DNA of 64,000 nt from Gracilimonas sp. Lineage in GTDB: Bacteria; Bacteroidota; Rhodothermia; Balneolales; Balneolaceae. The translations under genes were made by a program, and so were the position numbers. Within the stretch, counting starts at the first letter, position 1. Each line of letters begins with the position of its first letter. Positions 1 to 64,000 of the stretch are shown piece after piece. Location of the stretch: the NCBI RefSeq assembly GCF_965227785.1, contig NZ_OZ245785.1, forward strand, positions 1,446,293-1,510,292, read 5' to 3'. Under the pieces are notes generated by a model. It did not search any database. It had not been told where the DNA came from and saw nothing but the letters and a program-made list of their open reading frames with translations.

Positions 1-1828
1 TCTTCCAGATGAACCGGCCAAACAGCTCTGCTTTCTCTGAAATTCTTGCCCACCAAACCTGTAGTTTCGTCTTCCAGTCAACCGCAGCTTGTTTAGCTTT
101 ATATTCGGCGCCGGCCAGGCGGACTTCACTCACATCCTGTTTCTCGAGCAATTTAGTCAGCTTAACAAAAGCCCCATGTTGTTTCTCTTGAAGCTTGCCA
201 GCAAGTGATTCTCTTTCTTCCCGAACTTCCTGCTGAAGCTCATTTAGCTTGGTTTTGGCCCGTTCAAGTCCCTCCCGGGCAACCTGAATAGGTTCTTCTT
301 CGTCCGATTTTTTGACTTCATCTGCTATTTCCAGATTAGTATAAATAATTTGAGAAATTTCCTGCAGACTTTGCATCACCTTCATCAAAAACTGCTCAGC
401 CTTAATTTCTTTAGGCATGAATTCCTTAACCAGATGATTGCTAATCACACGCTCAACCAGTACCTGCCAGTCCACCTGCTCAAACTCATACTCCGGGGGC
501 AGCTTTGTTAAATCCAGCTCCTCAATGAGCGTTGCTTTCTCCGGCAGCTCGAGAGTCCACTCCGGAATTGCCGAGGTAAATCGTTCAAACTTTGTGCCTA
601 ATGCAGCATCTTCGATGAACTCTCCCAACGGCTCAATGATCTTTTGCTCGGCAAAGCTAATCATTTTATCCTGATGCTCACTACTGAGCTCACGAACCTG
701 CTTCATCGTACGATCTTCGGATTCATCAAAAATCGATATCGCCTCCTCCAACTGATCCATAAGCCTATTAGTTGGAGATTCAATATGATCAGTAAAAAAC
801 TCAGTTATGGATTCACTGAACCCTCCCGTTCGCTCTCCTACCGTTTTATAAAGCTGCATAAAATCCATCGACAGATACACCCGGTGTACAAGTACTTTCA
901 GAAGCTCGGTCCATACTTTGGCATCTTTTTGGCGTCGGGTCTGAATGCTATTCTGCCGGTGAACGATTTTCGTTTTGGTGTATTCACTTACTGGCCGCTC
1001 AAAAGTGCCCGTCAAAGATATTGCCCGTTCGATTTCATCGCTAACATCCTGAACATACCCTTGCAGCTTTTGGGTTTGATCCGACCTGAGGTCTTCCAGC
1101 TTTTGCAACGCTTCATCGAAAAACACTTCTAAATCTTGTTTGGTAGGTGTAGCCTGCGAGTGATTTTCTGTCTGTGATTCCTCCTTTTCTTCCCCTTCCG
1201 CCTCCTCATGAATGATTAATCCACCGGAATGCAGCGACCATTTGTCTGCTTCCATTAACACTTCGGCTTTCAGCTTTTGAATTTCGTTGGACCACTCCCG
1301 CATCCACTTATCCAATCGCAACAGATGAATTCTAACCACAAACTGCAACGGTATTGTTTGCTTCCAGACCGGACCCGGTATTTCCTGTTTCCCAAATACT
1401 TTTCGAACACCGTTTGCTGATGTATTTGCACCTCGCTGAAAACCTCTGGCACAACGCTTAAAAAACTTCCCGAGCTTTATCATCCCTGAATCATCTGGAT
1501 GAGAATCAAACCGGCCATCCTGCTGGGGTAATACTACCTCTTCCTGAATTTTAGAAAGAACCGGTTTCAGGTTATCAAGCCATTCTACTTTTGATTCGGA
1601 TTCGCTTTCCTCTTCAGCGTTATCAATCTCTGCATGAGCCTTCTCTGTAAATTTCCGCAGTGACTTCTCCGTCTCATCCGCATCAATACCCGACTGAGTT
1701 TGTCTGAGCAAATCCTGTAGCTGCTGAGCTTCTGTTTCAAGTACATTCTCCAGGTTAGCTTTCACTTCAGAAAGCCAATCATTGCGAAGCTGTTCTAAGA
1801 TTTTATCCCGGGAATAGTCGGTTTTCAT
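1..1828 (-). CDS. Large acidic, probably coiled-coil hypothetical protein; N-terminal 609 codons only (3' end lies beyond the window edge)
   Basis: Hand translation of the minus strand from ATG at 1828 (MKTDYSRDKILEQLRNDWLSEVKANLENV...) stays open to position 1. It is absent from the ORF track because no stop lies in the window. Plus-strand ORFs 9-1132 are Ser/Leu-rich antisense-type sequences. Confidence 0.7.
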   Translation of the reverse strand, partial: MKTDYSRDKILEQLRNDWLSEVKANLENVLETEAQQLQDLLRQTQSGIDADETEKSLRKFTEKAHAEIDNAEEESESESKVEWLDNLKPVLSKIQEEVVLPQQDGRFDSHPDDSGMIKLGKFFKRCARGFQRGANTSANGVRKVFGKQEIPGPVWKQTIPLQFVVRIHLLRLDKWMREWSNEIQKLKAEVLMEADKWSLHSGGLIIHEEAEGEEKEESQTENHSQATPTKQDLEVFFDEALQKLEDLRSDQTQKLQGYVQDVSDEIERAISLTGTFERPVSEYTKTKIVHRQNSIQTRRQKDAKVWTELLKVLVHRVYLSMDFMQLYKTVGERTGGFSESITEFFTDHIESPTNRLMDQLEEAISIFDESEDRTMKQVRELSSEHQDKMISFAEQKIIEPLGEFIEDAALGTKFERFTSAIPEWTLELPEKATLIEELDLTKLPPEYEFEQVDWQVLVERVISNHLVKEFMPKEIKAEQFLMKVMQSLQEISQIIYTNLEIADEVKKSDEEEPIQVAREGLERAKTKLNELQQEVREERESLAGKLQEKQHGAFVKLTKLLEKQDVSEVRLAGAEYKAKQAAVDWKTKLQVWWARISEKAELFGRFIWK

Positions 1829-2041
1829 AAAGATTAAAAGGGTTTCTCGGTGCAGCCTGAACCTAAGCCGTTATTATTTGATAATAATATATCTGCTATC
1901 TATGCAGAAGGTATCATTAAAACTGAATTTTCACACTTTATCCTTTTTTTGGAACTCTTTCAATGGTTTAGAGAATATCTTACATTATAACCATCATCTA
2001 TCAGACAAGTAACTTACCGAAATCATAACCCCGGCTTCAAT

Positions 2042-3301
2042 ATGCGCATATCTCATATTTACAGAGCGCTTCCATTGTTGTTCATATTGCTATTCTCTTT
2101 CGCGACCAGCTTTGCACAAACACAGCTCCACCGGGTTTCAAATACCGCTCGCAGCGATGGCATGGGTTATGTAGTCCGGTATCATCTCACCGCACCGGTT
2201 GATTCATTTAAGATACTACAGCCTGCTCCAGACCTCATCCAAATGGTTTTATATGATGAGGAGATAGACACAACCGGATTAACACTGCCTGAGCAAAGCG
2301 AGAAGCTGAAGGAAGTGCGCCTGTATAAGCTTAAATATGGTTACGGGGTGGATATCTATCTCGGAAACGGAGCCTATTATAAATCCAATGCCTATCTGGA
2401 TCAAAACGGTTCTGATATACTGGTAAACCTGGAAATAGCTGATCAGCGGGAAGTGGAACGGTATTCACAGCAGTTTTTAGCCCGCAATTGGTACGAAGAA
2501 ATTGTGGATGAAGGTGCTCTGGAAGTCGCCCCGGTTGATACTGCTCCCAACAATGAGTTTTATTACGATGTAAAGGATAAGCTACGCTTTGACAAAATTG
2601 TCATCGACCCCGGACATGGTGGATATGATTCTGGTGCTATTGGATATAAAGGGGTCAAAGAAAAAGAAATTACCCTTGCGGTAGCCCAAAAACTGGGCGC
2701 TTATGTTAATGAACATCTCCCTGGCGTGGAAGTAGTATATACCCGAACAGATGACAGCTATCTTGGGCTTTCTGAATTAGGACACTTTGCCAACCTTGCT
2801 GAGGCAGATCTGTATGTATCCATACATTGTAATTCTTACCACAATCAATATGTCCGCGGAGCCGAGGTTTATTTTCTCGGGCTTTCTAAAAGCAAGGCAT
2901 CACTGGAAGTAATGAAAAGAGAGAATAGTGTGTTCAAAGATCAGGTCGACAAGGAATTAACGGAAGAGGATTTACTTGTTTATGAGTTGGCCCATAGTGG
3001 ATTTATTGCCACAAGTGAGAAAATAGCCTACATGATGGAAGATCAATTCAAAAACCGGGCACAGCGGAAATCAAGAGGGGTAAAACAAGCACCTTTCCAG
3101 GTATTATTTGAAGCCTCCATGCCCGCTGTACTAGTTGAACTGGGTTTTATAAGTAACCCGGCTGAACAGCGATTCCTCACCAGTGATTATGGACAAAGCA
3201 TTATGGCTTCTGCCCTCTTTCGTGCCATTCGGGATTACAAAGTAGAGTATGACCAAAAGCAGGCCTACAACACCACTTCTTCATCTTCTAACCAAAAATA
3301 A
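2042..3301 (+). CDS. N-acetylmuramoyl-L-alanine amidase (Amidase_3 C-terminal domain) with signal peptide
   Basis: Signal peptide ending SFAQ. Motifs DPGHGGYDSGAIG, SIHCNS, RGAEVYF and PAVLVELGFISNP are typical of AmiC-type amidases. Confidence 0.85.
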   Translation: MRISHIYRALPLLFILLFSFATSFAQTQLHRVSNTARSDGMGYVVRYHLTAPVDSFKILQPAPDLIQMVLYDEEIDTTGLTLPEQSEKLKEVRLYKLKYGYGVDIYLGNGAYYKSNAYLDQNGSDILVNLEIADQREVERYSQQFLARNWYEEIVDEGALEVAPVDTAPNNEFYYDVKDKLRFDKIVIDPGHGGYDSGAIGYKGVKEKEITLAVAQKLGAYVNEHLPGVEVVYTRTDDSYLGLSELGHFANLAEADLYVSIHCNSYHNQYVRGAEVYFLGLSKSKASLEVMKRENSVFKDQVDKELTEEDLLVYELAHSGFIATSEKIAYMMEDQFKNRAQRKSRGVKQAPFQVLFEASMPAVLVELGFISNPAEQRFLTSDYGQSIMASALFRAIRDYKVEYDQKQAYNTTSSSSNQK

Positions 3302-3303
3302 GC

Positions 3304-3927
3304 ATGTCATCCAAGCCTTTAGTTATTGGCGTTGCCGGGGGGAGCGGTTCAGGAAAAACAACAGTTATTAATTACATCTGTAAGGAATTTGCCAAGGATA
3401 ATATTCTGCGGCTTGAGCACGACTCCTACTACCGGGAGCTCGACCACCTTCCTTTTGAAGAACGGGTGAAGCAGAACTTTGATCACCCGGCCTCCCTCGA
3501 AACCGAACTCATGATCCGCCATATTAAAGCGTTGATGGAAGGATACCCGGTGGAAGTTCCGGTTTATGATTTTGAGAAGCACACACGCAAGGACGAAACC
3601 ATCACGGCCACACCTTCAAAAGTGATCCTTATTGATGGAATTCTCATTTTCTCGGAGCCGGATTTGTTGAACCTGATGGATGTTAAAATCTTTGTGGATA
3701 CCGATGACGATGTTCGCCTGCTCCGGCGATTGAAACGGGATATTCAGGAACGCGGAAGATCAGTTGACGGTGTGCTTACCCAATACGAAAAATTTGTACG
3801 CCCCATGCACCTTGAATTCGTTGAGCCGAGCAAGCGTTACGCGGATGTCATCATTCCTCGCGGAGGAAAAAATAAAGTGGCTCTCGAAATGGTCTCAGCC
3901 CTCATCCGGGGCAAAATGAATTCATAA
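3304..3927 (+). CDS. udk: Uridine kinase
   Basis: P-loop GVAGGSGSGKTT; the DHPASLE and RRLKRDIQERGRS regions are typical of Udk. Confidence 0.9.
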   Translation: MSSKPLVIGVAGGSGSGKTTVINYICKEFAKDNILRLEHDSYYRELDHLPFEERVKQNFDHPASLETELMIRHIKALMEGYPVEVPVYDFEKHTRKDETITATPSKVILIDGILIFSEPDLLNLMDVKIFVDTDDDVRLLRRLKRDIQERGRSVDGVLTQYEKFVRPMHLEFVEPSKRYADVIIPRGGKNKVALEMVSALIRGKMNS

Positions 3928-3942
3928 GCAGTTCATCCATGG

Positions 3943-4704
3943 TTATTTGATGCTCTTTGTTCGGTGTTCTAACCTTTGCATCCCATCAAACACCAAAAAA
4001 GGTCTCACTTTACACTCTCTGTTCAGCAGACTCTCAATTTTCCGGGCATCCCCCCCTGTGATGAATAGCTCAAAATCCCCAAATTCTTTCTTATACTTTT
4101 GCAAAGCTCCTTCAACGGCCATTCTATAAAATCCGGCCTGCCCCCATTTCAGTGAATCAACTGTGCTTTTTCCGGGCCATATTTTCGGAACTTCGGTTTC
4201 AACGTTCGGCAAGGCCGGTGCTTTTTGGTGCAAAATTTCTCCAAAGGCTGACAATCCCGGTGCTATCAATCCACCATGGTACACATCCTCCTGATCCATG
4301 AAGTCTATAGTCAGGGCCGTTCCCGCGTCAATCACTACAACCGCATCACCTACCTGATCCGTGGCTCCATAGCAAGCCAGAAAACGGTCAACTCCCAGCG
4401 TGTCAATCGTCTCATAGTCAAGTAACTCCCGCGGAATAGTGCTTGTGGTAAGCTCGATCAGGGTCACATCACTTAATTCCGAACGAATCGCCTTTCTCAC
4501 ATCATCTCTCACACTTGATAAAACGATATGAGAAAACGACTCAGGGTGATCATCAATCCATTGAACCAACTCTGAAGCCGTATATTTTTCTTTGGTGTGA
4601 ATGGCCTCCCAACTTAGCCCATTCTTATAGGCTCCCTTGATGGAAGAATTCCCTGCATCAAGGTACAGGGCTTTTTTTGAATAATTGGAATCGATTTTGC
4701 TCAT
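3943..4704 (-). CDS. coaX: Type III pantothenate kinase
   Basis: LDAGNSSIKG and VIDAGTALTID phosphate-binding motifs; about 250 aa. Confidence 0.85.
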   Translation of the reverse strand: MSKIDSNYSKKALYLDAGNSSIKGAYKNGLSWEAIHTKEKYTASELVQWIDDHPESFSHIVLSSVRDDVRKAIRSELSDVTLIELTTSTIPRELLDYETIDTLGVDRFLACYGATDQVGDAVVVIDAGTALTIDFMDQEDVYHGGLIAPGLSAFGEILHQKAPALPNVETEVPKIWPGKSTVDSLKWGQAGFYRMAVEGALQKYKKEFGDFELFITGGDARKIESLLNRECKVRPFLVFDGMQRLEHRTKSIK

Positions 4705-4757
4705 CTTTTTGTAGTACTTTTAAAACCATTGAATGTAAATAAAATACCATTTTTACA

Positions 4758-5477
4758 ATGAACCTTGATTCAAAAATCGCCATCGTTACCGGAGCCAGCA
4801 GTGGCATTGGAGCCGAATTCAGTAAAATGCTTATCGAAAATGGAGTGGAGGTATATGGACTTGCGCGTAGCCTCGATAAGATGAAGAACCTTCAAAAATC
4901 ACTGGGCGATAAGTTTCATCCCGTAAAAATGGATATCACTGACGCCGATGCATTGGAAGAATGGGTGGACGATACTTTCGATTTAAATCACCTGCCGGAT
5001 ATCCTGATCAATAATGCCGGTGTTATGTATTCCGCTAATGTGGATGACCTGTCCATGAGTGAGTGGCATACGATGATTAATGTTAACCTGAACGGGATTT
5101 TTTATCTCACCCGCCTTATTGTTCCGCTGATGAAAGACAATGAGAATACCTGTCATATCATCAACATTTCATCTATTGCCGGCTTGTTAGGAAACCCTAC
5201 CATCTCCGGATACAACGCCAGCAAGTTCGGCGTACGAGGCTTCAGTGAAGCATTATTTAAGGAACTTCGGTATGATGGCATTAAAGTCACCTGCGTATTT
5301 CCGGGTTCTATCGACACTGATTTGTTTGATAAAATTGATGGTATCGACAACCATCCAAACATGATGAAAACAACCGATATCTCAAGCACAGTGAAGTTCC
5401 TGCTCGAAACGGACGACAATTTTCTGATCAACGAAATCACTATGCGACCGCTGAACCCCAAAGATCCTACCAATTAA
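4758..5477 (+). CDS. SDR family oxidoreductase
   Basis: TGASSGIG cofactor motif, NNAG, and the S...YNASK catalytic triad region. Confidence 0.85.
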   Translation: MNLDSKIAIVTGASSGIGAEFSKMLIENGVEVYGLARSLDKMKNLQKSLGDKFHPVKMDITDADALEEWVDDTFDLNHLPDILINNAGVMYSANVDDLSMSEWHTMINVNLNGIFYLTRLIVPLMKDNENTCHIINISSIAGLLGNPTISGYNASKFGVRGFSEALFKELRYDGIKVTCVFPGSIDTDLFDKIDGIDNHPNMMKTTDISSTVKFLLETDDNFLINEITMRPLNPKDPTN

Positions 5478-5485
5478 GAAACTCA

Positions 5486-5875
5486 ATGAAAAAGCTATTT
5501 CCTCAAGCTGTTATTCTCATCATAATTGTTTTAGTAGGATACGGTTGCATGGGCCCGGAGGAAGCTCCTAAGCCTGATAACCTGATCAGTGAACAAAATT
5601 ACATCGATCTCCTGATCGAAATGCAGCATATTTCTACCTACAGGGATGCCCAACCCGACAGCGTAAACGCTGATTCGCTGAAAGCGTTGGTCTACGATAA
5701 ATTTGGTATAACCGAAGAGCAGTTTCTAAACTCTCATACATTTTACCAAAAGCAGGTAGAGCGCCAATTAATCAGGGTACAGGAAGTGATTCGCCAGCTG
5801 GAAAATGAGGAGCAGTATATCCAGGTGCATATTGATTCCGTGAAGGCAGCAAAGAGAGATTCAACGGGGGGATAG
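5486..5875 (+). CDS. Small lipoprotein, DUF4296-like
   Basis: Lipobox LVGYGC. The helical body resembles Bacteroidota DUF4296 proteins; this is recalled from memory and not searched. Confidence 0.55.
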   Translation: MKKLFPQAVILIIIVLVGYGCMGPEEAPKPDNLISEQNYIDLLIEMQHISTYRDAQPDSVNADSLKALVYDKFGITEEQFLNSHTFYQKQVERQLIRVQEVIRQLENEEQYIQVHIDSVKAAKRDSTGG

Positions 5876-5914
5876 GTGTTAGGTTTTAGGGGCAAGGTTT
5901 TAGGTGTTAGGGGT
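5873..5914. repeat. Left arm of a heptamer-phased inverted repeat: six TAGGNNT-type units
   Basis: TAGGTGT TAGGTTT TAGGGGC AAGGTTT TAGGTGT TAGGGGT read in exact 7-nt phase. The first TAG is the stop of the 5486-5875 gene. Confidence 0.9.
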
Positions 5915-5917
5915 AGG

Positions 5918-6262
5918 TCACTTGTTTAAAAGGGTGTGTAGCATTTTTTGAACTTCGGTATTGAATTCCAGAGCGGAGTCAAGCTTATCGCTTTCAATAA
6001 TTTGATTTTCCTTAAGCAACAATAATTGGGTTTCAAGCTCAAAACTGGAACCAAGTGATATTCTCAGAAATCTTTTAAAATCTTTACGGCTTTCTCTGCT
6101 ACAAGCTTCAGCAATATTGGAAGGAACCGAAATTGATGATCTTATAATCTGATCTCTGTAAGTGTATCTCTCAACTTTTGGCAGTTCTTTAATGATGACA
6201 TGTACAATTGAAGTCATTTCCATGCTTCGCTGCCAAACTATAAGCTTTTTGAAATTTTTCAT
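5918..6262 (-). CDS. Four-helix-bundle protein (23S rRNA intervening-sequence protein family)
   Basis: 114 aa. LIVWQRSMEM..., PKVERYTYRDQIIRSSISVPSNIAEA, DFKRFLRISLGSSFELETQLLL are hallmark motifs of this family. Confidence 0.85.
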   Translation of the reverse strand: MKNFKKLIVWQRSMEMTSIVHVIIKELPKVERYTYRDQIIRSSISVPSNIAEACSRESRKDFKRFLRISLGSSFELETQLLLLKENQIIESDKLDSALEFNTEVQKMLHTLLNK

Positions 6263-6359
6263 CAGATCTACTCTTTGGCTTGTTATTCAGTAAGAGCTCT
6301 GAAAACCCAATTCCTTACAAAACTAAATAGTCTTTACTCAAATAGAAGCATGCACAAAC

Positions 6360-6408
6360 ACCACTAACACCTAAAACCTTGTCCCTAAAACCTAACCTAC
6401 CCTAACCT
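6360..6408. repeat. Right arm (reverse-complement units) of the TAGGNNT inverted repeat
   Basis: 6367-6394 ACACCTAAAACCTTGTCCCTAAAACCTA is the reverse complement of 5880-5907 with 1 mismatch (27/28). The arm overlaps the last codons and stop of recQ. Confidence 0.9.
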
Positions 6409-8328
6409 ACAATAATAGCCCGGTTTAGAGGGCACCGTGGTCACTTTATCCTCACGTATCAAAAACTGAAGGGCCTGCTGTACTTTTCGTTTAGACCGCC
6501 TGGTTGAACTGCATAGTTGAGATATCGTCTTTTCCTCCGATTTAAGTTCATCGTAAATAGCTTTTATGTCCTCATCAGTTGGATTAGCGTCTTCTGAGCA
6601 CCCATTTTTCAGGCAATTATCGCAGTGGCCGCAGGGCTCTGCATCCGTATCTCCAAAGTAATTTCGAAGATATACCTCCCGGCACTGATCGGTTAAAATA
6701 TATCCGTGCATATGTTCAAGCTTACGGAACAGGTTGTTTCGGTGCGACTCCACCTCTTTCTTTGTCAGTGGTAAGTTTTTGGAACGAGCTTCCAGCACTT
6801 TGACCAGGCTTCGTTGTTTATGCATCTCAAAAACCAATACCTGATCGTTCTGCATCAGCACGTTTAATCCTTTTACCAGGGCATTTCTGCGTATGCCGAG
6901 TTTATCCAACACATATTCTTCATCCAGCTGCACCATTTCTTTAAAGGCCAAACCCCCAAACATCCGCTCCAGCTTATCGGTGAATTCAGCCTTCTCCTCG
7001 TTCTTACACTTTTCCCGGAAAGTCTTCATCGCGTTTTGGCTGAGGGTAAACTGCACGCTTACCGCCGGCTTTACTTCTTCCTGCATAGCTATCACATCAA
7101 ACTGATCCAGCAGTCGCATGGCTGCACGTGCTTTTCCGTATTTAAGCTTTCCCCTTTTTTTGATCTGTTCGATGTCGAATGACATGGACTCTTCCATTTC
7201 TGATCCTACCGCCAGGTGAAAACTGTCGCATAAAACCTGATAGACGTGGTTCAGTTCATCCAACGTCGGATAACCCTGATCTATGCGGTCGTCGGCTTTG
7301 TGGTAGTCCGATTCTCTATAAAGTAAAATTGGAAAACTTTCTTCCCCATCCCGACCGGCCCGGCCTGCTTCCTGGTAGTAGGCCTCCAGTGAATACGGCA
7401 TCTCTTCATGAATTACATACCGGCAGTTGGGTTTATCAATCCCCATCCCGAAAGCATTAGTTGCAGCTACCAGTGGTGTTTCCCCTGAGATCCATCGCTG
7501 CTGAATGGCTTTACGTTCTTCTGATCCTACCCCTGCATGGTAGGCCTCGGTTTTTATACCCATTCGGGAAAACCGCTCGGCCTGCAACTCACAGTTCTTG
7601 CGGGTTCCGCCGTAAATAAGTCCATCTCCTTTCCGGGCTCCCTTTTTTACCGACTCCTCCAGCTTCTTTTTCTTATTGGGAGCATTAACTACCCACCATT
7701 TTAAATTAGGACGAGAAAATCCCCGGGAAATGACGTTAGCATCTTCAAAACCAATTGAATCCAAAATGTCTTTTTGAACCTCCGGCGTGGCTGTTGCCGT
7801 AAGGGCAATCCAACGGGTTTGATCGGCAATGGGTTCCAGCGATTCTCTTATATCCCGATAACTGGGTCGGAAATCATGCCCCCATTCACTAATACAATGT
7901 GCTTCATCAACTGCTACCAGGTCGATATTCAACCGTGGCATTTCTGCCTCCCAAAGTGTGGTTTTCAGTCGCTCCGGGGCGCAATACAACAGCTTGTACA
8001 TTCCATTTCTGGCATTCACTAACCGCTGCTCGACCTCATAAGATGGAATAGTACTGTTTATAAATGTGGCCGAAACACCTTTGGCCTTCAGTTGCTGAAC
8101 CTGGTCTTGCATCAGGGCGACAAGCGGTGAGATTACCAGCGTCATACCCTCAAAAACAGTAGCCGGAACCTGGTAACAAAGGGATTTCCCGCCACCGGTT
8201 GGAAAAAGCACCAGTGTATCCAACCCATCAAAAACAGAACGGACTACCTCATCCTGTCCTGGACGAAATCCATCAAACCCCCAAATTTTTTTTAAATTTA
8301 ATTCTGCTTTCTGAAAATAATCCTGCAA
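6397..8328 (-). CDS. recQ: RecQ-family ATP-dependent DNA helicase
   Basis: PTGGGKSLCYQ Walker A, DEAHCISEWGHDFRPSY, Zn-binding CGHCDNC, C-terminal winged-helix-like tail. Confidence 0.9.
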   Translation of the reverse strand: MQDYFQKAELNLKKIWGFDGFRPGQDEVVRSVFDGLDTLVLFPTGGGKSLCYQVPATVFEGMTLVISPLVALMQDQVQQLKAKGVSATFINSTIPSYEVEQRLVNARNGMYKLLYCAPERLKTTLWEAEMPRLNIDLVAVDEAHCISEWGHDFRPSYRDIRESLEPIADQTRWIALTATATPEVQKDILDSIGFEDANVISRGFSRPNLKWWVVNAPNKKKKLEESVKKGARKGDGLIYGGTRKNCELQAERFSRMGIKTEAYHAGVGSEERKAIQQRWISGETPLVAATNAFGMGIDKPNCRYVIHEEMPYSLEAYYQEAGRAGRDGEESFPILLYRESDYHKADDRIDQGYPTLDELNHVYQVLCDSFHLAVGSEMEESMSFDIEQIKKRGKLKYGKARAAMRLLDQFDVIAMQEEVKPAVSVQFTLSQNAMKTFREKCKNEEKAEFTDKLERMFGGLAFKEMVQLDEEYVLDKLGIRRNALVKGLNVLMQNDQVLVFEMHKQRSLVKVLEARSKNLPLTKKEVESHRNNLFRKLEHMHGYILTDQCREVYLRNYFGDTDAEPCGHCDNCLKNGCSEDANPTDEDIKAIYDELKSEEKTISQLCSSTRRSKRKVQQALQFLIREDKVTTVPSKPGYYCRLG

Positions 8329-8376
8329 TTTTAACCTGTTAGATTTTTTCTCTGTTTTACTTCAAAATACAAACCA

Positions 8377-9333
8377 ATGCGAACAAAATTTCTATTCCTG
8401 TTTTTAATTATTTCCACCTTGTTTTCCTGTGGAGTTGTTTTCAACAACGACAGTATTGATTATCGGGAAGAGATGCGAAGTTTTGTTCAGGAAATTTCTG
8501 AATACGCCAAAAATCAGAATCCCGACTTTGCCGTTATTCCTCAGAACGGTCACCCTCTGCTCTTGAAAAACGGAACCATAGCCACCGACTACCTCGACGC
8601 TGTGGATGGCCTGGCACAGGAAAGCCTTTTTTTCGGATACAGTAGCGATGATCAGCCAACACCGGCCACCGAGACTAACCAGCTCCTGAAGCTGCTCAAC
8701 ATCGGCAAGGAAGCCGGGAAAACCATCCTGGTAACCGACTACTGTTTCACTTCTTTCAAGGTAAACAATTCTTATAACCAAAATTCTTCGTTAGGATACC
8801 TCTCCTTTGCGGCTCCCGATCGGGATTTAACCGAAATCCCGGACCAGCCAAATCCATTACCCGGAGTAAATGACGAACAAATTTCCGGTCTATCAGAAGC
8901 CCACAATTTTCTGTATTTGTTGAATAAATCGCAATTTGATTCCAGGGCAGATTTCATCGAAGCTGTGCAAAACACGAATTATGACATCATCGTGATGGAT
9001 GCTTTTTATGGAAGCCGAATGTTCACTCCCGGTGAGGTAGAAGAGCTCAGGCAGAAGAAAAATGGCGGTGAGCGAATGGTGATTAGTTATATGAGCATCG
9101 GGGAAGCCGAAGACTATCGATACTACTGGCAGGAAGGCTGGAGCACCGGCAACCCGGAGTGGCTGGTTCAGGAAAACCCGAACTGGGAAGGAAACTACAA
9201 GGTGATGTATTGGCATCCTGAATGGAAATCCGTTATCTATGGAAATGAAGATTCTTACCTCCAAAAAATTCTGGATGCCGGTTTTGACGGCGTTTACCTT
9301 GACATTATTGACGGGTTTGAGTTTTTTGAATGA
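8377..9333 (+). CDS. Putative glycoside hydrolase, GH114 / TM1410-MJ1477 TIM-barrel family, secreted
   Basis: Signal/lipobox LFSC. ISYMSIGEAEDYRYYW and GFDGVYLDIIDGFEF resemble this family; recalled, not searched. Confidence 0.65.
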   Translation: MRTKFLFLFLIISTLFSCGVVFNNDSIDYREEMRSFVQEISEYAKNQNPDFAVIPQNGHPLLLKNGTIATDYLDAVDGLAQESLFFGYSSDDQPTPATETNQLLKLLNIGKEAGKTILVTDYCFTSFKVNNSYNQNSSLGYLSFAAPDRDLTEIPDQPNPLPGVNDEQISGLSEAHNFLYLLNKSQFDSRADFIEAVQNTNYDIIVMDAFYGSRMFTPGEVEELRQKKNGGERMVISYMSIGEAEDYRYYWQEGWSTGNPEWLVQENPNWEGNYKVMYWHPEWKSVIYGNEDSYLQKILDAGFDGVYLDIIDGFEFFE

Positions 9334-9393
9334 GCATCGAATTAAAAAGAGATAGCAAATTTCCCGGCTAATCAGGATTATTAAACAAATATT

Positions 9394-9864
9394 ATGAAGA
9401 ACTTCATTACAGTAACACTTTTTTTGGCATTCATGTTTTTAAGCGGATGCTCTCAAGGTGATATCATCGAGTCGAGCTATACCATCAAATCGGGTTCTTC
9501 ATTTGGTATGTGTACCGGACCTTGTTACCAGGAAATGTCTCTTAACGAATCCCAGGCAGTATTAAGAGTACGGGAAAGCAAGGGAGAAGGTGGCCTTTCT
9601 GAATTGAAAGTGGAAAGTAAAAGAGCCGTCAGCCCCCAGGAGTGGTCAGAAATTCAATCACTGGTCGATCAGGAGGCTTTAAATGCATTACCTAAAGTAA
9701 TTGGCTGTCCCGATTGTGCCGATGGAGGAGCCGAATGGGTGGAAATCCGAAGTCCCGGTTTTGTAAAGAAAGTTACTTTTGAATACGGGCAACCACCGGC
9801 CCAGATTAAAGAACTGGCTGACAGGCTCAGAGAAACACGTGAAAGTTTAAGTCCCCAGGAATAA
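9394..9864 (+). CDS. Hypothetical lipoprotein
   Basis: Lipobox FLSGC and a clean ORF with normal composition; no recognised domain. Confidence 0.6.
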   Translation: MKNFITVTLFLAFMFLSGCSQGDIIESSYTIKSGSSFGMCTGPCYQEMSLNESQAVLRVRESKGEGGLSELKVESKRAVSPQEWSEIQSLVDQEALNALPKVIGCPDCADGGAEWVEIRSPGFVKKVTFEYGQPPAQIKELADRLRETRESLSPQE

Positions 9865-9884
9865 GCTCTAACCCCTTTTTAATT

Positions 9885-10130
9885 ATGAAAACCATGACCT
9901 GCAAACAACTGGGTGGAGCCTGCGAACAGGAGTTCACCGCAGAAACTTTTGAAGAAATTGCAGAACTAAGCAGGCAGCATGGAACTGAAATGTTTAAACA
10001 GGGTGATGTTGATCACCATCAGGCCATGCAGGAGATGTCTGAGATGATGAATGATCCCGAGGCTATGCAACAGTGGATGGATAAGAAACGACAGGAATTT
10101 GAGTCACTTCCGGATAATAATACCCTATAA
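9885..10130 (+). CDS. DUF1059-like small protein
   Basis: MKTMTCKQLGGACEQEFTAETFEEI is a typical DUF1059 N-terminus. Confidence 0.6.
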   Translation: MKTMTCKQLGGACEQEFTAETFEEIAELSRQHGTEMFKQGDVDHHQAMQEMSEMMNDPEAMQQWMDKKRQEFESLPDNNTL

Positions 10131-10607
10131 CTCCAATACCATCAGTGCTACTTTCTTTTTGCCCCCTTCTGTTTTTTGCTCAGCCACTTTCCTGAATCCT
10201 ATTACTTTATGAAATTCCAGTGAATTAGGGTTCGGTGGTTTAAGGTTCACTTCACAGGTAATCAGCTTTTGCTCAGAGTTTTTGGCCAGATACTGATATA
10301 AAGCCGTACCAAGCTTCCTGCCTCTAAACTTTTCCGCGATAACAATACGATCCACATAATCAAAGTCGTCATAATTGTTAGAAAAGAACGCATAGTTTAG
10401 ACTTTCATAGTCCAGCCCTTTTTGAAGCACAATCATAAATCCTGCAAGCTCTCCCTCCTCTTCTATTATCAAAAAAGGGTTTGCCTTGTCCACATAATAT
10501 TCCATTTCACTAAGATCCTCACTGGTTACGTGGGGAACGGAGGCTTCGTTCAAAGCTAATACTGCAGGGAGATCTTCCTTTGTGGCATTCCTGATCTTCA
10601 TCAACAA
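10125..10607 (-). CDS. GNAT family N-acetyltransferase
   Basis: RGRKLGTALY acetyl-CoA binding motif (R/QxxGxG/A); 160 aa. Confidence 0.8.
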   Translation of the reverse strand: MLMKIRNATKEDLPAVLALNEASVPHVTSEDLSEMEYYVDKANPFLIIEEEGELAGFMIVLQKGLDYESLNYAFFSNNYDDFDYVDRIVIAEKFRGRKLGTALYQYLAKNSEQKLITCEVNLKPPNPNSLEFHKVIGFRKVAEQKTEGGKKKVALMVLEL

Positions 10608-10679
10608 AAAAATTTGGTAATTAACAGCTGAAATTTCGACGTTCTGTAACCTAAATCAAACTAATTGTAATAGCTACTT

Positions 10680-11822
10680 ATGGACTGCAAAAAATCTTAC
10701 TTCCGGCTCGATGAATCGGTCACCTATCTTAACTGTGCCTATATGTCGCCACAGCTGAAATCAGTAGAAGAGGCCGGAGTTTGGGGTGTTCAACGAAAAC
10801 GTAACCCGTTTAAAATTTCACCGGATGAGTTTTTTGGTGAAACGGATCAGCTTAGGGATGAATTTGCCAAACTAATTAATGCCAATGATCCTAAACGCAT
10901 CGTGGTTATACCCTCTGTTTCTTACGGAATGGCTAATGTTGCTAAGAACGTAGAGATTTCCCAAGGCGATAATATCATACTTGTGGGTGAACAGTTTCCG
11001 AGTAATGTTTATCCATGGCGGTCGGTGGTTCAGGAAAAAGGCGGTGAGATAATCACCATCACCCCTCCCAAAGAACATGAAAACCGGGGCAAGATCTGGA
11101 ATGAGAAGGTACTAAATGCCATCAACGACCGGACGAAACTGGTAGCAATGGGAAACATCCATTGGGCTGATGGCACACTGTTTGACTTGAAAACTATCCG
11201 AAAACGTACCCGGGACGTGGGAGCATGGCTTGCCATCGATGGAACGCAATCGGTGGGAGCTCTCCCTTTTGATATTTCTGAAATTCAACCTGATGCCTTG
11301 GTTTGTGCCGGATACAAATGGTTGATGGGACCATATTCCATTGGTCTGGCTTACTATGGACCTGCGCTGGATAACGGCAAGCCGGTCGAAGAAAACTGGA
11401 TCAATCGCTACGAAAGTGAAAACTTCGCAAACCTGGTCAATTATAATGATGATTATCAGCCGGGAGCTTTACGCTACGAAGTAGGTGAACACAGTAATTT
11501 CATCCTTGTTCCCATGATGCTTAAAGCCATTCAACAGCTGAATGAATGGGGCGTGGAGAACATCCAGCAGTATTGCCGGGATTTAATTGCCGAACCTGTT
11601 GACAAGCTAAAAGCAGCCGGCTACAGAATTGAAGATTCTGATTACAGAGCTTCTCACTTGTTTGGAATTCGGTTGGGCGAATCACATGACATGGATCAGA
11701 TTAAAGCTGCGTTTGATAAGCAAAACATCCTGGTGTCCTTCCGGGGTGATTCTATTCGGGTTTCGCCTAATGTGTACAATACGCAAGAAGAGATAGAGCA
11801 GCTTGTGCACACGTTAGCTTAG
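10680..11822 (+). CDS. Aminotransferase class V-fold PLP-dependent enzyme
   Basis: CAGYKWLMGP (PLP lysine region) and length and layout typical of the cysteine desulfurase/epimerase-like fold. Confidence 0.75.
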   Translation: MDCKKSYFRLDESVTYLNCAYMSPQLKSVEEAGVWGVQRKRNPFKISPDEFFGETDQLRDEFAKLINANDPKRIVVIPSVSYGMANVAKNVEISQGDNIILVGEQFPSNVYPWRSVVQEKGGEIITITPPKEHENRGKIWNEKVLNAINDRTKLVAMGNIHWADGTLFDLKTIRKRTRDVGAWLAIDGTQSVGALPFDISEIQPDALVCAGYKWLMGPYSIGLAYYGPALDNGKPVEENWINRYESENFANLVNYNDDYQPGALRYEVGEHSNFILVPMMLKAIQQLNEWGVENIQQYCRDLIAEPVDKLKAAGYRIEDSDYRASHLFGIRLGESHDMDQIKAAFDKQNILVSFRGDSIRVSPNVYNTQEEIEQLVHTLA

Positions 11823-11831
11823 TAAAACAGT

Positions 11832-11855
11832 AAAGACACAAAATCTTGTGTCTTT
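11832..11855. terminator. Hairpin between convergent genes (aminotransferase / sdhB); candidate bidirectional terminator
   Basis: AAAGACACA-AAATCT-TGTGTCTTT forms a 9-bp perfect stem; flanks are T-rich on both strands but weak. Confidence 0.5.
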
Positions 11856-11884
11856 ACATTTACTGGATATGGTAATAACCTAAA

Positions 11885-12643
11885 TCAATTTCCGCTCATC
11901 ACCGCTTTCATGTAATCGCGGCGCATTTCGGCGATAGCAGAAATGGAGATTCCTACCGGACAAACGGCTTCACATTCTGCGAAGTTGGAGCAGTCGCCAA
12001 AGCCTTCTTCCTTCATTTGGTCAACCATTGCAACAACTCGGTCTTTGCGCTCAACTTCGCCTTGTGGCAATTTATTGAGATGTGCAATCTTGGCGCCGGT
12101 AAATAGAGATGCAGAAGCATTCGGGCAAGCTGCTACACACGCTCCGCAACCAATACAGGTGGCGTAGTCGAAAGCCGCATCTGCTTTTTCTTTTTCAACT
12201 GGAATGGCGTTTGCTTCTGCGGCAGAACCTGTTTTCACAGACACGTAACCACCAGCTTCAATAATTCGGTCAAAGGCACTGCGATCTACTACCAAATCTT
12301 TGATAACAGGAAAGGAAGCAGCTCTTGGAGGCTCTATGGTAATATTATCTCCGTCGCTATAGTTACGCATATGCAGCTGACAGGCTGCAACCCGTTGTTT
12401 TGGTCCGTGTGCACGTCCATCTATTACCAGGTTACAAGATCCGCAAATTCCTTCCCGGCAATCGTAATCAAATTCAACCGGCTCTTTCCCTTCCAGCATC
12501 AGCTCTTCGTTGAGTACGTCAAGCATTTCCAGGAAAGACATATGCTCATTGACATTATCGAGCGTATACTCTTCGAAATGTCCCTGCGCATTCGGGCCGT
12601 TCTGCTTCCAGTATTTAAGATGAATGGTCATTTCTTTACTCAT
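11885..12643 (-). CDS. sdhB: Succinate dehydrogenase/fumarate reductase iron-sulfur subunit
   Basis: Cys clusters CREGICGSC, CIGCGACVAACP, CSNFAECEAVCP. Confidence 0.9.
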   Translation of the reverse strand: MSKEMTIHLKYWKQNGPNAQGHFEEYTLDNVNEHMSFLEMLDVLNEELMLEGKEPVEFDYDCREGICGSCNLVIDGRAHGPKQRVAACQLHMRNYSDGDNITIEPPRAASFPVIKDLVVDRSAFDRIIEAGGYVSVKTGSAAEANAIPVEKEKADAAFDYATCIGCGACVAACPNASASLFTGAKIAHLNKLPQGEVERKDRVVAMVDQMKEEGFGDCSNFAECEAVCPVGISISAIAEMRRDYMKAVMSGN

Positions 12644-12658
12644 AGTGCAATAATTTTT

Positions 12659-12770
12659 GCCACAAAAGCTCTAAAACACGAAGGGTATAATCTGTCTGGG
12701 ATCATATGTTGAATCATGTTATTGCTCTTCCGGTTTAACATTAAATTTTGTGTTTTCGTGATTTAGTGGC
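12659..12770. repeat. GCCAC...GTGGC-bounded hairpin element, copy 1 (sdhA-sdhB spacer)
   Basis: The arm GCCACAAAAGCTCTAAAACACGAA (12659-12682) pairs with TTCGTGATTTAGTGGC (12755-12770). The arms match the copy at 34889-34959 (21/24 and 11/11). Confidence 0.8.
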
Positions 12771-12771
12771 T

Positions 12772-14694
12772 CTATTTATAACTGCGTTGTTTTAGCTCAA
12801 CGAATTCAAATTCAAGATTTTCTTTGTGAAGGGTTTCTTCCAGTTTGCCATTCAGGCCATTGTATTCCCAGGCAGCTACGTATGAAAAATCTTCATCATT
12901 ACGCAAAGCTTCCCCTTCTTCGGTTTGATACTCTTCGCGGAGGTGGCAGCCAGCCGACTCTTCACGCTGTAATGCATCTTCAGCCATTAGTTCTGCCAAC
13001 TCAAAGAAGTCGGCAACTCGACCGGCGAATTCCAGATACTTGTTATAATTGTTTTTCTCGCCCGGCACTTTCACATTCTTCCAGAATTCTTCCCGGAGCT
13101 CGCGAATTTCCTCAATGGCTGATTTTAAGCCTTCAGCATTTCGGGCAATACCAATCTTGTCCCAAACAATCTTACCTAACGATCGGTGGAAGTCGATGAT
13201 CGTACGGTCACCGTCAATATTCAGGAGTTTATCTATTTGAGACTGTGCGGCATTTTCTGCCTCTTCAAAAGCTTTATGGTCGGTTCCATATCGTTTGCCC
13301 GGCTCTTGTTTCGCCAGGTAATCACCGATGGTATAAGGCAGAACAAAGTATCCGTCAGAAAGTCCCTGCATCAATGCACTTGCTCCAAGGCGGTTCGCAC
13401 CGTGATCAGAGAAATTAGCCTCACCGGCAGCATAAAGTCCCGGAATGGTTGTCTGCAGGTTATAATCAACCCAAAGGCCACCCATGGTGTAGTGAACCGC
13501 CGGATAGATTCTCATAGGACGCTCATATGGATTTTCACCAGCTATGTTTTCATACATCTCAAACAGGTTTCCATACTTGGATTCGATGGTATCTCGTCCG
13601 TCTCGCTCAATTGCATCCCGGAAATCGAGATACACAGCCAGGCCGGTTTCTCCCACACCCAGTCCGTCATCACAAACCATTTTTGCATTTCGAGAGGCTA
13701 CATCGCGTGGGACCAGATTACCGAAACTTGGGTAACGCTCCTCGAGATAATAATACCGCTCGTCTTCAGGTATGTCATTCGGATGTCGGTCATCTCCTTT
13801 CTTCTTCGGCACCCAAACACGTCCGTCGTTTCTCAAACTCTCACTCATAAGAGTAAGTTTAGATTGATAGTCGCCGGAAACAGGAATACAAGTTGGGTGA
13901 ACCTGTACATAACATGGATTTGCAAAAGCAGCTCCTTTCTTGTGAGCTCTCCATGCAGCCGTTACATTTGAATTTTTAGCGTTCGTTGATAGATAGAATA
14001 CGTTTCCATAACCACCGGTTGCAAGAACAACCGCATCAGCCTCGTACCTGTTTAATTCGCCGGAAACCAAATCACGGGTAATGATTCCACGAGCTTGTCC
14101 GTCTATAACAACCACATCCAGCATTTCGTGTCGCGGATGGTATTTGATGTTCCCGTTGTGAACCTGACGCATCATCGCCTGGTAAGCACCGAGCAACAGC
14201 TGCTGACCTGTTTGGCCTCGTGCATAAAATGTTCTGGATACCTGTGCTCCACCAAAAGAACGGTTGGCCAGGTTACCTCCGTATTCCCGTGCAAAAGGAA
14301 CGCCCTGTGCTACAGCCTGGTCAATAATTTCATTCGACACCTGGGCAAGGCGATACACATTAGATTCACGAGAACGATAGTCACCGCCTTTGATGGTATC
14401 ATAAAAAAGCCGCCAGATGCTATCTCCATCATTCGGATAATTTTTAGCAGCATTGATTCCACCCTGAGCTGCGATACTGTGGGCGCGCCGGGCCGAATCC
14501 TGAATACAAAAACTTCTTACATTATACCCCAGCTCTGCAAAACTGGCTGCTGCAGCGCCACCGGCCAGTCCGGTTCCTACTACAATAATTTCATATTTCC
14601 GCTTGTTATTGGGAGCCACCAGCTTGATATCTTTGATGTGCTTATCCCACTTCTCTTGTAACGGTCCGCCAGGTACTTTTGAATCTAATTTCAT
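12772..14694 (-). CDS. sdhA: Succinate dehydrogenase/fumarate reductase flavoprotein subunit
   Basis: [15 protein letters not shown] motif, [19 protein letters not shown]; 640 aa. Confidence 0.95.
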
Positions 14695-14727
14695 AATCCT
14701 AAATCTATAGTCTTAAACTTAATCTCT

Positions 14728-15435
14728 TTAGTATGCGATGAGAGAGCCTTCTCCGCCAGTAACAAATATATAAAGCGGAATAAAGATAAAGCCCAGCATC
14801 AAAATAATAGCGAATATGTAAGCCCCAAGCTGAACTTTTTTGGAAGTTTCACCGTGTTTCATTCCCAGGGATGTCAAAGCACTCCAGGCACCGTGAGAAA
14901 GGTGGAGAATAACCAGTGCAAGCACCGCTATGTAACCAAAAGCCACCAGTGGCTTCTGAAATTCAGCAATAACCAATGCCCGTAAATCACGTGCTTCTGT
15001 AGCCCCTACCGATTCCAGTGCAATGGTTTCAGTTGGACCAAACTTGAAATGCCAGATATGAAATACCAGAAACACCAAAATGATAATTCCTGTCCAGATC
15101 ATACTTCTGGAAGCCAGTGATTGATGACTTGGACCTCCTTTTGTTTGATATTTCGCATATCCCTCGGGACGGGCTTTTCTGCGCTGAAGCCAAATCGAAA
15201 TACCTAAAATAGCATGGTAAAGGAAAAAGAATGCCAGTCCGGCTTCAATTACGTAAAGAAGAGGCCCTAAACTTTCCAACGTATAAGTGTAAATGTTGAA
15301 TGCTTGAGAATCTCCGAAAATGGTGAGGTTACCGACAAGGTGACCGATCAAAAACAACATAAGCCCGATACCTGTGATACCGGTCATAATTTTTCGGCCC
15401 ACCTGAGAATTCAGTGCTTTAATAAGAGAAGGCAT
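14728..15435 (-). CDS. sdhC: Succinate dehydrogenase cytochrome b subunit (b558 type, 5 TM)
   Basis: Five hydrophobic helices with conserved His residues, placed directly upstream of sdhA. Confidence 0.8.
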   Translation of the reverse strand: MPSLIKALNSQVGRKIMTGITGIGLMLFLIGHLVGNLTIFGDSQAFNIYTYTLESLGPLLYVIEAGLAFFFLYHAILGISIWLQRRKARPEGYAKYQTKGGPSHQSLASRSMIWTGIIILVFLVFHIWHFKFGPTETIALESVGATEARDLRALVIAEFQKPLVAFGYIAVLALVILHLSHGAWSALTSLGMKHGETSKKVQLGAYIFAIILMLGFIFIPLYIFVTGGEGSLIAY

Positions 15436-15730
15436 GTAATTGCGTCTTAAATAATTTCAATTTGTGCTAATAAAACAGCGGCTACCCGTGCTTAGTTTCA
15501 ATTTTAAGTGAAACTTCAACAAAGCTTAACTGCGCCGTGAAAATCGCTTTTTCCAGTCTGAATAACAAGGCAGATTACTTCTAAATAAACCCCAAATACT
15601 GTTGTATTCTTCTAATTGCATTACGCCCATTTGTTTGCACAACCATGAACCGGCCGACTCAGGTTTCTATTTTGAAATATGACTTTCGTCTTTTCTCCCG
15701 CTACCTTTGGCTGCATCATAAATCAAGAAT

Positions 15731-16345
15731 ATGTTCTGCATAAAAAATTCCACCGAAAGCAGTTTTCGTGAGCGCGGCTCCAAGTTCCTGGGCTTTTTAT
15801 TTCCGGCCGACTCTGAAGACGCATTTGCAGATGGGTTAGAAAAGCTTAAATCAAAATACCCCGACGCCACCCACCATTGCTACGGCTGGCGATTAAATCC
15901 GGCTCAAGTAAAAGAATTCAGCACCGATGATGGCGAACCTTCAGGTACGGCCGGACTTCCGATCCTGAATCAGCTAAAGTCATTTGAGATAATCAATGCA
16001 GGAATTGTTGTAGTCAGATATTATGGTGGCACTAAGCTGGGCAAATCCGGTTTAATTGAAGCTTATGGGTTGGCTGCCAAAAAATGCCTCGAAGAAGCCT
16101 CCCTAATCGCAATCAAACCTGTTCGCCTTTTTGAAGTTCAATATCCCTACCCGGAAGAAAACAACATTCAGCAGTTGATAAACAGCTATGAATTGAAAGT
16201 TATGGAATCAGAATACCTGGAACATGTCACATTGAAAGTTGCTTGCCCCATAAAAACAGCCACCCGAATTGAAAAAGAACTCGAAGGCATGGAGCACCTC
16301 AATATTATTTTTAAGAAACTGGAAGAACATTTCATTGCTGGATAA
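15731..16345 (+). CDS. yigZ: YigZ / IMPACT family protein
   Basis: ERGSKFLGFLFP...DATHHCYGWRL...DDGEPSGTAG motif series. Confidence 0.75.
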   Translation: MFCIKNSTESSFRERGSKFLGFLFPADSEDAFADGLEKLKSKYPDATHHCYGWRLNPAQVKEFSTDDGEPSGTAGLPILNQLKSFEIINAGIVVVRYYGGTKLGKSGLIEAYGLAAKKCLEEASLIAIKPVRLFEVQYPYPEENNIQQLINSYELKVMESEYLEHVTLKVACPIKTATRIEKELEGMEHLNIIFKKLEEHFIAG

Positions 16346-16388
16346 GAAACTTACCATCCAAACCCCTATTTTCTAAAAAAAGGATGTT

Positions 16389-16934
16389 ATGAAAATTTAC
16401 ACCAAGAAAGGCGATAGTGGAAATACCTCCTTGTTTGGCGGGCAGCGCGTTTCCAAAAGCTCAAAACGTATTGATGCCTACGGCACTGTGGATGAACTAA
16501 ATTCTATTTTAGGAATGGCTGCAGCTCATGGATTATCAGATAAGGGCGCTGAACTTATTGAAACCGTGCAGCAACAACTTTTTGTATTGGGAGCTGACCT
16601 TGCAACCCCACAATCCAGAGAAGTCCGGATTGAACGAATAGGTAATTCGGAAGTCGATTTTTTGGAAAATGCCATCGATGAAATGGAGGAAGCATTAGAA
16701 CCCCTCAAGAATTTCATTTTACCAGGTGGAGCTGAGGCCGGAGCTACCCTGCATTTTGCCCGCACGGTTTGCCGACGGGCTGAACGTATTACGGTAGAGT
16801 GCCGACATGAAGAAGAAATTTCAGAAGTTGCCATCATGTATATAAACCGGCTGTCCGACTTCCTGTTTGTGCTTGCCCGATTTGAAAACAAAGAAGCAGG
16901 TACAGAAGAGAAAACCTGGATTCCAGCCCGATAA
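16389..16934 (+). CDS. ATP:cob(I)alamin adenosyltransferase, PduO type
   Basis: IYTKKGDSGNTSLFGG...AYGTVDELNS N-terminal signature. Confidence 0.85.
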   Translation: MKIYTKKGDSGNTSLFGGQRVSKSSKRIDAYGTVDELNSILGMAAAHGLSDKGAELIETVQQQLFVLGADLATPQSREVRIERIGNSEVDFLENAIDEMEEALEPLKNFILPGGAEAGATLHFARTVCRRAERITVECRHEEEISEVAIMYINRLSDFLFVLARFENKEAGTEEKTWIPAR

Positions 16935-16936
16935 GC

Positions 16937-18940
16937 ATGTCCCTGACCAATAAGGCCAAAGCATATATCCGCAAGCATCACCAAAAGAAAAGTGCTGCCG
17001 AAATTGCTGAACAATTGAATCAGGATAAGAAAGACGTTCAGGCCTATATCGATGAAATAAGCGAGCCCCTTCCGTTTAAGAAAAAAGCCGCTTTTTACGC
17101 TATTACCCTATCTATCCCCATTCTGTTTTTTGTGGTTTTAGAGGTGGTATTACGCGGGGTTGATTATATGGGCAATACGGAACTGTTTATCGATCCGAAT
17201 ATTCCACAGGACGAGTATTACATGCCCAACCCGAACTTTGCTGCCCGCTACTTCTTCTATACCAAAACAATCCCAAACCCTTCTTCTGACGTGTTTCTAC
17301 AGGAAAAACCGGAAAATGGCTTTCGGGTTTTTGCCATGGGTGGCTCCAGTGCAGCAGGCTATCCCTATGGATATAACGGAACGTACTCCCGTGTGGTTAA
17401 TGACATGCTTTCTGACGCCATGCCCGACCGCAAGGTGGAAGTTGTGAATGTGGCAACCTCAGCCATCAGCACCTACACACTTTTCGATCAGGTGGATGAG
17501 ATCCTGGAACAACAACCGGATGCCATCATGATTTATGCCGGACATAATGAATTTTACGGTGCTCTTGGTGTAGGCTCCAATGAAAACCTGGGGGCTTTTC
17601 CTGGATTTGTTCGGTTTTATTTAAAACTTCAGCGTTTCAAAACTTTTATGCTGCTGCGGGAGATGATTGTGAACTCAGGGCAATGGCTCGCCTCTACCCT
17701 CAGCGATGAACAACCGGCAACGGGTACACTGATGGAGCGGATTATCAGTGATCAATCGATTGAATTAAACGGACCTGAATATGAGATAGCCATGATTCAA
17801 TTTCGAAGTAATATGGAGGCCATCATTGAGAAGTTTGCTGATGAGAATATTCCGGTTTACCTCTCAACTATTGCCAGCAACGTAAAAGACCAGCCTCCCT
17901 TTGTTTCTATTGAAGAGGATCAGAATCCGCCCGCGGATGAAGTTTTCAGCACTGCTCAATCACTATATCAGAACGGAGATACCACATCAGCGAAAGAACA
18001 ATTTGAATTCGCCAAAGATCTGGACGGACTTAAATTCCGGGCTCCTTCTGATATCAACAACATTATAAAATCACTTCCCGACACTTACGCTAACACAACA
18101 TTGGTTCAGGTCCACGATGCTTTTGAAAATACCTCACCGGATGGCATCATTGGGAATAACCTGATGCTGGAACACCTTCACCCCAACCAGGAGGGATATT
18201 TTTTAATGGGCAGAAGTTTTGCCGAATCTCTGCTTGGTGATTTAACGGTTCGAGGCTTAGCTTCAACAGAGAACCTGAACCCCGATTCCTATTTTGACGA
18301 GATGTTTATCTCTGATTTTGACAACAGGATTGTCCACCATCGGCTGCGCACACTGAAACAAGGCTTTCCTTTCGTGATTGACGGAAGAGAAACTCCCTAC
18401 CAATTCAGCTATGAAACCGAGGGAATGGTTGATAGCCTTGCTTTTGGGGTGGTGCATAAAAACATTCGATGGGATGCAGCCAAAGTGGAGCTGGGAAATT
18501 ACTTTCAAAATCAGGGTGAGATTGACAAAGCCCTGTTTGAGTATAAAGGATTGATTCGAAACCAACCCTGGAACGACTCCCCTTATGTTTATGCTGCCCA
18601 GATGTTAATCAATCAAAATAATTTCACGGACGCAGAACCTTATTTAAGAAAAGCATACGAATTAGCTCCGCGCGAGGCATTCACCACTAAAATGCTGGGT
18701 TCTATTGAACTGAACAAAGGCAACGCGGAAGAAGCGATCCGTTTCCTGGAAGAATCCCGGCAAATCAACCCCAAAGACCCGCAGATGTTGTATAATCTTT
18801 CCGGGGCTTACGGGACTAATCGTGAATTTGACAAAGCGCTGGATATTGCGAACCGCGTCATTGAGCTGAATCCCAATTATCCCGGCATTCAGCAGTGGAA
18901 ACAACAACTCGAAAGAATTATAAACTCAAGAAGAAACTAA
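16937..18940 (+). CDS. Membrane-anchored SGNH-like hydrolase fused to C-terminal TPR repeats
   Basis: One TM after a basic N-terminus, VFAMGGSSAAG (GDS-like block), and C-terminal TPR-like repeats (ALFEYKGLI..., AEEAIRFLEESRQINPKDPQ...). Confidence 0.6.
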   Translation: MSLTNKAKAYIRKHHQKKSAAEIAEQLNQDKKDVQAYIDEISEPLPFKKKAAFYAITLSIPILFFVVLEVVLRGVDYMGNTELFIDPNIPQDEYYMPNPNFAARYFFYTKTIPNPSSDVFLQEKPENGFRVFAMGGSSAAGYPYGYNGTYSRVVNDMLSDAMPDRKVEVVNVATSAISTYTLFDQVDEILEQQPDAIMIYAGHNEFYGALGVGSNENLGAFPGFVRFYLKLQRFKTFMLLREMIVNSGQWLASTLSDEQPATGTLMERIISDQSIELNGPEYEIAMIQFRSNMEAIIEKFADENIPVYLSTIASNVKDQPPFVSIEEDQNPPADEVFSTAQSLYQNGDTTSAKEQFEFAKDLDGLKFRAPSDINNIIKSLPDTYANTTLVQVHDAFENTSPDGIIGNNLMLEHLHPNQEGYFLMGRSFAESLLGDLTVRGLASTENLNPDSYFDEMFISDFDNRIVHHRLRTLKQGFPFVIDGRETPYQFSYETEGMVDSLAFGVVHKNIRWDAAKVELGNYFQNQGEIDKALFEYKGLIRNQPWNDSPYVYAAQMLINQNNFTDAEPYLRKAYELAPREAFTTKMLGSIELNKGNAEEAIRFLEESRQINPKDPQMLYNLSGAYGTNREFDKALDIANRVIELNPNYPGIQQWKQQLERIINSRRN

Positions 18941-18946
18941 TTCATC

Positions 18947-20296
18947 ATGGCATTAATGATATCCGTCTCGGGCATCCGGGGCATTTTTGGAACCGATCTT
19001 ACCCCACAAAATCTAACCCGATTTACGGCCGCCTATGGAACCTGGCTGAAAGGAGGAACGGTAGTTTTGGGTAGAGATTCCCGCGTGACGGGCAAAATTT
19101 GTGAAGACATCATTGCAGCAACCCTGGCTTCCGTTGGTTGTGATGTTATCAAAGTAGGCGTTGTGCCTACCCCAACCGTAGCGATGGGAGTTTTGAAGCA
19201 CAAAGCTGCCGGAGGAATTATTATTTCTGCCAGTCATAACCCGGCTCAATGGAATGCGTTGAAATTGCTTAACAGTAAAAGTGAATTCCTTGATGCCGAT
19301 CAGGGTAATGAGGTGATTCGTATTTCGGAAAGCGAGCAGTTTGAATATCAGCCTTATGACAAAATCGGTGTTATCCGGGAAGATGAGGATTTGCTGGATC
19401 ACCACATCGAGAAGATATTAGACCTACCATACATTCAAGCCGAACAAATCGCCGGCAAGAATTTTTCCGTAGCTGTGGATGCGGTAAATGGAGCTGGCTC
19501 TAAGGCAATCCCACATTTATTAGATAAACTCGGGGTTAAAACGGTTCATAAAATTCATTGTACCCCCAACGGATTATTCCCCCACAACCCGGAGCCTTTA
19601 CCGGAACACCTCACTGAAATTTGTGAGTTAGTTAAGGAAGAAAAAGCCGACCTGGGAGTGGTAACTGATCCCGATGCCGACCGTCTTGCACTTGTAGACA
19701 ATAACGGAAAGCTTTTTGGGGAAGAATACACTCAAGCAGCTGCATTTGATTTTATATTGAGCAAAAAAGCCGGTCCTTGTGCCACCAACTTATCCTCTTC
19801 CAGGGTTTCTGATGATGTTGCGCGTGAGTACAACCAAACCTGCCATCGGTCTGCTGTGGGTGAAATTAATGTGGTAAAAGTGATGCAGGAACAGGAAGCT
19901 GTGATTGGAGGTGAAGGAAACGGAGGCGTGATTTGTCCGGACTTGCATTACGGCCGGGACGCACTGGTTGGCATTGCCATGGTTCTTCAGCTCCTTACCG
20001 AGAAAGACATGAGTTCCTCCGAATACAGAGCCACACTGCCGGATTACTTTATGAGCAAGAATAAAATCCAACTGGATGAGCTGGGCAAAGATGCCGATGA
20101 AGTGCTCGAAATGGTGAAAGAACACTTCTCCAGCCTGGAGCCCAACACGGTTGATGGCGTTAAAATAGACTTCGCGGAAGGTTGGGTTCACCTTCGAAAA
20201 TCAAATACCGAACCGATTATCCGGATTTACTCGGAAGGAAAATCACCGGAGGCAGCCAAAGCATTTGCCGGCAAAATATTTGATTTACTCAAGTAA
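18947..20296 (+). CDS. glmM: Phosphoglucosamine mutase / phosphohexomutase
   Basis: ISASHNP phosphoserine loop, DPDADR metal loop, GEGNGG sugar loop. Confidence 0.85.
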   Translation: MALMISVSGIRGIFGTDLTPQNLTRFTAAYGTWLKGGTVVLGRDSRVTGKICEDIIAATLASVGCDVIKVGVVPTPTVAMGVLKHKAAGGIIISASHNPAQWNALKLLNSKSEFLDADQGNEVIRISESEQFEYQPYDKIGVIREDEDLLDHHIEKILDLPYIQAEQIAGKNFSVAVDAVNGAGSKAIPHLLDKLGVKTVHKIHCTPNGLFPHNPEPLPEHLTEICELVKEEKADLGVVTDPDADRLALVDNNGKLFGEEYTQAAAFDFILSKKAGPCATNLSSSRVSDDVAREYNQTCHRSAVGEINVVKVMQEQEAVIGGEGNGGVICPDLHYGRDALVGIAMVLQLLTEKDMSSSEYRATLPDYFMSKNKIQLDELGKDADEVLEMVKEHFSSLEPNTVDGVKIDFAEGWVHLRKSNTEPIIRIYSEGKSPEAAKAFAGKIFDLLK

Positions 20297-20442
20297 CATT
20301 TCGACTAAACTGTTATTTAACTAACAGGTTCGGATAAATGCAGGTCGTTATAGTTTAAAGAAACTAAACCGGCCTCTTTCATTGTTCTAAATGGTGCAAA
20401 TACAACACCTTTTATTAGAACAATAATCAAACAAAGCCAGAT

Positions 20443-22362
20443 TTGTCTGAACAGAAAAAGGAAAAGCAGAGAGATAAGAAAAAGAAAACGAGGAAGTGGT
20501 CTCCCAAAAAAAGACCGGGTAATTTCAGCTGGAGCAGTGCACTGATTTGGTTGATCGTGATTGCACTGTTTTATAATTGGTACATGTCGGGAGATGGTTT
20601 TACAGGCTCTGCTGAAATAGAATATTCCGAGTTTCGAAAGCAACTTAATAAAGGCAATGTAGAACGGGTAAAAGTTCAGGGTGATTACATTCAGGGAGAA
20701 TTTAAATCTCCACAGGTTTTGAATATATCTGAGGATGATACCCTTGAATCAGAAAATTTCACCACCTACATCCCTTCTTTCGGGGATGATAATTTATATG
20801 CCCAGCTGGAAAAATATGATGTGGCGGTTTCTGCTCAGCCTGAGTCTGACTACGATTGGTGGTACATCCTTCTCATGGCACTACCAATCATATTTATTTT
20901 ATTTATGGGCTTCATGTTTTATCAGCGGATGAAGTCTCAAAGCCAGGGTATTCTTAACATTGGGAAAAGCAAAGCCAAACTGCAGGAACCAGAAAAACAG
21001 GATACTACCTTTGATGATGTTGCAGGCCTCGACAATGCAAAAAAAGAACTACAGGAAATTATCGAATTTCTCAAAGAACCGGCTCGTTTTCAGGAAATAG
21101 GTGCCAAACTTCCAAAGGGTTTGTTAATGGTAGGTCCACCAGGAACTGGAAAAACCCTCATGGCTAAAGCTGCAGCAGGAGAGGCCGATGTTCCCTTTTA
21201 TAGTATTTCCGGTTCTGATTTCATGGAAATGTTTGTCGGTGTTGGAGCCAAACGTGTTCGTGATATGTTCGACAAGGCCAAGGAAACATCACCAAGTATT
21301 ATCTTTATTGATGAAATTGACTCCATTGGTCGTAGGCGTGGGGCCGGACTCGGCGGTGGTCATGATGAACGCGAGCAAACCCTGAACCAGCTGCTTTCGG
21401 AGCTGGACGGCTTTGAGCCCACTGAAAGCGTGGTCGTTATGGCGGCAACCAACCGACCCGATATTCTGGATAAAGCCCTATTACGACCCGGAAGGTTTGA
21501 CCGGCGAATCACTGTGAACTTGCCCACACAATCGGCTCGAAATGAGATCCTCAAAATACACGCCAAGGGAAAGCCATTGGGAGATGACGTTGATCTGGAA
21601 AAGATTGCCCGGAGCACACCCGGTTTCAGCGGTGCTGATTTGGAGAATCTGCTTAATGAGGCTTCATTGTATGCCGGCCGAAACAAGCGAAAGAAAATTA
21701 AAATGGAAGATATAGACCGGGCACGAGACAAAGTACTGATGGGGCTGGAACGTGACGGCATCACCATTAATGACGATGAGAAGAAGATGCTGGCCTATCA
21801 CGAAGCCGGACATGCTTTAGTGGCTGCTATTCTACCCCACTCCGACCCCATTCATAAGGTTACCATCATACCCCGGGGCAAAGCAATGGGAGTAACTCAG
21901 CAACTGCCGGAGAAGGAAAAATACATTTATAAAAGAGAATATCTTCTCGACCGGTTAGCTGTAATTATGGGCGGAAGAGCCGCTGAAGACCTCATTTTTG
22001 AAACATCTACCAGCGGTGCCCAGGATGACCTGAAGCAGGTAGCCAAACTCTCGCGAAAAATGGTACTGGACTTAGGCATGAGTGACCGTTTCGGGCATGT
22101 TTCTTTCGGAAGTGAAGAGCAAGAGGTGTTTCTGGGAAGGGACATGAGTCGCCAGAGGGAATACAGCGATTCCACTGCGCGGGAAATTGATGAAGAGGTT
22201 CAGAAAATATCAGAGGAAGCCTTCAACCGTGCTCTGAATACCCTCAAAGAAAACCGGGAAGTGTTAGACAGGGTCGCCAATCTTCTCCTCGAGAAAGAAG
22301 AAATATCCGGCAAAGAAGTCGAGGAGCTTCTCGATAAGTCTGGCTCCGATAAAACACAATAA
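20443..22362 (+). CDS. ftsH: ATP-dependent zinc metalloprotease FtsH (TTG start in track)
   Basis: [16 protein letters not shown] region, HEAGHAL zinc motif. Confidence 0.95.
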
Positions 22363-22390
22363 TCTGTTACCAAATTAATTCTTACTATAG

Positions 22391-23310
22391 GTGAGAATAG
22401 CGAATCTAAAAACCACAGTTGTGAAAACTAACCTGACTTTCCTCGCAGTATTTATTGTGGCTTTAAGCAGCCATGCTTTTGCGCAGAATACCGATACTTT
22501 AGAGCAAGAACTACCTGATGATGTCGTATATACCCAGCAGGATGTAGCCATTTTCTCGGATATCATCCGGAAGTTTGAGCCCAAAAAAGACCAGCCTATC
22601 CATAAGCTAATCCCGGATATCGGACGATATTTTTTGGGAAATGAGTATGTCGCTTTTGCCCTGGAAGTAACCGATGAAGAAAAGCTGATCGTAAATTTAA
22701 GGGATTTGGACTGCACTACCTATGCGGAGCACTGTTGGCCCTGGCACGGACGTTAAAGTCTGACCAGGCAACTTTCGTGCGATATACTAAGGAGCTCGAG
22801 AAAATCCGCTATCGAGATGGCAAAAAAGGAGATTACCCAACCCGCCTGCACTATTTCAGTGACTGGATTTACAATAACGCAGCCAATAACCTGGTAACTA
22901 CCCCCGCCGACAGTTTTGGAGCTCCACTGGATGTGGAAGTTAATTTCATGTCAACCCACCCGGACAGTTACAAGCACCTTCAACGAAACCCTGCTTTCAT
23001 TTCTGTTGTTGCTGAGCAGGAGAAGGAAATCTCCGGTAAAGATTATTTCTACATCCCCAAGGAAGAAATTGATGAGAAAATGCATCTGTTACGTGAGGGA
23101 GACATCATAGGGCTTACAACCAGCATAGAAGGCCTGGATGTAGCTCACGTTGGTGTTCTGGTGGAAGTAGATGGGAAATTGCACCTTATGCACGCCTCAC
23201 AGTCAAACCTGAAAGTTGAAGTTTCTGACGAGCCGCTGAGTTCCTTTCTCAAACCAAATTCAAAGAATACCGGTATTATGATTGCACGTCCGGTGGATAA
23301 TTTAAATTGA
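22391..23310 (+). pseudogene. DUF1460 (amidase-like) secreted protein split by a frameshift near 22730
   Basis: ORF 22391-22756 ends ...NLRDLDCTTYAEHCWPWHGR*. ORF 22735-23310 begins (M)ALARTLK. Family consensus reads ...DCTTfvE..LALAr... continuously. The downstream part has RLHYFSDW, GDIIGLTT, GLDVAHVG, LMHAS. Confidence 0.7.
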
Positions 23311-23327
23311 CAAAATTAAGCTGAACA

Positions 23328-23774
23328 ATGCTTACCTGGAAAGATCTTAAAGAATTTGCCAAGAACGGTAACCCCGACCCAAGCCGCAGAGTTGAAAAAT
23401 CTGAAGATGAATGGAAACAGGAGCTGACGGATGAACAATTCGCTATCACCCGATTAAAGGGCACGGAACGCCCCGGCTCCAGCGACATGTGCTACCGATT
23501 CGATCCCGGTTTATATGCCTGCGTATGCTGTGGTACCGAACTTTTTGACGGAACCACCAAATTCGAAAGTGGATCAGGCTGGCCTTCCTTCACCCAACCT
23601 GTAGAAGAGAATGCCGTTAAATATGAAATGGATACTTCCCACGGCATGGTGCGAATAGAAGCCTTGTGTAATGTATGTGATGCCCATTTAGGCCATGTTT
23701 TTCCCGATGGACCGGAACCCAGCGGATTGCGGTACTGTATGAATGCGGTTAGTCTCGAAAAGGTGGAAGAGTAA
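23328..23774 (+). CDS. msrB: Peptide-methionine (R)-S-oxide reductase
   Basis: CVCCG...GSGWPSF...CNVCDAHLGHVF...RYCMN motifs. Confidence 0.9.
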   Translation: MLTWKDLKEFAKNGNPDPSRRVEKSEDEWKQELTDEQFAITRLKGTERPGSSDMCYRFDPGLYACVCCGTELFDGTTKFESGSGWPSFTQPVEENAVKYEMDTSHGMVRIEALCNVCDAHLGHVFPDGPEPSGLRYCMNAVSLEKVEE

Positions 23775-23786
23775 ACTTTTCTTTAA

Positions 23787-24245
23787 CTACTCTATCCTTT
23801 TCAAATCATTCATCCTGTATATAATCTCCTCATCGGCAATCATTTCATGAATGTCGATTATAAATTTTGTGGGATATCCATACTTCGGATGATAATCTAC
23901 GGTAATTGAATGAGCTTTGTCTTCATATTGCTTTAGAAGATCAAATGCTCGCTCTACAGTTATCGCATTTCTGGATGCCCACTCATCCTTTTCCTCTGAT
24001 TGGTTGCCCTCATAAGTTACTTTTTCAACAGATCCATCAAATATATTTGCCCTGTATGTCATTCCCAGACATTCACAAGATCTTTTCTGAGTGATCTGAT
24101 AGTCAGATAATTGATACGCTTCCCATCGCTCTCTTGGGTTTTCAATAGCGCTGAAATCCTCTTCAATGACGGAAGTTATAATTCCATTTTCATTGTCACA
24201 TGATGTAACAAATAATAACAACACCGAAAAAAAGACTGATCTCAT
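23787..24245 (-). CDS. Hypothetical lipoprotein (DUF6174-like)
   Basis: Lipobox VTSC. The SCECLG region resembles DUF6174; low certainty on the family. Confidence 0.6.
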   Translation of the reverse strand: MRSVFFSVLLLFVTSCDNENGIITSVIEEDFSAIENPRERWEAYQLSDYQITQKRSCECLGMTYRANIFDGSVEKVTYEGNQSEEKDEWASRNAITVERAFDLLKQYEDKAHSITVDYHPKYGYPTKFIIDIHEMIADEEIIYRMNDLKRIE

Positions 24246-24299
24246 GATTACCTCTCTCAGTTTTTTAAAAACTAATTAGCTAGCGTTAAAAAATAAAAA

Positions 24300-24686
24300 C
24301 TACCAGGGATTCTCTAAATCTTCCTTAGAATAAGTATGCTCCCGGTAATTGAACATACTTCCTTTAGTATCCTTCAAAAGCAATGGGTCATTTCCAAATA
24401 GCCTGAAAAGCAAAGCAATAGGTGTTACTATCAGGTAGTAAACGAGTGAGAGTAGCACTCTCGAGTTAAACCAGCCCAGCCCTTCCGCCAGTTTATACCA
24501 TCCCCATACTATTCGATTGCCAATGGGCGGAATAAAAGACAACAGCCCAACAGCTAATGCAAGATAGGCGATGTGCTCGCTGTCGAAAATTGCAGCCAAC
24601 ACCAAAAGCCCCGTTACAATCACCAACTGGGTTTTGGGTGTTGCAGGGTCTTGTTCAATGAATTCCAGAGATCGGGGTTCCAGCAT
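24300..24686 (-). CDS. SxtJ-family small membrane protein (start moved to internal ATG 24686)
   Basis: Hydrophobic 128-aa protein directly after DUF5989 and carbamoyltransferase, a neighbourhood I recall as conserved. ATG at 24686 lies 2 nt after the DUF5989 stop. Confidence 0.6.
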   Translation of the reverse strand: MLEPRSLEFIEQDPATPKTQLVIVTGLLVLAAIFDSEHIAYLALAVGLLSFIPPIGNRIVWGWYKLAEGLGWFNSRVLLSLVYYLIVTPIALLFRLFGNDPLLLKDTKGSMFNYREHTYSKEDLENPW

Positions 24687-24687
24687 A

Positions 24688-24837
24688 TTAAAACAGGGTA
24701 TAAATGAATGGAGCGATGGATGAACCGCCCCCAATCACGATTAAAAATCCAAGCAGAAGCAGCACGATTATCACAGGAGCCAGCCAGAATTTCTTCCGCT
24801 GCTTCATGAAATTCCATAAGTCCTTCAGTGTTTCCAT
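24688..24837 (-). CDS. DUF5989 small membrane protein (49 aa, not in ORF track)
   Basis: Hand translation gives METLKDLWNFMKQRKKFWLAPVIIVLLLLGFLIVIGGGSSIAPFIYTLF*. RKKFWL and C-terminal APFIYTLF match the DUF5989 pattern. The start lies 4 nt after the carbamoyltransferase stop. Confidence 0.7.
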   Translation of the reverse strand: METLKDLWNFMKQRKKFWLAPVIIVLLLLGFLIVIGGGSSIAPFIYTLF

Positions 24838-24840
24838 AGA

Positions 24841-26685
24841 TCAGTCTTTTTCAAATGTAATTTCCTTCTCCCATTCCGGTTGTTCGGCTTTATCAAAAAC
24901 ATAATCGCCGATCACAAGATAATCCATTTCTGTATTCATAAAACAACGATATGCATCTTCCGGTGTACAAACAATGGGCTCACCCCGCACATTAAAACTG
25001 GTGTTAACCAACATTCCCGTCCCCGTCAGCTCCTTAAATGCATTCAAAAGCTCCCAGTATCTCGGGTTGGTTTCCTTGTGTACCGTTTGTATGCGTGCAG
25101 AAAAATCAATGTGGGTAATAGCAGGAAAATCAGATCGCTCAAAGACCAGTTTTTCCCTAAGTGGAAGTTTATGGTACTTCTCAGGAAGCTCTTTTCGGTG
25201 TGCTTCTTTCACTTCCTGAACCAAAAGCATGTAAGGTGACTCTGATTTTAACTCAAAATATTCCCCGGCATCTTCGGCCAGCACTGAAGGCGCAAATGGC
25301 CTAAACGACTCCCGGTACTTAATCTTCAGATTCAACTTTTTCTGCATTTTTGGATTTCGGGGATCTCCTAAAATGGATCGGCCACCTAATGCCCGGGGGC
25401 CAAATTCCATCCGTCCCTGAAACCACCCGATCACATTTCCTTCATTCAGCCATTCCGCTACTTTGGGATAGAGCTCAGGTTCTTCCATTTTTTTGTAAAC
25501 AGGCTTGAATTTTTTGGTCTGTTGCAGTATTTCAAATTCATGGAAATCCGGTCCCAGATAGCTGCCCTGCATAGCATCAGGTTTCTGGGGCTCCCTGCGA
25601 TTTCCAAAATAAATATGATGAGCTGCCAATGCAGCTCCCACCGATCCACCTGCATCTCCGGCCGCCGGCTGAATGAATATCTCGTCAAAAACTCCCTCAT
25701 TCTGAATAACGCCGTTGGCCACACAATTAAGCGCTACTCCTCCGGCAAGGCACAGGTTTTTAGAGCCCGTCAAACGCTGAGCTTCCTTTGCCATTTTCAG
25801 TACCACTTCTTCGGTAACCTTTTGGATAGCAAGAGCCAGATTTGCTTCATGATGCTGCAGTTCTGTTTCTTCCTCTCTTTTTGGAAAACCAAATAACTCT
25901 TCCCATTTCTTCTCTTTGACCATTTTGAGTCCGGTAGCGTAATCAAAATAATCCTGATTCAGATAGATCGAACCATCTCCATTCAGCTCGATCAAATCCG
26001 TCTTAATCTTAGAGATATACTCCTCCACCATTTTGGAATTCGGATTCCCGTAAGGCGCCAACCCCATAAGTTTATACTCCCCGGAATTTACCCTGAACCC
26101 CAGGTAATAAGTAAAGGCCGAATAGAGCAGTCCCAGAGAATGTGGAAAAGTTAACTCCCGATGTATGGTAATTTCCGAACCATTTCCGGAGCAAATGGAA
26201 GCCGTGGCCCACTCTCCCACCCCATCAATGGTAAGTATGGCCGATTCTTCAAAGTGGGATGGATAAAAAGCACTGGCTGCATGACTCAGATGATGCTCCG
26301 GGAATAACAGCTTTAGCTTTTTTCGATCATAGTCTCCGATCTTAGCCAGCTCCTCATGCATCACCCGTTTCATAAACATCTTTTCCTTTAACCAAACAGG
26401 CATAGCGGTTATAAAAGACTTCACCCCGCGCGGAGCAAAAGAAAGATAGGTTTCGAGCAGGCGTTCAAACTTTAGTAACGGCTTGTCATAAAAAGCTAAG
26501 GCATCAATTTCACTGAGCTGCATATCCGTAAAATCCAGGCAAAACCGGATGGCATATGAAGGAAATCCCTCATCGTGTTTTTTACGGGTGAACCGCTCTT
26601 CCTGGGCCGCGGCTATAATTTTTCCGTCCTGAACTATACAAGCCGCCGAATCATGATAAAAAGCTGAAATTCCTAAAATAGTCAT
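24841..26685 (-). CDS. Carbamoyltransferase (NodU/CmcH family)
   Basis: ILGISAFYHDSAA N-terminus, HHLSHAASAF, and the C-terminal TSFNVRGEPIV motif. Confidence 0.9.
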   Translation of the reverse strand: MTILGISAFYHDSAACIVQDGKIIAAAQEERFTRKKHDEGFPSYAIRFCLDFTDMQLSEIDALAFYDKPLLKFERLLETYLSFAPRGVKSFITAMPVWLKEKMFMKRVMHEELAKIGDYDRKKLKLLFPEHHLSHAASAFYPSHFEESAILTIDGVGEWATASICSGNGSEITIHRELTFPHSLGLLYSAFTYYLGFRVNSGEYKLMGLAPYGNPNSKMVEEYISKIKTDLIELNGDGSIYLNQDYFDYATGLKMVKEKKWEELFGFPKREEETELQHHEANLALAIQKVTEEVVLKMAKEAQRLTGSKNLCLAGGVALNCVANGVIQNEGVFDEIFIQPAAGDAGGSVGAALAAHHIYFGNRREPQKPDAMQGSYLGPDFHEFEILQQTKKFKPVYKKMEEPELYPKVAEWLNEGNVIGWFQGRMEFGPRALGGRSILGDPRNPKMQKKLNLKIKYRESFRPFAPSVLAEDAGEYFELKSESPYMLLVQEVKEAHRKELPEKYHKLPLREKLVFERSDFPAITHIDFSARIQTVHKETNPRYWELLNAFKELTGTGMLVNTSFNVRGEPIVCTPEDAYRCFMNTEMDYLVIGDYVFDKAEQPEWEKEITFEKD

Positions 26686-26731
26686 ATCAAAAATTGAGTG
26701 GCTGTGAAGATAACAAAACTTCCCTTTCCTT

Positions 26732-26888
26732 GAATGATGAAGTGAGGAGTGAAAGGGTGATTGGGTGATATTGATTCATATGTCAATTCTGATATACTGA
26801 GCTGTTCAGTTATAGTTATTTCGGAGTTATCCTTAAGATGACATCAACTCTCACTTTATCACTCATCACTCTATCACCCTATCCTCCC
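26732..26888. repeat. GTGA-type heptamer/octamer palindromic element without ORF
   Basis: Left arm GAAGTGA GGAGTGA AAGGGTGA TTGGGTGA; right arm TCACTTTA TCACTCA TCACTCTA TCACCCTA; 78-nt centre. Confidence 0.8.
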
Positions 26889-26961
26889 ACATACTGAGTA
26901 AAGTTTTTAAAGGGGCTATACTTTCGTATTTTCTCGCTCAATTTTCATCATCAAGACTATC

Positions 26962-27843
26962 ATGATTATATCAATGACCGGCTTTGGTCGCGGAGAAGCC
27001 TCTGAAAATGGCATCACGGCCACGGTTGAAATCAAATCACTAAACAGTCGCTATCTGGATCTTAGTATTCGCCTTCCTCAGCGTTTGCAAGACAAAGAAC
27101 TGCAGGTTAAGGAGCTGGTTCAGAAAACGATTAATCGTGGTAAACTGAACATTACGGTTTACCTGTCGGAATCAGAAACAGGTGAACCTTCTATCAGAGT
27201 GGATGAAAAGAAAGTGAAAGGTTACTCCAGGATTCTGGATAATCTAAGAGAAGCAGCCGGCATTTCAGATCCCATTTCCATCAAAGACATAACCCAGTTT
27301 GGTGATGTTTTTATTAATGAAGAAGAAGACGAAGAAGTACTTGAGAAAAAATGGGAAGTAGTTGAAAAGGCACTTTCAGAAGCCGTGGAATCTCTTCTTA
27401 AAATGAGAACTCAGGAAGGCAGTCAGCTTAAAAACGATCTGGTGGATCGGATCGAATTCATCGATGAAAATCTCGAAATCATTACTAAAGAAACATCAGG
27501 ACGTGCACAAGAGGCTCGTGATAAGCTGTTGGAACGAATCAACAACCTGATTGAAGAAGATAAAATTGACCCGGAACGCCTTGAATTGGAAGTGGCTGTT
27601 CTTGTAGACAAGATGGATGTAACGGAGGAAATTGTACGCCTGCGTTCACACCTAAAATTCTTTATTGAAGCTGTTGAACAACCTGAACCGGCCGGGCGAA
27701 GACTCAATTTCCTGACCCAGGAAATTAACCGAGAGCTAAACACTATCGGTTCGAAGGCCAACAACTCTGATATTGCCCAATATGTGGTGAAATGCAAAGA
27801 AGCGCTGGAGCAAATCCGGGAACAAGTTCAAAACGTCGAATAA
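26962..27843 (+). CDS. yicC: YicC family protein
   Basis: SMTGFGRGE N-terminus, C-terminal EINRELNTIGSKAN motif. Confidence 0.85.
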   Translation: MIISMTGFGRGEASENGITATVEIKSLNSRYLDLSIRLPQRLQDKELQVKELVQKTINRGKLNITVYLSESETGEPSIRVDEKKVKGYSRILDNLREAAGISDPISIKDITQFGDVFINEEEDEEVLEKKWEVVEKALSEAVESLLKMRTQEGSQLKNDLVDRIEFIDENLEIITKETSGRAQEARDKLLERINNLIEEDKIDPERLELEVAVLVDKMDVTEEIVRLRSHLKFFIEAVEQPEPAGRRLNFLTQEINRELNTIGSKANNSDIAQYVVKCKEALEQIREQVQNVE

Positions 27844-27844
27844 A

Positions 27845-27910
27845 GTAGATTTAAGACGCAAGATGTAAGATTTAAAGAAAATTTATCTTACATCTTGTGT
27901 TTTATGTCTC
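27845..27910. repeat. AGANNNA heptamer palindrome containing a 13-bp perfect hairpin
   Basis: AGATTTA AGACGCA AGATGTA AGATTTA in phase. Stem 27859-27871 CAAGATGTAAGAT pairs with 27885-27897 ATCTTACATCTTG. Confidence 0.85.
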
Positions 27911-27923
27911 AGTACTACTATAT

Positions 27924-28496
27924 ATGAAAAAAGGTAAAGTCATCATATTGGTTGCACCCAGCGGAGGCGGAAAAACGACCCTCGCGCGCCGGCTTTTTAA
28001 AGAGTTTGAAGATCTTAAGTTCTCAGTATCAGCAACCACACGCCCTGCTCGGGAAGGTGAAATAGATGGAAAACACTATTATTTCCTCTCTGAGGCTGAT
28101 TTTGACCAGAAAAAAGCTGACGGCGAGTTTCTGGAATGGGAGGAATTCTATAGGGGAAAGAAATACGGCACACTGCGTTCAGAAGTTGATAAAAAACTAA
28201 ATTCAGGCTATTTTGTTCTGCTTGACATCGAAGTAAAAGGTGCGGTTAATATCAAAAAGATTTACGGAGACGAAAGTCTCAGTTTATTTATTAAACCGCC
28301 TTCTATAGATGTTTTGAAGCAGCGCTTGCTTGCCCGCGGAACCGAAGATGATGAAACACTGGCTTTGCGGCTCGAACGCGCCAAAGAAGAACTTACATAT
28401 GCTGATCAATTCGATCAGGTTATTATAAATGACAATTTGGATACGGCTTATGCAGAGGTTAAGAAAGCCGTTGTCGAATTCATGAATCAAAACTGA
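27924..28496 (+). CDS. gmk: Guanylate kinase (start moved to ATG 27924)
   Basis: APSGGGKTT P-loop, SATTRPAREGE, YYF. The track start at 27897 lies inside the upstream hairpin. Confidence 0.9.
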   Translation: MKKGKVIILVAPSGGGKTTLARRLFKEFEDLKFSVSATTRPAREGEIDGKHYYFLSEADFDQKKADGEFLEWEEFYRGKKYGTLRSEVDKKLNSGYFVLLDIEVKGAVNIKKIYGDESLSLFIKPPSIDVLKQRLLARGTEDDETLALRLERAKEELTYADQFDQVIINDNLDTAYAEVKKAVVEFMNQN

Positions 28497-28504
28497 TACC
28501 ATCC

Positions 28505-28798
28505 ATGGCAGTCCAAACATTAGACATTGAAAAACTGAAATTCAAAACAGGTAACAAATATGAGTTACTTGTGATCCTTTCCAAGAGAGCACGCCAGATT
28601 GCAGCTCAGGAGAAATTAGAACTGGACGAAAAACTTCAGTACTTCGAAGGATTTGAAGAAGAAGACGAGTTTTCTTTTAACGAAGAGCAGGAGAACATCT
28701 CCAAAGCTTTCGAAAAACTTCCACATGCTACTCAGCGTGCTATTGTGGAAATGCAGGAAGACCAAATTTATTACCGACATCCTGAAAAAGAGGATTAA
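28505..28798 (+). CDS. rpoZ: DNA-directed RNA polymerase subunit omega
   Basis: NKYELLVILSKRARQI motif and the gmk-rpoZ-coaBC synteny. Confidence 0.75.
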   Translation: MAVQTLDIEKLKFKTGNKYELLVILSKRARQIAAQEKLELDEKLQYFEGFEEEDEFSFNEEQENISKAFEKLPHATQRAIVEMQEDQIYYRHPEKED

Positions 28799-28800
28799 TC

Positions 28801-29997
28801 ATGCTCTCCGGTAAACGCATCATTCTTGGTGTTACCGGAGGAATTGCAGCCTATAAAGCTGCTTTTTTACTCAGAGAATTTCAAAAAGCGGGAGCCGAAG
28901 TCCGCGTCACCATGACGCCTTCAGCCACCCGCTTTGTTGGTTTAGAAACCTTTGCCTCCCTTTCCGGCCATGAAGTAGCCGTAGACATTTTTCCTGATGA
29001 AGGAGATTCCAGCGACTGGACCCGCCACATAAACTGGGGCGAATGGGCCGATCTTTTCGTAATTGCTCCCTGTACGGCTAACACGCTCGCCAAAATCGCT
29101 ACCGGACTTTCTGACAACATGCTTACCAGCACCGTACTGGCTGCTCGTTGCCCAATACTGATTTGCCCGACCATGGACGGGGAGATGTATGAATCGCCCG
29201 GAGTTTCTGATAACCTGAAAAAGGTGCAGGAGAATGGATATCATGTTTTAGAACCGGAATCAGGTTACCTGGCCAGTGGATTACATGGAAAAGGACGGTT
29301 ACCGGAAATAGAATCCATCCTCGAAAAAACTTCTGATATCATTGGATCCATTGAAGGTCCATTAGAAGGAAAAAAAGTGGTTGTTACAGCCGGTCCGACC
29401 CGGGAGCATATCGATCCTGTTCGATTTATTTCCAACCCAAGTTCGGGTAAGATGGGATCGGCAATGGCACAAGCAGCACAAAGCCTTGGGGCGGACGTCA
29501 CCCTGATTCATGGCCCGCTTTCCATCCCCACTCCCGAGGGTATTCATTTTGTAAAAATTACCAGTTCGGCTGATTTATTTGAAGCCGTTAAAGAATATGC
29601 TGAAGCGGATGTAATCATTATGGCAGCTGCGGTCTCGGACTTCACCCCTGAACAAGTCCATCAACATAAAGTAAAAAAGGAAAGCGCCGGCAATGAGATT
29701 AAACTGAAGAGAACACAGGATATTTTAGCCTGGCTGGGTGAGCATAAACAAGATGGGCAGGTTTTGATCGGTTTTGCCATGGAAACCGAAAACCTGATCG
29801 AAAACGCAACTTCCAAGCTCAATAAGAAGAATGCCGATTTTATTATTGCCAATTCTTTAAATGACAAAGATGCCGGTTTTGAAGCGGACACCAATGCCGT
29901 TCATCTGTTGAGTAAAAACTCCGAACAAAAATTTCAGGGAAGCAAAAAAGACATTTCCATCGAAATTCTGAATACCATTTTTAGAAGAGATGAGTGA
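28801..29997 (+). CDS. coaBC: Bifunctional phosphopantothenoylcysteine decarboxylase / phosphopantothenate-cysteine ligase
   Basis: [14 protein letters not shown]-like [25 protein letters not shown]. Confidence 0.9.
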
Positions 29998-30131
29998 TGA
30001 AGTGATAGGTGACGAGTAAAAAGTGAAATTATTTGAGGAGAACCTCCTGACATTCTTATCTGTTCAGATTAAGGACCTATACTCAGCTTATTATTTTTAA
30101 CCAATTCACCCTATCACTTTATCACCTTTCA
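29990..30131. repeat. GTGA-type heptamer palindromic element, second copy
   Basis: Left arm GAGTGA TGAAGTGA TAGGTGA CGAGTAA AAAGTGA; right arm TTCACCCTA TCACTTTA TCACCTT TCAC. Shares the exact words CACTTTATCAC and TCACCCTATC with 26849-26888. The arms overlap the stops of coaBC and of the 30129 gene. Confidence 0.8.
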
Positions 30132-31277
30132 CTGGCACATCCATTTGTACACCCGGTAGGTTTTGGCAATCTCACAACCCAATGCCTCCAGGCTTCGACG
30201 CATAATCCAGTTCTTTTCGCTGACAAACCCTCCCTCCAGTACTTTTAGATTCGGGTAATGTTTTTTTGTCCACCTGAAGCCTTCTATAAATACCAAAGCC
30301 TCTAACCCTCTTCCCCGAAAACGTGGGTCTGTCCCAAAAGCCAGAGGACGAAATTTTTGAGCTCTTTTTTTGAAACCAAGCAGATGGTAAAGCTGCCACC
30401 ACTTTAGCGTACCTCCGGTTTTAGCTGATATTTCATGTAAATCAGGTACGCTTACCAAAAATGAAGCCGGCTCTCCATTTACAAAAGCAATAGGTGAAGT
30501 TTCCGGCATTAGCACCGGCTTCAGCTTTTTGATCATTTGCCGGATCGTTTGCTGAGTGATACCGATGAACTCTTCTTCCCTTTCTCCAACTACCTGATCA
30601 CTGAAAGCCCGGTTGTAGATCTGACGAATCATCTCTCCGTCCCGCTGCAAGTTCTTCTTGTCAATAGGGCGGACTTCAACATGATCTTTTGATTTCAATC
30701 GTTCAGTAATTCTGAGCAAACGTTCCGGCAGAGCCTGCTCCAAATCCAGCTGATACATGTACACATCATCAAATTTTTCGGGATCGGTTTCTTCAATCAG
30801 CTCTTCGTAGTACTCCTGATGATATAGCATTCCATATACATTGTGATCTTCAAACCCGCTGATCTGAATTCCCCAAAAGGTGTCGTTCTCTCCAAAATTA
30901 ATGGGGCCCCGAAATCCTGCATAACCCCGTTCCCGATGCCACTTTCTTGCAAAACTGATCATTGATTCAGCAATGCCGGGAATATTTTCCATCTCTATAA
31001 AACCAACACCACCAAGCTTTGGATCATATCGCTCATCTTTTTCGGGATCAGCAAAAACCGCAAACCGGCCCACAGCATTGCCATTCTTCAAAACCAGAAA
31101 TCGCTCACATTCCCCTCCTTTCCGAAACCGTTCGTTTTTCTTACGACTGAATACATTTTCCACTTCAAACCGAAAAGGCGACCGATACCACTTGCTGTCT
31201 TTATACAGCCGTTCGGGAAGCCGGTGAAATTCGTCTATATGTTGTTGAGCTTCAATTTTTTGAATCTGAAAAGACAT
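30129..31277 (-). CDS. Uncharacterised GNAT-fold-like acyltransferase family protein (about 380 aa)
   Basis: Pattern LYKDSKWYRSPF...FLVLKNGNAVGRFAVF...GFIEM...FRGPINFGEND resembles a Bacteroidota acyltransferase-like family; recalled only. Confidence 0.55.
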   Translation of the reverse strand: MSFQIQKIEAQQHIDEFHRLPERLYKDSKWYRSPFRFEVENVFSRKKNERFRKGGECERFLVLKNGNAVGRFAVFADPEKDERYDPKLGGVGFIEMENIPGIAESMISFARKWHRERGYAGFRGPINFGENDTFWGIQISGFEDHNVYGMLYHQEYYEELIEETDPEKFDDVYMYQLDLEQALPERLLRITERLKSKDHVEVRPIDKKNLQRDGEMIRQIYNRAFSDQVVGEREEEFIGITQQTIRQMIKKLKPVLMPETSPIAFVNGEPASFLVSVPDLHEISAKTGGTLKWWQLYHLLGFKKRAQKFRPLAFGTDPRFRGRGLEALVFIEGFRWTKKHYPNLKVLEGGFVSEKNWIMRRSLEALGCEIAKTYRVYKWMCQ

Positions 31278-31349
31278 ATCTTTTTTTCAACAGAAGTTTA
31301 TAGATTCAGCCTAAGGTAAATCTAAGAAGTTAAGAACCCAACCCGGTTT

Positions 31350-31790
31350 ATGCTGGATAAGAAAAAAGGGAAGAAGTTAGTCACAGTTTTGCTGGTACTG
31401 TCATGTATAGTAAGCGGGATTATCCTTGCATCTTCACCTGATTACAAGAACTATCAAATTGAAAACACCCGTGAGCTCGACTCGCTTCTAAGTGTTCACA
31501 TTCAGGATGCTCAGATCAAGGCTGAGCAAATCAGAGTGTCGGGCATAAAAATCGATACCCTCTTTACCCGAAAGGCATATCGTATTGAAGTACCGTCAAG
31601 ATTTTCAAAAACACTTTTTCATGTAGGTTTGCATAAGGATTTGTTTAAATATGATATACAAGCCCCGGCCAAAGTGCATTTCCCTTCTCACGATATGGAT
31701 ATTTACATTTATAACCAGGGAACCGTTTTGAGAACCATCCGTTTAACCACTAATCCCGAACTTGACAGTTTAGCCACCCCGAAAGAGTAA
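31350..31790 (+). CDS. Hypothetical membrane-anchored protein
   Basis: N-terminal TM; abuts the next gene with a 1-nt gap, suggesting an operon. Confidence 0.55.
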   Translation: MLDKKKGKKLVTVLLVLSCIVSGIILASSPDYKNYQIENTRELDSLLSVHIQDAQIKAEQIRVSGIKIDTLFTRKAYRIEVPSRFSKTLFHVGLHKDLFKYDIQAPAKVHFPSHDMDIYIYNQGTVLRTIRLTTNPELDSLATPKE

Positions 31791-31791
31791 T

Positions 31792-32643
31792 ATGCCCGAC
31801 CGATCCACCATTTTAAAACGATTTGAGCTGAAGGAATTTCCGCAGCCCGACATGGTACAGCTAAAATACCCGGTATTTATGTGCCACGGTTACGGAGCTA
31901 TTGGTTCGGTAATTAAGTCAGGACCAATGCACGACCCATGTATGGATATTCGTGCACACGGAGTGCCGGCTATTGCCCCTAATGTTGTCCCTTATGCCCG
32001 CATCGAAACGCGGGCTGAAAACTGGGTGCTGCTGATCGAAAAATTTTGCAAAGAGTACGGTTGTGAAAAGGTGAATGTGGTTTCTCACAGCATGGGTGGA
32101 CTTGATATGCGTTGCGCCTTATCTAAACTGGACATAGCCCACCGGGTGGAAAGCCTCACTACCATTGCAACCCCACATCATGGTTCCAGTCTGGCTGACT
32201 TGGTGTTGAAAGCTCCTGAGTTAGTCACCGAGAAACTCAGTGAAATGTTCGATTGGTTTGGAGATAACATGTATCCCAAAACAAAAAGTGATGCCCTTGG
32301 CTCACTGGAACAACTTACCTGTGGTTATGTAACCGATGTTTTTAATCCGGATCACCCCGATGCCGAAGATGTGGATTACTATTCCTACTCAGCTGCTGTG
32401 GGCAAAGGAACCAAATTCTCCATCAACCCCATGCTAAAATTTCAGAATAACCAGATTTTTGACAAAGAAGGAGAAAACGACGCTTTTGTTGCTGTTGAAA
32501 GTGCTAAATGGGGAACACACCTCGAGACGGTTCCCCTTTCTCATTTGGCGCAAATGCATCTACAGATGAATAAGGAATCCCAAAAAATCTACGAAAAATT
32601 TTGGCTGAACTTGTTGAAAAGATTAGCTAAAAACGGGCATTAA
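31792..32643 (+). CDS. Alpha/beta hydrolase, lipase class 2-like
   Basis: Nucleophile elbow VSHSMGG and a TPHHGS segment. Confidence 0.7.
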   Translation: MPDRSTILKRFELKEFPQPDMVQLKYPVFMCHGYGAIGSVIKSGPMHDPCMDIRAHGVPAIAPNVVPYARIETRAENWVLLIEKFCKEYGCEKVNVVSHSMGGLDMRCALSKLDIAHRVESLTTIATPHHGSSLADLVLKAPELVTEKLSEMFDWFGDNMYPKTKSDALGSLEQLTCGYVTDVFNPDHPDAEDVDYYSYSAAVGKGTKFSINPMLKFQNNQIFDKEGENDAFVAVESAKWGTHLETVPLSHLAQMHLQMNKESQKIYEKFWLNLLKRLAKNGH

Positions 32644-32676
32644 TAAGTCTCGCAAATAGTAAACATTGTATCTGTA

Positions 32677-32820
32677 TTCTTCGACCTCTTCTGTCTTCTC
32701 CTTATCAAGGAGAAGGACTCGTTGAAAAAGATTTATTTCAAGATCAAGATTTGAAACATTAAGAGGCAAGGAAAATTTCTCTCCCTGTGAAGGAGTCCCG
32801 ATTATCGTGAAGAGAGGTCA
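32677..32820. repeat. Composite purine/pyrimidine-rich palindromic spacer (AAGGAGA-like units)
   Basis: Inner hairpin GTCTTCTCCTT-ATC-AAGGAGAAGGAC (32693-32718). Outer arms GACCTCTTC (32683-32691) and GAAGAGAGGTC (32809-32819) pair imperfectly. Confidence 0.55.
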
Positions 32821-32829
32821 AAAATGTGG

Positions 32830-33603
32830 CTAACCTTCCAAATCGCTGTCTTCCTGCTCCCCCAACAGATCATAAGCGGTAAGGTCATATTGGATTGGAG
32901 TAACCGAAGCAAGCCCTTCATTCAGTACGTGGATATCCGAATCTTTTCCTTCGTCCAGCAACTCAAATTTACCGGTCAGCCAGTAATAAGCTCTGTTAAA
33001 TGGGTCCGTCCGGCTCTCATATTCCTCAACATATCGGCTATCGGCCTGCCGTGTCCACTTAATGCCGGTAAACTCGCCCGCAGGAGCGTTTACATTCAAG
33101 GTAACTCCTCGTGGCAGTCCATTCTTCAGTACATGCTTTATTACGCGTCGTGCGGCTTCCTGACATCCGCGAAGATTGGCATCTTCATTAAATTCGGTAC
33201 AACTGACGGCAATGGATGGGTATCCCAAAATGGTCCCTTCCGTGGCAGCACTCACCGTTCCTGAATACATGATATTAATTCCGGCATTGCTCCCATGATT
33301 GATCCCGCTCACCACTAAATCCGGCTTCCGGTCTAAAAGCTGGCCGTGAGCCAGTTTCACACAATCAGCCGGGGTGCCGTTTACAGCTTCTCCCTCAAAT
33401 TTATCAGCAACGGTAAACTTACTGGAACGGAGAGGAACCTGAATGGTAATGGAATGCCCAACCGCACTTTGTTCTTTATCCGGTGCAACGATGTAAACAT
33501 CTCCGAATTCGGCTGCTACTTCAGCGAGTGCTTTAATACCGGGTGAAAAAATACCGTCGTCATTACTTACTAAAATAAAAGGTCGCTCTTTTGAATCGCT
33601 CAT
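32830..33603 (-). CDS. surE: 5'/3'-nucleotidase SurE
   Basis: [25 protein letters not shown] motifs. Confidence 0.9.
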
Positions 33604-34430
33604 CCGCCGTACTGTTCTTCTTCGTTTGGAAAATCTTTGCTTTTAACGTCTTTAATGTAATTTTGAACCGCATCGGTCATCACGGAATTTAAATCTGCAT
33701 ATCTTCTCAGAAATCGAGGATTAAATTCTTTATTCAGACCGAGCATATCATGGATAACAAGAACCTGTCCATCGCAGCCGGCTCCTGCTCCTATCCCGAT
33801 TGTTGGAATTGATATTTCTTCCGTTACCCGTTTTGCAAGCTTAGCAGGAATTTTTTCCAATACGATGGAAAAACATCCGGCTTCCTCCAGTAACTTAGCA
33901 TCCCTGATCAGCTCTTCGGCCTCCTGTTCTTCAGTGGCACGAACTTTATACGTTCCGAATTTATAGATGCTTTGCGGGGTCAGTCCCAGATGGCCCATCA
34001 CAGGAATACCAGCTTCCACAATTTTCTTCACCGAGTTAATAATCGGTTTACCACCCTCCATCTTAATTGCATGAGCTCCGGCTTCTTTCATCATTCGTCC
34101 GGCACTGATCAAAGCCTCTTTGGTGGTAACCTGATAGCTCATAAAAGGCAGATCAGCTATTACCAAAGCACTGTCAACACCACGAACCACACAGGAGGTG
34201 TGATAGATCATATGGTCAAGGGTCATAGGAACCGTAGTTTCATGACCGGCCATCACATTACTGGCTGAGTCTCCAACCAAAATGATATCAATTCCCGCCT
34301 GGTCGATAATCTGAGCCATGGTGAAATCATAGGCGGTAAGCATGGAGATCTTCTCGCCTTTTCTCTTCATATCCACCACGGTTTGAGTGGTGATTTTTAC
34401 CGGGCGGTCTGAACTTTTTTGAGTGCTCAT
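33600..34430 (-). CDS. panB: 3-methyl-2-oxobutanoate hydroxymethyltransferase
   Basis: [26 protein letters not shown] motifs. Confidence 0.9.
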
Positions 34431-34864
34431 GCCTTATCCTTCGGCACCAATGCAGCCGATGCTTCCAGTTCGCAAGCTACTTCACCGTCTACGGTGGCCC
34501 TGCCTTTCATGGTTACAAAATTGCGGCGCATCGATCCCATTTCAACTTCCAAAATCAGCTGATCTCCGGGTACCACCTGTCGTCTGAACTTACAGTTGTT
34601 GATACCGGTGAACACCATCAGTGTCTTATCAGGATCTTCTGCTTTCTGAGTCATCAGCATGATAGCTCCGGCCTGAGCTAATGCTTCTACCTGTAATACA
34701 CCGGGCATGATAGGCTGACCCGGGAAGTGCCCGTTAAAAAACTCTTCGTTAGCCGTTACGTTTTTGAGGGCTTTGATTTTTTCTTCTTCAACTTCCAGCA
34801 CCCGGTCTACAAGTAAAAAAGGATATCGGTGAGGGAGAACTTTTTTAATGTCTTCTATTTTCAT
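34427..34864 (-). CDS. fabZ: 3-hydroxyacyl-ACP dehydratase FabZ
   Basis: [29 protein letters not shown]. Confidence 0.9.
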
Positions 34865-34888
34865 AAAAATTGTTTGGTTTGTTAATCC

Positions 34889-34959
34889 GCCACGAAAACT
34901 CTAAATCACGAAATATTATAAAACCCTGTTATCTATTAGTGCTTTAAAGATTTAGTGGC
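34889..34959. repeat. GCCAC...GTGGC-bounded hairpin element, copy 2 (upstream of fabZ)
   Basis: The arm GCCACGAAAACTCTAAATCACGAAA (34889-34913) pairs with GATTTAGTGGC (34949-34959). Same asymmetric architecture as copy 1. Confidence 0.8.
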
Positions 34960-34983
34960 CTGAATGAATTTTAGAATATACAA

Positions 34984-35673
34984 TTATTGAACCACTCCTA
35001 CATAAACGTATGCGATGCCACCGGTTAGCTTTACGGCTCGTTTTTCTTTGAAGGCACCCGATTCATTCATCAGGGCTAAGAATTTATCGCCGGCGGGAAA
35101 TTCTGCACTGGTCCGTGGCAGGTAGGTATAAGCCTCCCGGTTTCCGCTCAGCCATCCGCCGATAGCCGGCATTATATGCTGGCTGTAAAGTTCATAAGGA
35201 TACTTCATAAGTCCTTTTGGCTGCCCGAACTCTAAGACCGTAACCCTTCCACCGGGTTTCACAACTCGCGCTAACTCTTTCAGAGCTATTACGGGATCGT
35301 CCACATTTCGGATGCCAAAGGCGATACTGGAAATATCAAATTTATCGTCTTCGTAGGGAAGATTCATTGCATCGGCTACTTCGAAATCGATTTTCAAGCC
35401 AGCTTTTTCTGCTTTTGCAGGAGCCGGCTCAATCATGGGTGCACAGAAATCGGTACCCAACACATAACCGGAATCTCCTACTGCCTTTTTAAACTCAATT
35501 GCTAAATCGCCGGTCCCGGTTGCACAATCCAGCACATGATCCCCTTCGTGAGCCCCACTCTCCAATACCGCTTTTTTTCTCCAGGCATGATGTACTCCGA
35601 ATGACAATACGCTGTTTACCCGATCATAATCATCGGCGATATCGGCGAACATGGATCTTACTTTTTCACTCAT
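34984..35673 (-). CDS. ubiE: Demethylmenaquinone/ubiquinone methyltransferase UbiE/MenG
   Basis: MFADIADDYDRVNSVLSFGVHHAWRK, LDCATGTGD SAM motif. Confidence 0.9.
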   Translation of the reverse strand: MSEKVRSMFADIADDYDRVNSVLSFGVHHAWRKKAVLESGAHEGDHVLDCATGTGDLAIEFKKAVGDSGYVLGTDFCAPMIEPAPAKAEKAGLKIDFEVADAMNLPYEDDKFDISSIAFGIRNVDDPVIALKELARVVKPGGRVTVLEFGQPKGLMKYPYELYSQHIMPAIGGWLSGNREAYTYLPRTSAEFPAGDKFLALMNESGAFKEKRAVKLTGGIAYVYVGVVQ

Positions 35674-35785
35674 AAAAATTGGTTGATTTTACTTTGGCTA
35701 TAAAACCCAAAGCAGACTGAAATGGTTCTTTTACAGATTTAGAATATAAGGAAATAATGCAACCGGGATGATAAGTTTAAACCAG

Positions 35786-36403
35786 TCAGACCAGCTCCAT
35801 AAGATGTTCTGTTTTATTGAGCTCCACCGCCTTAAACTCTCCACTGTGCCAGGTTAAGTGATTGATAGCTCCATTCTGATGTTCAATCTTATGCATGTTT
35901 TTCAACCCATACCCCAACCACTCAGATAATAATATGCGGGTGAGGCGCCCGTGAATCACAAACACAATACTTTCTTCGGCCGAAGATTCTAACACCTCTT
36001 CTACCTTACTGTTTGCCCTGGCGTAGGTTTGGCGTGGGGATTCACCATTTTCAGGAGCATAATCTACATTCCCGCTACTCCATTTCTCATGTACCTCCAT
36101 CACCTGATCCTTAATATCCGTGAATATCTTTCCTTCCAGAACACCGAAATCAATCTCGTCCAGTTCAGAATACTTTAGTACTTCCAGCTTTCTTTGGGAT
36201 GCCAAAGGTTGTGCTGTTTCATGGGTACGCCGTAATCCGCTGGCTACGATTTTATGGACTTCATAGGGTTCGAGAGCATCACAAATTGCCTCTGCCTGCA
36301 ATCGTCCCAACTCGTTGATTGAAGCATCCAGACTCCTCCCCTGAATAATATGCTGTTTATTGTTATCCGTCTCTCCGTGACGAATGATGAATAGTTGCTT
36401 CAT
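35786..36403 (-). CDS. Histidine phosphatase family protein
   Basis: IRHGETDNN catalytic RHG motif; a later H in VIHGRL. Confidence 0.8.
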   Translation of the reverse strand: MKQLFIIRHGETDNNKQHIIQGRSLDASINELGRLQAEAICDALEPYEVHKIVASGLRRTHETAQPLASQRKLEVLKYSELDEIDFGVLEGKIFTDIKDQVMEVHEKWSSGNVDYAPENGESPRQTYARANSKVEEVLESSAEESIVFVIHGRLTRILLSEWLGYGLKNMHKIEHQNGAINHLTWHSGEFKAVELNKTEHLMELV

Positions 36404-36436
36404 TTAACTAAGAATCGGTTTATGTCCGGAAACACT

Positions 36437-37423
36437 CTACTTCTTCAACTCCGGCTTAATAGTAATCTGTGGTTTCTCGAGGTGCTGAATAACCTGTTCG
36501 GTAGTGGAACCCAGTAACATGCGAGACAACCCGGTGCGACCGTGCGTGCTCATTACTACCAGATCTGCATTTTCATTAGCATAATCGATGATTTCGTGGT
36601 GAGCGGCAATGGATTTCAGAATTATGGTCTTGATTTCGATTCTTCTTTCTTCTCCACCCTCCAGGTGCAACAAGGTGTCTTTGAAATCACCGTCGCCATC
36701 TTCCACAGAAAAATTATACTCCTCGTAATCATCAAAAAAACTTTTTAAGCGGCCTTTTAATCCACCATAAACAGCTTCTTCATCTACACCTATGGTAGTA
36801 GGTTCAACGCCATGTACATCATGGGCATACATTTCGATTACATTTAGCAACTCCAGTTTAGCTCCGAATTTTTGTGCTACATCAAACGCTAAGGGAATGG
36901 CTGCAAGGGAGTGATTGGAAAAGTCACAAGGAACTACGATGGTATTAATATGATCGGATACCATTTTCTGTGATAGGGTAAGTACAGGAGTTTTGGAACG
37001 GCGAATTACTTTATCGGTGGCACTGCCGTGGAAAAAATCAGCAAAATGATCACCCTTCGCACTCATAATGACGAGATCATAGTTCCCTTTCTCAATCTGG
37101 CGCAGAATGGAGTCGGACGGCTTTCGATCAATATTTACGATATATTCACCGCGCTTGTCTTTCTTCTTGATATGCTCATTCGCAAAGGTACTGAGTTCCT
37201 TCCGCTGGTTTTCGATCAGTTTGGGATATACATCTTTATCCATGCTCAATGGAACCCCGATCTTATCAAAACTATCCCCTAAATATTTTGATAAGGGTAT
37301 AACATGCATTAAATCAACGGTACAGTCGAATCGGTCAATAAAAAGATCGGCTGATTTTAATGCCGCATTGGATTTCTCGGAAAGGTCGGTAGGGATTAAT
37401 ACGCGCTCAACATTCATAGCCAC
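36437..37423 (-). CDS. Tandem-domain universal stress protein
   Basis: Two Usp-like halves; C-terminal VMSTHGRTGLSRMLLGSTT ATP-binding motif. Confidence 0.75.
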   Translation of the reverse strand: MAMNVERVLIPTDLSEKSNAALKSADLFIDRFDCTVDLMHVIPLSKYLGDSFDKIGVPLSMDKDVYPKLIENQRKELSTFANEHIKKKDKRGEYIVNIDRKPSDSILRQIEKGNYDLVIMSAKGDHFADFFHGSATDKVIRRSKTPVLTLSQKMVSDHINTIVVPCDFSNHSLAAIPLAFDVAQKFGAKLELLNVIEMYAHDVHGVEPTTIGVDEEAVYGGLKGRLKSFFDDYEEYNFSVEDGDGDFKDTLLHLEGGEERRIEIKTIILKSIAAHHEIIDYANENADLVVMSTHGRTGLSRMLLGSTTEQVIQHLEKPQITIKPELKK

Positions 37424-37631
37424 TCCTATTTTATTGAATAACTAACTCTATTAATAAAATAAGTTAGCAGCCGGTAATGTTCCATCGTTCTATATTAAAT
37501 TTCAATGAAGGGAACTTATAGAACAATGAAGCCACTGTTGCTGAAGTGGATTCACGTTGTTCTGCGACGCATCAATCTCCCCGAATTAACCAGAATATTT
37601 CTTCCAAGCTTCCCAGAATAATCGGTAACTA

Positions 37632-38768
37632 CTATTTTTCGCGAAGCCGGTCCAGACCCCCAACCAATATCACTCCGACCAAAATTCCGATGATGCCTCC
37701 CCATACATTTGGATAATCACCGGGCTTGGCTCCAATCCAACCGGGTACATAAGGCTCCGTTTTGATAAGCTTATTCTTCACCGTCTCAATCTCTACCTGC
37801 TTCATTTCGTCGAAGGTAGACTCACTGTTCCTGATTTCACCGATGCGCTCATATTCCGGTAAATTAGTGTCGGGTGGATTTCCCATCAGCTGCTGCACCT
37901 TCGGGTGATTCATATACTCTACCTGAGTCACTTCAGCGTGCTGCACAAATTCCCGGTGTTGGTAGGGCCAAATCACATACAGCGAACCAATCAAAAAGCC
38001 GATTAGTACAGCTATGGTTTGGGAATGATACTTTGATAGCAGCCATGAAAGAAATCTCGAGAAAGCAGCCAAGCCAACAATAGCTCCTAACACAAAAGGC
38101 AGTAAGCCAATCAGCCCGTCCACAGTTTCCACGCCTCCCAGCTTCCCAATTTCGGAAAGCAGGTAGTCATACTTCCGCATTATGAGCAAAAGGTATGAAC
38201 CGGAGATACCCGGTAAAATCATAGCGCAAATCGCGATACAGCCGCTTAGAAACACAAAGGCCGGATGTTCAGGCGTATCTGCCGGAACCAGCGATACAAT
38301 CCAGATTCCAAAGGCCATTCCCAGAATAAGCATCAGCAGTTCTGTTTTGGTGAACCGCTCAAGAGCTTTGATTAAAATGTAGATGGAGCCTACAATCAAC
38401 CCGAAAAAGAGTCCATATACAATCTCGGGATGGGTAAACATATACACCTGCAGTGGCACCACTTTGGTGAAAAAGGCCAGCGCCGAAAAGATCCCCAAAA
38501 ACAAAAAAGCCAGAAAAAAGAGATGGATTTCTTTAAAAGCCGCTTTCCATTTCAGGGAAAAAAATAACTTCAGAAAGTTTCCATTCACACTTTTAATGGC
38601 ATTCAAAAGGCGCTCATAAATACCCACTATCAGCGCCATGGTTCCACCGCTTACACCCGGCACGATGTCTGCCGATCCCATCAAAAAGCCTTTTAAGGCT
38701 AAAAAGGGGGCTTCTTTAAAAGTGGTTGTGTCTTTGGGTGAAGTTGACGTTTGCTCCTGGTCAGTCAC
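37632..38768 (-). CDS. DUF368 membrane protein (polyprenyl-phosphate transporter PopT family), GTG start
   Basis: GFLMGSADIVPGVSGGTMAL and a second PGISGS repeat; multiple TMs. Confidence 0.8.
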   Translation of the reverse strand: MTDQEQTSTSPKDTTTFKEAPFLALKGFLMGSADIVPGVSGGTMALIVGIYERLLNAIKSVNGNFLKLFFSLKWKAAFKEIHLFFLAFLFLGIFSALAFFTKVVPLQVYMFTHPEIVYGLFFGLIVGSIYILIKALERFTKTELLMLILGMAFGIWIVSLVPADTPEHPAFVFLSGCIAICAMILPGISGSYLLLIMRKYDYLLSEIGKLGGVETVDGLIGLLPFVLGAIVGLAAFSRFLSWLLSKYHSQTIAVLIGFLIGSLYVIWPYQHREFVQHAEVTQVEYMNHPKVQQLMGNPPDTNLPEYERIGEIRNSESTFDEMKQVEIETVKNKLIKTEPYVPGWIGAKPGDYPNVWGGIIGILVGVILVGGLDRLREK

Positions 38769-39421
38769 TATGAGTCACCCCATCCTTTTTCGCCAATAAG
38801 TGGCACAAATTTAAAATCAGCCAGTTCTTCACGCTCATATTCATTTTCGGAAACCCGGGTAATGCGCAACATCATTTGCTTGGTGTCGTCTCCGACTGGA
38901 ATCACCAACCGGCCTCCAATGGCCAATTGCTGCACCAGGTCGTCCGGCACAACCGGCGCACCGGCAGTTACAACAATGCCGTCATAAGGTGCATAGGTGG
39001 ACCATCCCAGCGTTCCGTCTCCCACTTTGAGCATGGCTCGATAGCCTAATTCATGCAAGGCCTCTTTCGCGCGATGATAGAGCTCTTTATGCCGCTCTAC
39101 ACTGTAAACATCGGCTCCAAGTTCACACAATACCATACACTGGTAACCGGAACCCGTTCCGATTTCCAAAATCTTTTCGTCCTTTTCAATATTGAGTAAC
39201 TCAGTTTGGGCAGCTACCGTGAATGGCTGAGAGATGGTTTGGCCCATCCCAATTGGAAGGGCCGTGTCGTTGTATGCTTTGGTATGCAGGGCAGTGTCAA
39301 TCAATTTATGGCGGGGTATCTTCCCAATAGCCATTAACACACGCTCATCTTCGATGCCTTTCTTGCGTAGCATTTCTACCAACTGCCTTCTTGGCCGGAC
39401 AAATCTGCGATCTTCCTGCAA
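38768..39421 (-). CDS. pcm: Protein-L-isoaspartate O-methyltransferase (TTG start)
   Basis: IPRHKLI, QTISQPFTVA, EIGTGSGYQ. Confidence 0.9.
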   Translation of the reverse strand: MQEDRRFVRPRRQLVEMLRKKGIEDERVLMAIGKIPRHKLIDTALHTKAYNDTALPIGMGQTISQPFTVAAQTELLNIEKDEKILEIGTGSGYQCMVLCELGADVYSVERHKELYHRAKEALHELGYRAMLKVGDGTLGWSTYAPYDGIVVTAGAPVVPDDLVQQLAIGGRLVIPVGDDTKQMMLRITRVSENEYEREELADFKFVPLIGEKGWGDS

Positions 39422-39563
39422 ACTAACTTCCCTTTTTGTTCCCTGTTTTGTCTTTAATCAAGTATAGGCATTTGGTGTAAAAAATGAGTTAATAAATTAG
39501 CTTTTAGTTTCACTTTCCCGTCAGTGCTGTTATTTTCTGCTGAACTTTCTTTAACCTTACTTA

Positions 39564-40397
39564 ATGATCATCACATTACTGCAAAACCTGACATGGGGTA
39601 TCGACCCTGAAATCTTTTCCATTGGCCCTCTTGCCCCCCGCTGGTACGGATTGATGTTTGCCGGAGCTTTTGTTTCCGGTTATTTCTTTGGCGTGAGGTT
39701 ATGGAAAGACGGCGGCCGTAAAGTTGAGGAAATGGAAAGTATGCTCACATGGATTTTAGTGGGAACCGTAATTGGAGCTCGCCTCGGCCACGTTATTTTT
39801 TATGATCCCTCCTATTATCTGCGGAATTTAGATCAGGTGCTGGCTATTTGGAATGGCGGATTGGCAAGCCACGGTGCAGCTATCGGGATCATTGTAGCTA
39901 TGTATTACCAGTCTAAAAAAGCCCCGAAAATGAGTTTTTGGTGGCTGGCTGACCGGGTCGTAATTCCCACAGCCGTGGGCGGTGCCTTCATAAGAACCGG
40001 TAATTTCTTTAATTCTGAAATTTATGGGCATGCAACCGATGTATCATGGGGCGTTGTATTTACCAACCTGCCCGGACCTGCAGGTACCATTCCCCGCCAC
40101 CCGACCATGCTGTATGAGGCTATTCTCTGCTTGCTTGTGTTTGCCGTTCTTTGGTATATCTACAAAAAATATAAGGCGCACCCACCGGAAGGTTCCTTAT
40201 TTGGAATGTTCTTAATTATGCTTTTTTCCGGACGCTTCTTCCTGGAGTACACAAAGATTCCTCAAGCCAATTTTGCCAGCGAGTGGATCTTTAATATGGG
40301 GCAGTTACTCAGTATCCCCCTTGTGTTGATTGGTTTATACATTGTGCTTAAACGAGTAGACTGGAGCAGCTATTCGAAATCACCGGCAAATCCTTAA
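39564..40397 (+). CDS. lgt: Prolipoprotein diacylglyceryl transferase
   Basis: RWYGLMF, GGLASHGA, RHPTMLYEA motifs. Confidence 0.9.
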   Translation: MIITLLQNLTWGIDPEIFSIGPLAPRWYGLMFAGAFVSGYFFGVRLWKDGGRKVEEMESMLTWILVGTVIGARLGHVIFYDPSYYLRNLDQVLAIWNGGLASHGAAIGIIVAMYYQSKKAPKMSFWWLADRVVIPTAVGGAFIRTGNFFNSEIYGHATDVSWGVVFTNLPGPAGTIPRHPTMLYEAILCLLVFAVLWYIYKKYKAHPPEGSLFGMFLIMLFSGRFFLEYTKIPQANFASEWIFNMGQLLSIPLVLIGLYIVLKRVDWSSYSKSPANP

Positions 40398-41434
40398 AAA
40401 CCAATCTGAAAATTTATGGCTATACGGTGATTTTCCAGCTCGGCCTGTTCGGGCGGGAAAATATAATTAAGCCTGATTTTTGTTTGCTCTGTGGGCAGGT
40501 AGTTTAATCCAATAACAAGCTCGTCATTGTTTAAGGCCGGAATGTCTTCTGATTGAAAACTATCCCAGCGTACTAAAAACTGTGCTTTTTCAAGAAATTT
40601 AAAACCACCCGTCACCTGATATCCCATAATTGTATCATCAAATTCTCCGGACTGATTATAGTCAATCAATGCAGAAAGGAACTCCCCTCCCATAATAAAT
40701 CCGCTGTTTTCAACCCTTAAATCTCCGCCAAAAATAGCATATTCTCCATCAATGGAAGGAATCGTTCCGGCGGCTATGGATTTATTATCTTGTTCTCCAT
40801 AGGATCCATTTGCTCCTAATGCCAGGTTGGTCCCGTCTTTAAATTCAGTATCAAAAGATAACCGGCCGGCATAGTAGAAAGCATCGTTGTCATTTGGCTG
40901 CAAATTATTTCCATTGAATACCCCAAGAGAATAGCCCAAGCCCTGATCAAGGCGTCCATGTATCCTTACTCCAATATCCCGGTTTTCTGCTAACGCCTTA
41001 ACTACCTGCGACCGGCTCACGAAATCAAGATTTTGGGGACCTTTCAGGAATTCTGCACTGATGCCAGGTTTTTGAGCACCGGCCGTCACTTTAAATGCAT
41101 TATTGAAGCTATATCCTGCCGTAGCATCCAACAGAATGGGATTGTCGGCCGCGTCAAAATGGACTACATAGCTAAAGCCTCCGTCCAGCTTTCCGCTTAA
41201 CTTTAATCGTGCCGTTGGAAGTGAAAAACTCCGGGATGAAGCCGGTGCCTGATCATCAAAATCATACAAACCCTGAACCTGAACCAGTGCCCCCACAGAC
41301 AAAGATTCGTTTTTAAACAAATCACGAAGTTCGTCCATAATTGATGAATCGTCCTGTGCTATCGCCGATGAGTTTAAAAGGCTGCATACAATCACCAGAA
41401 ATAAAGTTGGGAAAAGATTTTGTGAAGGTCTCAT
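40394..41434 (-). CDS. Outer-membrane porin (phosphate-selective porin O/P-like)
   Basis: Signal peptide ending AIAQ, alternating beta-strand pattern, C-terminal ...FQIGF. Confidence 0.55.
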   Translation of the reverse strand: MRPSQNLFPTLFLVIVCSLLNSSAIAQDDSSIMDELRDLFKNESLSVGALVQVQGLYDFDDQAPASSRSFSLPTARLKLSGKLDGGFSYVVHFDAADNPILLDATAGYSFNNAFKVTAGAQKPGISAEFLKGPQNLDFVSRSQVVKALAENRDIGVRIHGRLDQGLGYSLGVFNGNNLQPNDNDAFYYAGRLSFDTEFKDGTNLALGANGSYGEQDNKSIAAGTIPSIDGEYAIFGGDLRVENSGFIMGGEFLSALIDYNQSGEFDDTIMGYQVTGGFKFLEKAQFLVRWDSFQSEDIPALNNDELVIGLNYLPTEQTKIRLNYIFPPEQAELENHRIAINFQIGF

Positions 41435-41453
41435 AATGGATATTGATTATCGG

Positions 41454-42722
41454 TTAAAACCCAATTACAAGGCGGGCACCTAGAACAACGGCGTCATCCA
41501 GCGTGGCGTCCAACCCGGGATTGAGTATATATTGGGCATTTCCCTGAACCTGAACATAATCATTTAATGCGAATTGGTGCGTAAACTCAATATTGGTTTC
41601 TGCTTTTTCAGGTTTATAGCTATTCAGATAAGTTACGCTTCTGTATTCAGGGCTTGCCATTGCATGAGCTACCGCTAAACCGGTCTGATCATCGGGGCGA
41701 CCCGGTATCAATCCATCAAAAACAAAACCACCTCCTAAAAACCCATTCAGCATATTAATGGCAGGATTCACTGCCCCGGCTCTGAAAAAAGCCCTCAGGC
41801 TTCGCGGGTGAGTTGATGTATTTGAAAAAATCTCGTACTCCCCAAGTGCATAGAAACCATACTCCTGCTCCCGAAACCCGGTTACTTCCCAGGTATTTTG
41901 TTCCTTACTGTAAAACCATCCCCCAACCGCAATTTTGTTATTACCGACTACCCCTGGATCTAACATATTCTGCAAGCGGGTTACCCGGTTCCTCATTTGC
42001 AGACTATTATCTCTCAGCGACTGAAATCCAATTTCTCCAATTACGAAAACTCCATCACGCTCCCGCAGGAAAATTTTTGTCCCTCTTGTATTGCCCGGAT
42101 CGGAAGGGACTCCGTCCAAAACTGCGGCCTGAGCATATAACCCACTGAATGGGTTGATCTTTAACCGGGTAGCAAGAGAAGTATACGGAAAGGTGGAAGG
42201 TCCGAGAACCCCACTTAACGCAATGGTAGGATCTAATCCGTGTGAGCTGTTCATAAATAAAAGACTACTGTTCAGGACATTGAACTCCGAGTTAATGTCA
42301 TACAAACCCAAAAGAATAGAACTGTTGGCAAGAAAAAATTTCTTCTGCACCCAAATTTCAAATATCCGCCAGGAGTTTTCCGCCTCAATATTGCTTACAC
42401 CCTGCAAATCACCGGCAAGTCTGCTAATACTCCCACCCTGATTCCCAATACCGTACACATAAAAGGTAGTCCCTGAAAGTCCGAGTGGAAGTTCATCGAA
42501 GTTTACCTGCATGTTTACATCAATATTATCGAAGTAGCGTACGCCGGTTTCATTCCCTCCGGATGCGTTCCAGAAGAAATCACCGGTATAGCTTACACTG
42601 ACTTCAAATGGGTTGGTCGCATTCTCCTCAGCTTTTTGAGCAAATATTTCTGCCGGTTGCAGAAATAAAAAAAGAGCGAACAATAATCCGGATTTGCCGA
42701 GAGATATTCGTTGAGTAATCAA
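41454..42722 (-). CDS. Carbohydrate-selective porin, OprB family (TTG start)
   Basis: Signal peptide ending IFAQ, YTGDFFWNASGG, GDLQGVSNIEA...RIFEIWVQKKF, C-terminal aromatic residue. Confidence 0.65.
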   Translation of the reverse strand: MITQRISLGKSGLLFALFLFLQPAEIFAQKAEENATNPFEVSVSYTGDFFWNASGGNETGVRYFDNIDVNMQVNFDELPLGLSGTTFYVYGIGNQGGSISRLAGDLQGVSNIEAENSWRIFEIWVQKKFFLANSSILLGLYDINSEFNVLNSSLLFMNSSHGLDPTIALSGVLGPSTFPYTSLATRLKINPFSGLYAQAAVLDGVPSDPGNTRGTKIFLRERDGVFVIGEIGFQSLRDNSLQMRNRVTRLQNMLDPGVVGNNKIAVGGWFYSKEQNTWEVTGFREQEYGFYALGEYEIFSNTSTHPRSLRAFFRAGAVNPAINMLNGFLGGGFVFDGLIPGRPDDQTGLAVAHAMASPEYRSVTYLNSYKPEKAETNIEFTHQFALNDYVQVQGNAQYILNPGLDATLDDAVVLGARLVIGF

Positions 42723-42896
42723 GCTATTTGTTGTTTTGTGAACCTTTGAAGAATCATCTTATTCAATGTGATTAGTCGATTGATCATTCACCGCCCCGCT
42801 ATCTTTATTTTGACTGTCTTTAAACTACCTGCAATCATGAGGTTGCTTAGGGAATCAATGACTTGATTTCTATCTTTGCCCACCTAATATAGAATT

Positions 42897-43646
42897 ATGG
42901 AACTACTCTCGCTCCCCATCACCAAGGTTTTTTTGTATGCGCTTCTTACAGCGGTTACTACCGGTTTAGGGGCTGTGCCCTTCTTTTTTATAAAGAATAT
43001 TTCCCCTTCCCTGTTGGGTAAATCCAATGCTGCTGCTTCCGGATTGATGCTCGCCGCCAGTTTCAGCCTCATAATGGAGGGGTACAATATAGATCAATGG
43101 ATGACATTGGGCGGGATGCTGGGCGGCGTGGTTCTGGTGGTATTAGCTAACCGCTGGATGGAGGACCGAACCGAGGTTGGTGTTGAAGACCTTATTACCG
43201 GTAAGCGCAAACAGATGTTGCTTTTCCTGGGTATCATGACCGTTCATTCCTTTGCCGAGGGTGTAAGCGTTGGTGTTTCTTTTGCCAACACCATGGAGTT
43301 TGGCGTTTTTATCGCTATTGCGATTGCTGTCCATAACATCCCGGAAGGGCTGGCTATCAGCCTGGTTATGGTTCCTCAGGGAACTTCTCCATTTAAAGCC
43401 GTGCTTTGGAGTATTTTTTCGAGTCTTCCCCAACCATTAATGGCTATACCTGCTTTCCTGTTTGTTGAAGTTTTTAAAGAATACCTTCCCTTTGGCTTGG
43501 GGTTTGCCGCCGGTGCTATGATCTGGATGGTTTTTGCTGATCTGATTCCCGAAGCACTTGAAAAGTGTTCTCCCAAAAAAGTTGGGCTTTGGGTTACACT
43601 GGCTATTCTTGCCATGAGTGCTTTCCAGATTCTAATCGGGCATTAA
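42897..43646 (+). CDS. ZIP family metal transporter
   Basis: HSFAEGVSVG and AVHNIPEGLA motifs; 8 TM-like segments. Confidence 0.85.
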   Translation: MELLSLPITKVFLYALLTAVTTGLGAVPFFFIKNISPSLLGKSNAAASGLMLAASFSLIMEGYNIDQWMTLGGMLGGVVLVVLANRWMEDRTEVGVEDLITGKRKQMLLFLGIMTVHSFAEGVSVGVSFANTMEFGVFIAIAIAVHNIPEGLAISLVMVPQGTSPFKAVLWSIFSSLPQPLMAIPAFLFVEVFKEYLPFGLGFAAGAMIWMVFADLIPEALEKCSPKKVGLWVTLAILAMSAFQILIGH

Positions 43647-43807
43647 TTTTTAATTGATCGATACCTCCCTGTGGCAATGCTTGTAAAATTTAGCAGAACC
43701 TGATCAGGCAATTTCATTTACATTCTTTTTTAAGTTTTTTTCAAAGCCTGAATTGTTCATTTCGTATTTTATATGAAATAAATTTTCAAGTTTTTTTCTT
43801 TAAGACA

Positions 43808-45073
43808 TTGATCTTTAGGCATACTCTGCTCCTACTCTTTTTACTGATCCCCATATATTCGTTCTCACAAACAGAAAACAACGACACCCCTGAGGAGAAA
43901 CAAACCCTCAATGTGTATTTAGATTGTCGTGGATGTAATGGAAGTTATGTTCGCTCTGAGGTGAATTTCATTAACTTTGTGCGCGATCAATCGGATGCCG
44001 AAGTTCATCTTCTGGTCACCCTGCAGCAAACAGGAAGCGGAGGTTGGGAGCATACCCTGAATTTTATGGGACAGGGTTTTATTGAGGATAAATCTCAGAT
44101 TCTCACCTTTGTCAGCCCAAAATCGGACACCAACGACGAAATGCGCCGCCGCCTTGTGAAACACGTCAAATTAGGACTGGTCTATTTTCTGGCCGGACGG
44201 GAAGTTCTCTCCGATTTGAATGTTAATTTTTCAGGTTCATTAAGCGAGAATACAAAAGTGAGTGAAGTGGACCCCTGGAACAGCTGGATATTCCGGGTAA
44301 GAGCCAGCACCGATTTTGACGGTGAACAGTCGCAAGGTAACCTCAGGCTAAACGGAAATGTTGATGCCCGCCGTATTACCGATCAGTGGAAAATCAATTT
44401 TAACTATAATCAGAACTACCGACGCCGAAGCTTTACCTCAAAGGACAGCACGGGCAAAGAAACAACCGATATCTACATCACTGAAAACCAGCGATTTTTT
44501 GGTCTGCAGGCTTTTAGCTTAGGAGATCACTGGACGGTAGGTGCATACCAGCGAGCCCAGTCATCAACCCAGAATAACATTGATTTAAGCATTGGCGCAA
44601 CTCCCTCTATCGAATATAGTCTGTTCCCTTACCAAGAATTTAACCGACGGGAAGTAACGTTTCGCTATGGTATTCTCGGGTCATATTACGACTACAGCGA
44701 AACCACCATTTATAACAAAGATGAGGAGTTCTTGTGGAGACAGGAGCTTACTATCAGAACGGATTTCACTCAGCCCTGGGGTGGAATTTACGGTTGGCTT
44801 GACGCCGGCGCTTACATGCACGACTTCAGCAAGAATCGTGTGAATATGGGCTTCCGTGTTAATATGAGAATCGTAAGGGGCCTCTCGATTTTCTTTTCCG
44901 GACGATACTCTTTAATCAACGATCAGCTTAGTCTTCCGGCCGGTGATTTAACCGAAGAAGAACGACTACTTAATTTATCCCAACAAGCCACCTCATATGA
45001 ATACGGTGGCTCATTCGGATTTGAATTCAACTTCGGTTCCGTTTATAACAACGTGATCAACCCTCGTTTTTAA
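43808..45073 (+). CDS. Hypothetical outer-membrane beta-barrel protein
   Basis: Signal peptide ending SFSQ, beta-strand alternation, C-terminal F; no family recognised. Confidence 0.5.
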   Translation: MIFRHTLLLLFLLIPIYSFSQTENNDTPEEKQTLNVYLDCRGCNGSYVRSEVNFINFVRDQSDAEVHLLVTLQQTGSGGWEHTLNFMGQGFIEDKSQILTFVSPKSDTNDEMRRRLVKHVKLGLVYFLAGREVLSDLNVNFSGSLSENTKVSEVDPWNSWIFRVRASTDFDGEQSQGNLRLNGNVDARRITDQWKINFNYNQNYRRRSFTSKDSTGKETTDIYITENQRFFGLQAFSLGDHWTVGAYQRAQSSTQNNIDLSIGATPSIEYSLFPYQEFNRREVTFRYGILGSYYDYSETTIYNKDEEFLWRQELTIRTDFTQPWGGIYGWLDAGAYMHDFSKNRVNMGFRVNMRIVRGLSIFFSGRYSLINDQLSLPAGDLTEEERLLNLSQQATSYEYGGSFGFEFNFGSVYNNVINPRF

Positions 45074-45966
45074 GCGTTATTCCCGTTGCTGATCATAGAC
45101 GCATTCAGTTTCTCTCCGCCTCTGATTCCAAAGTCCAGCGTTCGGATTGGGTATGGAATCATAATGTCGTTCTCATCAAAAGCTTTTTTCAATGCGATGA
45201 TCGCTTCACTTTGAGCTCCCCAATATTGAGGCAATTTATCAAATGTTATCCAAAAGCGAATTTTGAAGTTTACTGAACTGCCTCCGAACTCATCAAAATA
45301 AAGTTCAACGTCTTTAGAAGTATCCCTCATATCCAAGTTTTCGATAGCTTCAATGGCTATTTTTCGGGCTTTTTCGAGATCATCCCCGTAGGAAACACCG
45401 CAGGCTAAATCAATTCTTCGCTCTCCGTTCTTAGTGTAATTTATAAACGGGTTTTCATACACTACTTTATTAGGTACATATATGATTTGACCCTGTGGAG
45501 TACGTATAACTGTATTTCTTAGGTTTAGCTTTTCAACGGTTCCAAATAAGTCATTGGTTTCTATGATATCACCTATCCCGAATGGGTGGCGAACCGACAA
45601 CAATACACCCGAAATAAAGTTGGAGGCGATATCCTGAAAGGCAAAACCTAAAGCCAGCCCAATAATACCCGCACCGGCAAGCAAGCTGGTTACCATTCCA
45701 TCCAGGTTCAGAATGCTAAGCGCAATAAAAACCCCAACACCAATTACCAGAACTCCCAAAACAGTTTGGGCTAATCCGGTTACGGTTTTGTTAGTCGTGA
45801 CTCTGGAAAGTACGTTGCCAACAAATTTCCGTATCCCTTTTGCAATAGCGTAAAAAACGATGACTACCAGTAAGGCTACCGCAAGGTTGGGCAGCATTTC
45901 AATGGTTGTAGTCAGCCATTCTTCTACTTTTCCAGTTACTAATTCGTAAATATTTCCTATTTCCAT
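45070..45966 (-). CDS. Mechanosensitive ion channel (MscS family)
   Basis: Three TMs followed by GDIIETNDLFGTVEKLNLRNTVIRTPQGQIIYVPN. Confidence 0.85.
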   Translation of the reverse strand: MEIGNIYELVTGKVEEWLTTTIEMLPNLAVALLVVIVFYAIAKGIRKFVGNVLSRVTTNKTVTGLAQTVLGVLVIGVGVFIALSILNLDGMVTSLLAGAGIIGLALGFAFQDIASNFISGVLLSVRHPFGIGDIIETNDLFGTVEKLNLRNTVIRTPQGQIIYVPNKVVYENPFINYTKNGERRIDLACGVSYGDDLEKARKIAIEAIENLDMRDTSKDVELYFDEFGGSSVNFKIRFWITFDKLPQYWGAQSEAIIALKKAFDENDIMIPYPIRTLDFGIRGGEKLNASMISNGNNA

Positions 45967-46079
45967 TTGTTATAAGTTGTTTTCTGTTATGATCTTATGC
46001 TATTATGAAGGAAATTGAGTAAGAAATTGTTCCATACAGCACGTCACTTAGAAAATATTAATACAACTCCCCTTATTTC

Positions 46080-46724
46080 ATGAATCTATATTCCAAAAAA
46101 GCGCTCACCTCTGTTTTTACTGTTCTGATAACTTTTCTATTAATTTTTCCCCTGAACGCCCAAGACTATGCCAACAGTGCTAATGAGGTGTCGCCCTTAC
46201 TGATCAGTTCTGAAATTCCGGATGTAGCCGTTAAAAACATCAAGGGTGAAACAATCAGTCTCCGTGATAAAGTATCCGAACAGCCGTCCATATTGGTTTT
46301 TTACCGCGGCGGTTGGTGCCCATATTGTAGCCGTCATCTTGCCGACCTTAAAAAGATTGAAGAAGATTTGTATGAAATCGGTTATCAAGTATTAGCCATC
46401 AGTCCCGATCGCCCCGAAAAACTCAAGGCCACTCTCAATGAAAACGAATTGGGCTATACCCTCCTTTCCGATAGCCCTATGAATGCAACAAAAGCATTCG
46501 GCTTAGCTTTTAAGGTTGATACTGAAACTGTTGAGAGGTATAAATCTATAGGTATTGACCTTGAAGGAGATTCAGGGTATGATCACCATCTGCTACCGGC
46601 ACCAGCTGTTTATATTGTGAATACAGAAGGAAAAGTCCGGTTCAATTATGTGAATCCGAATTATAAAGAGCGCATTGATGGCGATGTTTTACTTACCGCT
46701 GCTAAAGCCTATTACGAAGAATAA
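46080..46724 (+). CDS. Peroxiredoxin-like / AhpC-TSA family thioredoxin-fold protein, secreted
   Basis: Signal peptide; FYRGGWCPYC redox motif. Confidence 0.75.
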   Translation: MNLYSKKALTSVFTVLITFLLIFPLNAQDYANSANEVSPLLISSEIPDVAVKNIKGETISLRDKVSEQPSILVFYRGGWCPYCSRHLADLKKIEEDLYEIGYQVLAISPDRPEKLKATLNENELGYTLLSDSPMNATKAFGLAFKVDTETVERYKSIGIDLEGDSGYDHHLLPAPAVYIVNTEGKVRFNYVNPNYKERIDGDVLLTAAKAYYEE

Positions 46725-46735
46725 GAACACATCGA

Positions 46736-47464
46736 ATGGCCGGCTATAAACTGTACAGTAAAAGTGAACTGGATATATCCGGCCTTAAAGTTGAAGTACA
46801 ACGGAAAAATGTTAAGAATCTGAACCTGCGGGTTTATCCTGCTGAGCGTCGGGTGAAGGTCTCTATTCCCCGGCGTATATCCGATTCCGAAGTAGCAAAT
46901 TTTGTTGAAAGTAAGCTTCCATGGATTCATAAACACATGGCCAACTACCGAAGGAAGCCTAAACTCCAACCGAAGAAATATATAACCGGAGAACTACACC
47001 CGGTTTGGGGAAAAGACCTCGAGCTGGTTGTAATAGAAATGAATAAACCATCCCGGATTTGGGTAGATGGAGATAAACTGAAGTTATTCATCCGCCCTGA
47101 AACCGATCAACAAAAGAGAGCCTCTGTACTAAAAGAGTGGTACCGAAAGGAATTAAAGCAAACAATTCCTGAGCTCATTGAGAAGTGGGAGCCCAAAATG
47201 GATGTGAAGGTGGAAGAGTTTGGAGTAAAGTACATGAAAACACGATGGGGTACCTGTAATATTCAGGCCCGCCGAATTTGGTTTAACCTGGAATTGGCCA
47301 AAAAGCGACCGGAGCTGCTGGAATATGTCGTTGTCCATGAAATGGTGCACTTGCTTGAGCGGCTGCACAGTAAACGGTTTTACAATTTTATGACACACTT
47401 TTTACCGGAGTGGAAATCATTGAAAGATGAGCTGAATGGAAAGTCCCAAATCTTGGATTGTTGA
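46736..47464 (+). CDS. YgjP-like (DUF45) M48-type metallopeptidase
   Basis: TRWGTC and HEMVHLLE zinc motif. Confidence 0.8.
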   Translation: MAGYKLYSKSELDISGLKVEVQRKNVKNLNLRVYPAERRVKVSIPRRISDSEVANFVESKLPWIHKHMANYRRKPKLQPKKYITGELHPVWGKDLELVVIEMNKPSRIWVDGDKLKLFIRPETDQQKRASVLKEWYRKELKQTIPELIEKWEPKMDVKVEEFGVKYMKTRWGTCNIQARRIWFNLELAKKRPELLEYVVVHEMVHLLERLHSKRFYNFMTHFLPEWKSLKDELNGKSQILDC

Positions 47465-47479
47465 TACAGCCCTTCTAAC

Positions 47480-47953
47480 TTACTTTTTTTCAGTCCTCTC
47501 AACATCTGCAACTAACCGCCCGCCCCTCACGGTAGCGCCTAATACCAATCCTGCGCTAACCAATACCAGGTTTTTCACGATATATTGTCCTTCCAAAGTC
47601 AGGCCAAAAGGGAAACTGGTCCACACAACTTCCGGCAGAATGAAAAGAGGCAAAACAGTGCCGGGCATTTGAAGGAAAAGCAAAAAGAGGGTCGTCCTCA
47701 TGTATTTCCCAATAATAAGTCCAAGACCGATAAGGACTTCCCAACCTGCTAAAATTGGAATGAATAAATCCGGGTCTATAAAATAAACGGTATTCCTGAC
47801 TAACTCTTCAGCCGGGCTTAATCCCGGGAAAAACTTCAGCATTCCGAACCAGAAAAATATAATACCCAGCCCTATTCTAAGAGTCACAAGACCATATCGG
47901 GCCATCCACTGTGTGATTCGGTCATCTAATTTGTCAAAATACTCGTGTATCAT
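47480..47953 (-). CDS. Small integral membrane protein (DoxX/DUF417-like)
   Basis: Four hydrophobic helices; the family guess rests on general resemblance only. Confidence 0.5.
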
Positions 47954-48090
47954 AGCTGGCTATTTTATTCAGCTTTAATGTACCGGATGTTTATAAAGAT
48001 CATGTGAAGGGATTTTTTATTTACTGCGAAGGGTTTTCAGGATTTTGTCATCTAAGTAAGTGAACCTAAAATTATATCAGGAGATATATC

Positions 48091-48582
48091 ATGAAAACCT
48101 TAGTTAAATCTTTCGCTATTACCGCTTTATTATTGAGTCTCTCAGTGAGTGCAGTCGGTCAACAACGATCTAAGAATCCAGACCGGGAACGCGGTGAACG
48201 TGTGGAACGGTTTCAGCAAAAACGAAATGCCCAGGGGCAGCAACACCAGCGAATTATGGCCATGCTCGACCTGAGTGATGAGCAAAAGGCACAGATTCAG
48301 GAAATTCACCTGAATGGCCAAAAAGAAATGCTTCCGCTTAAAACACAGCTGCAGGAAGCGCATGCCAAACTTCGAACACTAACTGTGGCCGACGAATATG
48401 AAGAAGCTGAAATTCAGGAAGTGATTGACACAATTTCCGGACTGAACAAAACAATGCTGACAACCCGGGTAGAACACCGACAACAAATCCGTGAACTACT
48501 CGATGATGATCAGCGCGTTAAATTTGATAATCTGCATCTGCGCATGCAAAAAAGGTTCTCTAAAATGAGATCAAACCGTTAG
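48091..48582 (+). CDS. Periplasmic Spy/CpxP-like protein (LTxxQ-type repeats)
   Basis: Signal peptide; LDLSDEQKAQIQEI and a helical charged body. Confidence 0.6.
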   Translation: MKTLVKSFAITALLLSLSVSAVGQQRSKNPDRERGERVERFQQKRNAQGQQHQRIMAMLDLSDEQKAQIQEIHLNGQKEMLPLKTQLQEAHAKLRTLTVADEYEEAEIQEVIDTISGLNKTMLTTRVEHRQQIRELLDDDQRVKFDNLHLRMQKRFSKMRSNR

Positions 48583-48596
48583 TAAGTAGCTTTGAA

Positions 48597-48627
48597 TGTA
48601 GGGATTGAATTCCCTGCATTTTATTTA
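48597..48627 (+). terminator. Rho-independent terminator after the Spy/CpxP-like gene
   Basis: TGTAGGGA-TTGAAT-TCCCTGCA (8 bp including one G-U pair) followed by TTTTATTT. Confidence 0.55.
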
Positions 48628-48645
48628 AGCCTCTTGGTAGCTATA

Positions 48646-49275
48646 ATGCAAGTATCAAAACCATCAAATAAAAACCCGAAAATCAGCACCATCAAAGATT
48701 CTGAATATATTGAACGGCTTAACCGCCATGATGAATCCGCCTTTAAGTTATTGGTGAATGATCATAAGGATCAGGTATATAACACCTGCCTGGGGTTTTT
48801 ACGAAATCCGCATGATGCCGAAGATGTAGCACAGGAAGTGTTTATTCAGGTATTTGATTCTATAGATGATTTCCGGGAAGACGCTGCGCTATCAACCTGG
48901 ATTTATCGCATTGCGGTTACCAAATCCCTGGAATTGATTCGATATAGAAAACGAAAGAAAAGATCCGGTTTCTTTAAAGCCATTGGATCTGTTTTCAGTG
49001 AACCGGACGAGCAGGAGGATGAGTCGGGATATATGCATCCGGGTATAAAGCTGGAAAACAAAGAACGAGCTGCGACTTTATTTAATGAAATTGAAAAGCT
49101 GCCTGAACGTCAGCGGGTGGCCTTCACTTTACAGAAAGTAGAAGGACTTAGTTATCAGGAAGTAGCCGATGTCATGGACATAAGTGTTCCCGCTGTTGAA
49201 TCACTCATTCACCGCGGGAAAGAAAACCTGAAAAAGCAGTTATATGACTATTATCAACAAAATGAATTGGGTTGA
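48646..49275 (+). CDS. ECF-type RNA polymerase sigma-70 factor (start moved to ATG 48646)
   Basis: Region 2 DAEDVAQEVFIQVF, region 4 LSYQEVADVMDISVPAVESLIHRGKENLK. The track start at 48592 lies inside a terminator hairpin. Confidence 0.85.
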   Translation: MQVSKPSNKNPKISTIKDSEYIERLNRHDESAFKLLVNDHKDQVYNTCLGFLRNPHDAEDVAQEVFIQVFDSIDDFREDAALSTWIYRIAVTKSLELIRYRKRKKRSGFFKAIGSVFSEPDEQEDESGYMHPGIKLENKERAATLFNEIEKLPERQRVAFTLQKVEGLSYQEVADVMDISVPAVESLIHRGKENLKKQLYDYYQQNELG

Positions 49276-49278
49276 ATC

Positions 49279-49608
49279 ATGAAAAATCAAAAGCAAACAG
49301 ATCGGGAAGTGGAGAAAACCCTGGCATCGCTGGACGGAATAGAGCGTGCCAACACCGATGACTTCTTTTACAGTCGGGTTACAGCACAGCTTGAAAAGCG
49401 CAACAAGGCCAGGGAATCTTCCGGTTTTGGGGTAGCTTTTGCTGCCGCAGCTGTATTCATTATACTGGTATTAAACCTGATTTTCATTTCCCAATACGAC
49501 CCTGCAACTGATGCAACAGCCACTACCCGAACCGAAGTTGTTGAGCAGCTGGCATCCGACTATCAATCCTTTGACCTGAATTATTACCAAACTTTTGAGG
49601 AAGAGTGA
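49279..49608 (+). CDS. Single-pass membrane protein, candidate anti-sigma factor
   Basis: Placed 3 nt after the sigma gene; has a central TM. Position-based call only. Confidence 0.45.
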   Translation: MKNQKQTDREVEKTLASLDGIERANTDDFFYSRVTAQLEKRNKARESSGFGVAFAAAAVFIILVLNLIFISQYDPATDATATTRTEVVEQLASDYQSFDLNYYQTFEEE

Positions 49609-49609
49609 T

Positions 49610-50122
49610 ATGAAAATTGAAACCAAATTTAAATGGGCTTTAACCGGTTTTCTTGTGATGGTACTGCTCAACGCTGCACTTCTTACCACAATCTGGGTTA
49701 AAAAGTCAGGTAACCGTGACGGAAGAAGCTTTCGCGACAATGACCGGAATCCAAATGTTATTCACCGATATATGCAGCGAGAGCTACAGCTCACCGATGT
49801 CCAGACCGATTCCTTGTCTGCTTTGCGCAAATCACATTTTCAGGAGATGAGGGAACTTCGAAAGGAGCTTAACGAAGACCGGCGTTCCTATTTTAATTTT
49901 ATCATGGGTGATGAAGCCGATAATGACCAAAAGCGCGACTCTATCCTGACTGAACTCACCAACCGGTACAACCTCATTGAGAATATGTTTTATACCCATA
50001 TGACGGACATGAAAGAAATCCTCAACAGTGAGCAGCAGGAACGTTTTGAGCAGTTGATGAGGGAGACTTTTCTCCATGACCGAAAAGATGGCAGCATGAA
50101 AATGCCCAATAGAAACAGGTAG
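49610..50122 (+). CDS. Membrane-anchored Spy/CpxP-like periplasmic protein (start moved to ATG 49610)
   Basis: N-terminal TM; LQLTDVQTDSL LTxxQ motif. Confidence 0.55.
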   Translation: MKIETKFKWALTGFLVMVLLNAALLTTIWVKKSGNRDGRSFRDNDRNPNVIHRYMQRELQLTDVQTDSLSALRKSHFQEMRELRKELNEDRRSYFNFIMGDEADNDQKRDSILTELTNRYNLIENMFYTHMTDMKEILNSEQQERFEQLMRETFLHDRKDGSMKMPNRNR

Positions 50123-50171
50123 ACTAATCGTTTGTCGATGTTCGGGCGATTATTGCGTATCTTTAACGCCT

Positions 50172-51284
50172 ATGAATACTACTGAAATTGCCCAAAAAAC
50201 CGACCTTAAAGCATTAACCAAAGAAGAGCTTACCCATTTTTGTAAAGAGCTGGGCTTACAGAGCTTTCGCTCCGACCAGATTTTCCAATGGCTTTACCAA
50301 AAAGGGGTTTCTGATTTTGAAGAAATGACGAATCTCTCTAAAGATCTCAGGGAAAAACTTCGTGAAATCGCTACCATCAATCGTATTAAACCGGTTCAGC
50401 AGCAGGAAAGTAAAGACGGTACCATTAAGTTTCTTTTTAAGCTAAACGATCCCGAAGAGGATTATAAAGTTGAAGCTGTTTTAATCCCGGACTTTTTTGC
50501 TGACGGAGCCGCTCGCCGGCTTACCGTTTGTGTGTCTTCCCAGGTTGGGTGTGTTTTTGGATGTGCCTTCTGTGCAACCGGAAAAATGGGGCTTTTCCGC
50601 AACCTGACCCACGGTGAAATTGTAGATCAGGTGCAATACATCAACGAGCTGGCCGAAGAAAAGTATGGCAAGAAAATCACTAACATTGTGTATATGGGGA
50701 TGGGCGAACCGCTACACAACTATAAAGCCATCACCAATTCAGCCCATATCATTTCAGATCCGCTAAGCATTGAGCTTTCCCCAAAACGAATTACGGTTTC
50801 CACCGTTGGGCTGACCAAGCAGATTAAAAAACTGGCTGATGATCAGGAGGAGTTTAACCTGGCTATTTCCCTTCACGCACCTACAGACGTAAAGCGGGAT
50901 AAGATTATGCCTATCAACAGCTCCATGAACCTGGAAAGCCTGGAAGATGCCGTTAAATATTATTACAAGGCTACTGAGCGATCCATTACCTACGAATACC
51001 TGCTTTTCGACAACTTTAATGACAGCCCCCAGGACGCCCGTGATTTAGCTAAAATTGTAAAGTGGGTGCCCAGCAAGGTGAATATCATTATGTATAACAA
51101 TGTAGCCGGTGTGGAGCTTCAGCGAGCAAGAGAAGACCGGTTGGACAATTTTATGCGTGAACTTATCAAAAATGATGTACGGGCAACTGTTCGAAGAAGT
51201 CGGGGTGATGATATTGACGCCGGCTGTGGTCAACTGGCTATTCGGGAAGGAGCTCCCAAAGGCAAAACGATGGCGAAGAAGTAA
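50172..51284 (+). CDS. rlmN: 23S rRNA/tRNA (adenine-C2)-methyltransferase RlmN
   Basis: Radical SAM CVFGCAFCATG, GMGEPL; C-terminal GDDIDAGCGQL. Confidence 0.9.
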   Translation: MNTTEIAQKTDLKALTKEELTHFCKELGLQSFRSDQIFQWLYQKGVSDFEEMTNLSKDLREKLREIATINRIKPVQQQESKDGTIKFLFKLNDPEEDYKVEAVLIPDFFADGAARRLTVCVSSQVGCVFGCAFCATGKMGLFRNLTHGEIVDQVQYINELAEEKYGKKITNIVYMGMGEPLHNYKAITNSAHIISDPLSIELSPKRITVSTVGLTKQIKKLADDQEEFNLAISLHAPTDVKRDKIMPINSSMNLESLEDAVKYYYKATERSITYEYLLFDNFNDSPQDARDLAKIVKWVPSKVNIIMYNNVAGVELQRAREDRLDNFMRELIKNDVRATVRRSRGDDIDAGCGQLAIREGAPKGKTMAKK

Positions 51285-51294
51285 GATATAGTTT

Positions 51295-51371
51295 TCAGGA
51301 GTCAGGAGTCAGAATTCAGTACTCAGAATACAGAATTCTGACTCCTGTTTTCTGAGTTCTGAATTCTCTTC
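51295..51371. repeat. Eleven in-phase heptamers: six (T/A)CAGNNN units, then five (T/C)CTGNNN-type units, palindromic about the 51336/51337 junction (inside GAATTC 51333-51338)
   Basis: TCAGGAG TCAGGAG TCAGAAT TCAGTAC TCAGAAT ACAGAAT | TCTGACT CCTGTTT TCTGAGT TCTGAAT TCTCTTC. Fills the rlmN/lepB convergent spacer. Confidence 0.9.
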
Positions 51372-51374
51372 CCT

Positions 51375-52478
51375 CTAATCAATCATCGTAAAAATTCGCT
51401 CGAAGCGTGGCACCCAGTTGTCGGTGGAGAACCATACGATAGATGCTTTTCCGATAACATGATCACTTGGTACAAAGCCCCAGAAACGGGAGTCCTGACT
51501 GTTATCGCGGTTATCTCCCATCGCAAAGTAATAATCCTGCTTAATGGTATAGGAATTTGTCTCTTCCCCGTTGATAAAGATCTTTCCGCTTTCTCTCCTG
51601 AGTTCGTTCTTTTCGTATCGCTCAATGATATCTTTATAGATGAACCAGTTATCATTGGTGATTTGAACTTCCTGTCCTTCAAACGGTATCACGATTTCAG
51701 GGAGTTGATCTGAATTGTTGAATGCCCTTGAAAAATCTCCCGAACTCTGCACATAATTTCGATCTACACTGCCCTCAGGTGTCACATTCAAAAACATGGT
51801 ATCCACTTCAGCCCATCCGCTAACAGTTGAAGCCACATCATCTGTCATATTCACCACATAGGTATTGTTGTTGGTGTAACCGATGAGTTCTCCGCCAACC
51901 GATTCCATTTTAGCATTACTCAGGCGTACTCTCTCTGCCATTCGCACCACATAATGTCGCTGTACACCTTCATGCTGCACCGCTTTTTCTCCGTTGATGT
52001 AAAGGATTTTGTCCTGGATTGAGATGGTATCTCCGGGAATAGCTACAGCTCTTTTGATATAATTTGTTTTTTGGGAGACAGGCTTTACTTCCCACGGCAC
52101 ATTAAATACAAAAATATCGTTTCGTTCTACATCACGGAAACCAGGCAGTCGGGTCCATGGAAGCTGAACACCTGGCACGCACCATCCCTGCAAAAAAGGC
52201 ACACACAATCCCATGGGGGTTCTGGGACCGTAGGTTACATTGGATACGATGAGCAAGTCACCCGTCATCAGTGTTTTCTCCATAGAAGGAGTGGGGATCT
52301 TGTACGACCCGAACAGAAAAGCCCTAAGAATAGCCGCAGCAATAAACGCAAAGACTATGGCATCTACCCACTCTCGCAGCCATGATTTAGCCTTCTTATT
52401 TTCTTCTTCTTTCTTTTCCTTCCTTTTCTTCCAATATGAGCTGATTCCCTGCTCTTCGGGATTTTTATTTTCTTCCAA
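51375..52478 (-). CDS. lepB: Signal peptidase I
   Basis: IPTPSMEKTL (Ser box), YIKRAVAIPGD (Lys box), GDNRDNSQDSRFWGFV. Confidence 0.85.
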   Translation of the reverse strand: MEENKNPEEQGISSYWKKRKEKKEEENKKAKSWLREWVDAIVFAFIAAAILRAFLFGSYKIPTPSMEKTLMTGDLLIVSNVTYGPRTPMGLCVPFLQGWCVPGVQLPWTRLPGFRDVERNDIFVFNVPWEVKPVSQKTNYIKRAVAIPGDTISIQDKILYINGEKAVQHEGVQRHYVVRMAERVRLSNAKMESVGGELIGYTNNNTYVVNMTDDVASTVSGWAEVDTMFLNVTPEGSVDRNYVQSSGDFSRAFNNSDQLPEIVIPFEGQEVQITNDNWFIYKDIIERYEKNELRRESGKIFINGEETNSYTIKQDYYFAMGDNRDNSQDSRFWGFVPSDHVIGKASIVWFSTDNWVPRFERIFTMID

Positions 52479-52492
52479 CTTCGGGGTATTTA

Positions 52493-53074
52493 TTATGTTT
52501 TGATATGAGAGGGCTTCTTGATTTCCTCTTTCTTGTATTCGCCGGCCTCATAGGAAACTTTATACCACTGTCCTCTTTCCGGTGAATAAAAGTAGTCAAC
52601 GTATTCTTTGGGTGATGTATCCCGTAATTCTTTAGTCAGTGTTCGTTTCACCTGTGGCATTAAATCCACATAGCGACTGGCACCTACATATACCAGCCCA
52701 TCATCAAACGGGCCTTCGAGATCGAGCACCATCATTGGAATATATCCATCAATGATGAACCAATATTCAAATTGTATTGATTTCCCATCCCGTAAGTATC
52801 CATCTTTTTCAATGATATCTTCCACCTTTTGGGTTGGATCGCCATACGCTCCCTGCAGAACAGCACGAATTTCGATTGCGGGCATTCGGTCCAGTTCATT
52901 ATAATTGAATCCTTGCCCGGTCCATTTTATATCAGCAAATCGTGACTGGAACTCCGCCCTGTCTTCATTACTCACTTTCTTGATATCCGGCTCCTCGAAC
53001 TGTGCCTGAGCAGCCGTAGATATCATCACCATCATTACAAAAAAGAAAAAGAATTGTTTCGTCAATCTCTGCAT
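52493..53074 (-). CDS. Hypothetical secreted protein
   Basis: Signal peptide ending AQAQ; sits between lepA and lepB; no domain recognised. Confidence 0.55.
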   Translation of the reverse strand: MQRLTKQFFFFFVMMVMISTAAQAQFEEPDIKKVSNEDRAEFQSRFADIKWTGQGFNYNELDRMPAIEIRAVLQGAYGDPTQKVEDIIEKDGYLRDGKSIQFEYWFIIDGYIPMMVLDLEGPFDDGLVYVGASRYVDLMPQVKRTLTKELRDTSPKEYVDYFYSPERGQWYKVSYEAGEYKKEEIKKPSHIKT

Positions 53075-53080
53075 AAGAAT

Positions 53081-54886
53081 CTATCTGTCGTCTTCGTCCA
53101 TAGATAGCACGGCAAGGAATGCTTCCTGAGGTATTTCAACCGTACCTACCTGTTTCATTCGTTTTTTACCTTCTTTCTGTTTTTCAAGCAACTTTCGTTT
53201 TCTGGAAATATCACCACCGTAACATTTCGCGGTAACGTCTTTTCGCATCGCGCGAACGGTATCACGGGCAATCACCCGGTTTCCGATAGCCGCCTGTACA
53301 GCTACTTCAAACTGTTGCTGAGGAATAAGTTCCTTTAATTTTCCACAAACTTTACGTCCAAGGTAATAGGCCTTATCACGGTGGGTAATGCTTGACAATG
53401 CATCCACCTGGTCGCCGTTCAGCATGATGTCCAAACGCACAAGATCGCCTTTTCGGTATTCGATAAATTCATAATCGAGAGAAGCATATCCGCGGGTTCC
53501 TGATTTCAACCGATCATAGAAATCAAAAACAACTTCAGCCATCGGCAGTTCATACGTAATTTCGACGCGATTATTTTGCATGAACAGCTGGTTTACATAA
53601 ATCCCCCTCCGCTCCTGGCATAATTTCATAATCGGGCCAATGTAATCAGCCGGAGTAATGATACTCGCCTTAATGTATGGCTCATAGATAGCTTCGATGT
53701 CGCCGGCACCGGGCATCTGGCTTGGGTTATCTACTTCAATCCGGTTACCACTTTCAACCAGCTCCACTTCGTACTGCACATTGGGAACCGTGGTAATAAT
53801 ATCGATATCAAACTCACGATCGAGGCGCTCTTGTACAATTTCCATATGCAGAAGTCCGAGGAATCCGGCACGAAATCCAAAACCCAGTGCCTTCGAGGTT
53901 TCCGGTTCATAGGTCAGGGAAGCATCGTTCAGCTGAAGTTTTTCAAGGGCAGCGCGCAGGTCTTCAAAATCGTCGGAATCAGTCGGGAAGATTCCACTGA
54001 ACACCATGGGTTTGGCTTCCTGGTAACCCGGAATAGGTTCTTTAGCGGGGTCATCCACTTTGGTGATGGTATCACCCACACGAACGTCCTGCAGGGATTT
54101 CACACTCCCGATTACATATCCTACTTCACCGGCGTGCAATTCTTTGGTGGGCTCCTGCTTCATTTTCAGGTAGCCAATCTCTTCGGCATTATACTCCTCA
54201 TGATTAGACATGAATTTGAAGAGATCTCCTTTTCGAAGTACACCCTCCATTACCCGTACGTACGCTACCGAACCCCGGTAGGTATTAAAAACGGAGTCAA
54301 AAATAAGTGCACGAAGTGGCTTGTCTTCTTCTCTTTTGGGGCCGGGAACTTTCTTTACAATTTCTTCGAGAAGCATATCCACTCCTTCCCCGGTTTTCCC
54401 GGATACGTGAAGAATGTCTTCGTATTCACACCCGATCATATCCACAATCTGCTGTCCCACCCCTTCAGGATCGGCGCCGGGCAAGTCAATTTTGTTCAAC
54501 ACCGGGATAATCTCCAGGTCTTGGTCGATTGCCTGATATAGGTTTGAAATGGTTTGGGCTTCAATCCCCTGTGCGGCATCAACAACAAGAATAGCACCTT
54601 CACACGCTTTTAACGCACGGGATACTTCGTAGGCAAAATCAACGTGGCCGGGGGTGTCAATCAGGTTGAAGATATAGTCGTTACCATCCGGGCTTTTGTA
54701 ATCCATTCGGATGGCGTGACTTTTAATAGTAATACCACGCTCACGCTCCAAATCCATGTCATCCAGCATTTGCTCTTTCATCTCCCGCTCGCTGATGGCG
54801 CCGGTAAGCTGAAGAAGTCGGTCTGCTAAGGTTGATTTCCCATGATCAATATGGGCAATGATGCAAAAGTTTCGAATGTTATTCAT
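53081..54886 (-). CDS. lepA: Translation elongation factor 4
   Basis: [28 protein letters not shown]; LepA-specific C-terminal domain. Confidence 0.95.
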
Positions 54887-54975
54887 GTGCGGAATTCGGT
54901 GCGTCTCACTTTAAATAACAAAGATACAAAGAAGGCAGGAGCTGTTAAAATTTCGTTATCAAAGAAAATATACTT

Positions 54976-55050
54976 AGTTATTCGTTATTCGAATTATCGA
55001 AATAGTTAACCATTCCAACTAAAAAGTGTAATCTGATTACGAATAACGAA
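54976..55050. repeat. CGTTATT heptamer array plus its inverted copy, downstream of hisE
   Basis: AGTTATT CGTTATT CGAATTA TCGAAAT. TTCGTTATTCG (54981-54991) is the exact reverse complement of CGAATAACGAA (55040-55050). Confidence 0.8.
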
Positions 55051-55051
55051 A

Positions 55052-55402
55052 TCACTCTCCGATGTGCTTGTGGGTACCTTTGTCGTGCCGTTTACGCAGC
55101 CTTTTTATAACTTTGTGAAGGGGAATTTCTTTTTCTGCAAGCAACAGCATGAGGTGAAAAATCAGATCTGCCGCCTCGTTGATCGTCTCTTTATCTTTGG
55201 TATTCTTTGAAGCGATTACAGTTTCAACGGCTTCTTCTCCGACTTTTTGGGCTATTTTATCAATGCCTTTTTTGTACATGGATGTAGTGTAGGAACCATC
55301 CGGCATTTCAGACTTTCTGTCGTAGAGCAATTCTTCCAACTCTTTCAGAAATTTCAAGTCCTTTTTTGTCAGTGTTTTAATATCAGCCATTTCTAAACTC
55401 AT
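55052..55402 (-). CDS. hisE: Stand-alone phosphoribosyl-ATP pyrophosphohydrolase-like protein (HisE / MazG-type all-alpha NTP-PPase)
   Basis: SYTTSMYKKGIDKIAQKVGEEAVETVIA...EAADLIFHLMLLL...VIKRLRKRH matches the HisE signature. Confidence 0.8.
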   Translation of the reverse strand: MSLEMADIKTLTKKDLKFLKELEELLYDRKSEMPDGSYTTSMYKKGIDKIAQKVGEEAVETVIASKNTKDKETINEAADLIFHLMLLLAEKEIPLHKVIKRLRKRHDKGTHKHIGE

Positions 55403-55487
55403 GTATGCTTTTATTTGCGGGTGTGAAGTTCACCATTTTATGCCACCCAAACAACGGTTTTTCTAAAATTTAATACTGGGGTAAAGC

Positions 55488-55521
55488 TCTCGTTATTCGT
55501 TATTCAGTCGTTGGTCGTTGG
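55488..55521. repeat. CGTTATT / TCGTTGG heptamer array upstream of hisE
   Basis: CGTTATT CGTTATT CAG TCGTTGG TCGTTGG. TCGTTATTCG (55490-55499) is inverted relative to 55040-55050. Confidence 0.8.
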
Positions 55522-55530
55522 AAATTAAAC

Positions 55531-56715
55531 TCATTCCTCCCCATACCCCGTCATCTCAATGTAGCCTTGTCCTCCAACTTCATCCCCATCCATGCTTCCA
55601 GTTACAGATATAGTTCCTTCATAGTACCGAACCGATACATCCATTTCCTGATCATCGAAAAGAGTTGCCAATTCAAGTCGCAGATTTTCTGAAGGAATTT
55701 CCATTACCCACTTAGATGGATACTCCGCTCCGCTGTGAGGACTCTCCCAACTGTCCAGCACACTCAAATTCACTTCACCGGGGTTTATAGTTGTTTTATT
55801 TCCTTCCGGATCAATAAGCGAGCCTGTTGTGAATGTACTAACAGATCCGTCGGCATTTCTGAGCTGGTAATACATCAGGTCATAGCCGTTTGAAAGCTGA
55901 ATGGAAAACCAGTCCCAGCCCTCCTGATCTTCGCCCAATGCAGAAGTACTCCACTCATGATCCATCCAGCTCTGCCCCTCTACCTCATAATTTACTCCAT
56001 TCATGGTAATTGATCCTTGGGCATCCATACGGGTAAAGGACAAATAATAAGACGCATTTCCTTCTCCGGGTCCCTTTTTGTCATAGCCATTTTCTCCCTG
56101 AAGGGTTAATGGCTTTGCGGGGGTTATCTCCAGATTGATTGCTGAGCCATCATCCATAACCGCCTCAATTCGAACCGGGAAGTTTTTATCATCGGAATTT
56201 TCAGGATTGAGCCGGGATATCTCCCAGTCTTCCAGCCAAATTCTAAAAGGATCAGGCTGTGCACCGGCCAGTCCTGCAGCTCCCCGGCTGTACCGTTCAT
56301 CATAAACATGATTTTCTTCCTGTACGTCGGAAATGGCAAAATGCCCGAGATAAAGCTGATCCGTATTCCACTCTTCGCCCAGGGCAGTCCCGGCTTCGCC
56401 ACTATCGGGTGGATTTAACTGACTTCGAAAAATGGTGAATTGATACCCAAACTGACGGCCTTGTTCTGTAAACAGATTACCTGTGTAGTACCACCATTCC
56501 GTCCTGTATCCGGGATGAGGACCGTGATCATCAGGAAAAATAAATTCTCTTGGCCCCGTTGCCCTCAGGTATCCTTCCTCATCACCTCCTCCCATCGCTT
56601 CTGCTACTGAGACTTTGGCCGTAATCTCTTTATCATCTTGTGTTATAAAGTACAGGCTTCCCGTGGCAAGAAGTATCGCAATCGCTGATATCCAAATAAC
56701 TTTCTTCATAGACAT
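55531..56715 (-). CDS. AttH-like lipocalin/CrtC-domain protein, exported
   Basis: FPDDHGPHPGYRTEWWYYTGNL...GYQFTIFR signature of the AttH / hydroxyneurosporene-synthase-like family. Confidence 0.7.
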   Translation of the reverse strand: MSMKKVIWISAIAILLATGSLYFITQDDKEITAKVSVAEAMGGGDEEGYLRATGPREFIFPDDHGPHPGYRTEWWYYTGNLFTEQGRQFGYQFTIFRSQLNPPDSGEAGTALGEEWNTDQLYLGHFAISDVQEENHVYDERYSRGAAGLAGAQPDPFRIWLEDWEISRLNPENSDDKNFPVRIEAVMDDGSAINLEITPAKPLTLQGENGYDKKGPGEGNASYYLSFTRMDAQGSITMNGVNYEVEGQSWMDHEWSTSALGEDQEGWDWFSIQLSNGYDLMYYQLRNADGSVSTFTTGSLIDPEGNKTTINPGEVNLSVLDSWESPHSGAEYPSKWVMEIPSENLRLELATLFDDQEMDVSVRYYEGTISVTGSMDGDEVGGQGYIEMTGYGEE

Positions 56716-56724
56716 TCTTCTTAT

Positions 56725-59277
56725 TTAATCGTTTCTGAGAGCATCTGCCGGATTTGCCTGAGCCATTTTCCATGATGGATAGATTCCCGCCAGCAGAGCT
56801 GCAATTACAGCAAGCCCAAAAGCCTGAAGCAGAACTTCTGGAGTAATCATGAATTGTAAGGTCCACCCAAAGGAGCGAAGGTTGATTACATACACCAATA
56901 CGTAGGCCATTAAAATTCCAAGAGGAACGGAAAGCAGCCCGGCCATTATACCCATCACCCCGGTTTGAGTGACCACATAATTCCATAGCTGTCCGGGCGT
57001 CATCCCGTTAGCTCTTAACACCGCCAGCTCTCTCGAGCGCTCCAACTGGAGTGCCATTAACGCCGACAGAACTCCGATAAATGCAACTAAAATGGCCAGC
57101 ATTCGGAGGACCACCGTTACCGTAAATGTGCGATCAAAAATTTCTATCGAAGCTTCTCTCAACCCTTTGTTGGACCTAATAAAAACTTCCTGCATCCCGG
57201 CAGAGTTCTCCCTCAGCCGTTCTACCAATGTTTCAACTTCCACCCCCGATTCTGCATATAGCGCCAGACCGGAGATAGCATCATCATCAAAAAATTGGTT
57301 ATAGACATCCCTGCTAATAGTTATCGTCCCGATGTCGGATGCGTAGTCAAAATTTATGGCCTGAATGGTAAGGTTCTGATCTCCAATATCGGTTTCTATG
57401 ATCAGCGTATCTCCCAGACTCACCCCGTTCCGATAGGCATATACTTCCGAGACCATCACGATGTTTTCTTCGGTGAATTGTTGCCAAAAATCGTCAGCTT
57501 TTGATTTCAACTGATAGGCCTGTTCAACTTTTGGCCCCTGATTAATGGCCACTAAATTATCGGTCCCATTATTCGTTCGAACTTCTACGCTCCGCACCGT
57601 TCCGGCATCTTCAACTCCTTCTGTTTGGCGGAGCAAATCTACCAATTCAGGCTCCAGCGTGGCATCAGCTTTGCGTGATACCGAGCTGGGTGGCTGTACA
57701 TACACATCAGCCTGAAGCTGAGCTTCAAGCCAGGAAACGACCGTGGTCCTGAAGCTATCCACCATTACCCCAACGCCAACCGTTGCTGCAACGGCCACCA
57801 CCAATGCCGCAATGGCAACTGATGTTCGGCTCAATTCAGTAACTACTCCTCGAACGGCCATTTTTCCAATCAATCCGCTTAGTGCCCCAAATATCGGTCG
57901 CAGTAGCTTAGCCAAACCAACAATAATCAGTGGTACAAATAGTGAAAAGCCAACTATCATAAACAGCAATGAAGAATACCCGGCGGCAATGCCTCCCTCA
58001 GGAATTAAAAGAATTAAACCTCCACCTGCGCCAATCATCAAACCTAAAAGTGCGATTGGTGATATTCGGGATGAAATTTTTGATTCGTTGGATGATCGCC
58101 TTAATACCGTTGACACTTCCGCTTCTGAGGCTTCTCTTGCCGGCCAAAATGCTGCGATCAGAGTAGCACCTATTCCAAGTACGATACCTTTCGCCAGCGG
58201 AAATAATCCAATAGATAATTCTTGTACAGATAACACAAAATATAAGTCGTTAATGGATTGAGTCACCAGCTTCACCAACACCTGAGCCAGAAATATGCCG
58301 GCTACCATTCCCACTGTGGTTCCCAAAAACCCAATCAGTAATGCTTCTTTAAGTACCGTTGTTAAGATTTCGGATTTGGTTACTCCCAAAGCCCTAAGCC
58401 GGCCAATTAACGGGCGGCGCTGAACCACCGAAAAGGTCATTGTATTGTAGATCAAAAACATTCCAACCAACAAAGCAAGCATACTGAGAGCTTGTAAGTT
58501 GAATTCAAAAGCCCGGGTCATTTGCTCCACGGTTTCCGTACGGGATTCAGACCGAACTATGGAAGCCCCTTCCGGCAACACTGATTGAATTCTTTTCTTT
58601 AGTGCTTCTTCAGAATCTTGTGAGAGAATAAGGTCAATACGGGTGAGGCTCCCTTCCATGTTGAACAATCTCTGAGCTGTATTTACATCTACAACTAACA
58701 GGCTTTCCAGAGCCTGCTGGCTTCGGTCATCTTCGGCTTCAATCAATCCAATTAACTGAATAGAAAAAGGGCGACCACCAACAGTAACACGGATTGAATT
58801 ACCAACTTCTGCATTCAGTTGGTCAGCAACAGATTGCGCTACCAGCCCGGTATTATCACCGCTTATAAAATCGGATAATTCAATTCCGGCTTGCTGACTG
58901 GCATAGTCCCGGAATGGAGCTTCTGCAATCGGATCAACCCCAAGCACCTGAAATGTTCGATTCATTCCTTCCACCTGAGCATATCCCTCAACTACCGGAG
59001 CTGATTTCCTGAGTCCGGCTTTAATTCTTATATCCCGGTAGGTTTCATCCGGAAGGTCTTCCGCAGCTCCGCGAATTTGATGAGTAGCCTTTCCGGTTAC
59101 GGCAGCTGTTGAAAGCTCAAATGCTTTTTCGGCACTGCTGTTGGATAGGTCGATGGATACAACAACGGCCACACCTAATGCCACACCCAATATGGAAAGG
59201 GCAAAATGCCAGGGGTGGCGCAGCAGAAAACGCAGACTGGAAAGCCAGAGTATATTGGAGTTGTTTGAACTGCTCAT
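56725..59277 (-). CDS. ABC transporter permease with two FtsX domains (AttF/G-like, 850 aa)
   Basis: Two 4-TM FtsX modules, each preceded by a large periplasmic domain; overlaps the ATPase gene by 4 nt. Confidence 0.85.
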   Translation of the reverse strand: MSSSNNSNILWLSSLRFLLRHPWHFALSILGVALGVAVVVSIDLSNSSAEKAFELSTAAVTGKATHQIRGAAEDLPDETYRDIRIKAGLRKSAPVVEGYAQVEGMNRTFQVLGVDPIAEAPFRDYASQQAGIELSDFISGDNTGLVAQSVADQLNAEVGNSIRVTVGGRPFSIQLIGLIEAEDDRSQQALESLLVVDVNTAQRLFNMEGSLTRIDLILSQDSEEALKKRIQSVLPEGASIVRSESRTETVEQMTRAFEFNLQALSMLALLVGMFLIYNTMTFSVVQRRPLIGRLRALGVTKSEILTTVLKEALLIGFLGTTVGMVAGIFLAQVLVKLVTQSINDLYFVLSVQELSIGLFPLAKGIVLGIGATLIAAFWPAREASEAEVSTVLRRSSNESKISSRISPIALLGLMIGAGGGLILLIPEGGIAAGYSSLLFMIVGFSLFVPLIIVGLAKLLRPIFGALSGLIGKMAVRGVVTELSRTSVAIAALVVAVAATVGVGVMVDSFRTTVVSWLEAQLQADVYVQPPSSVSRKADATLEPELVDLLRQTEGVEDAGTVRSVEVRTNNGTDNLVAINQGPKVEQAYQLKSKADDFWQQFTEENIVMVSEVYAYRNGVSLGDTLIIETDIGDQNLTIQAINFDYASDIGTITISRDVYNQFFDDDAISGLALYAESGVEVETLVERLRENSAGMQEVFIRSNKGLREASIEIFDRTFTVTVVLRMLAILVAFIGVLSALMALQLERSRELAVLRANGMTPGQLWNYVVTQTGVMGIMAGLLSVPLGILMAYVLVYVINLRSFGWTLQFMITPEVLLQAFGLAVIAALLAGIYPSWKMAQANPADALRND

Positions 59278-59984
59278 GATACCGTCATCTCAGCTACGTC
59301 TTCGACTTCCTGTAATTTTCCGCCACGGAGTTCCAGCACGCGATCTGCGATTTTGCAAATATCCCGATCATGAGTAGCAAGAATGATAGTACGCCCATTT
59401 TCCCGAACCAGGTTATTTAAGATATCGAGGATTTGCTGACCGGTTTCGTAATCCAGATTTCCCGTGGGCTCGTCAGCTAATATCAGCATGGGTTCATGAG
59501 CAAGCGCACGTGCTATAGCCACCCGCTGTTGTTCCCCTCCGGACAGACGGTCGGGGTAACTGTCTCCCCGGTCTCCAAGACCTACTTTATCCAGAAACTG
59601 TTGAGCTTTATCCAGCGTACCCTCATCCGTTGCTCCTTTGAGCTTGAGAGGCAATAGCACGTTTTCGTGTGCCGTCAGTGTTGAAATCAGGTTAAATGAC
59701 TGAAATACGAAGCCGATATTTTTACGTCGAAATAGCGTTCGGTTCTTTTCGTCAAGCTCAGCCAGATTGGTTCCGCCAATAATTACCTTACCTTCGTCGG
59801 GCTTATCAATTCCGCTTACCAGGTTAAGAAGGGTACTTTTTCCGGAGCCTGATCGTCCGAGTAGCACAATCATTTCTCCTTCTTTTACAGAGAGATTCAT
59901 ACTATCAAGCACCGAGCGAATTTTATCTCCTTCCCGATAGCTTTTTGTCAGGTTCTGTAATTCTATGTGTGAGGTATCAGGCAT
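59274..59984 (-). CDS. ABC transporter ATP-binding protein (LolD/MacB-type, AttE-like)
   Basis: GRSGSGKST, LSGGEQQRVAIARAL, LILADEPT. Confidence 0.9.
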   Translation of the reverse strand: MPDTSHIELQNLTKSYREGDKIRSVLDSMNLSVKEGEMIVLLGRSGSGKSTLLNLVSGIDKPDEGKVIIGGTNLAELDEKNRTLFRRKNIGFVFQSFNLISTLTAHENVLLPLKLKGATDEGTLDKAQQFLDKVGLGDRGDSYPDRLSGGEQQRVAIARALAHEPMLILADEPTGNLDYETGQQILDILNNLVRENGRTIILATHDRDICKIADRVLELRGGKLQEVEDVAEMTVS

Positions 59985-60082
59985 CTATTTCTAATTAAGC
60001 CGTTTCAGATCATTTTACTTCGGGCTTAACATCACTTACTGAAACAGTGTTCCTGAACTGATGTGAATTAACTGCTCTCCAT

Positions 60083-60112
60083 AAAAAAAGCGCCTGCCGT
60101 TATAGCAGACGC
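60083..60112 (-). terminator. Rho-independent terminator after the LamG/T9SS gene
   Basis: The minus strand reads GCGTCTGC-TATAACG-GCAGGCGC followed by TTTTTTT, 30 nt past the stop at 60142. Confidence 0.7.
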
Positions 60113-60141
60113 CCCGAGGGAGATTAAATTTTTAGGTGGAC

Positions 60142-63100
60142 TTATTTCACCAGTGTCATTTTACGTATTTGTTCAAATTCCCCGGCTTTCAATCGGTAAA
60201 TGTACATCCCGCTTGGCAGCTGACTTGCATCAAAATCTACCTGATGCGTCCCGGCAGCTTGTCGTGTATTTACCAGGTCGGCTACTTTCTGTCCGATGGA
60301 GTTAAATACCGTCAGCCGTACATCTGCTGCTTCCGGAAGGGCATATTTTATAGTAGTGGTTGGGTTGAACGGGTTCGGGTAATTATGGGACAGATCGAAT
60401 GCTTCCGGTACGCCATTTTCATCGGTGATGTCCGTATCGGTTACCATCTGTACACCTACGGAAACAGAAGTCGTGCCACCGTCTTCATCCGTCACTTCTA
60501 TATCCAGTGTTCCTGCCCCATCGAAATCACCGTTTGGTGATAGCTTGAGCATCTGCCCGTCAAAATCAACATTAATACCCGACGTATCTACCGCAAAAGT
60601 AAACGTCAGTGCCGTATCTGCTGACTCTACGTCTGCTGTTCGTGCAAACATATCAGCGGTCAATTCCCCTCCTAAAGGAACCTGAAGGTCATTCTCAAAA
60701 CCGGCAAGTTCCGGCAGGTCATTTACTGATTCTACGTTCACTATAAAAGACTGACGGGCTGTGGTAGCTCCATCGGTTGCTTCTACGGTAAGGGTATCGG
60801 TTCCGAAAATATTTTCCAGGGAAGTGAACACCAGGCTGGTATCATTCTGAACTTCCGCTTCCACAATATGACACGGCACCACAATGGAGTAACTCAGATT
60901 TGGGGTGTCATCATCCTGAAAAACAGTATTCAGATCTGCTGCTACAAAAGTACCAAAGTCTTCATCCAGAGTGATTTCAGAAATTGGGTTTACCACCACA
61001 GGCTGACTGCTCAGCGCATTGGAGTTCACAAAAGTAGCGTCACCACTCAGGGTTCCGCTCATTGCTCTTGTCGCTGAACTGTAGGTCAATGAAGATCCTT
61101 CAGACTCGTCAAACCGGAAATAAGCAATCAGGTCCTCGTGATCGCCCATTAATTCTTTGTAAAAGTTATTGGCTATCTCAGACTCCGAACGGGCTACATT
61201 CCAGATTCGAATTTCGTCCAACTCTCCGCTGTAGAAGTTCCCATCCAGCGCATTTGGCCCACCAATTAAAAGAGGCTGTGGATTCGGATCAATACTTCTG
61301 TCTTCGCTATCCGTGGCATCGAGCGAACCATTCACATAGATCTTAAGGTCGGTTCCATCATAAGTCGCAGCAATGTGTGTCCATTGATTTGCAGGGATAC
61401 TTGAATTCGTTGTGACCCGTGGCCCTCCATTGGTGATATCACCAATCGTAAATGAAGCAGCTACCGAGCTTCCGATACCTTCAAGACGCAAGCGGTATCC
61501 ATCACTGGTGGCCCCTTTCTGAACAATGACCGCATTCTCATCGCTATTGCCATCATGGTTCACCCAGGCTTCCACCGTCATGGTTTCTTCAAAGTTTACG
61601 TACAACTGTTCATAACCGTCTAATGAATTACGGTTATCGAGGCGAACGTAATCCAGATTACCATCCAGTTTTAGTGCGTTTCCGGCTTCATAAGCTGAAG
61701 CTCTGACTGGGGCTGGGTGACTGAAATCACTTTCCTGCCCGTCTGCATTAATCGTTGTTGTCTGATAGTAATAGGTGTTTTCAGCCGTCAAACCGCCATC
61801 AGAATAACTGAATGTAGAGGTTGAGGCTACTTCACTGCGATCACTTAAATTCTGCTGGGCCGATCGGTACACTTTTTGACTGGACGGCACATTAAAGGCT
61901 CGGTTTACAATAGATACTTCCGCTGTTGATGTATCTGCTAATGCGTAACTGTGTGGAGCAACAGGGAACACACCCGGTGCGATCACCTCAACAGAGCCGC
62001 TAACCGGTACTTTTTTCATATCGGTATGATAGGTATCCATGCTTCTCACAATAGAATTCCCTGCATCGTCAAAGCGATAGTAGAGTTCAAGTCCTTCTTC
62101 ATTCCCGACGAATTCTTTGTTGTAGTTATCCTCTATATCCTGACGCTGCAGTACAATGCTCCAAATCCCAAGCTCATCAATATGACCGCTAAAGAACTGG
62201 TCGGAAGCAGCAGCATCCGCACCGATAAACAGATCGAAGTCATTTCCGTCAATAGTGCGGTCTTCTGGTTCGGTTTTGTCAAGTTCACCGTTGATATACA
62301 CTTTAAGGTCGTTGCCGTCATACGTACCGGCCACGTGTGTCCATTGGTTAGCCGGAATACTTGAGTTGGATACGATGGTCGGTCCACCATTGGTGATATC
62401 CCCAATGGCAAATGCAAGATTGGGCGCTTGTCCTTCTCCGTCCAATCGTAGTACATATCCGTCTGCAGTTGATCCTTTTACAGCAATTACCGCATTTTCA
62501 TCGCTTTGTCCGTCGTGCTTAATCCAGGCATGTACCGTTATATCCGTTTCGATGATATCAAGTGAGGGCCGGTCTGAAACCAATCCATAGGCGTTTTTAG
62601 TAAGGTGCAGACTTCCTCCACCCATCGTGGCATAGGGCGTGGCCGTAACCATATTTGAAAAATCACTTTCGTTGGCAGAGCTGTTGATAGTTGTAATTTC
62701 ATAGTAGTAGGTTTGACCGTTACTTAAGCCTGTATCGGTGTATTCTGTACTTCCTGATGATACCGTAGCCACTTCCGTTCGGTCACTGCCATCCGCAGCT
62801 GTAGAACGATATACTTTGAAGCTTGAAGCCTGATTTTCATCATTCGGCCCCAGGCGTTCATCCCAGCTTAGCTCGGCCTGCCCGTTTCCATTATGGGTAT
62901 AAAGATTGGGTGCAATCGGTACCACTCCGGGACTCGCAATACCGGCATTATCACCAGTCATTGTGAGGGTGTTCGAACCTGCCAAGTCACTTACATTGCC
63001 CCCGCTGGAAGAGGAAAACTGATACAAAGCTGCAAGCCCGGTTTCACTTCCTGTCAATTCTTCCAGATAATTGTCCCTAATTTGAGCAGCGCTTCTCACG

Positions 63101-63714
63101 GTATTCCAGATTCGTACTCCATCCATCTCACCACTCAAAAAATTTCCGGTTAATGATGCATTGGCGCCCAGGGTAAGACTGGCATCGTTGGCATCAATCG
63201 TACGATCTTCTTGTGAAGTGACATCCAGTTCCCCATTGATGTAAATCTTCAAAAACTGCCCGTTATAGGTTGCCGCTATGTGGGTCCAGCGGTTGGCGGG
63301 AACTCCTGTTTCAGAATATACAGCCGGTCCGTCATTTGTCACATCACCAATAACAAACCGAACATAGGTCTCATCACCTTCACCATAAAGCTGCAGGCGA
63401 TATCCGTCACTACTCAAAGCCTTATTGATTAAGAAAGCATCAGCATCGCTTTCTCCGTCATGCTTTACCCATGTTTCAAGTGTGATACTGGTACCGGAAA
63501 TATCCAGAGATGGACTGTCTCCGGCGGTCGCATAATCACCATCGCCATCCAGACTCAGGCTACCCTGCTGGGCCCAACTCTGTGACGGAGCAACAGCAAC
63601 GATCATAAAAGTTAGTATTGCCGAAAAAATATAGTTAAAATTTTTGCTTAGGATGTACTCCCTTCTCTCATTGATTAAATTTTGATATATAGTATCTCGT
63701 GATTTCATCTGCAT
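60142..63714 (-). CDS. Secreted 1190-aa T9SS cargo: three LamG(ConA-like)+FN3 modules, cadherin-like region, C-terminal T9SS sorting domain
   Basis: Three about 300-aa repeats share ...HDG.SDENA...DGY.LRL...IGDITNGGP...[21 protein letters not shown]... C-terminus is [17 protein letters not shown]...[12 protein letters not shown]...KMTLVK. Confidence 0.8.
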
Positions 63715-63856
63715 TAATTTGGTTAATGATTACAATGACAGGCAGAACTCAGTATTTTAGCCCTGTCTCTCGTTTTTTACATACGTGGGGCATTTTTAAA
63801 ACCGCTCAATTGATTACCTTTATGAACCTGAATTCCCTATCTAAACACCCAAGCAC

Positions 63857-64000
63857 ATGAACCGAATCATTTTCTTAGGGATTACCTTCTCCGCTATCTT
63901 TTCCTGCACTCAAATTGAAAAAGAAGCGATAACACGCGATGGTTATATTCAAACGAATGATGGTGCAGAGCTTTATTATAAGGTTCAAGGGTTGGGTAGT
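63857..64000 (+). CDS. Lipoprotein, probable alpha/beta hydrolase, N-terminal 48 codons only
   Basis: MNRIIFLGITFSAIFSC lipobox, then ...DGAELYYKVQGLGS typical of alpha/beta-hydrolase N-termini. Truncated by the window edge. Confidence 0.4.
   Translation, partial: MNRIIFLGITFSAIFSCTQIEKEAITRDGYIQTNDGAELYYKVQGLGS

Follow-up and report, generated by a model that had tools for sequence, protein, structure and literature searches.

The 64-kb window that was analysed (the whole stretch of Gracilimonas DNA, 64,000 nucleotides) contains, between a DUF4296 gene and recQ, a cassette in which two inverted arrays of 7-nt units enclose a gene of the 23S rRNA intervening-sequence protein (IVP) family. 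This cassette, designated site 1 (5873-6410), has the following features:

5873..5916, no strand assigned: left arm of the IVP cassette, about six degenerate TAGGNNT heptamers
5918..6262, minus strand: IVP gene, encoding a 114-aa four-helix-bundle protein of the 23S rRNA intervening-sequence protein family
6263..6357, minus strand: upstream region of IVP, containing a 32-nt block (6288-6319)
6358..6410, no strand assigned: right arm of the IVP cassette, reverse-complement units CCTAAAA/CCTAACC

The IVP gene product matches the profiles PF05635 (E 1.7e-33) and TIGR02436 (113.8 bits against a cut-off of 24), and its relatives in the PDB are 2GSC and 2RLD. Distant homology to Avd was also seen (PF22296 bAvd, 28.8 bits, cut-off 40; NF033474, 26.5 bits, cut-off 80). 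Identification of the protein as the DGR accessory protein Avd was rejected because these scores are under the family thresholds and the neighbours are DUF4296 and recQ; no reverse transcriptase and no template/variable repeats were found near the gene. The upstream region possibly includes, by our reading, a Bacteroidetes-type -7 box (TAGTTTTG).

The two arms are 95% complementary over 37 nt, TRF reports periods of 7 and 21, and the RNA fold z of the whole element is -8.6/-6.5. A first-pass annotation of the window had described TAGGNNT heptamers at 5873-6408, and both the array and its period of 7 were confirmed; the IVP gene between the two arrays had been overlooked. The DUF4296 gene ends within the left arm, at a TAG stop (5873-5875), and the right arm codes for the final codons and the stop (6397-6399, minus strand) of recQ. 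Orthologous comparison revealed an empty site in two relatives, L176 and L177, so that the left arm is inserted DNA; the empty site also shows that the last codons and stops of DUF4296 and recQ are encoded by the arrays. Another relative, L001, has the full cassette with its interior inverted (89% identity), and in L175 a remnant persists, in which the ORF is deleted and both arms are kept. The 32-nt block is identical in L001 and still present in the decayed cassette of L175. No target-site duplication is visible between filled and empty sites, the latter coming from diverged genomes, and no transposase, invertase or mobilising enzyme was found.

The key to the nature of the arrays is the IVP gene enclosed by the site-1 arms. 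Site 1 has the traits of an intervening sequence (IVS), i.e., a PF05635/TIGR02436 protein, which occurs at this site only, and enclosing terminal inverted repeats capable of forming a stem. It is not located in a 23S rRNA helix, as it is flanked by DUF4296 and recQ and the window contains no rRNA. The remaining sites in the window are as follows:

26732..26770, no strand assigned: left arm of site 2, an octamer-armed ORF-less element, GTGA-type units with a period of about 8
26771..26848, minus strand: conserved core of about 70 nt in site 2 (nhmmer E 3e-15)
26849..26888, no strand assigned: right arm of the octamer-armed element at site 2
27847..27909, plus strand: site 3, minimal heptamer hairpin of NNAAGAN units between the yicC stop and the gmk start
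29986..30026, no strand assigned: left arm of site 4, an octamer-type element, holding the coaBC stop (29995-29997)
30027..30105, no strand assigned: spacer of site 4, diverged from the 70-nt core
30106..30133, no strand assigned: right arm of site 4, holding the stop of the 30129 gene (30129-30131, minus strand)
51295..51367, no strand assigned: site 5, palindromic heptamer array of TCAGGAG/TCAGAAT units followed by their complements, centre GAATTC
54976..55050, minus strand: hairpin directly 3' of hisE, with a stem of about 12 bp, TTCGTTATTCG / CGAATAACGAA
55490..55521, no strand assigned: site 6a, decayed heptamer arrays upstream of hisE, (TCGTTAT)x2 + (GTCGTTG)x2

Site 2 falls between two genes that start divergently, in their promoter region, and site 4 between the convergent coaBC and a 382-aa gene. 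Their GTGA units had been reported as heptamers; the inverted arrays are there, but the period is 8 or mixed 7/8, as in Geobacter class 1. RNA fold z at these two sites is -2.1 to -3.6. Relatives have homologous copies of the 70-nt core at both site 2 and site 4; nhmmer did not detect the core in the site-4 spacer, and no relation between the core and IVP was detectable. Relative to L165, the site-2 core is flipped in orientation. The whole site-2 element is absent from L167, L082 and L084, and one relative has a perfect (CATCACCA)x9 array at this site.

Sites 3 and 5, proposed earlier as AGANNNA (27847-27910) and TCAGNNN/TCTGNNN (51295-51371) families, were borne out as period-7 inverted arrays. 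The site-3 arms (27847-27871 and 27885-27909) are 25 nt long and 84% complementary, with an RNA fold z of -8.2/-6.6. In relatives, the position of this hairpin is conserved, the arms are swapped for others and pairing is kept; stem substitutions on the sense strand were four G.U and no A.C (4:0). Tblastn found an IVP gene in the gmk region of 0 of 80 loci. Site 5, between the convergent rlmN and lepB stops, is a palindrome that pairs in three registers, 7 nt apart (z -4.7/-5.0). Its unit also flanks IVP in Nostoc punctiforme and Aulosira.

The proposed CGTTATT family was reduced, within the window, to the 12-bp-stem hairpin and four decayed units. The hairpin 3' of hisE is kept in relatives via compensatory change (TTAATCG/CGATTAA). 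No folding signal was found at 55490-55521 (z +0.8); the orthologous spot in close relatives is occupied by long perfect heptamer arrays of variable copy number. An AAGGAGA-like array suggested at 32677-32820 proved to be a nested hairpin without periodicity, conserved in relatives. The earlier observation is largely right, although five to six sites in the window, and not at least seven, are inverted arrays of short tandem units.

We compared the period-7 content of the window with that of 40 of its dinucleotide shuffles at two settings. The enrichment, which the first-pass annotation had put forward as a check, was found: four regions against 0.47 expected, and three against 0.42 at the second setting. 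Periods 4-6 and 8-11 were at background, and period 12 gave 3-4 regions, none of them at the claimed sites. No inverted repeats in the window rank above those of sites 1, 3 and 5, and sites 1, 3, 5 and 6a are composed of tandem 7-nt units (at least 2-4). Pairs of arrays convergent on opposite strands occur in the window, and array length at the same locus varies among related genomes. There is no single genome-wide unit consensus, as at least four unit families are found within 64 kb.

It had further been suggested that the arrays are placed at gene ends and serve as frame-independent stops and hairpin terminators. The placement is mostly right: five genes (DUF4296, recQ, coaBC, the 30129 gene and hisE) have their stop within or next to an array, and that of lepB is 4 nt past its array, but site 2 lies between divergent starts and another site upstream of hisE. 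The arithmetic behind stops in all three frames is true, but only about 30% of IVP-flanking arms have this property, compared with 9% of shuffles. Since it is equally common in both reading directions of these arms, we prefer to read it as a by-product of period 7, which it fits better than a selected directional stop. Hairpin-forming arrays are indeed present, but none is a classical intrinsic terminator with a T-tract: there is no T-run in the sequence after site 1 or site 5, and a Rho-independent terminator scan made 0 calls at the sites in 24-34 kb.

The association of arrays with IVP was surveyed in the FCB group at 78 IVP loci, with 439 shifted controls for inverted matches and with 156 flanks compared with 878 control flanks for arrays. 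An inverted match scoring at least 12 was present at 60% of the loci and 1% of the shifted controls, and a period-7 array in 65% of the IVP flanks and 2% of the control flanks. The best period was 7 in 34 of the 35 arms of at least 20 nt. Among non-ORF segments, 67% of those beside IVP had a period-7 array, compared with 15% elsewhere in the same loci; periods 6 and 9 occurred in about 1% in this comparison. IVP and its neighbours were oriented ++ in 58, +- in 11, -+ in 5 and -- in 1 of 75 loci. On plasmids, 10 of 12 IVP loci had arrays on one flank or on both with a period-7 score of 16 or more, among them the perfect arrays (TAGGGAG)n/(CTCCCTA)n, (ACAGGTG)n/(CACCTGT)n and (GGGAACA)n/(TGTTCCC)n. 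Cyanobacteria were among the plasmid loci examined, as was an Azospirillum locus (L189) that is a genuine 23S IVS with heptamer-phased arms. Octamer arrays are present at the IVP loci of Gemmatirosa and Picosynechococcus, and in Xanthomonas a GGGAATC array abuts XCC0516, the crystallised IVP homologue.

The explanation we favour, with some confidence, is that the sites are IVS-like palindromic tandem-repeat elements with or without an IVP ORF, which probably serve as dsRNA processing stems and not as classical terminators. Such elements are gained and lost among related genomes. Their arms evolve by gain and loss of units, and likeness within an element is somewhat above that between orthologues. 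Between the arms the centre undergoes inversion, and loss of the ORF can leave a 'solo' palindromic array behind. The gene-plus-array module is present in other phyla and also inside 23S rRNA.

All sites would represent one kind of inserted element with two inverted 7-nt arrays (8-nt in one subfamily) and a variable centre. The complete form would be that at 5873-6410, whose centre has the IVP gene and the conserved upstream block, the other sites being ORF-less: minimal hairpins at sites 3 and 5, octamer arms at sites 2 and 4. When transcribed, the arms would pair into a long imperfect stem, and IVP cassettes appear to be almost always sense-oriented and 3' of a co-oriented gene. By analogy with IVP-bearing 23S rRNA IVSs, RNase III probably cleaves the stem; this would free the centre and leave the transcripts on either side separated or terminated. 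With units full of stop triplets, insertion into last codons would be harmless, and ORF-less copies would retain the activity of the stem alone, as processing sites or 3'-end structures. A point against this reading is that the ORF-less sites in the window, at most putative descendants of an IVP cassette, have units unlike the TAGGNNT arms.

It is conceivable, though in our view unlikely, that the arrays are not RNA stems but rows of recognition sites, one per unit, for a DNA- or RNA-binding factor, perhaps a global regulator or the pentameric IVP, and that inverted or direct arrays bracket a regulated or packaged segment. Binding by a regulator was suggested by the authors of the Geobacter study (PMC2700814). 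Consistent with this idea, arm-to-arm identity is 0.80 in register and still 0.67 at a 7-nt shift, i.e., the similarity comes mostly from the common unit, so that in many stems pairing would break at every seventh nucleotide or so. A YNAGNTN-type unit (TTAGCTN, TGAGCTN, CAAGCTN, TTAGGTN) recurs at about 60 loci of distant taxa, and TCAGRAN units are shared by Gracilimonas, Nostocales and Geobacter. The two arrays at the Pseudanabaena IVP locus are direct, not inverted, so no stem is possible there, and the arm mismatches at 65 IVP loci (80 G.T and 89 A.C) lack a sense-strand wobble bias. A binding protein would, however, have to account for at least four unit families in 64 kb beside a single IVP gene, for Gracilimonas arms that are 95-100% complementary in register, and for site-3 arms that were replaced across lineages with pairing maintained.

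Two further explanations appear quite improbable. In one, the sites are ordinary bidirectional transcription terminators, or stabilisers of mRNA 3' ends, that formed where they now stand, the units being a slippage by-product in AT-rich hairpins. Three sites do lie between convergent genes, against stop codons, strong hairpins occur at several sites, and the position of the site-3 hairpin is conserved among close relatives; yet the T-tract and terminator-scan calls are lacking, sites 2 and 6a (between divergent starts and upstream of hisE) are misplaced for this role, presence varies by strain, periods are limited to 7 or 8, and in different phyla the arrays keep closely to a single protein family. 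In the other, to which we give as little credence, the arrays are neutral hypermutable SSRs or contingency loci with no identity as elements, and IVP is tolerated in or drawn to unstable DNA. The near-identical strains L161 and L162 differ in array size (6 and 9 AACTTGG units), units turn over fast, and in genomes with IVP period-7 arrays also occur in 15% of the remaining intergenic segments. Left unexplained are the inverted pairing, the co-insertion of arms and gene at the empty site, the 70-nt core common to two loci, the 58:1 bias in IVP orientation, and the like architecture inside 23S rRNA.

These elements resemble several known systems. As in MITEs, there are terminal inverted repeats, no ORF, several copies (the 70-nt core at two loci) and presence/absence (site 2); as in invertons, a segment between inverted repeats occurs in both orientations, but this was seen only between genomes. 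Unlike in both, the arms are tandem-repeat arrays and not unique terminal inverted repeats.

The STRR heptamers of cyanobacteria were reportedly described by Mazel et al. in 1990. TAACTGA repeats were described by MacGregor (2015, PMC4679880), and that paper reported heptamer arrays in five Bacteroidetes. STRR and TAACTGA repeats are intergenic tandem heptamers of variable copy number, in cyanobacteria and some Bacteroidetes, with stops in all frames; in contrast to our elements, they were mostly described as direct and often just 5' of start codons, and neither a palindromic form nor an IVP association was described. In Geobacter metallireducens, site pairs on opposite strands have 4 tandem octanucleotides or 5 tandem heptanucleotides each (Aklujkar et al. 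2009, PMC2700814). Their heptamer, MTYCTGA, equals the site-5 TCAGRAK unit read on the opposite strand, but the Geobacter sites belong to another phylum, were read as 'global regulator binding sites', and had no associated gene reported. Xanthomonas has 70-75 convergent inverted pairs of GGGAATC heptamers near upstream ORF ends (Rehm et al. 2015, PMC4692102). They are likewise intergenic, often as two opposite-strand arrays, and vary in length among related species, but have one G-rich unit throughout the genome, read as G-quadruplex-forming, whereas the several families here are AT-richer and have no G4 potential. That paper drew no link to IVP (PMC4692102). The first-pass annotation had not recognised this form in the FCB group and had left its novelty open; paired inverted heptamers were already described for Xanthomonas and Geobacter, and heptamers in Bacteroidetes, while the link between heptamer arrays and IVP appears undescribed. 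Through this module, heptamer repeats become connected with IVP genes, both of them features that had long lacked an explanation.

The 23S rRNA of Leptospira carries an IVS with an IVP/S23p ORF. In the Coxiella burnetii IVS, RNase III cuts the stem, and GACAGAT heptamers are located upstream of the IVP ORF (PMC4990558); excision from the transcript by RNase III was shown for rRNA IVSs alone, that of Coxiella among them (PMC4990558). These IVSs lie in helix 9, 25 or 45 of 23S rRNA, whereas the Gracilimonas element lies between protein-coding genes and is accompanied by ORF-less and octamer-armed derivatives. Common to both are a central IVP-family protein, terminal inverted repeats that give a long stem, heptamers in the stem region (GACAGAT in Coxiella, in strain-variable number, and TCAGAGG/ACGGATG-type in Azospirillum), and an ORF in sense orientation within the host transcript.

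Tandem Repeats Finder reported the following arrays in the window.

Period-7 and period-8 arrays, with the sites to which they belong
5873-5911, period 7, in site 1 (5873-6410)
26851-26883, period 8, in site 2 (26732-26888)
27847-27875, period 7, in site 3 (27847-27909)
29984-30006 and 30112-30133, period 8, in site 4 (29986-30133)
51294-51367, period 7, in site 5 (51295-51367)
54977-54991, period 7, in site 6b (hairpin 54976-55050, 3' of hisE)
55490-55505 and 55507-55521, period 7, in site 6a (55490-55521, upstream of hisE)

Of all inverted repeats in the 64 kb, the longest are those of sites 1, 5 and 3, with site 2 next. Against 40 dinucleotide-preserving shuffles (scan window of 21, threshold 15), four period-7 regions were observed and 0.47 expected; a second setting gave three versus 0.42. 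Periods 4-6 and 8-11 were at background, and period 12 yielded 3-4 regions, all of them away from the claimed sites. RNA folding z-scores were -8.6/-6.5 for site 1, -8.2/-6.6 for site 3, -4.7/-5.0 for site 5 and -2.1 to -3.6 for sites 2 and 4; the signal was marginal at site 6b and absent at 55484-55527. The palindromic heptamer arrays described in the first-pass annotation, which had proposed Tandem Repeats Finder and shuffled controls as the check, are thus mostly upheld, and its stop-codon positions are correct. However, the family of units ending in GTGA, taken for heptamers, is octameric, and site 2 lies between the divergent starts of a carbamoyltransferase gene (- strand) and yicC (+ strand).

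The supposed looser array at 32677-32820 is actually a conserved, non-periodic set of nested hairpins (GACCTCTTC...CTTCTCCTTATCAAGGAGAAG...GAAGAGAGGTC; 32683-32826) between a hydrolase gene and surE. It is kept in the relatives L165, L167 and L168, has no Rfam match, and may be a separate structured RNA. In the whole window, no Rfam family reached its gathering threshold, and at E values up to 1 only chance microRNA-hairpin matches appeared, on site 3. Tandem Repeats Finder and the period scan also detected a T-rich repeat (TTTCTTTTC-like, with a period of 9-11) at 52391-52439, within the 5' portion of lepB (ORF 51375-52478). A 382-aa protein encoded at 30129-31277 is conserved across Gracilimonas and matches no Pfam or NCBIfam model.

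Site 1 encloses a gene for a 23S-rRNA-intervening-sequence protein (IVP), and we refer to such a gene between two inverted arms as an IVP cassette.

Gene enclosed by site 1
5918-6262, minus strand, IVP gene of 114 aa (PF05635, E 1.7e-33; TIGR02436, "four helix bundle protein", 113.8 bits)

Solved relatives of this protein are 2GSC (XCC0516) and 2RLD, and its homologues assign the window to Gracilimonas, in the Balneolaceae. Exact-protein look-ups with the window IVP, DUF4296 and SDR proteins returned no match, and relatives of the window loci were reached via homologues rather than identical proteins. A 32-nt block upstream of the gene (6288-6319; TGTAAGGAATTGGGTTTTCAGAGCTCTTACTG on the minus strand) is identical in the relative L001 and is kept in an ORF-deleted cassette of L175; its conservation exceeds that of the ORF itself. 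We also considered hisE as a second cargo and rejected it, as it encodes a genuine phosphoribosyl-ATP diphosphatase (TIGR03188, 103 bits) and as the two arrays in relatives do not surround hisE but are both located upstream.

To place site 1 in a wider context, 80 IVP loci were fetched from FCB-group genomes and their 150-nt gene flanks compared. An inverted match score of at least 12 was found at 60% of the 78 loci counted and at 1% of 439 shifted controls, and a period-7 array occurred in 65% of 156 IVP flanks and in 2% of the 878 flanks used as controls; the values for other periods were 0-2%. Among arms of at least 20 nt, the best period was 7 in 34 of 35. The dominant units were TTAGCTN, TGAGCTN, CAAGCTN, CGAGTTN and TTAGGTN. 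Within non-ORF DNA of these loci, 67% of the IVP-adjacent segments carried a period-7 array versus 15% elsewhere, where periods 6 and 9 were at about 1% and period 8 at 5%. Therefore, genomes that carry IVP genes also have many solo heptamer arrays, and the IVP genes are strongly embedded among them.

A sample from outside the FCB group comprised 12 plasmid IVP loci, ten of which had a period-7 score of at least 16 on one or both flanks.

Arrays at IVP loci outside the FCB group
Nostoc edaphicum: (TAGGGAG)n/(CTCCCTA)n
Anabaena 90: (ACAGGTG)n/(CACCTGT)n
Nostoc C052: (GGGAACA)n/(TGTTCCC)n
N. punctiforme and Aulosira: TCAGGAG/TCAGAAG, as at site 5 of the window
Gemmatirosa and Picosynechococcus: octamer arrays
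Pseudanabaena: (AAAAGCT)x14 and (AAAAGCC)x9, in direct orientation
Azospirillum: heptamer-phased inverted arms at a genuine 23S rRNA intervening sequence (IVS)

Phased 7- or 8-mer arrays thus flank the IVP gene in FCB-group bacteria, cyanobacteria, Gemmatimonadota and proteobacteria. On four cyanobacterial plasmids (loci L178, L181, L188 and L180) the cassette lies within an operon: between cas6 and cas4 in Pseudanabaena and Anabaena 90, between cas10 and cmr3 in Picosynechococcus, and between the genes for the beta and alpha subunits of ribonucleotide reductase in Nostoc edaphicum. In one Balneolaceae metagenome contig (L091), an insertion at 4316-5389 separates gmk from the rpoZ-like gene. 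It consists of a 295-aa gene with a (GTTCAGG/ACTCAGG/ACTCAAG)n array after it, and may represent another kind of cargo delimited by heptamers.

Comparison with relatives revealed gain, loss and inversion of these elements. Site 1 is empty in L176 and L177, where 8 nt separate the DUF4296 and recQ stops, DUF4296 has 26 additional residues and the recQ product terminates in PGFYKLI* rather than the PGYYCRLG* of the window; the window arrays therefore encode the last codons and stops of both genes. In the syntenic site of L001, flanks and arms align forwards, and the ORF with its upstream region lies inverted between the arms (89% identity). L175 has lost most of the ORF and retains both arms, the block upstream and the final ~50 nt of the ORF. 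The two arms of site 1 are more alike within a genome (95% and 87%) than between genomes (79-84%). The window, L165 and L166 carry the ~160-nt element of site 2, which L167, L082 and L084 lack. In L165 the element has a (CATCACCA)x9 array, and its conserved 70-nt core is in the opposite orientation to that of the window; this core is also found at site 4 of L165, L167 and L168. An nhmmer search with this core matched only sites 2 and 4 of Gracilimonas genomes and indicated no relation to IVP cassettes, and no IVP gene occurred at the orthologues of sites 2-4 in 80 metagenome loci. At site 3 the hairpin position is kept in close relatives, arm sequences are replaced from one lineage to the next without loss of phase or pairing, and the hairpin is missing from more distant relatives. 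Near-identical strains differ at site 6a in copy number, e.g., (AACTTGG)x6 versus x9, and in unit type. In eight 20-kb loci of relatives, stringent arrays had period 7 or 8 only, except for one period-9 region. No target-site duplications were seen between filled and empty sites.

Several other features of these loci were recorded. Two metagenome contigs (L173 and L174) end at 4648, inside the left TAGG array, and heptamer arrays appear to break short-read assemblies. Relatives carry a second repeat family of GC-rich, REP-like hairpins (GTTCCGRCGCNGAGCGTCNGAAC), often paired and next to or inside heptamer elements, which is absent from the window.

REP-like hairpins in relatives
L161-L164 (site-5 orthologue), ~11760-11800
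L165, 14500-14620
L166, 15090-15200
L175, 4690-4760

Beside rlmN, L163 and L164 have an inserted gene (13017-16021) for a 996-aa FG-GAP/T9SS-tail protein, which is absent from the window and L161/L162. Best database protein matches are only 92-95% around site 1 (window 1-9000), 97-99% to sequenced Gracilimonas genomes for a hypothetical protein at 52.5-53.1 kb, and exact in several Gracilimonas genomes for the rpoZ-like protein at 28.5 kb; judged from these matches, the genome looks mosaic (1-9000 versus 18000-63000).

How the arrays act may be considered from their layout. IVP cassettes are nearly always sense and downstream of a co-oriented gene (++ 58, +- 11, -+ 5, -- 1; 75 loci), the layout of an intervening sequence within a polycistronic transcript, whose arms could pair with each other across the ORF. 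If the analogy with rRNA IVSs holds, RNase III would cut the stem, freeing the centre and either ending the flanking messages or separating them, and ORF-less copies would retain the stem activity alone. Substitutions in the site-3 stem of close relatives (four G.U on the sense strand, no A.C) give a small hint of stem action. Across 65 IVP loci, the arms showed no wobble bias indicative of strand-specific RNA selection (G.T 80 versus A.C 89). Arm identity is still 0.67 at a 7-nt shift versus 0.80 in register, i.e., arm likeness stems largely from the shared unit consensus, and the direct arrays of Pseudanabaena cannot form a stem. Together, these three observations weaken a simple stem model and keep alive an alternative in which the arrays are bound by a protein, possibly IVP itself.

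Termination was the function first suggested for the hairpins, but classical termination is unlikely because the sites lack T-tracts and none of those in 24-34 kb was called by the terminator scan. The companion idea of frame-independent stops holds in part: 29% of IVP arms read inward and 34% read outward contain stops in all three frames, versus 9% of shuffles, but directional stop-codon selection is rejected, as neither direction is favoured. We read these stops as a useful side effect, which renders insertion into the end of a gene harmless, and not as a directional signal.

The observation stands, and it is of more interest than a few odd terminators would be. On balance, we favour the reading of the window sites as palindromic tandem-repeat elements of an IVS-like kind, related to the IVP cassette; we are less confident of the RNase III mechanism, drawn by analogy, than of this identity. 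In practice, the arrays appear to break assemblies, alter gene 3' ends and flip enclosed DNA; they deserve annotation as elements, not as anonymous intergenic sequence.

The stated novelty needs re-framing, as palindromic gene-end heptamers, not recognised at first, have precedents. Xanthomonas has 186 arrays, 70 as pairs, with paired inverted heptamers near upstream ORF ends (PMC4692102), and Geobacter has paired sites built of hepta- or octanucleotides, among them MTYCTGA, which reads TCAGRAK on the opposite strand (PMC2700814). Heptamer arrays are also known from five Bacteroidetes (PMC4679880). None of these three papers draws an IVP link. Two published cases fit the gene-plus-array arrangement. 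In a table of the Xanthomonas paper, a GGGAATC array extends over the start of XCC0516, the IVP homologue with a crystal structure. In Coxiella, the IVS ends in a 28-bp stem cut by RNase III and carries 3-4 GACAGAT heptamers, strain-variable in number, upstream of its ORF; that paper mentions heptamers only for Coxiella's own IVS (PMC4990558). In the freely accessible literature that was covered, we found nothing linking IVP genes to flanking heptamer arrays outside rRNA. Thus, the window sites are a variant of arrays already described, and the new part is the cross-phylum IVP-array module. It ties together two puzzles about thirty years old, the role of the small IVP/S23p proteins of rRNA intervening sequences and the reason for the abundance of tandem heptamers (STRR and the like) in certain bacterial genomes, and makes both testable: does IVP bind the arrays or otherwise act upon them, do the stems serve as RNase III sites in mRNA as in rRNA, and do IVP paralogues match unit families? 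Tentatively, and with more doubt than conviction, we suggest that IVP and the heptamer/octamer arrays might form a single widespread selfish or semi-domesticated element, in which IVP would be the dedicated partner that binds, protects or propagates the arrays, and which could be the common source of 23S rRNA IVSs, cyanobacterial STRR heptamers, Xanthomonas GGGAATC pairs, the paired "regulator sites" of Geobacter and the solo palindromic arrays of the window.

Follow-up and report, generated by a model that had tools for sequence, protein, structure and literature searches.

Organization of the locus

Between a DUF4296 gene and a gene encoding a RecQ-family helicase, which converge upon each other, the stretch of Gracilimonas DNA analysed here (64 kb; hereafter the window) carries a small four-helix-bundle gene and its leader, enclosed by two inverted arrays of heptanucleotide repeats (Table 1). 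We refer to this unit as the cassette.

Table 1. Coordinates of the cassette, its parts and the adjoining genes in the window
Feature	Position	Strand	Remarks
Left neighbour, DUF4296 gene	5486-5875	+	PF14129, E = 5e-10
Cassette	5876-6408		PF05635 gene and leader between inverted heptamer arrays; bounds from the empty site in L174
Left arm	5876-5914		About 5.5 degenerate heptamers; inverted-repeat core 5878-5914; boundary 5875/5876 from the empty-site comparison
Four-helix-bundle gene, 114 aa	5918-6262	-	PF05635 / TIGR02436; stop TGA immediately adjoins the left arm
Leader	6263-6359	-	97 nt from the 5' arm to the ATG
Right arm	6360-6408		Complementary heptamer array; inverted-repeat core 6360-6396, array extends to 6408
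Right neighbour, RecQ-family helicase	6397-8328	-	TIGR00614, 389.5 bits (cut-off 219.8)

A preliminary description of this DNA had paired 5880-5907 with 6367-6394 at 27 of 28 positions. Direct reading bore this out, and a repeat search extended the arms to the 37-nt cores listed in Table 1, which are complementary at 35 of 37 positions (95%) and lie 445 nt apart. The runner-up inverted pair within 5000-7500 was just 19-20 nt long at 75-79%, and the same interval held no long direct repeats. Aligned with the reverse complement of the downstream flank, the upstream flank of the cassette scored far above shuffled sequences (z = 22.6). Both arms are built of TAGGTKT heptamers. The left arm, rich in G and poor in C on the forward strand, reads TAGGTGT, TAGGTTT, TAGGGGC, AAGGTTT, TAGGTGT and TAGGGGT, and TRF reported tandem repeats at 5873-5913 with periods of 7 (unit TAGGTGT) and 21. 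The motif TAGGTKTTAGGKKT occurred 11 times in the window at two or fewer mismatches, as compared to 2.4 expected, and 7 of the 11 occurrences fell in the two arms. Elsewhere in the window are three more heptamer structures that lack an ORF and are built from units other than TAGGTKT; ORF-less inverted heptamer hairpins were seen at two other convergent junctions, 51294-51367 and 29984-30133.

The predicted MFE structure of the sense RNA closes with a long terminal stem (z = -5.8), in agreement with the terminal stem proposed earlier for a read-through transcript. No Rfam family matched 5700-6600 at thresholds up to E = 5, and on their sequence the arms and leader lie outside the described RNA families. 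Scans for sigma-70 promoters and intrinsic terminators within the cassette returned nothing useful.

The empty site

A RecQ-based scan of contigs yielded the relatives L012 and L013. Closer relatives were found through DUF4296 homologues. In one of these, the Gracilimonas relative L174, the DUF4296-recQ junction lacks the cassette, and the spacer is a 9-bp terminator hairpin; the junction is likewise empty in the more distant L012 and L013. Because the junction is empty in L174, the segment in the window is an insert, as the preliminary description had supposed in placing it between convergent genes. Homology with L174 restarts at ACAATAATA, which sets the right boundary at 6408/6409. The cassette took the place of a 44-nt spacer, with no duplicated target relative to the empty site. 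Membership among transposons or MITEs was rejected on this point and on the lack of any transposase in the window.

The cassette had also been said to define the 3' ends of both neighbours. This holds for recQ, in which the right array encodes the last three codons (RLG) and the TAG stop. It does not hold for DUF4296: the left array can be read as starting with a heptamer at the TAG stop (5873-5875), but this stop is native, since an identical TAG stands at the same position in L174. The RecQ termini, when compared as had been suggested, read PGYYCRLG in the window and CRLG in L172, CLL in L173 and RVI in L006, as compared to PGYYCKI in the empty-site L174 and LLLESGA in L012, in each case directly before the stop. 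By this comparison, the RLG-stop tail beyond PGYYC is derived from the insert. The right neighbour itself falls below the RecQ equivalog cut-off.

The enclosed gene and its protein

The 114-aa ORF scored 115.5 bits against PF05635 (cut-off 33.8) and 113.8 bits against TIGR02436 (cut-off 24), which secured its earlier assignment to the family of ORFs found in 23S rRNA intervening sequences (IVSs). The family profile matches PDB 2gsc (XCC0516, five chains) at E = 4e-29; from this structure and 2rld, also of five chains, PF05635 proteins would form a homopentameric ring of four-helix bundles. The dN/dS of the ORF was 0.06-0.09 in comparisons with L001, L172 and L173, which indicates strong purifying selection and thus a functional protein. 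GxxRxxxSxxxNxxE is the conserved motif of the family (Lin et al. 2006, as quoted in PMC3936711). Here R41, S45, N49 and E52 are present (QIIRSSISVPSNIAE), with the first G replaced by Q throughout the clade; in the protein alignment no variation was seen at S45, N49 or E52 and almost none at R41.

The resemblance to Avd, the accessory protein of diversity-generating retroelements (DGRs), held at the level of the family and failed at the level of membership. Scores against bAvd (PF22296, 28.8 bits) and DivGenRetAVD (NF033474, 26.5 bits) did not reach the curated thresholds (40 and 80 bits, respectively), and Avd membership was rejected on these scores and on the lack of a reverse transcriptase (RT) in the 64 kb. 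Those weak matches are what would favour reading the ORF as an Avd gene left behind after RT loss. We consider such a remnant very improbable, given also that no template/variable repeat pair is present and that the RT-less cassette is conserved across the genus at two loci, DUF4296/recQ and SUI1/metallopeptidase. The reported absence of RT, integrase and transposase stood: none of these families, nor any recombinase family, was matched by any of the 61 ORFs in the window that are 110 aa or longer. A tblastn search against phages gave no match.

In the leader, a motif at 6288-6323 (sense TTTTGTAAGGAATTGGGTTTTCAGAGCTCTTACTG) was kept in the alignment of all Gracilimonas cassettes, from two loci. 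This motif could act as an internal promoter, and because of this read-through is perhaps unneeded in Gracilimonas; the promoter scan gave no sigma-70-type match in the leader on the cassette strand. The roughly 40 nt of leader nearest the arm are hypervariable, and the roughly 40 nt beside the 5' arm differ by cassette orientation. A GTAAG...CTTAC pair in the leader was tried as a hairpin and rejected: the 3' half is CTAAC in G. tropica, with no compensating change, so the pair is better read as a sequence motif than as a helix.

Orientation among close relatives

Orthologous loci that carry the gene without flanking repeats were looked for and not found; L001, L006, L172 and L173 all carry the arrays. 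By comparison between genomes, the cassette lies on the minus strand in the window and in L001, and on the plus strand in L006, L172 and L173. When L006 was aligned with the window, the interior matched solely as the reverse complement while the flanks matched forward. In the flipped cassettes the small gene is co-oriented with DUF4296 instead of recQ; its earlier reported co-orientation with recQ is true of the window but is not a fixed property. L001 and L173 are separated by a dS of only 0.06 and have opposite orientations. Because close relatives hold opposite orientations, the cassette has been inverted at least once, and probably twice, within a small clade. Arm length also varies between relatives. 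The Logan contig L001 ends within an arm. Perfect identity between the arms stays below 31 nt, so the orientation of L001 is unlikely to be a de Bruijn-graph artefact.

These observations raise the question of whether the locus is an inverton, its inverted repeats serving as recombination sites and its flips altering expression of the four-helix-bundle gene or antisense RNA to the neighbours. Both orientations in close relatives, the probable two flips and the contig break within an arm are in its favour. However, the 61 ORFs include no invertase or recombinase, although a gene for one could lie elsewhere in the genome, and orientation is uniform within each sampled lineage (in P0004 it was plus at all six places listed). 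Symmetric arms at a convergent junction make the two orientations alike for the cassette, and a clean flip would not give the orientation-linked difference beside the 5' arm. We regard a regulatory inverton as decidedly improbable.

Generality across bacteria

Distant homologues (35-54% identity) were collected from metagenomes and compared with control genes on the same contigs. At a repeat score of at least 36, inverted flanking repeats were found at 45 of 71 homologues (63%) and at 1 of 98 controls (1%; Fisher p = 3e-21); 22 of the 71 loci had no clear arms. The arrays were inverted in 41 cases and direct in 3. The period of the best array was 7 or 14 in 100 cases and 8 or 16 in 25. Up to 300 nt from the gene there were 3.3 arrays per kb, as compared to 0.46 per kb elsewhere, a 7-fold difference. 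Of 113 arrays, 92 held AG in a fixed phase; C made up 9% of the sequence and the modal length was 4 units. Across phyla, then, PF05635 genes sit within inverted (AGNNNNN)n arrays, typically of 4-5 units and with a C-poor inward strand. The upstream neighbour was co-oriented at 66 loci and divergent at 7; the cassettes usually lie directly downstream of a co-oriented host gene. None of 40 sampled loci was within rRNA.

The arms accompany the gene at differing loci: DUF4296/recQ, SUI1/metallopeptidase, accB/accC and rRNA. The heptamer unit changes with the protein lineage. In Xanthomonas and Rhodanobacter, an orthologue of XCC0516 separates accB from accC, with arrays of GGGAATC or GGGATTC on either side. 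In Xanthomonas the 3' arm reaches right up to the ATG of accC, with no Shine-Dalgarno sequence left in between. A Nostoc punctiforme plasmid also carries a cassette. Because the Xanthomonas arms have a mismatch at each seventh position (26 of 30 paired) and the arrays flanking one cyanobacterial cassette are direct rather than inverted, a perfect dsRNA stem is not universal. Formation of G-quadruplexes was rejected as a general explanation, as most units have no G-runs.

One reading of these data is that the arms are generic repeat hairpins made by slippage, which would terminate transcription or stabilise mRNA where genes end, with the four-helix-bundle gene as incidental cargo. In its favour, two ORF-less hairpins sit at convergent junctions of the window, an inverted pair without such a gene occurs at groES-groEL in Xanthomonas, and the cassette displaced an ordinary terminator hairpin. 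Incidental cargo is hard to reconcile, however, with inverted flanks at 63% of the genes against 1% of controls, with the 7-fold density of arrays beside them, or with arms that accompany the gene to different loci, and we judge this reading improbable.

A further alternative is a cognate system of protein and repeat comparable to REP/RAYT, in which the pentamer binds dispersed AGNNNNN arrays, as DNA or RNA, and the cassette is the master copy; the arms would then be protein-binding sites and not an RNase III stem. Period-7 arrays of the same unit (one mismatch at most) were found elsewhere on the contigs that carry cassettes 12 times, as compared to 1.8 expected and at most 7 in any of 500 permutations. 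Some (e.g., in L115) are distant from any four-helix-bundle gene, and a second such gene was present at only 3 of 80 loci. GGGAATC, with 186 arrays in Xanthomonas campestris (PMC4692102), also flanks XCC0516. The shift of unit with protein lineage, the fit of modal arms of 4-5 units to the five chains of PDB 2gsc, the three other ORF-less heptamer structures in the window and the lack of a wobble signature of an RNA stem (below) are in keeping with a binding protein, as is the nucleic-acid binding of the related Avd. Against this, standalone PF05635 proteins have no known catalytic or binding activity, the TAGGTKT unit occurs in the window solely at the cassette while the other structures use other units, and units shared along a contig may reflect common descent or slippage-prone sequence. 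We consider such a system possible but unlikely. We propose just as tentatively that PF05635 proteins are the missing partner of lineage-specific heptamer families (GGGAATC in Xanthomonas, those of Nostoc and other cyanobacteria, the AGNNNNN arrays described here). Each pentameric protein would then recognise its own heptamer arrays, as RNA or DNA, wherever they are present, between cistrons, at gene ends or in rRNA inserts, and the classic 23S IVSs would be one special case of a general system of protein and repeat.

A proposed IVS-type cassette outside rRNA

The explanation we favour, with moderate confidence, is that 5876-6408 is a compact IVS-type cassette outside rRNA, one of a widespread class, inserted in the DUF4296/recQ terminator spacer. 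The 23S rRNA IVSs with an S23p ORF appear to have the same layout, set inside rRNA. The proposed course of events is as follows: read-through from the upstream host gene would transcribe the cassette, at least in part, and a convergent junction offers an upstream host gene in either orientation. In the transcript the two arms would pair into a predicted stem of at least 35 bp. By analogy with the IVSs of Coxiella, Leptospira and Salmonella, RNase III would cut this stem and free the RNA of the cassette from that of the host, such that the insert could be tolerated in operons, at 3' ends and in rRNA. In the DNA, recombination between the inverted arms would account for inversion, seen as differing orientation between close relatives, and for the likeness of the arms, and slippage of heptamers for differences in arm length between relatives.

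Arm mismatches were counted on the sense strand over 51 loci. With 55 G·U and 74 A·C, subject to noise from the ambiguous register of tandem repeats, there was no excess of G·U. The count gave neither a sign that selection acts on the RNA nor any backing for RNase III processing of the stem. Pairing of the arms may thus be kept by homogenisation of the DNA and not by selection for a stem in the RNA.

To our knowledge, the S23p ORF of rRNA IVSs has stood as a curiosity for some thirty years, and "four helix bundle protein" is still the sole annotation of its family; reports that heptanucleotide tandem repeats are over-represented in some bacteria have offered no explanation. The locus and its relatives join these two puzzles, in that the gene and the inverted heptamer arrays are one unit. 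This unit comes and goes at gene junctions, flips between close relatives and persists in essential operons (accB-accC, in Xanthomonadales) and in rRNA. A search of the literature, itself incomplete, found no description of the association of PF05635 genes with heptamer arrays, and an earlier one may exist; the inverted-heptamer layout is previously described only for inserts in rRNA genes.

Comparison with known systems

Invertons and MITE-like elements resemble the cassette in their terminal inverted repeats, in the presence of both orientations among relatives and in presence/absence polymorphism. The cassette differs in having no recombinase or transposase in the window and no target-site duplication, and its arms, unlike the ends of those elements, are tandem arrays with a lineage-dependent unit. 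Avd forms a pentameric four-helix-bundle barrel that binds nucleic acid and reverse transcriptase. It shares a fold superfamily with the cassette protein, which scored below both Avd cut-offs, and Avd loci differ further from the cassette in their RT and template/variable repeats. REP/RAYT systems likewise have a single small gene within inverted flanking short repeats; their repeats are dispersed between genes of the same genome, as the heptamers of the cassette class may be. However, the four-helix-bundle protein is without HUH/Y1 nuclease motifs, the repeats are tandem heptamers instead of palindromic REPs, and a trans relationship of the REP/RAYT kind would, for the cassette, be hypothetical.

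The heptamer repeats of Xanthomonas (GGGAATC) and Nostoc (GGGGAYT) were studied as formers of G-quadruplexes (Rehm et al. 2015, PMC4692102). Like the cassette arrays, they are degenerate, commonly of about 4 units, often in convergent inverted pairs and chiefly intergenic, near the 3' end of the upstream gene. In that study the 5' arm of the XCC0516 cassette is repeat #15; no link was drawn there between the repeats and the four-helix-bundle gene. The potential to form G-quadruplexes is not general, as many units (e.g., AGTCAGT, AGACAAA and GAGATTT) have no G-runs.

Ralph and McClelland (1993) reportedly described 23S rRNA IVSs with the S23p ORF, which occur in Leptospira, Coxiella burnetii and others. 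Such IVSs lie in helix 25 or 45 of the 23S rRNA and share with the cassette a PF05635 protein, a length of about 430-540 nt, an ORF in the loop and co-orientation with the host transcript. The cassette differs in its location between protein-coding genes (DUF4296 and RecQ-family) outside rRNA and in the presence of both orientations among relatives; cleavage by RNase III, observed at the first repeat of the Coxiella 23S IVS (PMC4990558), is for the cassette proposed by analogy. The Coxiella ORF was reported as decaying and probably unexpressed (PMC4990558), whereas that of the cassette is under strong purifying selection. The same IVS strengthens the IVS-like architecture proposed in the preliminary description: its terminal stem of 28 bp, and the GACAGAT heptamers that vary in copy number beside the S23p ORF (PMC4990558), correspond to the 35/37 stem of the cassette and its own variable-copy heptamers next to the ORF.

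Anatomy of the cassette and its empty site

An inverted-repeat search of positions 5000-7500 returned 37-nt arms at 5878-5914 and 6360-6396 that are 35/37 complementary, the runner-up pairs in that interval being 19-20 nt long at 75-79%; the inverted repeat around a 114-aa ORF reported in the preliminary description is thereby confirmed, with nothing comparable nearby. Both arms are made up of the degenerate heptamer TAGGTKT in tandem (TRF called periods of 7 and 21 at 5873-5913), and the motif is commoner in the window than expected, every strong copy lying inside the two arms. The enclosed ORF belongs to the four-helix-bundle (4HB) family to which it had been assigned, scoring 115.5 bits against PF05635 (cut-off 33.8) and 113.8 bits against TIGR02436 (cut-off 24); two models of Avd, the DGR accessory protein, gave matches below threshold only. 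A family profile search retrieved the pentameric crystal structures 2gsc (XCC0516) and 2rld. In the predicted fold of the sense RNA, a long terminal stem closes (z = -5.8). Judged from sequence comparison, the 4HB gene is functional and its ORF is under purifying selection (dN/dS 0.06-0.09 against the relatives L001, L172, and L173). Pfam scans of all 61 window ORFs of at least 110 aa found housekeeping genes only and no match to a reverse transcriptase, integrase, transposase, or invertase; the first three had been described as absent from the window, and across these ORFs that holds.

Positions of cassettes, related arrays and neighbouring genes (window positions unless a locus is named)
Feature	Positions	Strand	Remarks
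4HB ORF	5918-6262	-	114 aa; sole ORF between arms
Left neighbour			DUF4296 gene; convergent with right neighbour
Right neighbour			RecQ-family helicase gene; convergent with DUF4296
Leader segment, ~40 nt	window 6324-6359; L001 38-80; L172 3927-3970; L173 3927-3972
Second Gracilimonas locus	L002 5850-6380; L182 2880-3400; L183 2880-3400		SUI1 (+), 4HB (+), phage-type metallopeptidase (-)
ORF-less hairpin of inverted heptamer arrays	51294-51367		AGTCAGG / AGTCAGA / ATTCAGT, then complement; between 50172-51284 (+) and 51375-52478 (-)
Inverted AGTGATR-type arrays	29984-30133		overlap 3' ends of two convergent genes, 28801-29997 (+) and 30129-31277 (-)
8-mer and solo arrays	26847-26883 and 27847-27875		flank YicC-like gene (26962-27843); guanylate kinase at 27897-28496
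GTTATTC / TCGTTAT arrays	54977-55050 and 55490-55521		either side of 117-aa ORF (55052-55402, -)
accB-4HB-accC cassette	L176 2423-2875; L180 2483-2940		Xanthomonas campestris; Rhodanobacter soli
Metagenome cassette	L143 2770-3000		mixed units in 5' arm
Pseudanabaena galeata plasmid pPg_01	L187 1070-1690		4HB gene between cas6 and cas4
Nostoc sp. PCC 7120 plasmid gamma	L185 1068-1700		3' array CTTCTGC / CCTCTGC

The DUF4296 protein matches one encoded on a 3.35-Mb Gracilimonas contig at 100% identity, which assigns the organism to that genus. The neighbourhoods of relatives were collected via DUF4296 and 4HB homologues. The search for empty sites at the DUF4296-recQ junction, proposed in the preliminary description, succeeded in a Gracilimonas whose neighbour proteins are 86% identical to those of the window (L174) and in two more distant relatives (L012 and L013). 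In L174, 44 nt separate the DUF4296 TAG stop from the Cys codon of recQ (35 nt stop to stop), and this spacer contains an ordinary 9-bp hairpin, AGAGGATGG...CCATCCTCT; recQ there ends in ...PGYYCKI*. Because homology between occupied and empty sites ends directly past the DUF4296 TAG and restarts at ACAATAATA, we place the insert at 5876-6408 (533 bp). On this alignment the array supplies the final three codons and stop of recQ (RLG*) and the DUF4296 stop is native, so of the earlier claim that the element defines the 3' ends of both neighbours, the recQ half stands and the DUF4296 half does not. No target-site duplication is visible in the comparison, and the former spacer with its terminator hairpin is missing from the occupied site.

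Orientation and arm change

With DUF4296 taken as (+), the window and L001 carry the 4HB gene on the minus strand, and L006-L011, L172, and L173 carry it on the plus strand. The interiors of the window and L006 cassettes match only as reverse complements and their flanks match forward; L001 and L173 are opposite in orientation, with neighbours 97% identical and 4HB genes at dS 0.06, and the window and L172 are likewise opposite. If L006 is used as the outgroup, this pattern would require at least two inversions, the orientation of L001 being less secure than the others because it is a short metagenome contig. The roughly 40 nt from the 5' arm to the conserved leader motif group by orientation, not by CDS phylogeny: the window groups with L001 and L172 with L173, and the L001 and L173 versions are unrelated, which suggests either an inversion that was less than clean or a swap of alleles between strains. 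On the recQ side, the L006 boundary differs by one codon, and neither this nor the leader grouping fits a clean flip. The L006 lineage may represent a separate insertion at the same junction, since its protein (76% identical to the window 4HB protein) is no nearer than a paralogue at another locus (77%).

Among close relatives the arms vary in length and in the order of their units, as tandem-repeat slippage would produce. Variant units (e.g. GGGGC versus GAAGC) are present in both arms of one element, which indicates that the two arms change in concert. A SUI1-4HB-metallopeptidase arrangement shared by G. tropica, Gracilimonas sp. Q87, and other MAGs forms a second conserved cassette locus. 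This junction is likewise convergent, and its cassette carries the leader motif seen at DUF4296-recQ, with arms of matching type that are shorter and more degenerate.

Other heptamer structures in the window

The ORF-less hairpin fills the 90-nt spacer between convergent RlmN-like and signal peptidase genes; its unit also brackets a 4HB gene carried by Nostoc punctiforme plasmid pNPUN02. The AGTGATR-type arrays, at the ends of a coaBC-like gene and an unknown ORF, are separated by about 90 nt free of ORFs. They have the layout of a 4HB cassette without the gene and may derive from one by decay or loss of cargo. The 53 nt that separate the YicC-like endoribonuclease gene from guanylate kinase are filled by a solo AGATGTA x4 array; the 8-mer array upstream of yicC (TCACTCTA) is not an inverted copy of it. 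The left array of the 117-aa ORF forms a small hairpin with ACGAATAACGAAA, and the GTTATTC / TCGTTAT unit is without the AG typical of 4HB cassettes.

Generality of the layout

A metagenome scan with the family alignment yielded 80 loci, their proteins 35-54% identical to the window 4HB protein. When 300 nt upstream were aligned to the reverse complement of 250 nt downstream, the threshold score of at least 36 for inverted flanks was reached by 45 of the 71 4HB genes that could be tested and by only 1 of 98 controls taken from the same contigs (Fisher p = 3e-21), with inverted arrangements favoured over direct ones by 41 to 3. The best flanking arrays had a period of 7 or 14 in 100 cases and of 8 or 16 in 25; 142 of 267 such arrays were within 200 nt of the 4HB gene, a density of 3.3 per kb near the gene versus 0.46 per kb elsewhere. 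Units vary by locus (TAGGGAC, AGTCAGT, GAGATTT, AGACAAA, AGTGGGA, AGGCACA, AGGTAAC, and others), with AG at one fixed phase in 92/113 arrays, only 9% C on the inward-reading strand, and a modal length of 4 units. Because the inverted repeat is symmetrical, the G-first polarity is a property of the repeat itself, independent of ORF orientation. By crude ORF calls, the upstream neighbour was co-oriented with the 4HB gene at 66 loci and divergent at 7, its stop a median of 81 nt from the 4HB ATG. None of 40 loci scanned was located in rRNA.

In Xanthomonas campestris and Rhodanobacter, which represent two families of the order Xanthomonadales, accB and accC enclose an orthologue of the crystallised protein XCC0516, and all three genes read in one direction. 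Arrays of GGGAATC or GGGATTC start directly past the accB stop and the complementary array reaches the accC ATG. This C-rich 3' arm (MLDKIVIANRGE...) abuts the ATG with no Shine-Dalgarno sequence, which raises the question of how accC is translated. Rehm et al. 2015, who studied GGGAATC repeats as G-quadruplex formers, listed 186 arrays in the X. campestris genome, among them (supplementary repeat #15) the 5' arm of the XCC0516 cassette, and did not mention the 4HB family (PMC4692102). So many arrays of the XCC0516-flanking unit would suit the main rival to the reading proposed below, a cognate pairing of 4HB protein and heptamer array, like that of RAYT genes with the REPs that flank them and on which they act, as would the recurrence of a gene's own flanking unit in other arrays on the same contigs (12 versus 1.8 expected), where a second 4HB gene occurs at only 3/80 loci, and the clustering of arm length at 4-5 units, given that the protein forms pentamers; we nevertheless consider such a pairing unlikely, TAGGTKT being confined to the cassette within the window and the protein having no known activity.

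On the Nostoc punctiforme plasmid (L186), the 4HB gene lies between AGTCAGG arrays and their complement. The Pseudanabaena plasmid departs from the inverted pattern, with long direct arrays (AAAAGCT x16 upstream, AAAAGCC x10 downstream); its cas6-cas4 placement agrees with an earlier remark on the family in cas loci (PMC3936711). The Nostoc sp. PCC 7120 gene has a clear 3' array and no counterpart on the 5' side, where an ISL3 transposase gene directly upstream may have disrupted the arm. The 5' arm of the metagenome cassette mixes GGGGATT with TTGGTCA, a cyanobacterial STRR unit. Rehm et al. described GGGGATT from Nostoc (PMC4692102). The classic cyanobacterial heptamer repeats, these matches hint, may be part of the same phenomenon.

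Proposed mechanism and comparison with known elements

The simplest reading across all contexts, and the most likely, is a cassette of the type of the 23S rRNA intervening sequences (IVSs). We infer that a host transcription unit includes the cassette and that read-through transcribes the two together, that the cassette arms would pair in vivo into a long stem, and that RNase III would cleave this stem, parting cassette RNA from host RNA. Such a scheme would explain why the cassette is tolerated inside essential operons, between their cistrons, as well as at the 3' ends of genes and in rRNA, and also its near-constant co-orientation with the upstream gene. At a convergent junction either orientation satisfies co-orientation, which may be why both occur at DUF4296-recQ. 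RNA-level selection on the stem found no support among arm mismatches (G·U 55 versus A·C 74). Given no G·U excess, and a mismatch at every seventh base of the Xanthomonas arms, arm similarity may be kept by recombination at the DNA level, consistent with the inversions.

The literature searched contained no general link of PF05635 genes to inverted AG-phased heptamer arrays outside rRNA, nor the operon-embedded, co-oriented placement of these cassettes, nor their polymorphism of gain, loss, and inversion described above. Already known are the wide distribution of PF05635, IVSs with S23p ORFs of this family and terminal stems, and heptamer repeats in Xanthomonas, Nostoc, and the Coxiella IVS. 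In the Coxiella 23S IVS, the terminal stem spans 28 bp and tandem GACAGAT heptamers in variable number adjoin the S23p ORF, the first of these heptamers being the RNase III cut site (PMC4990558).
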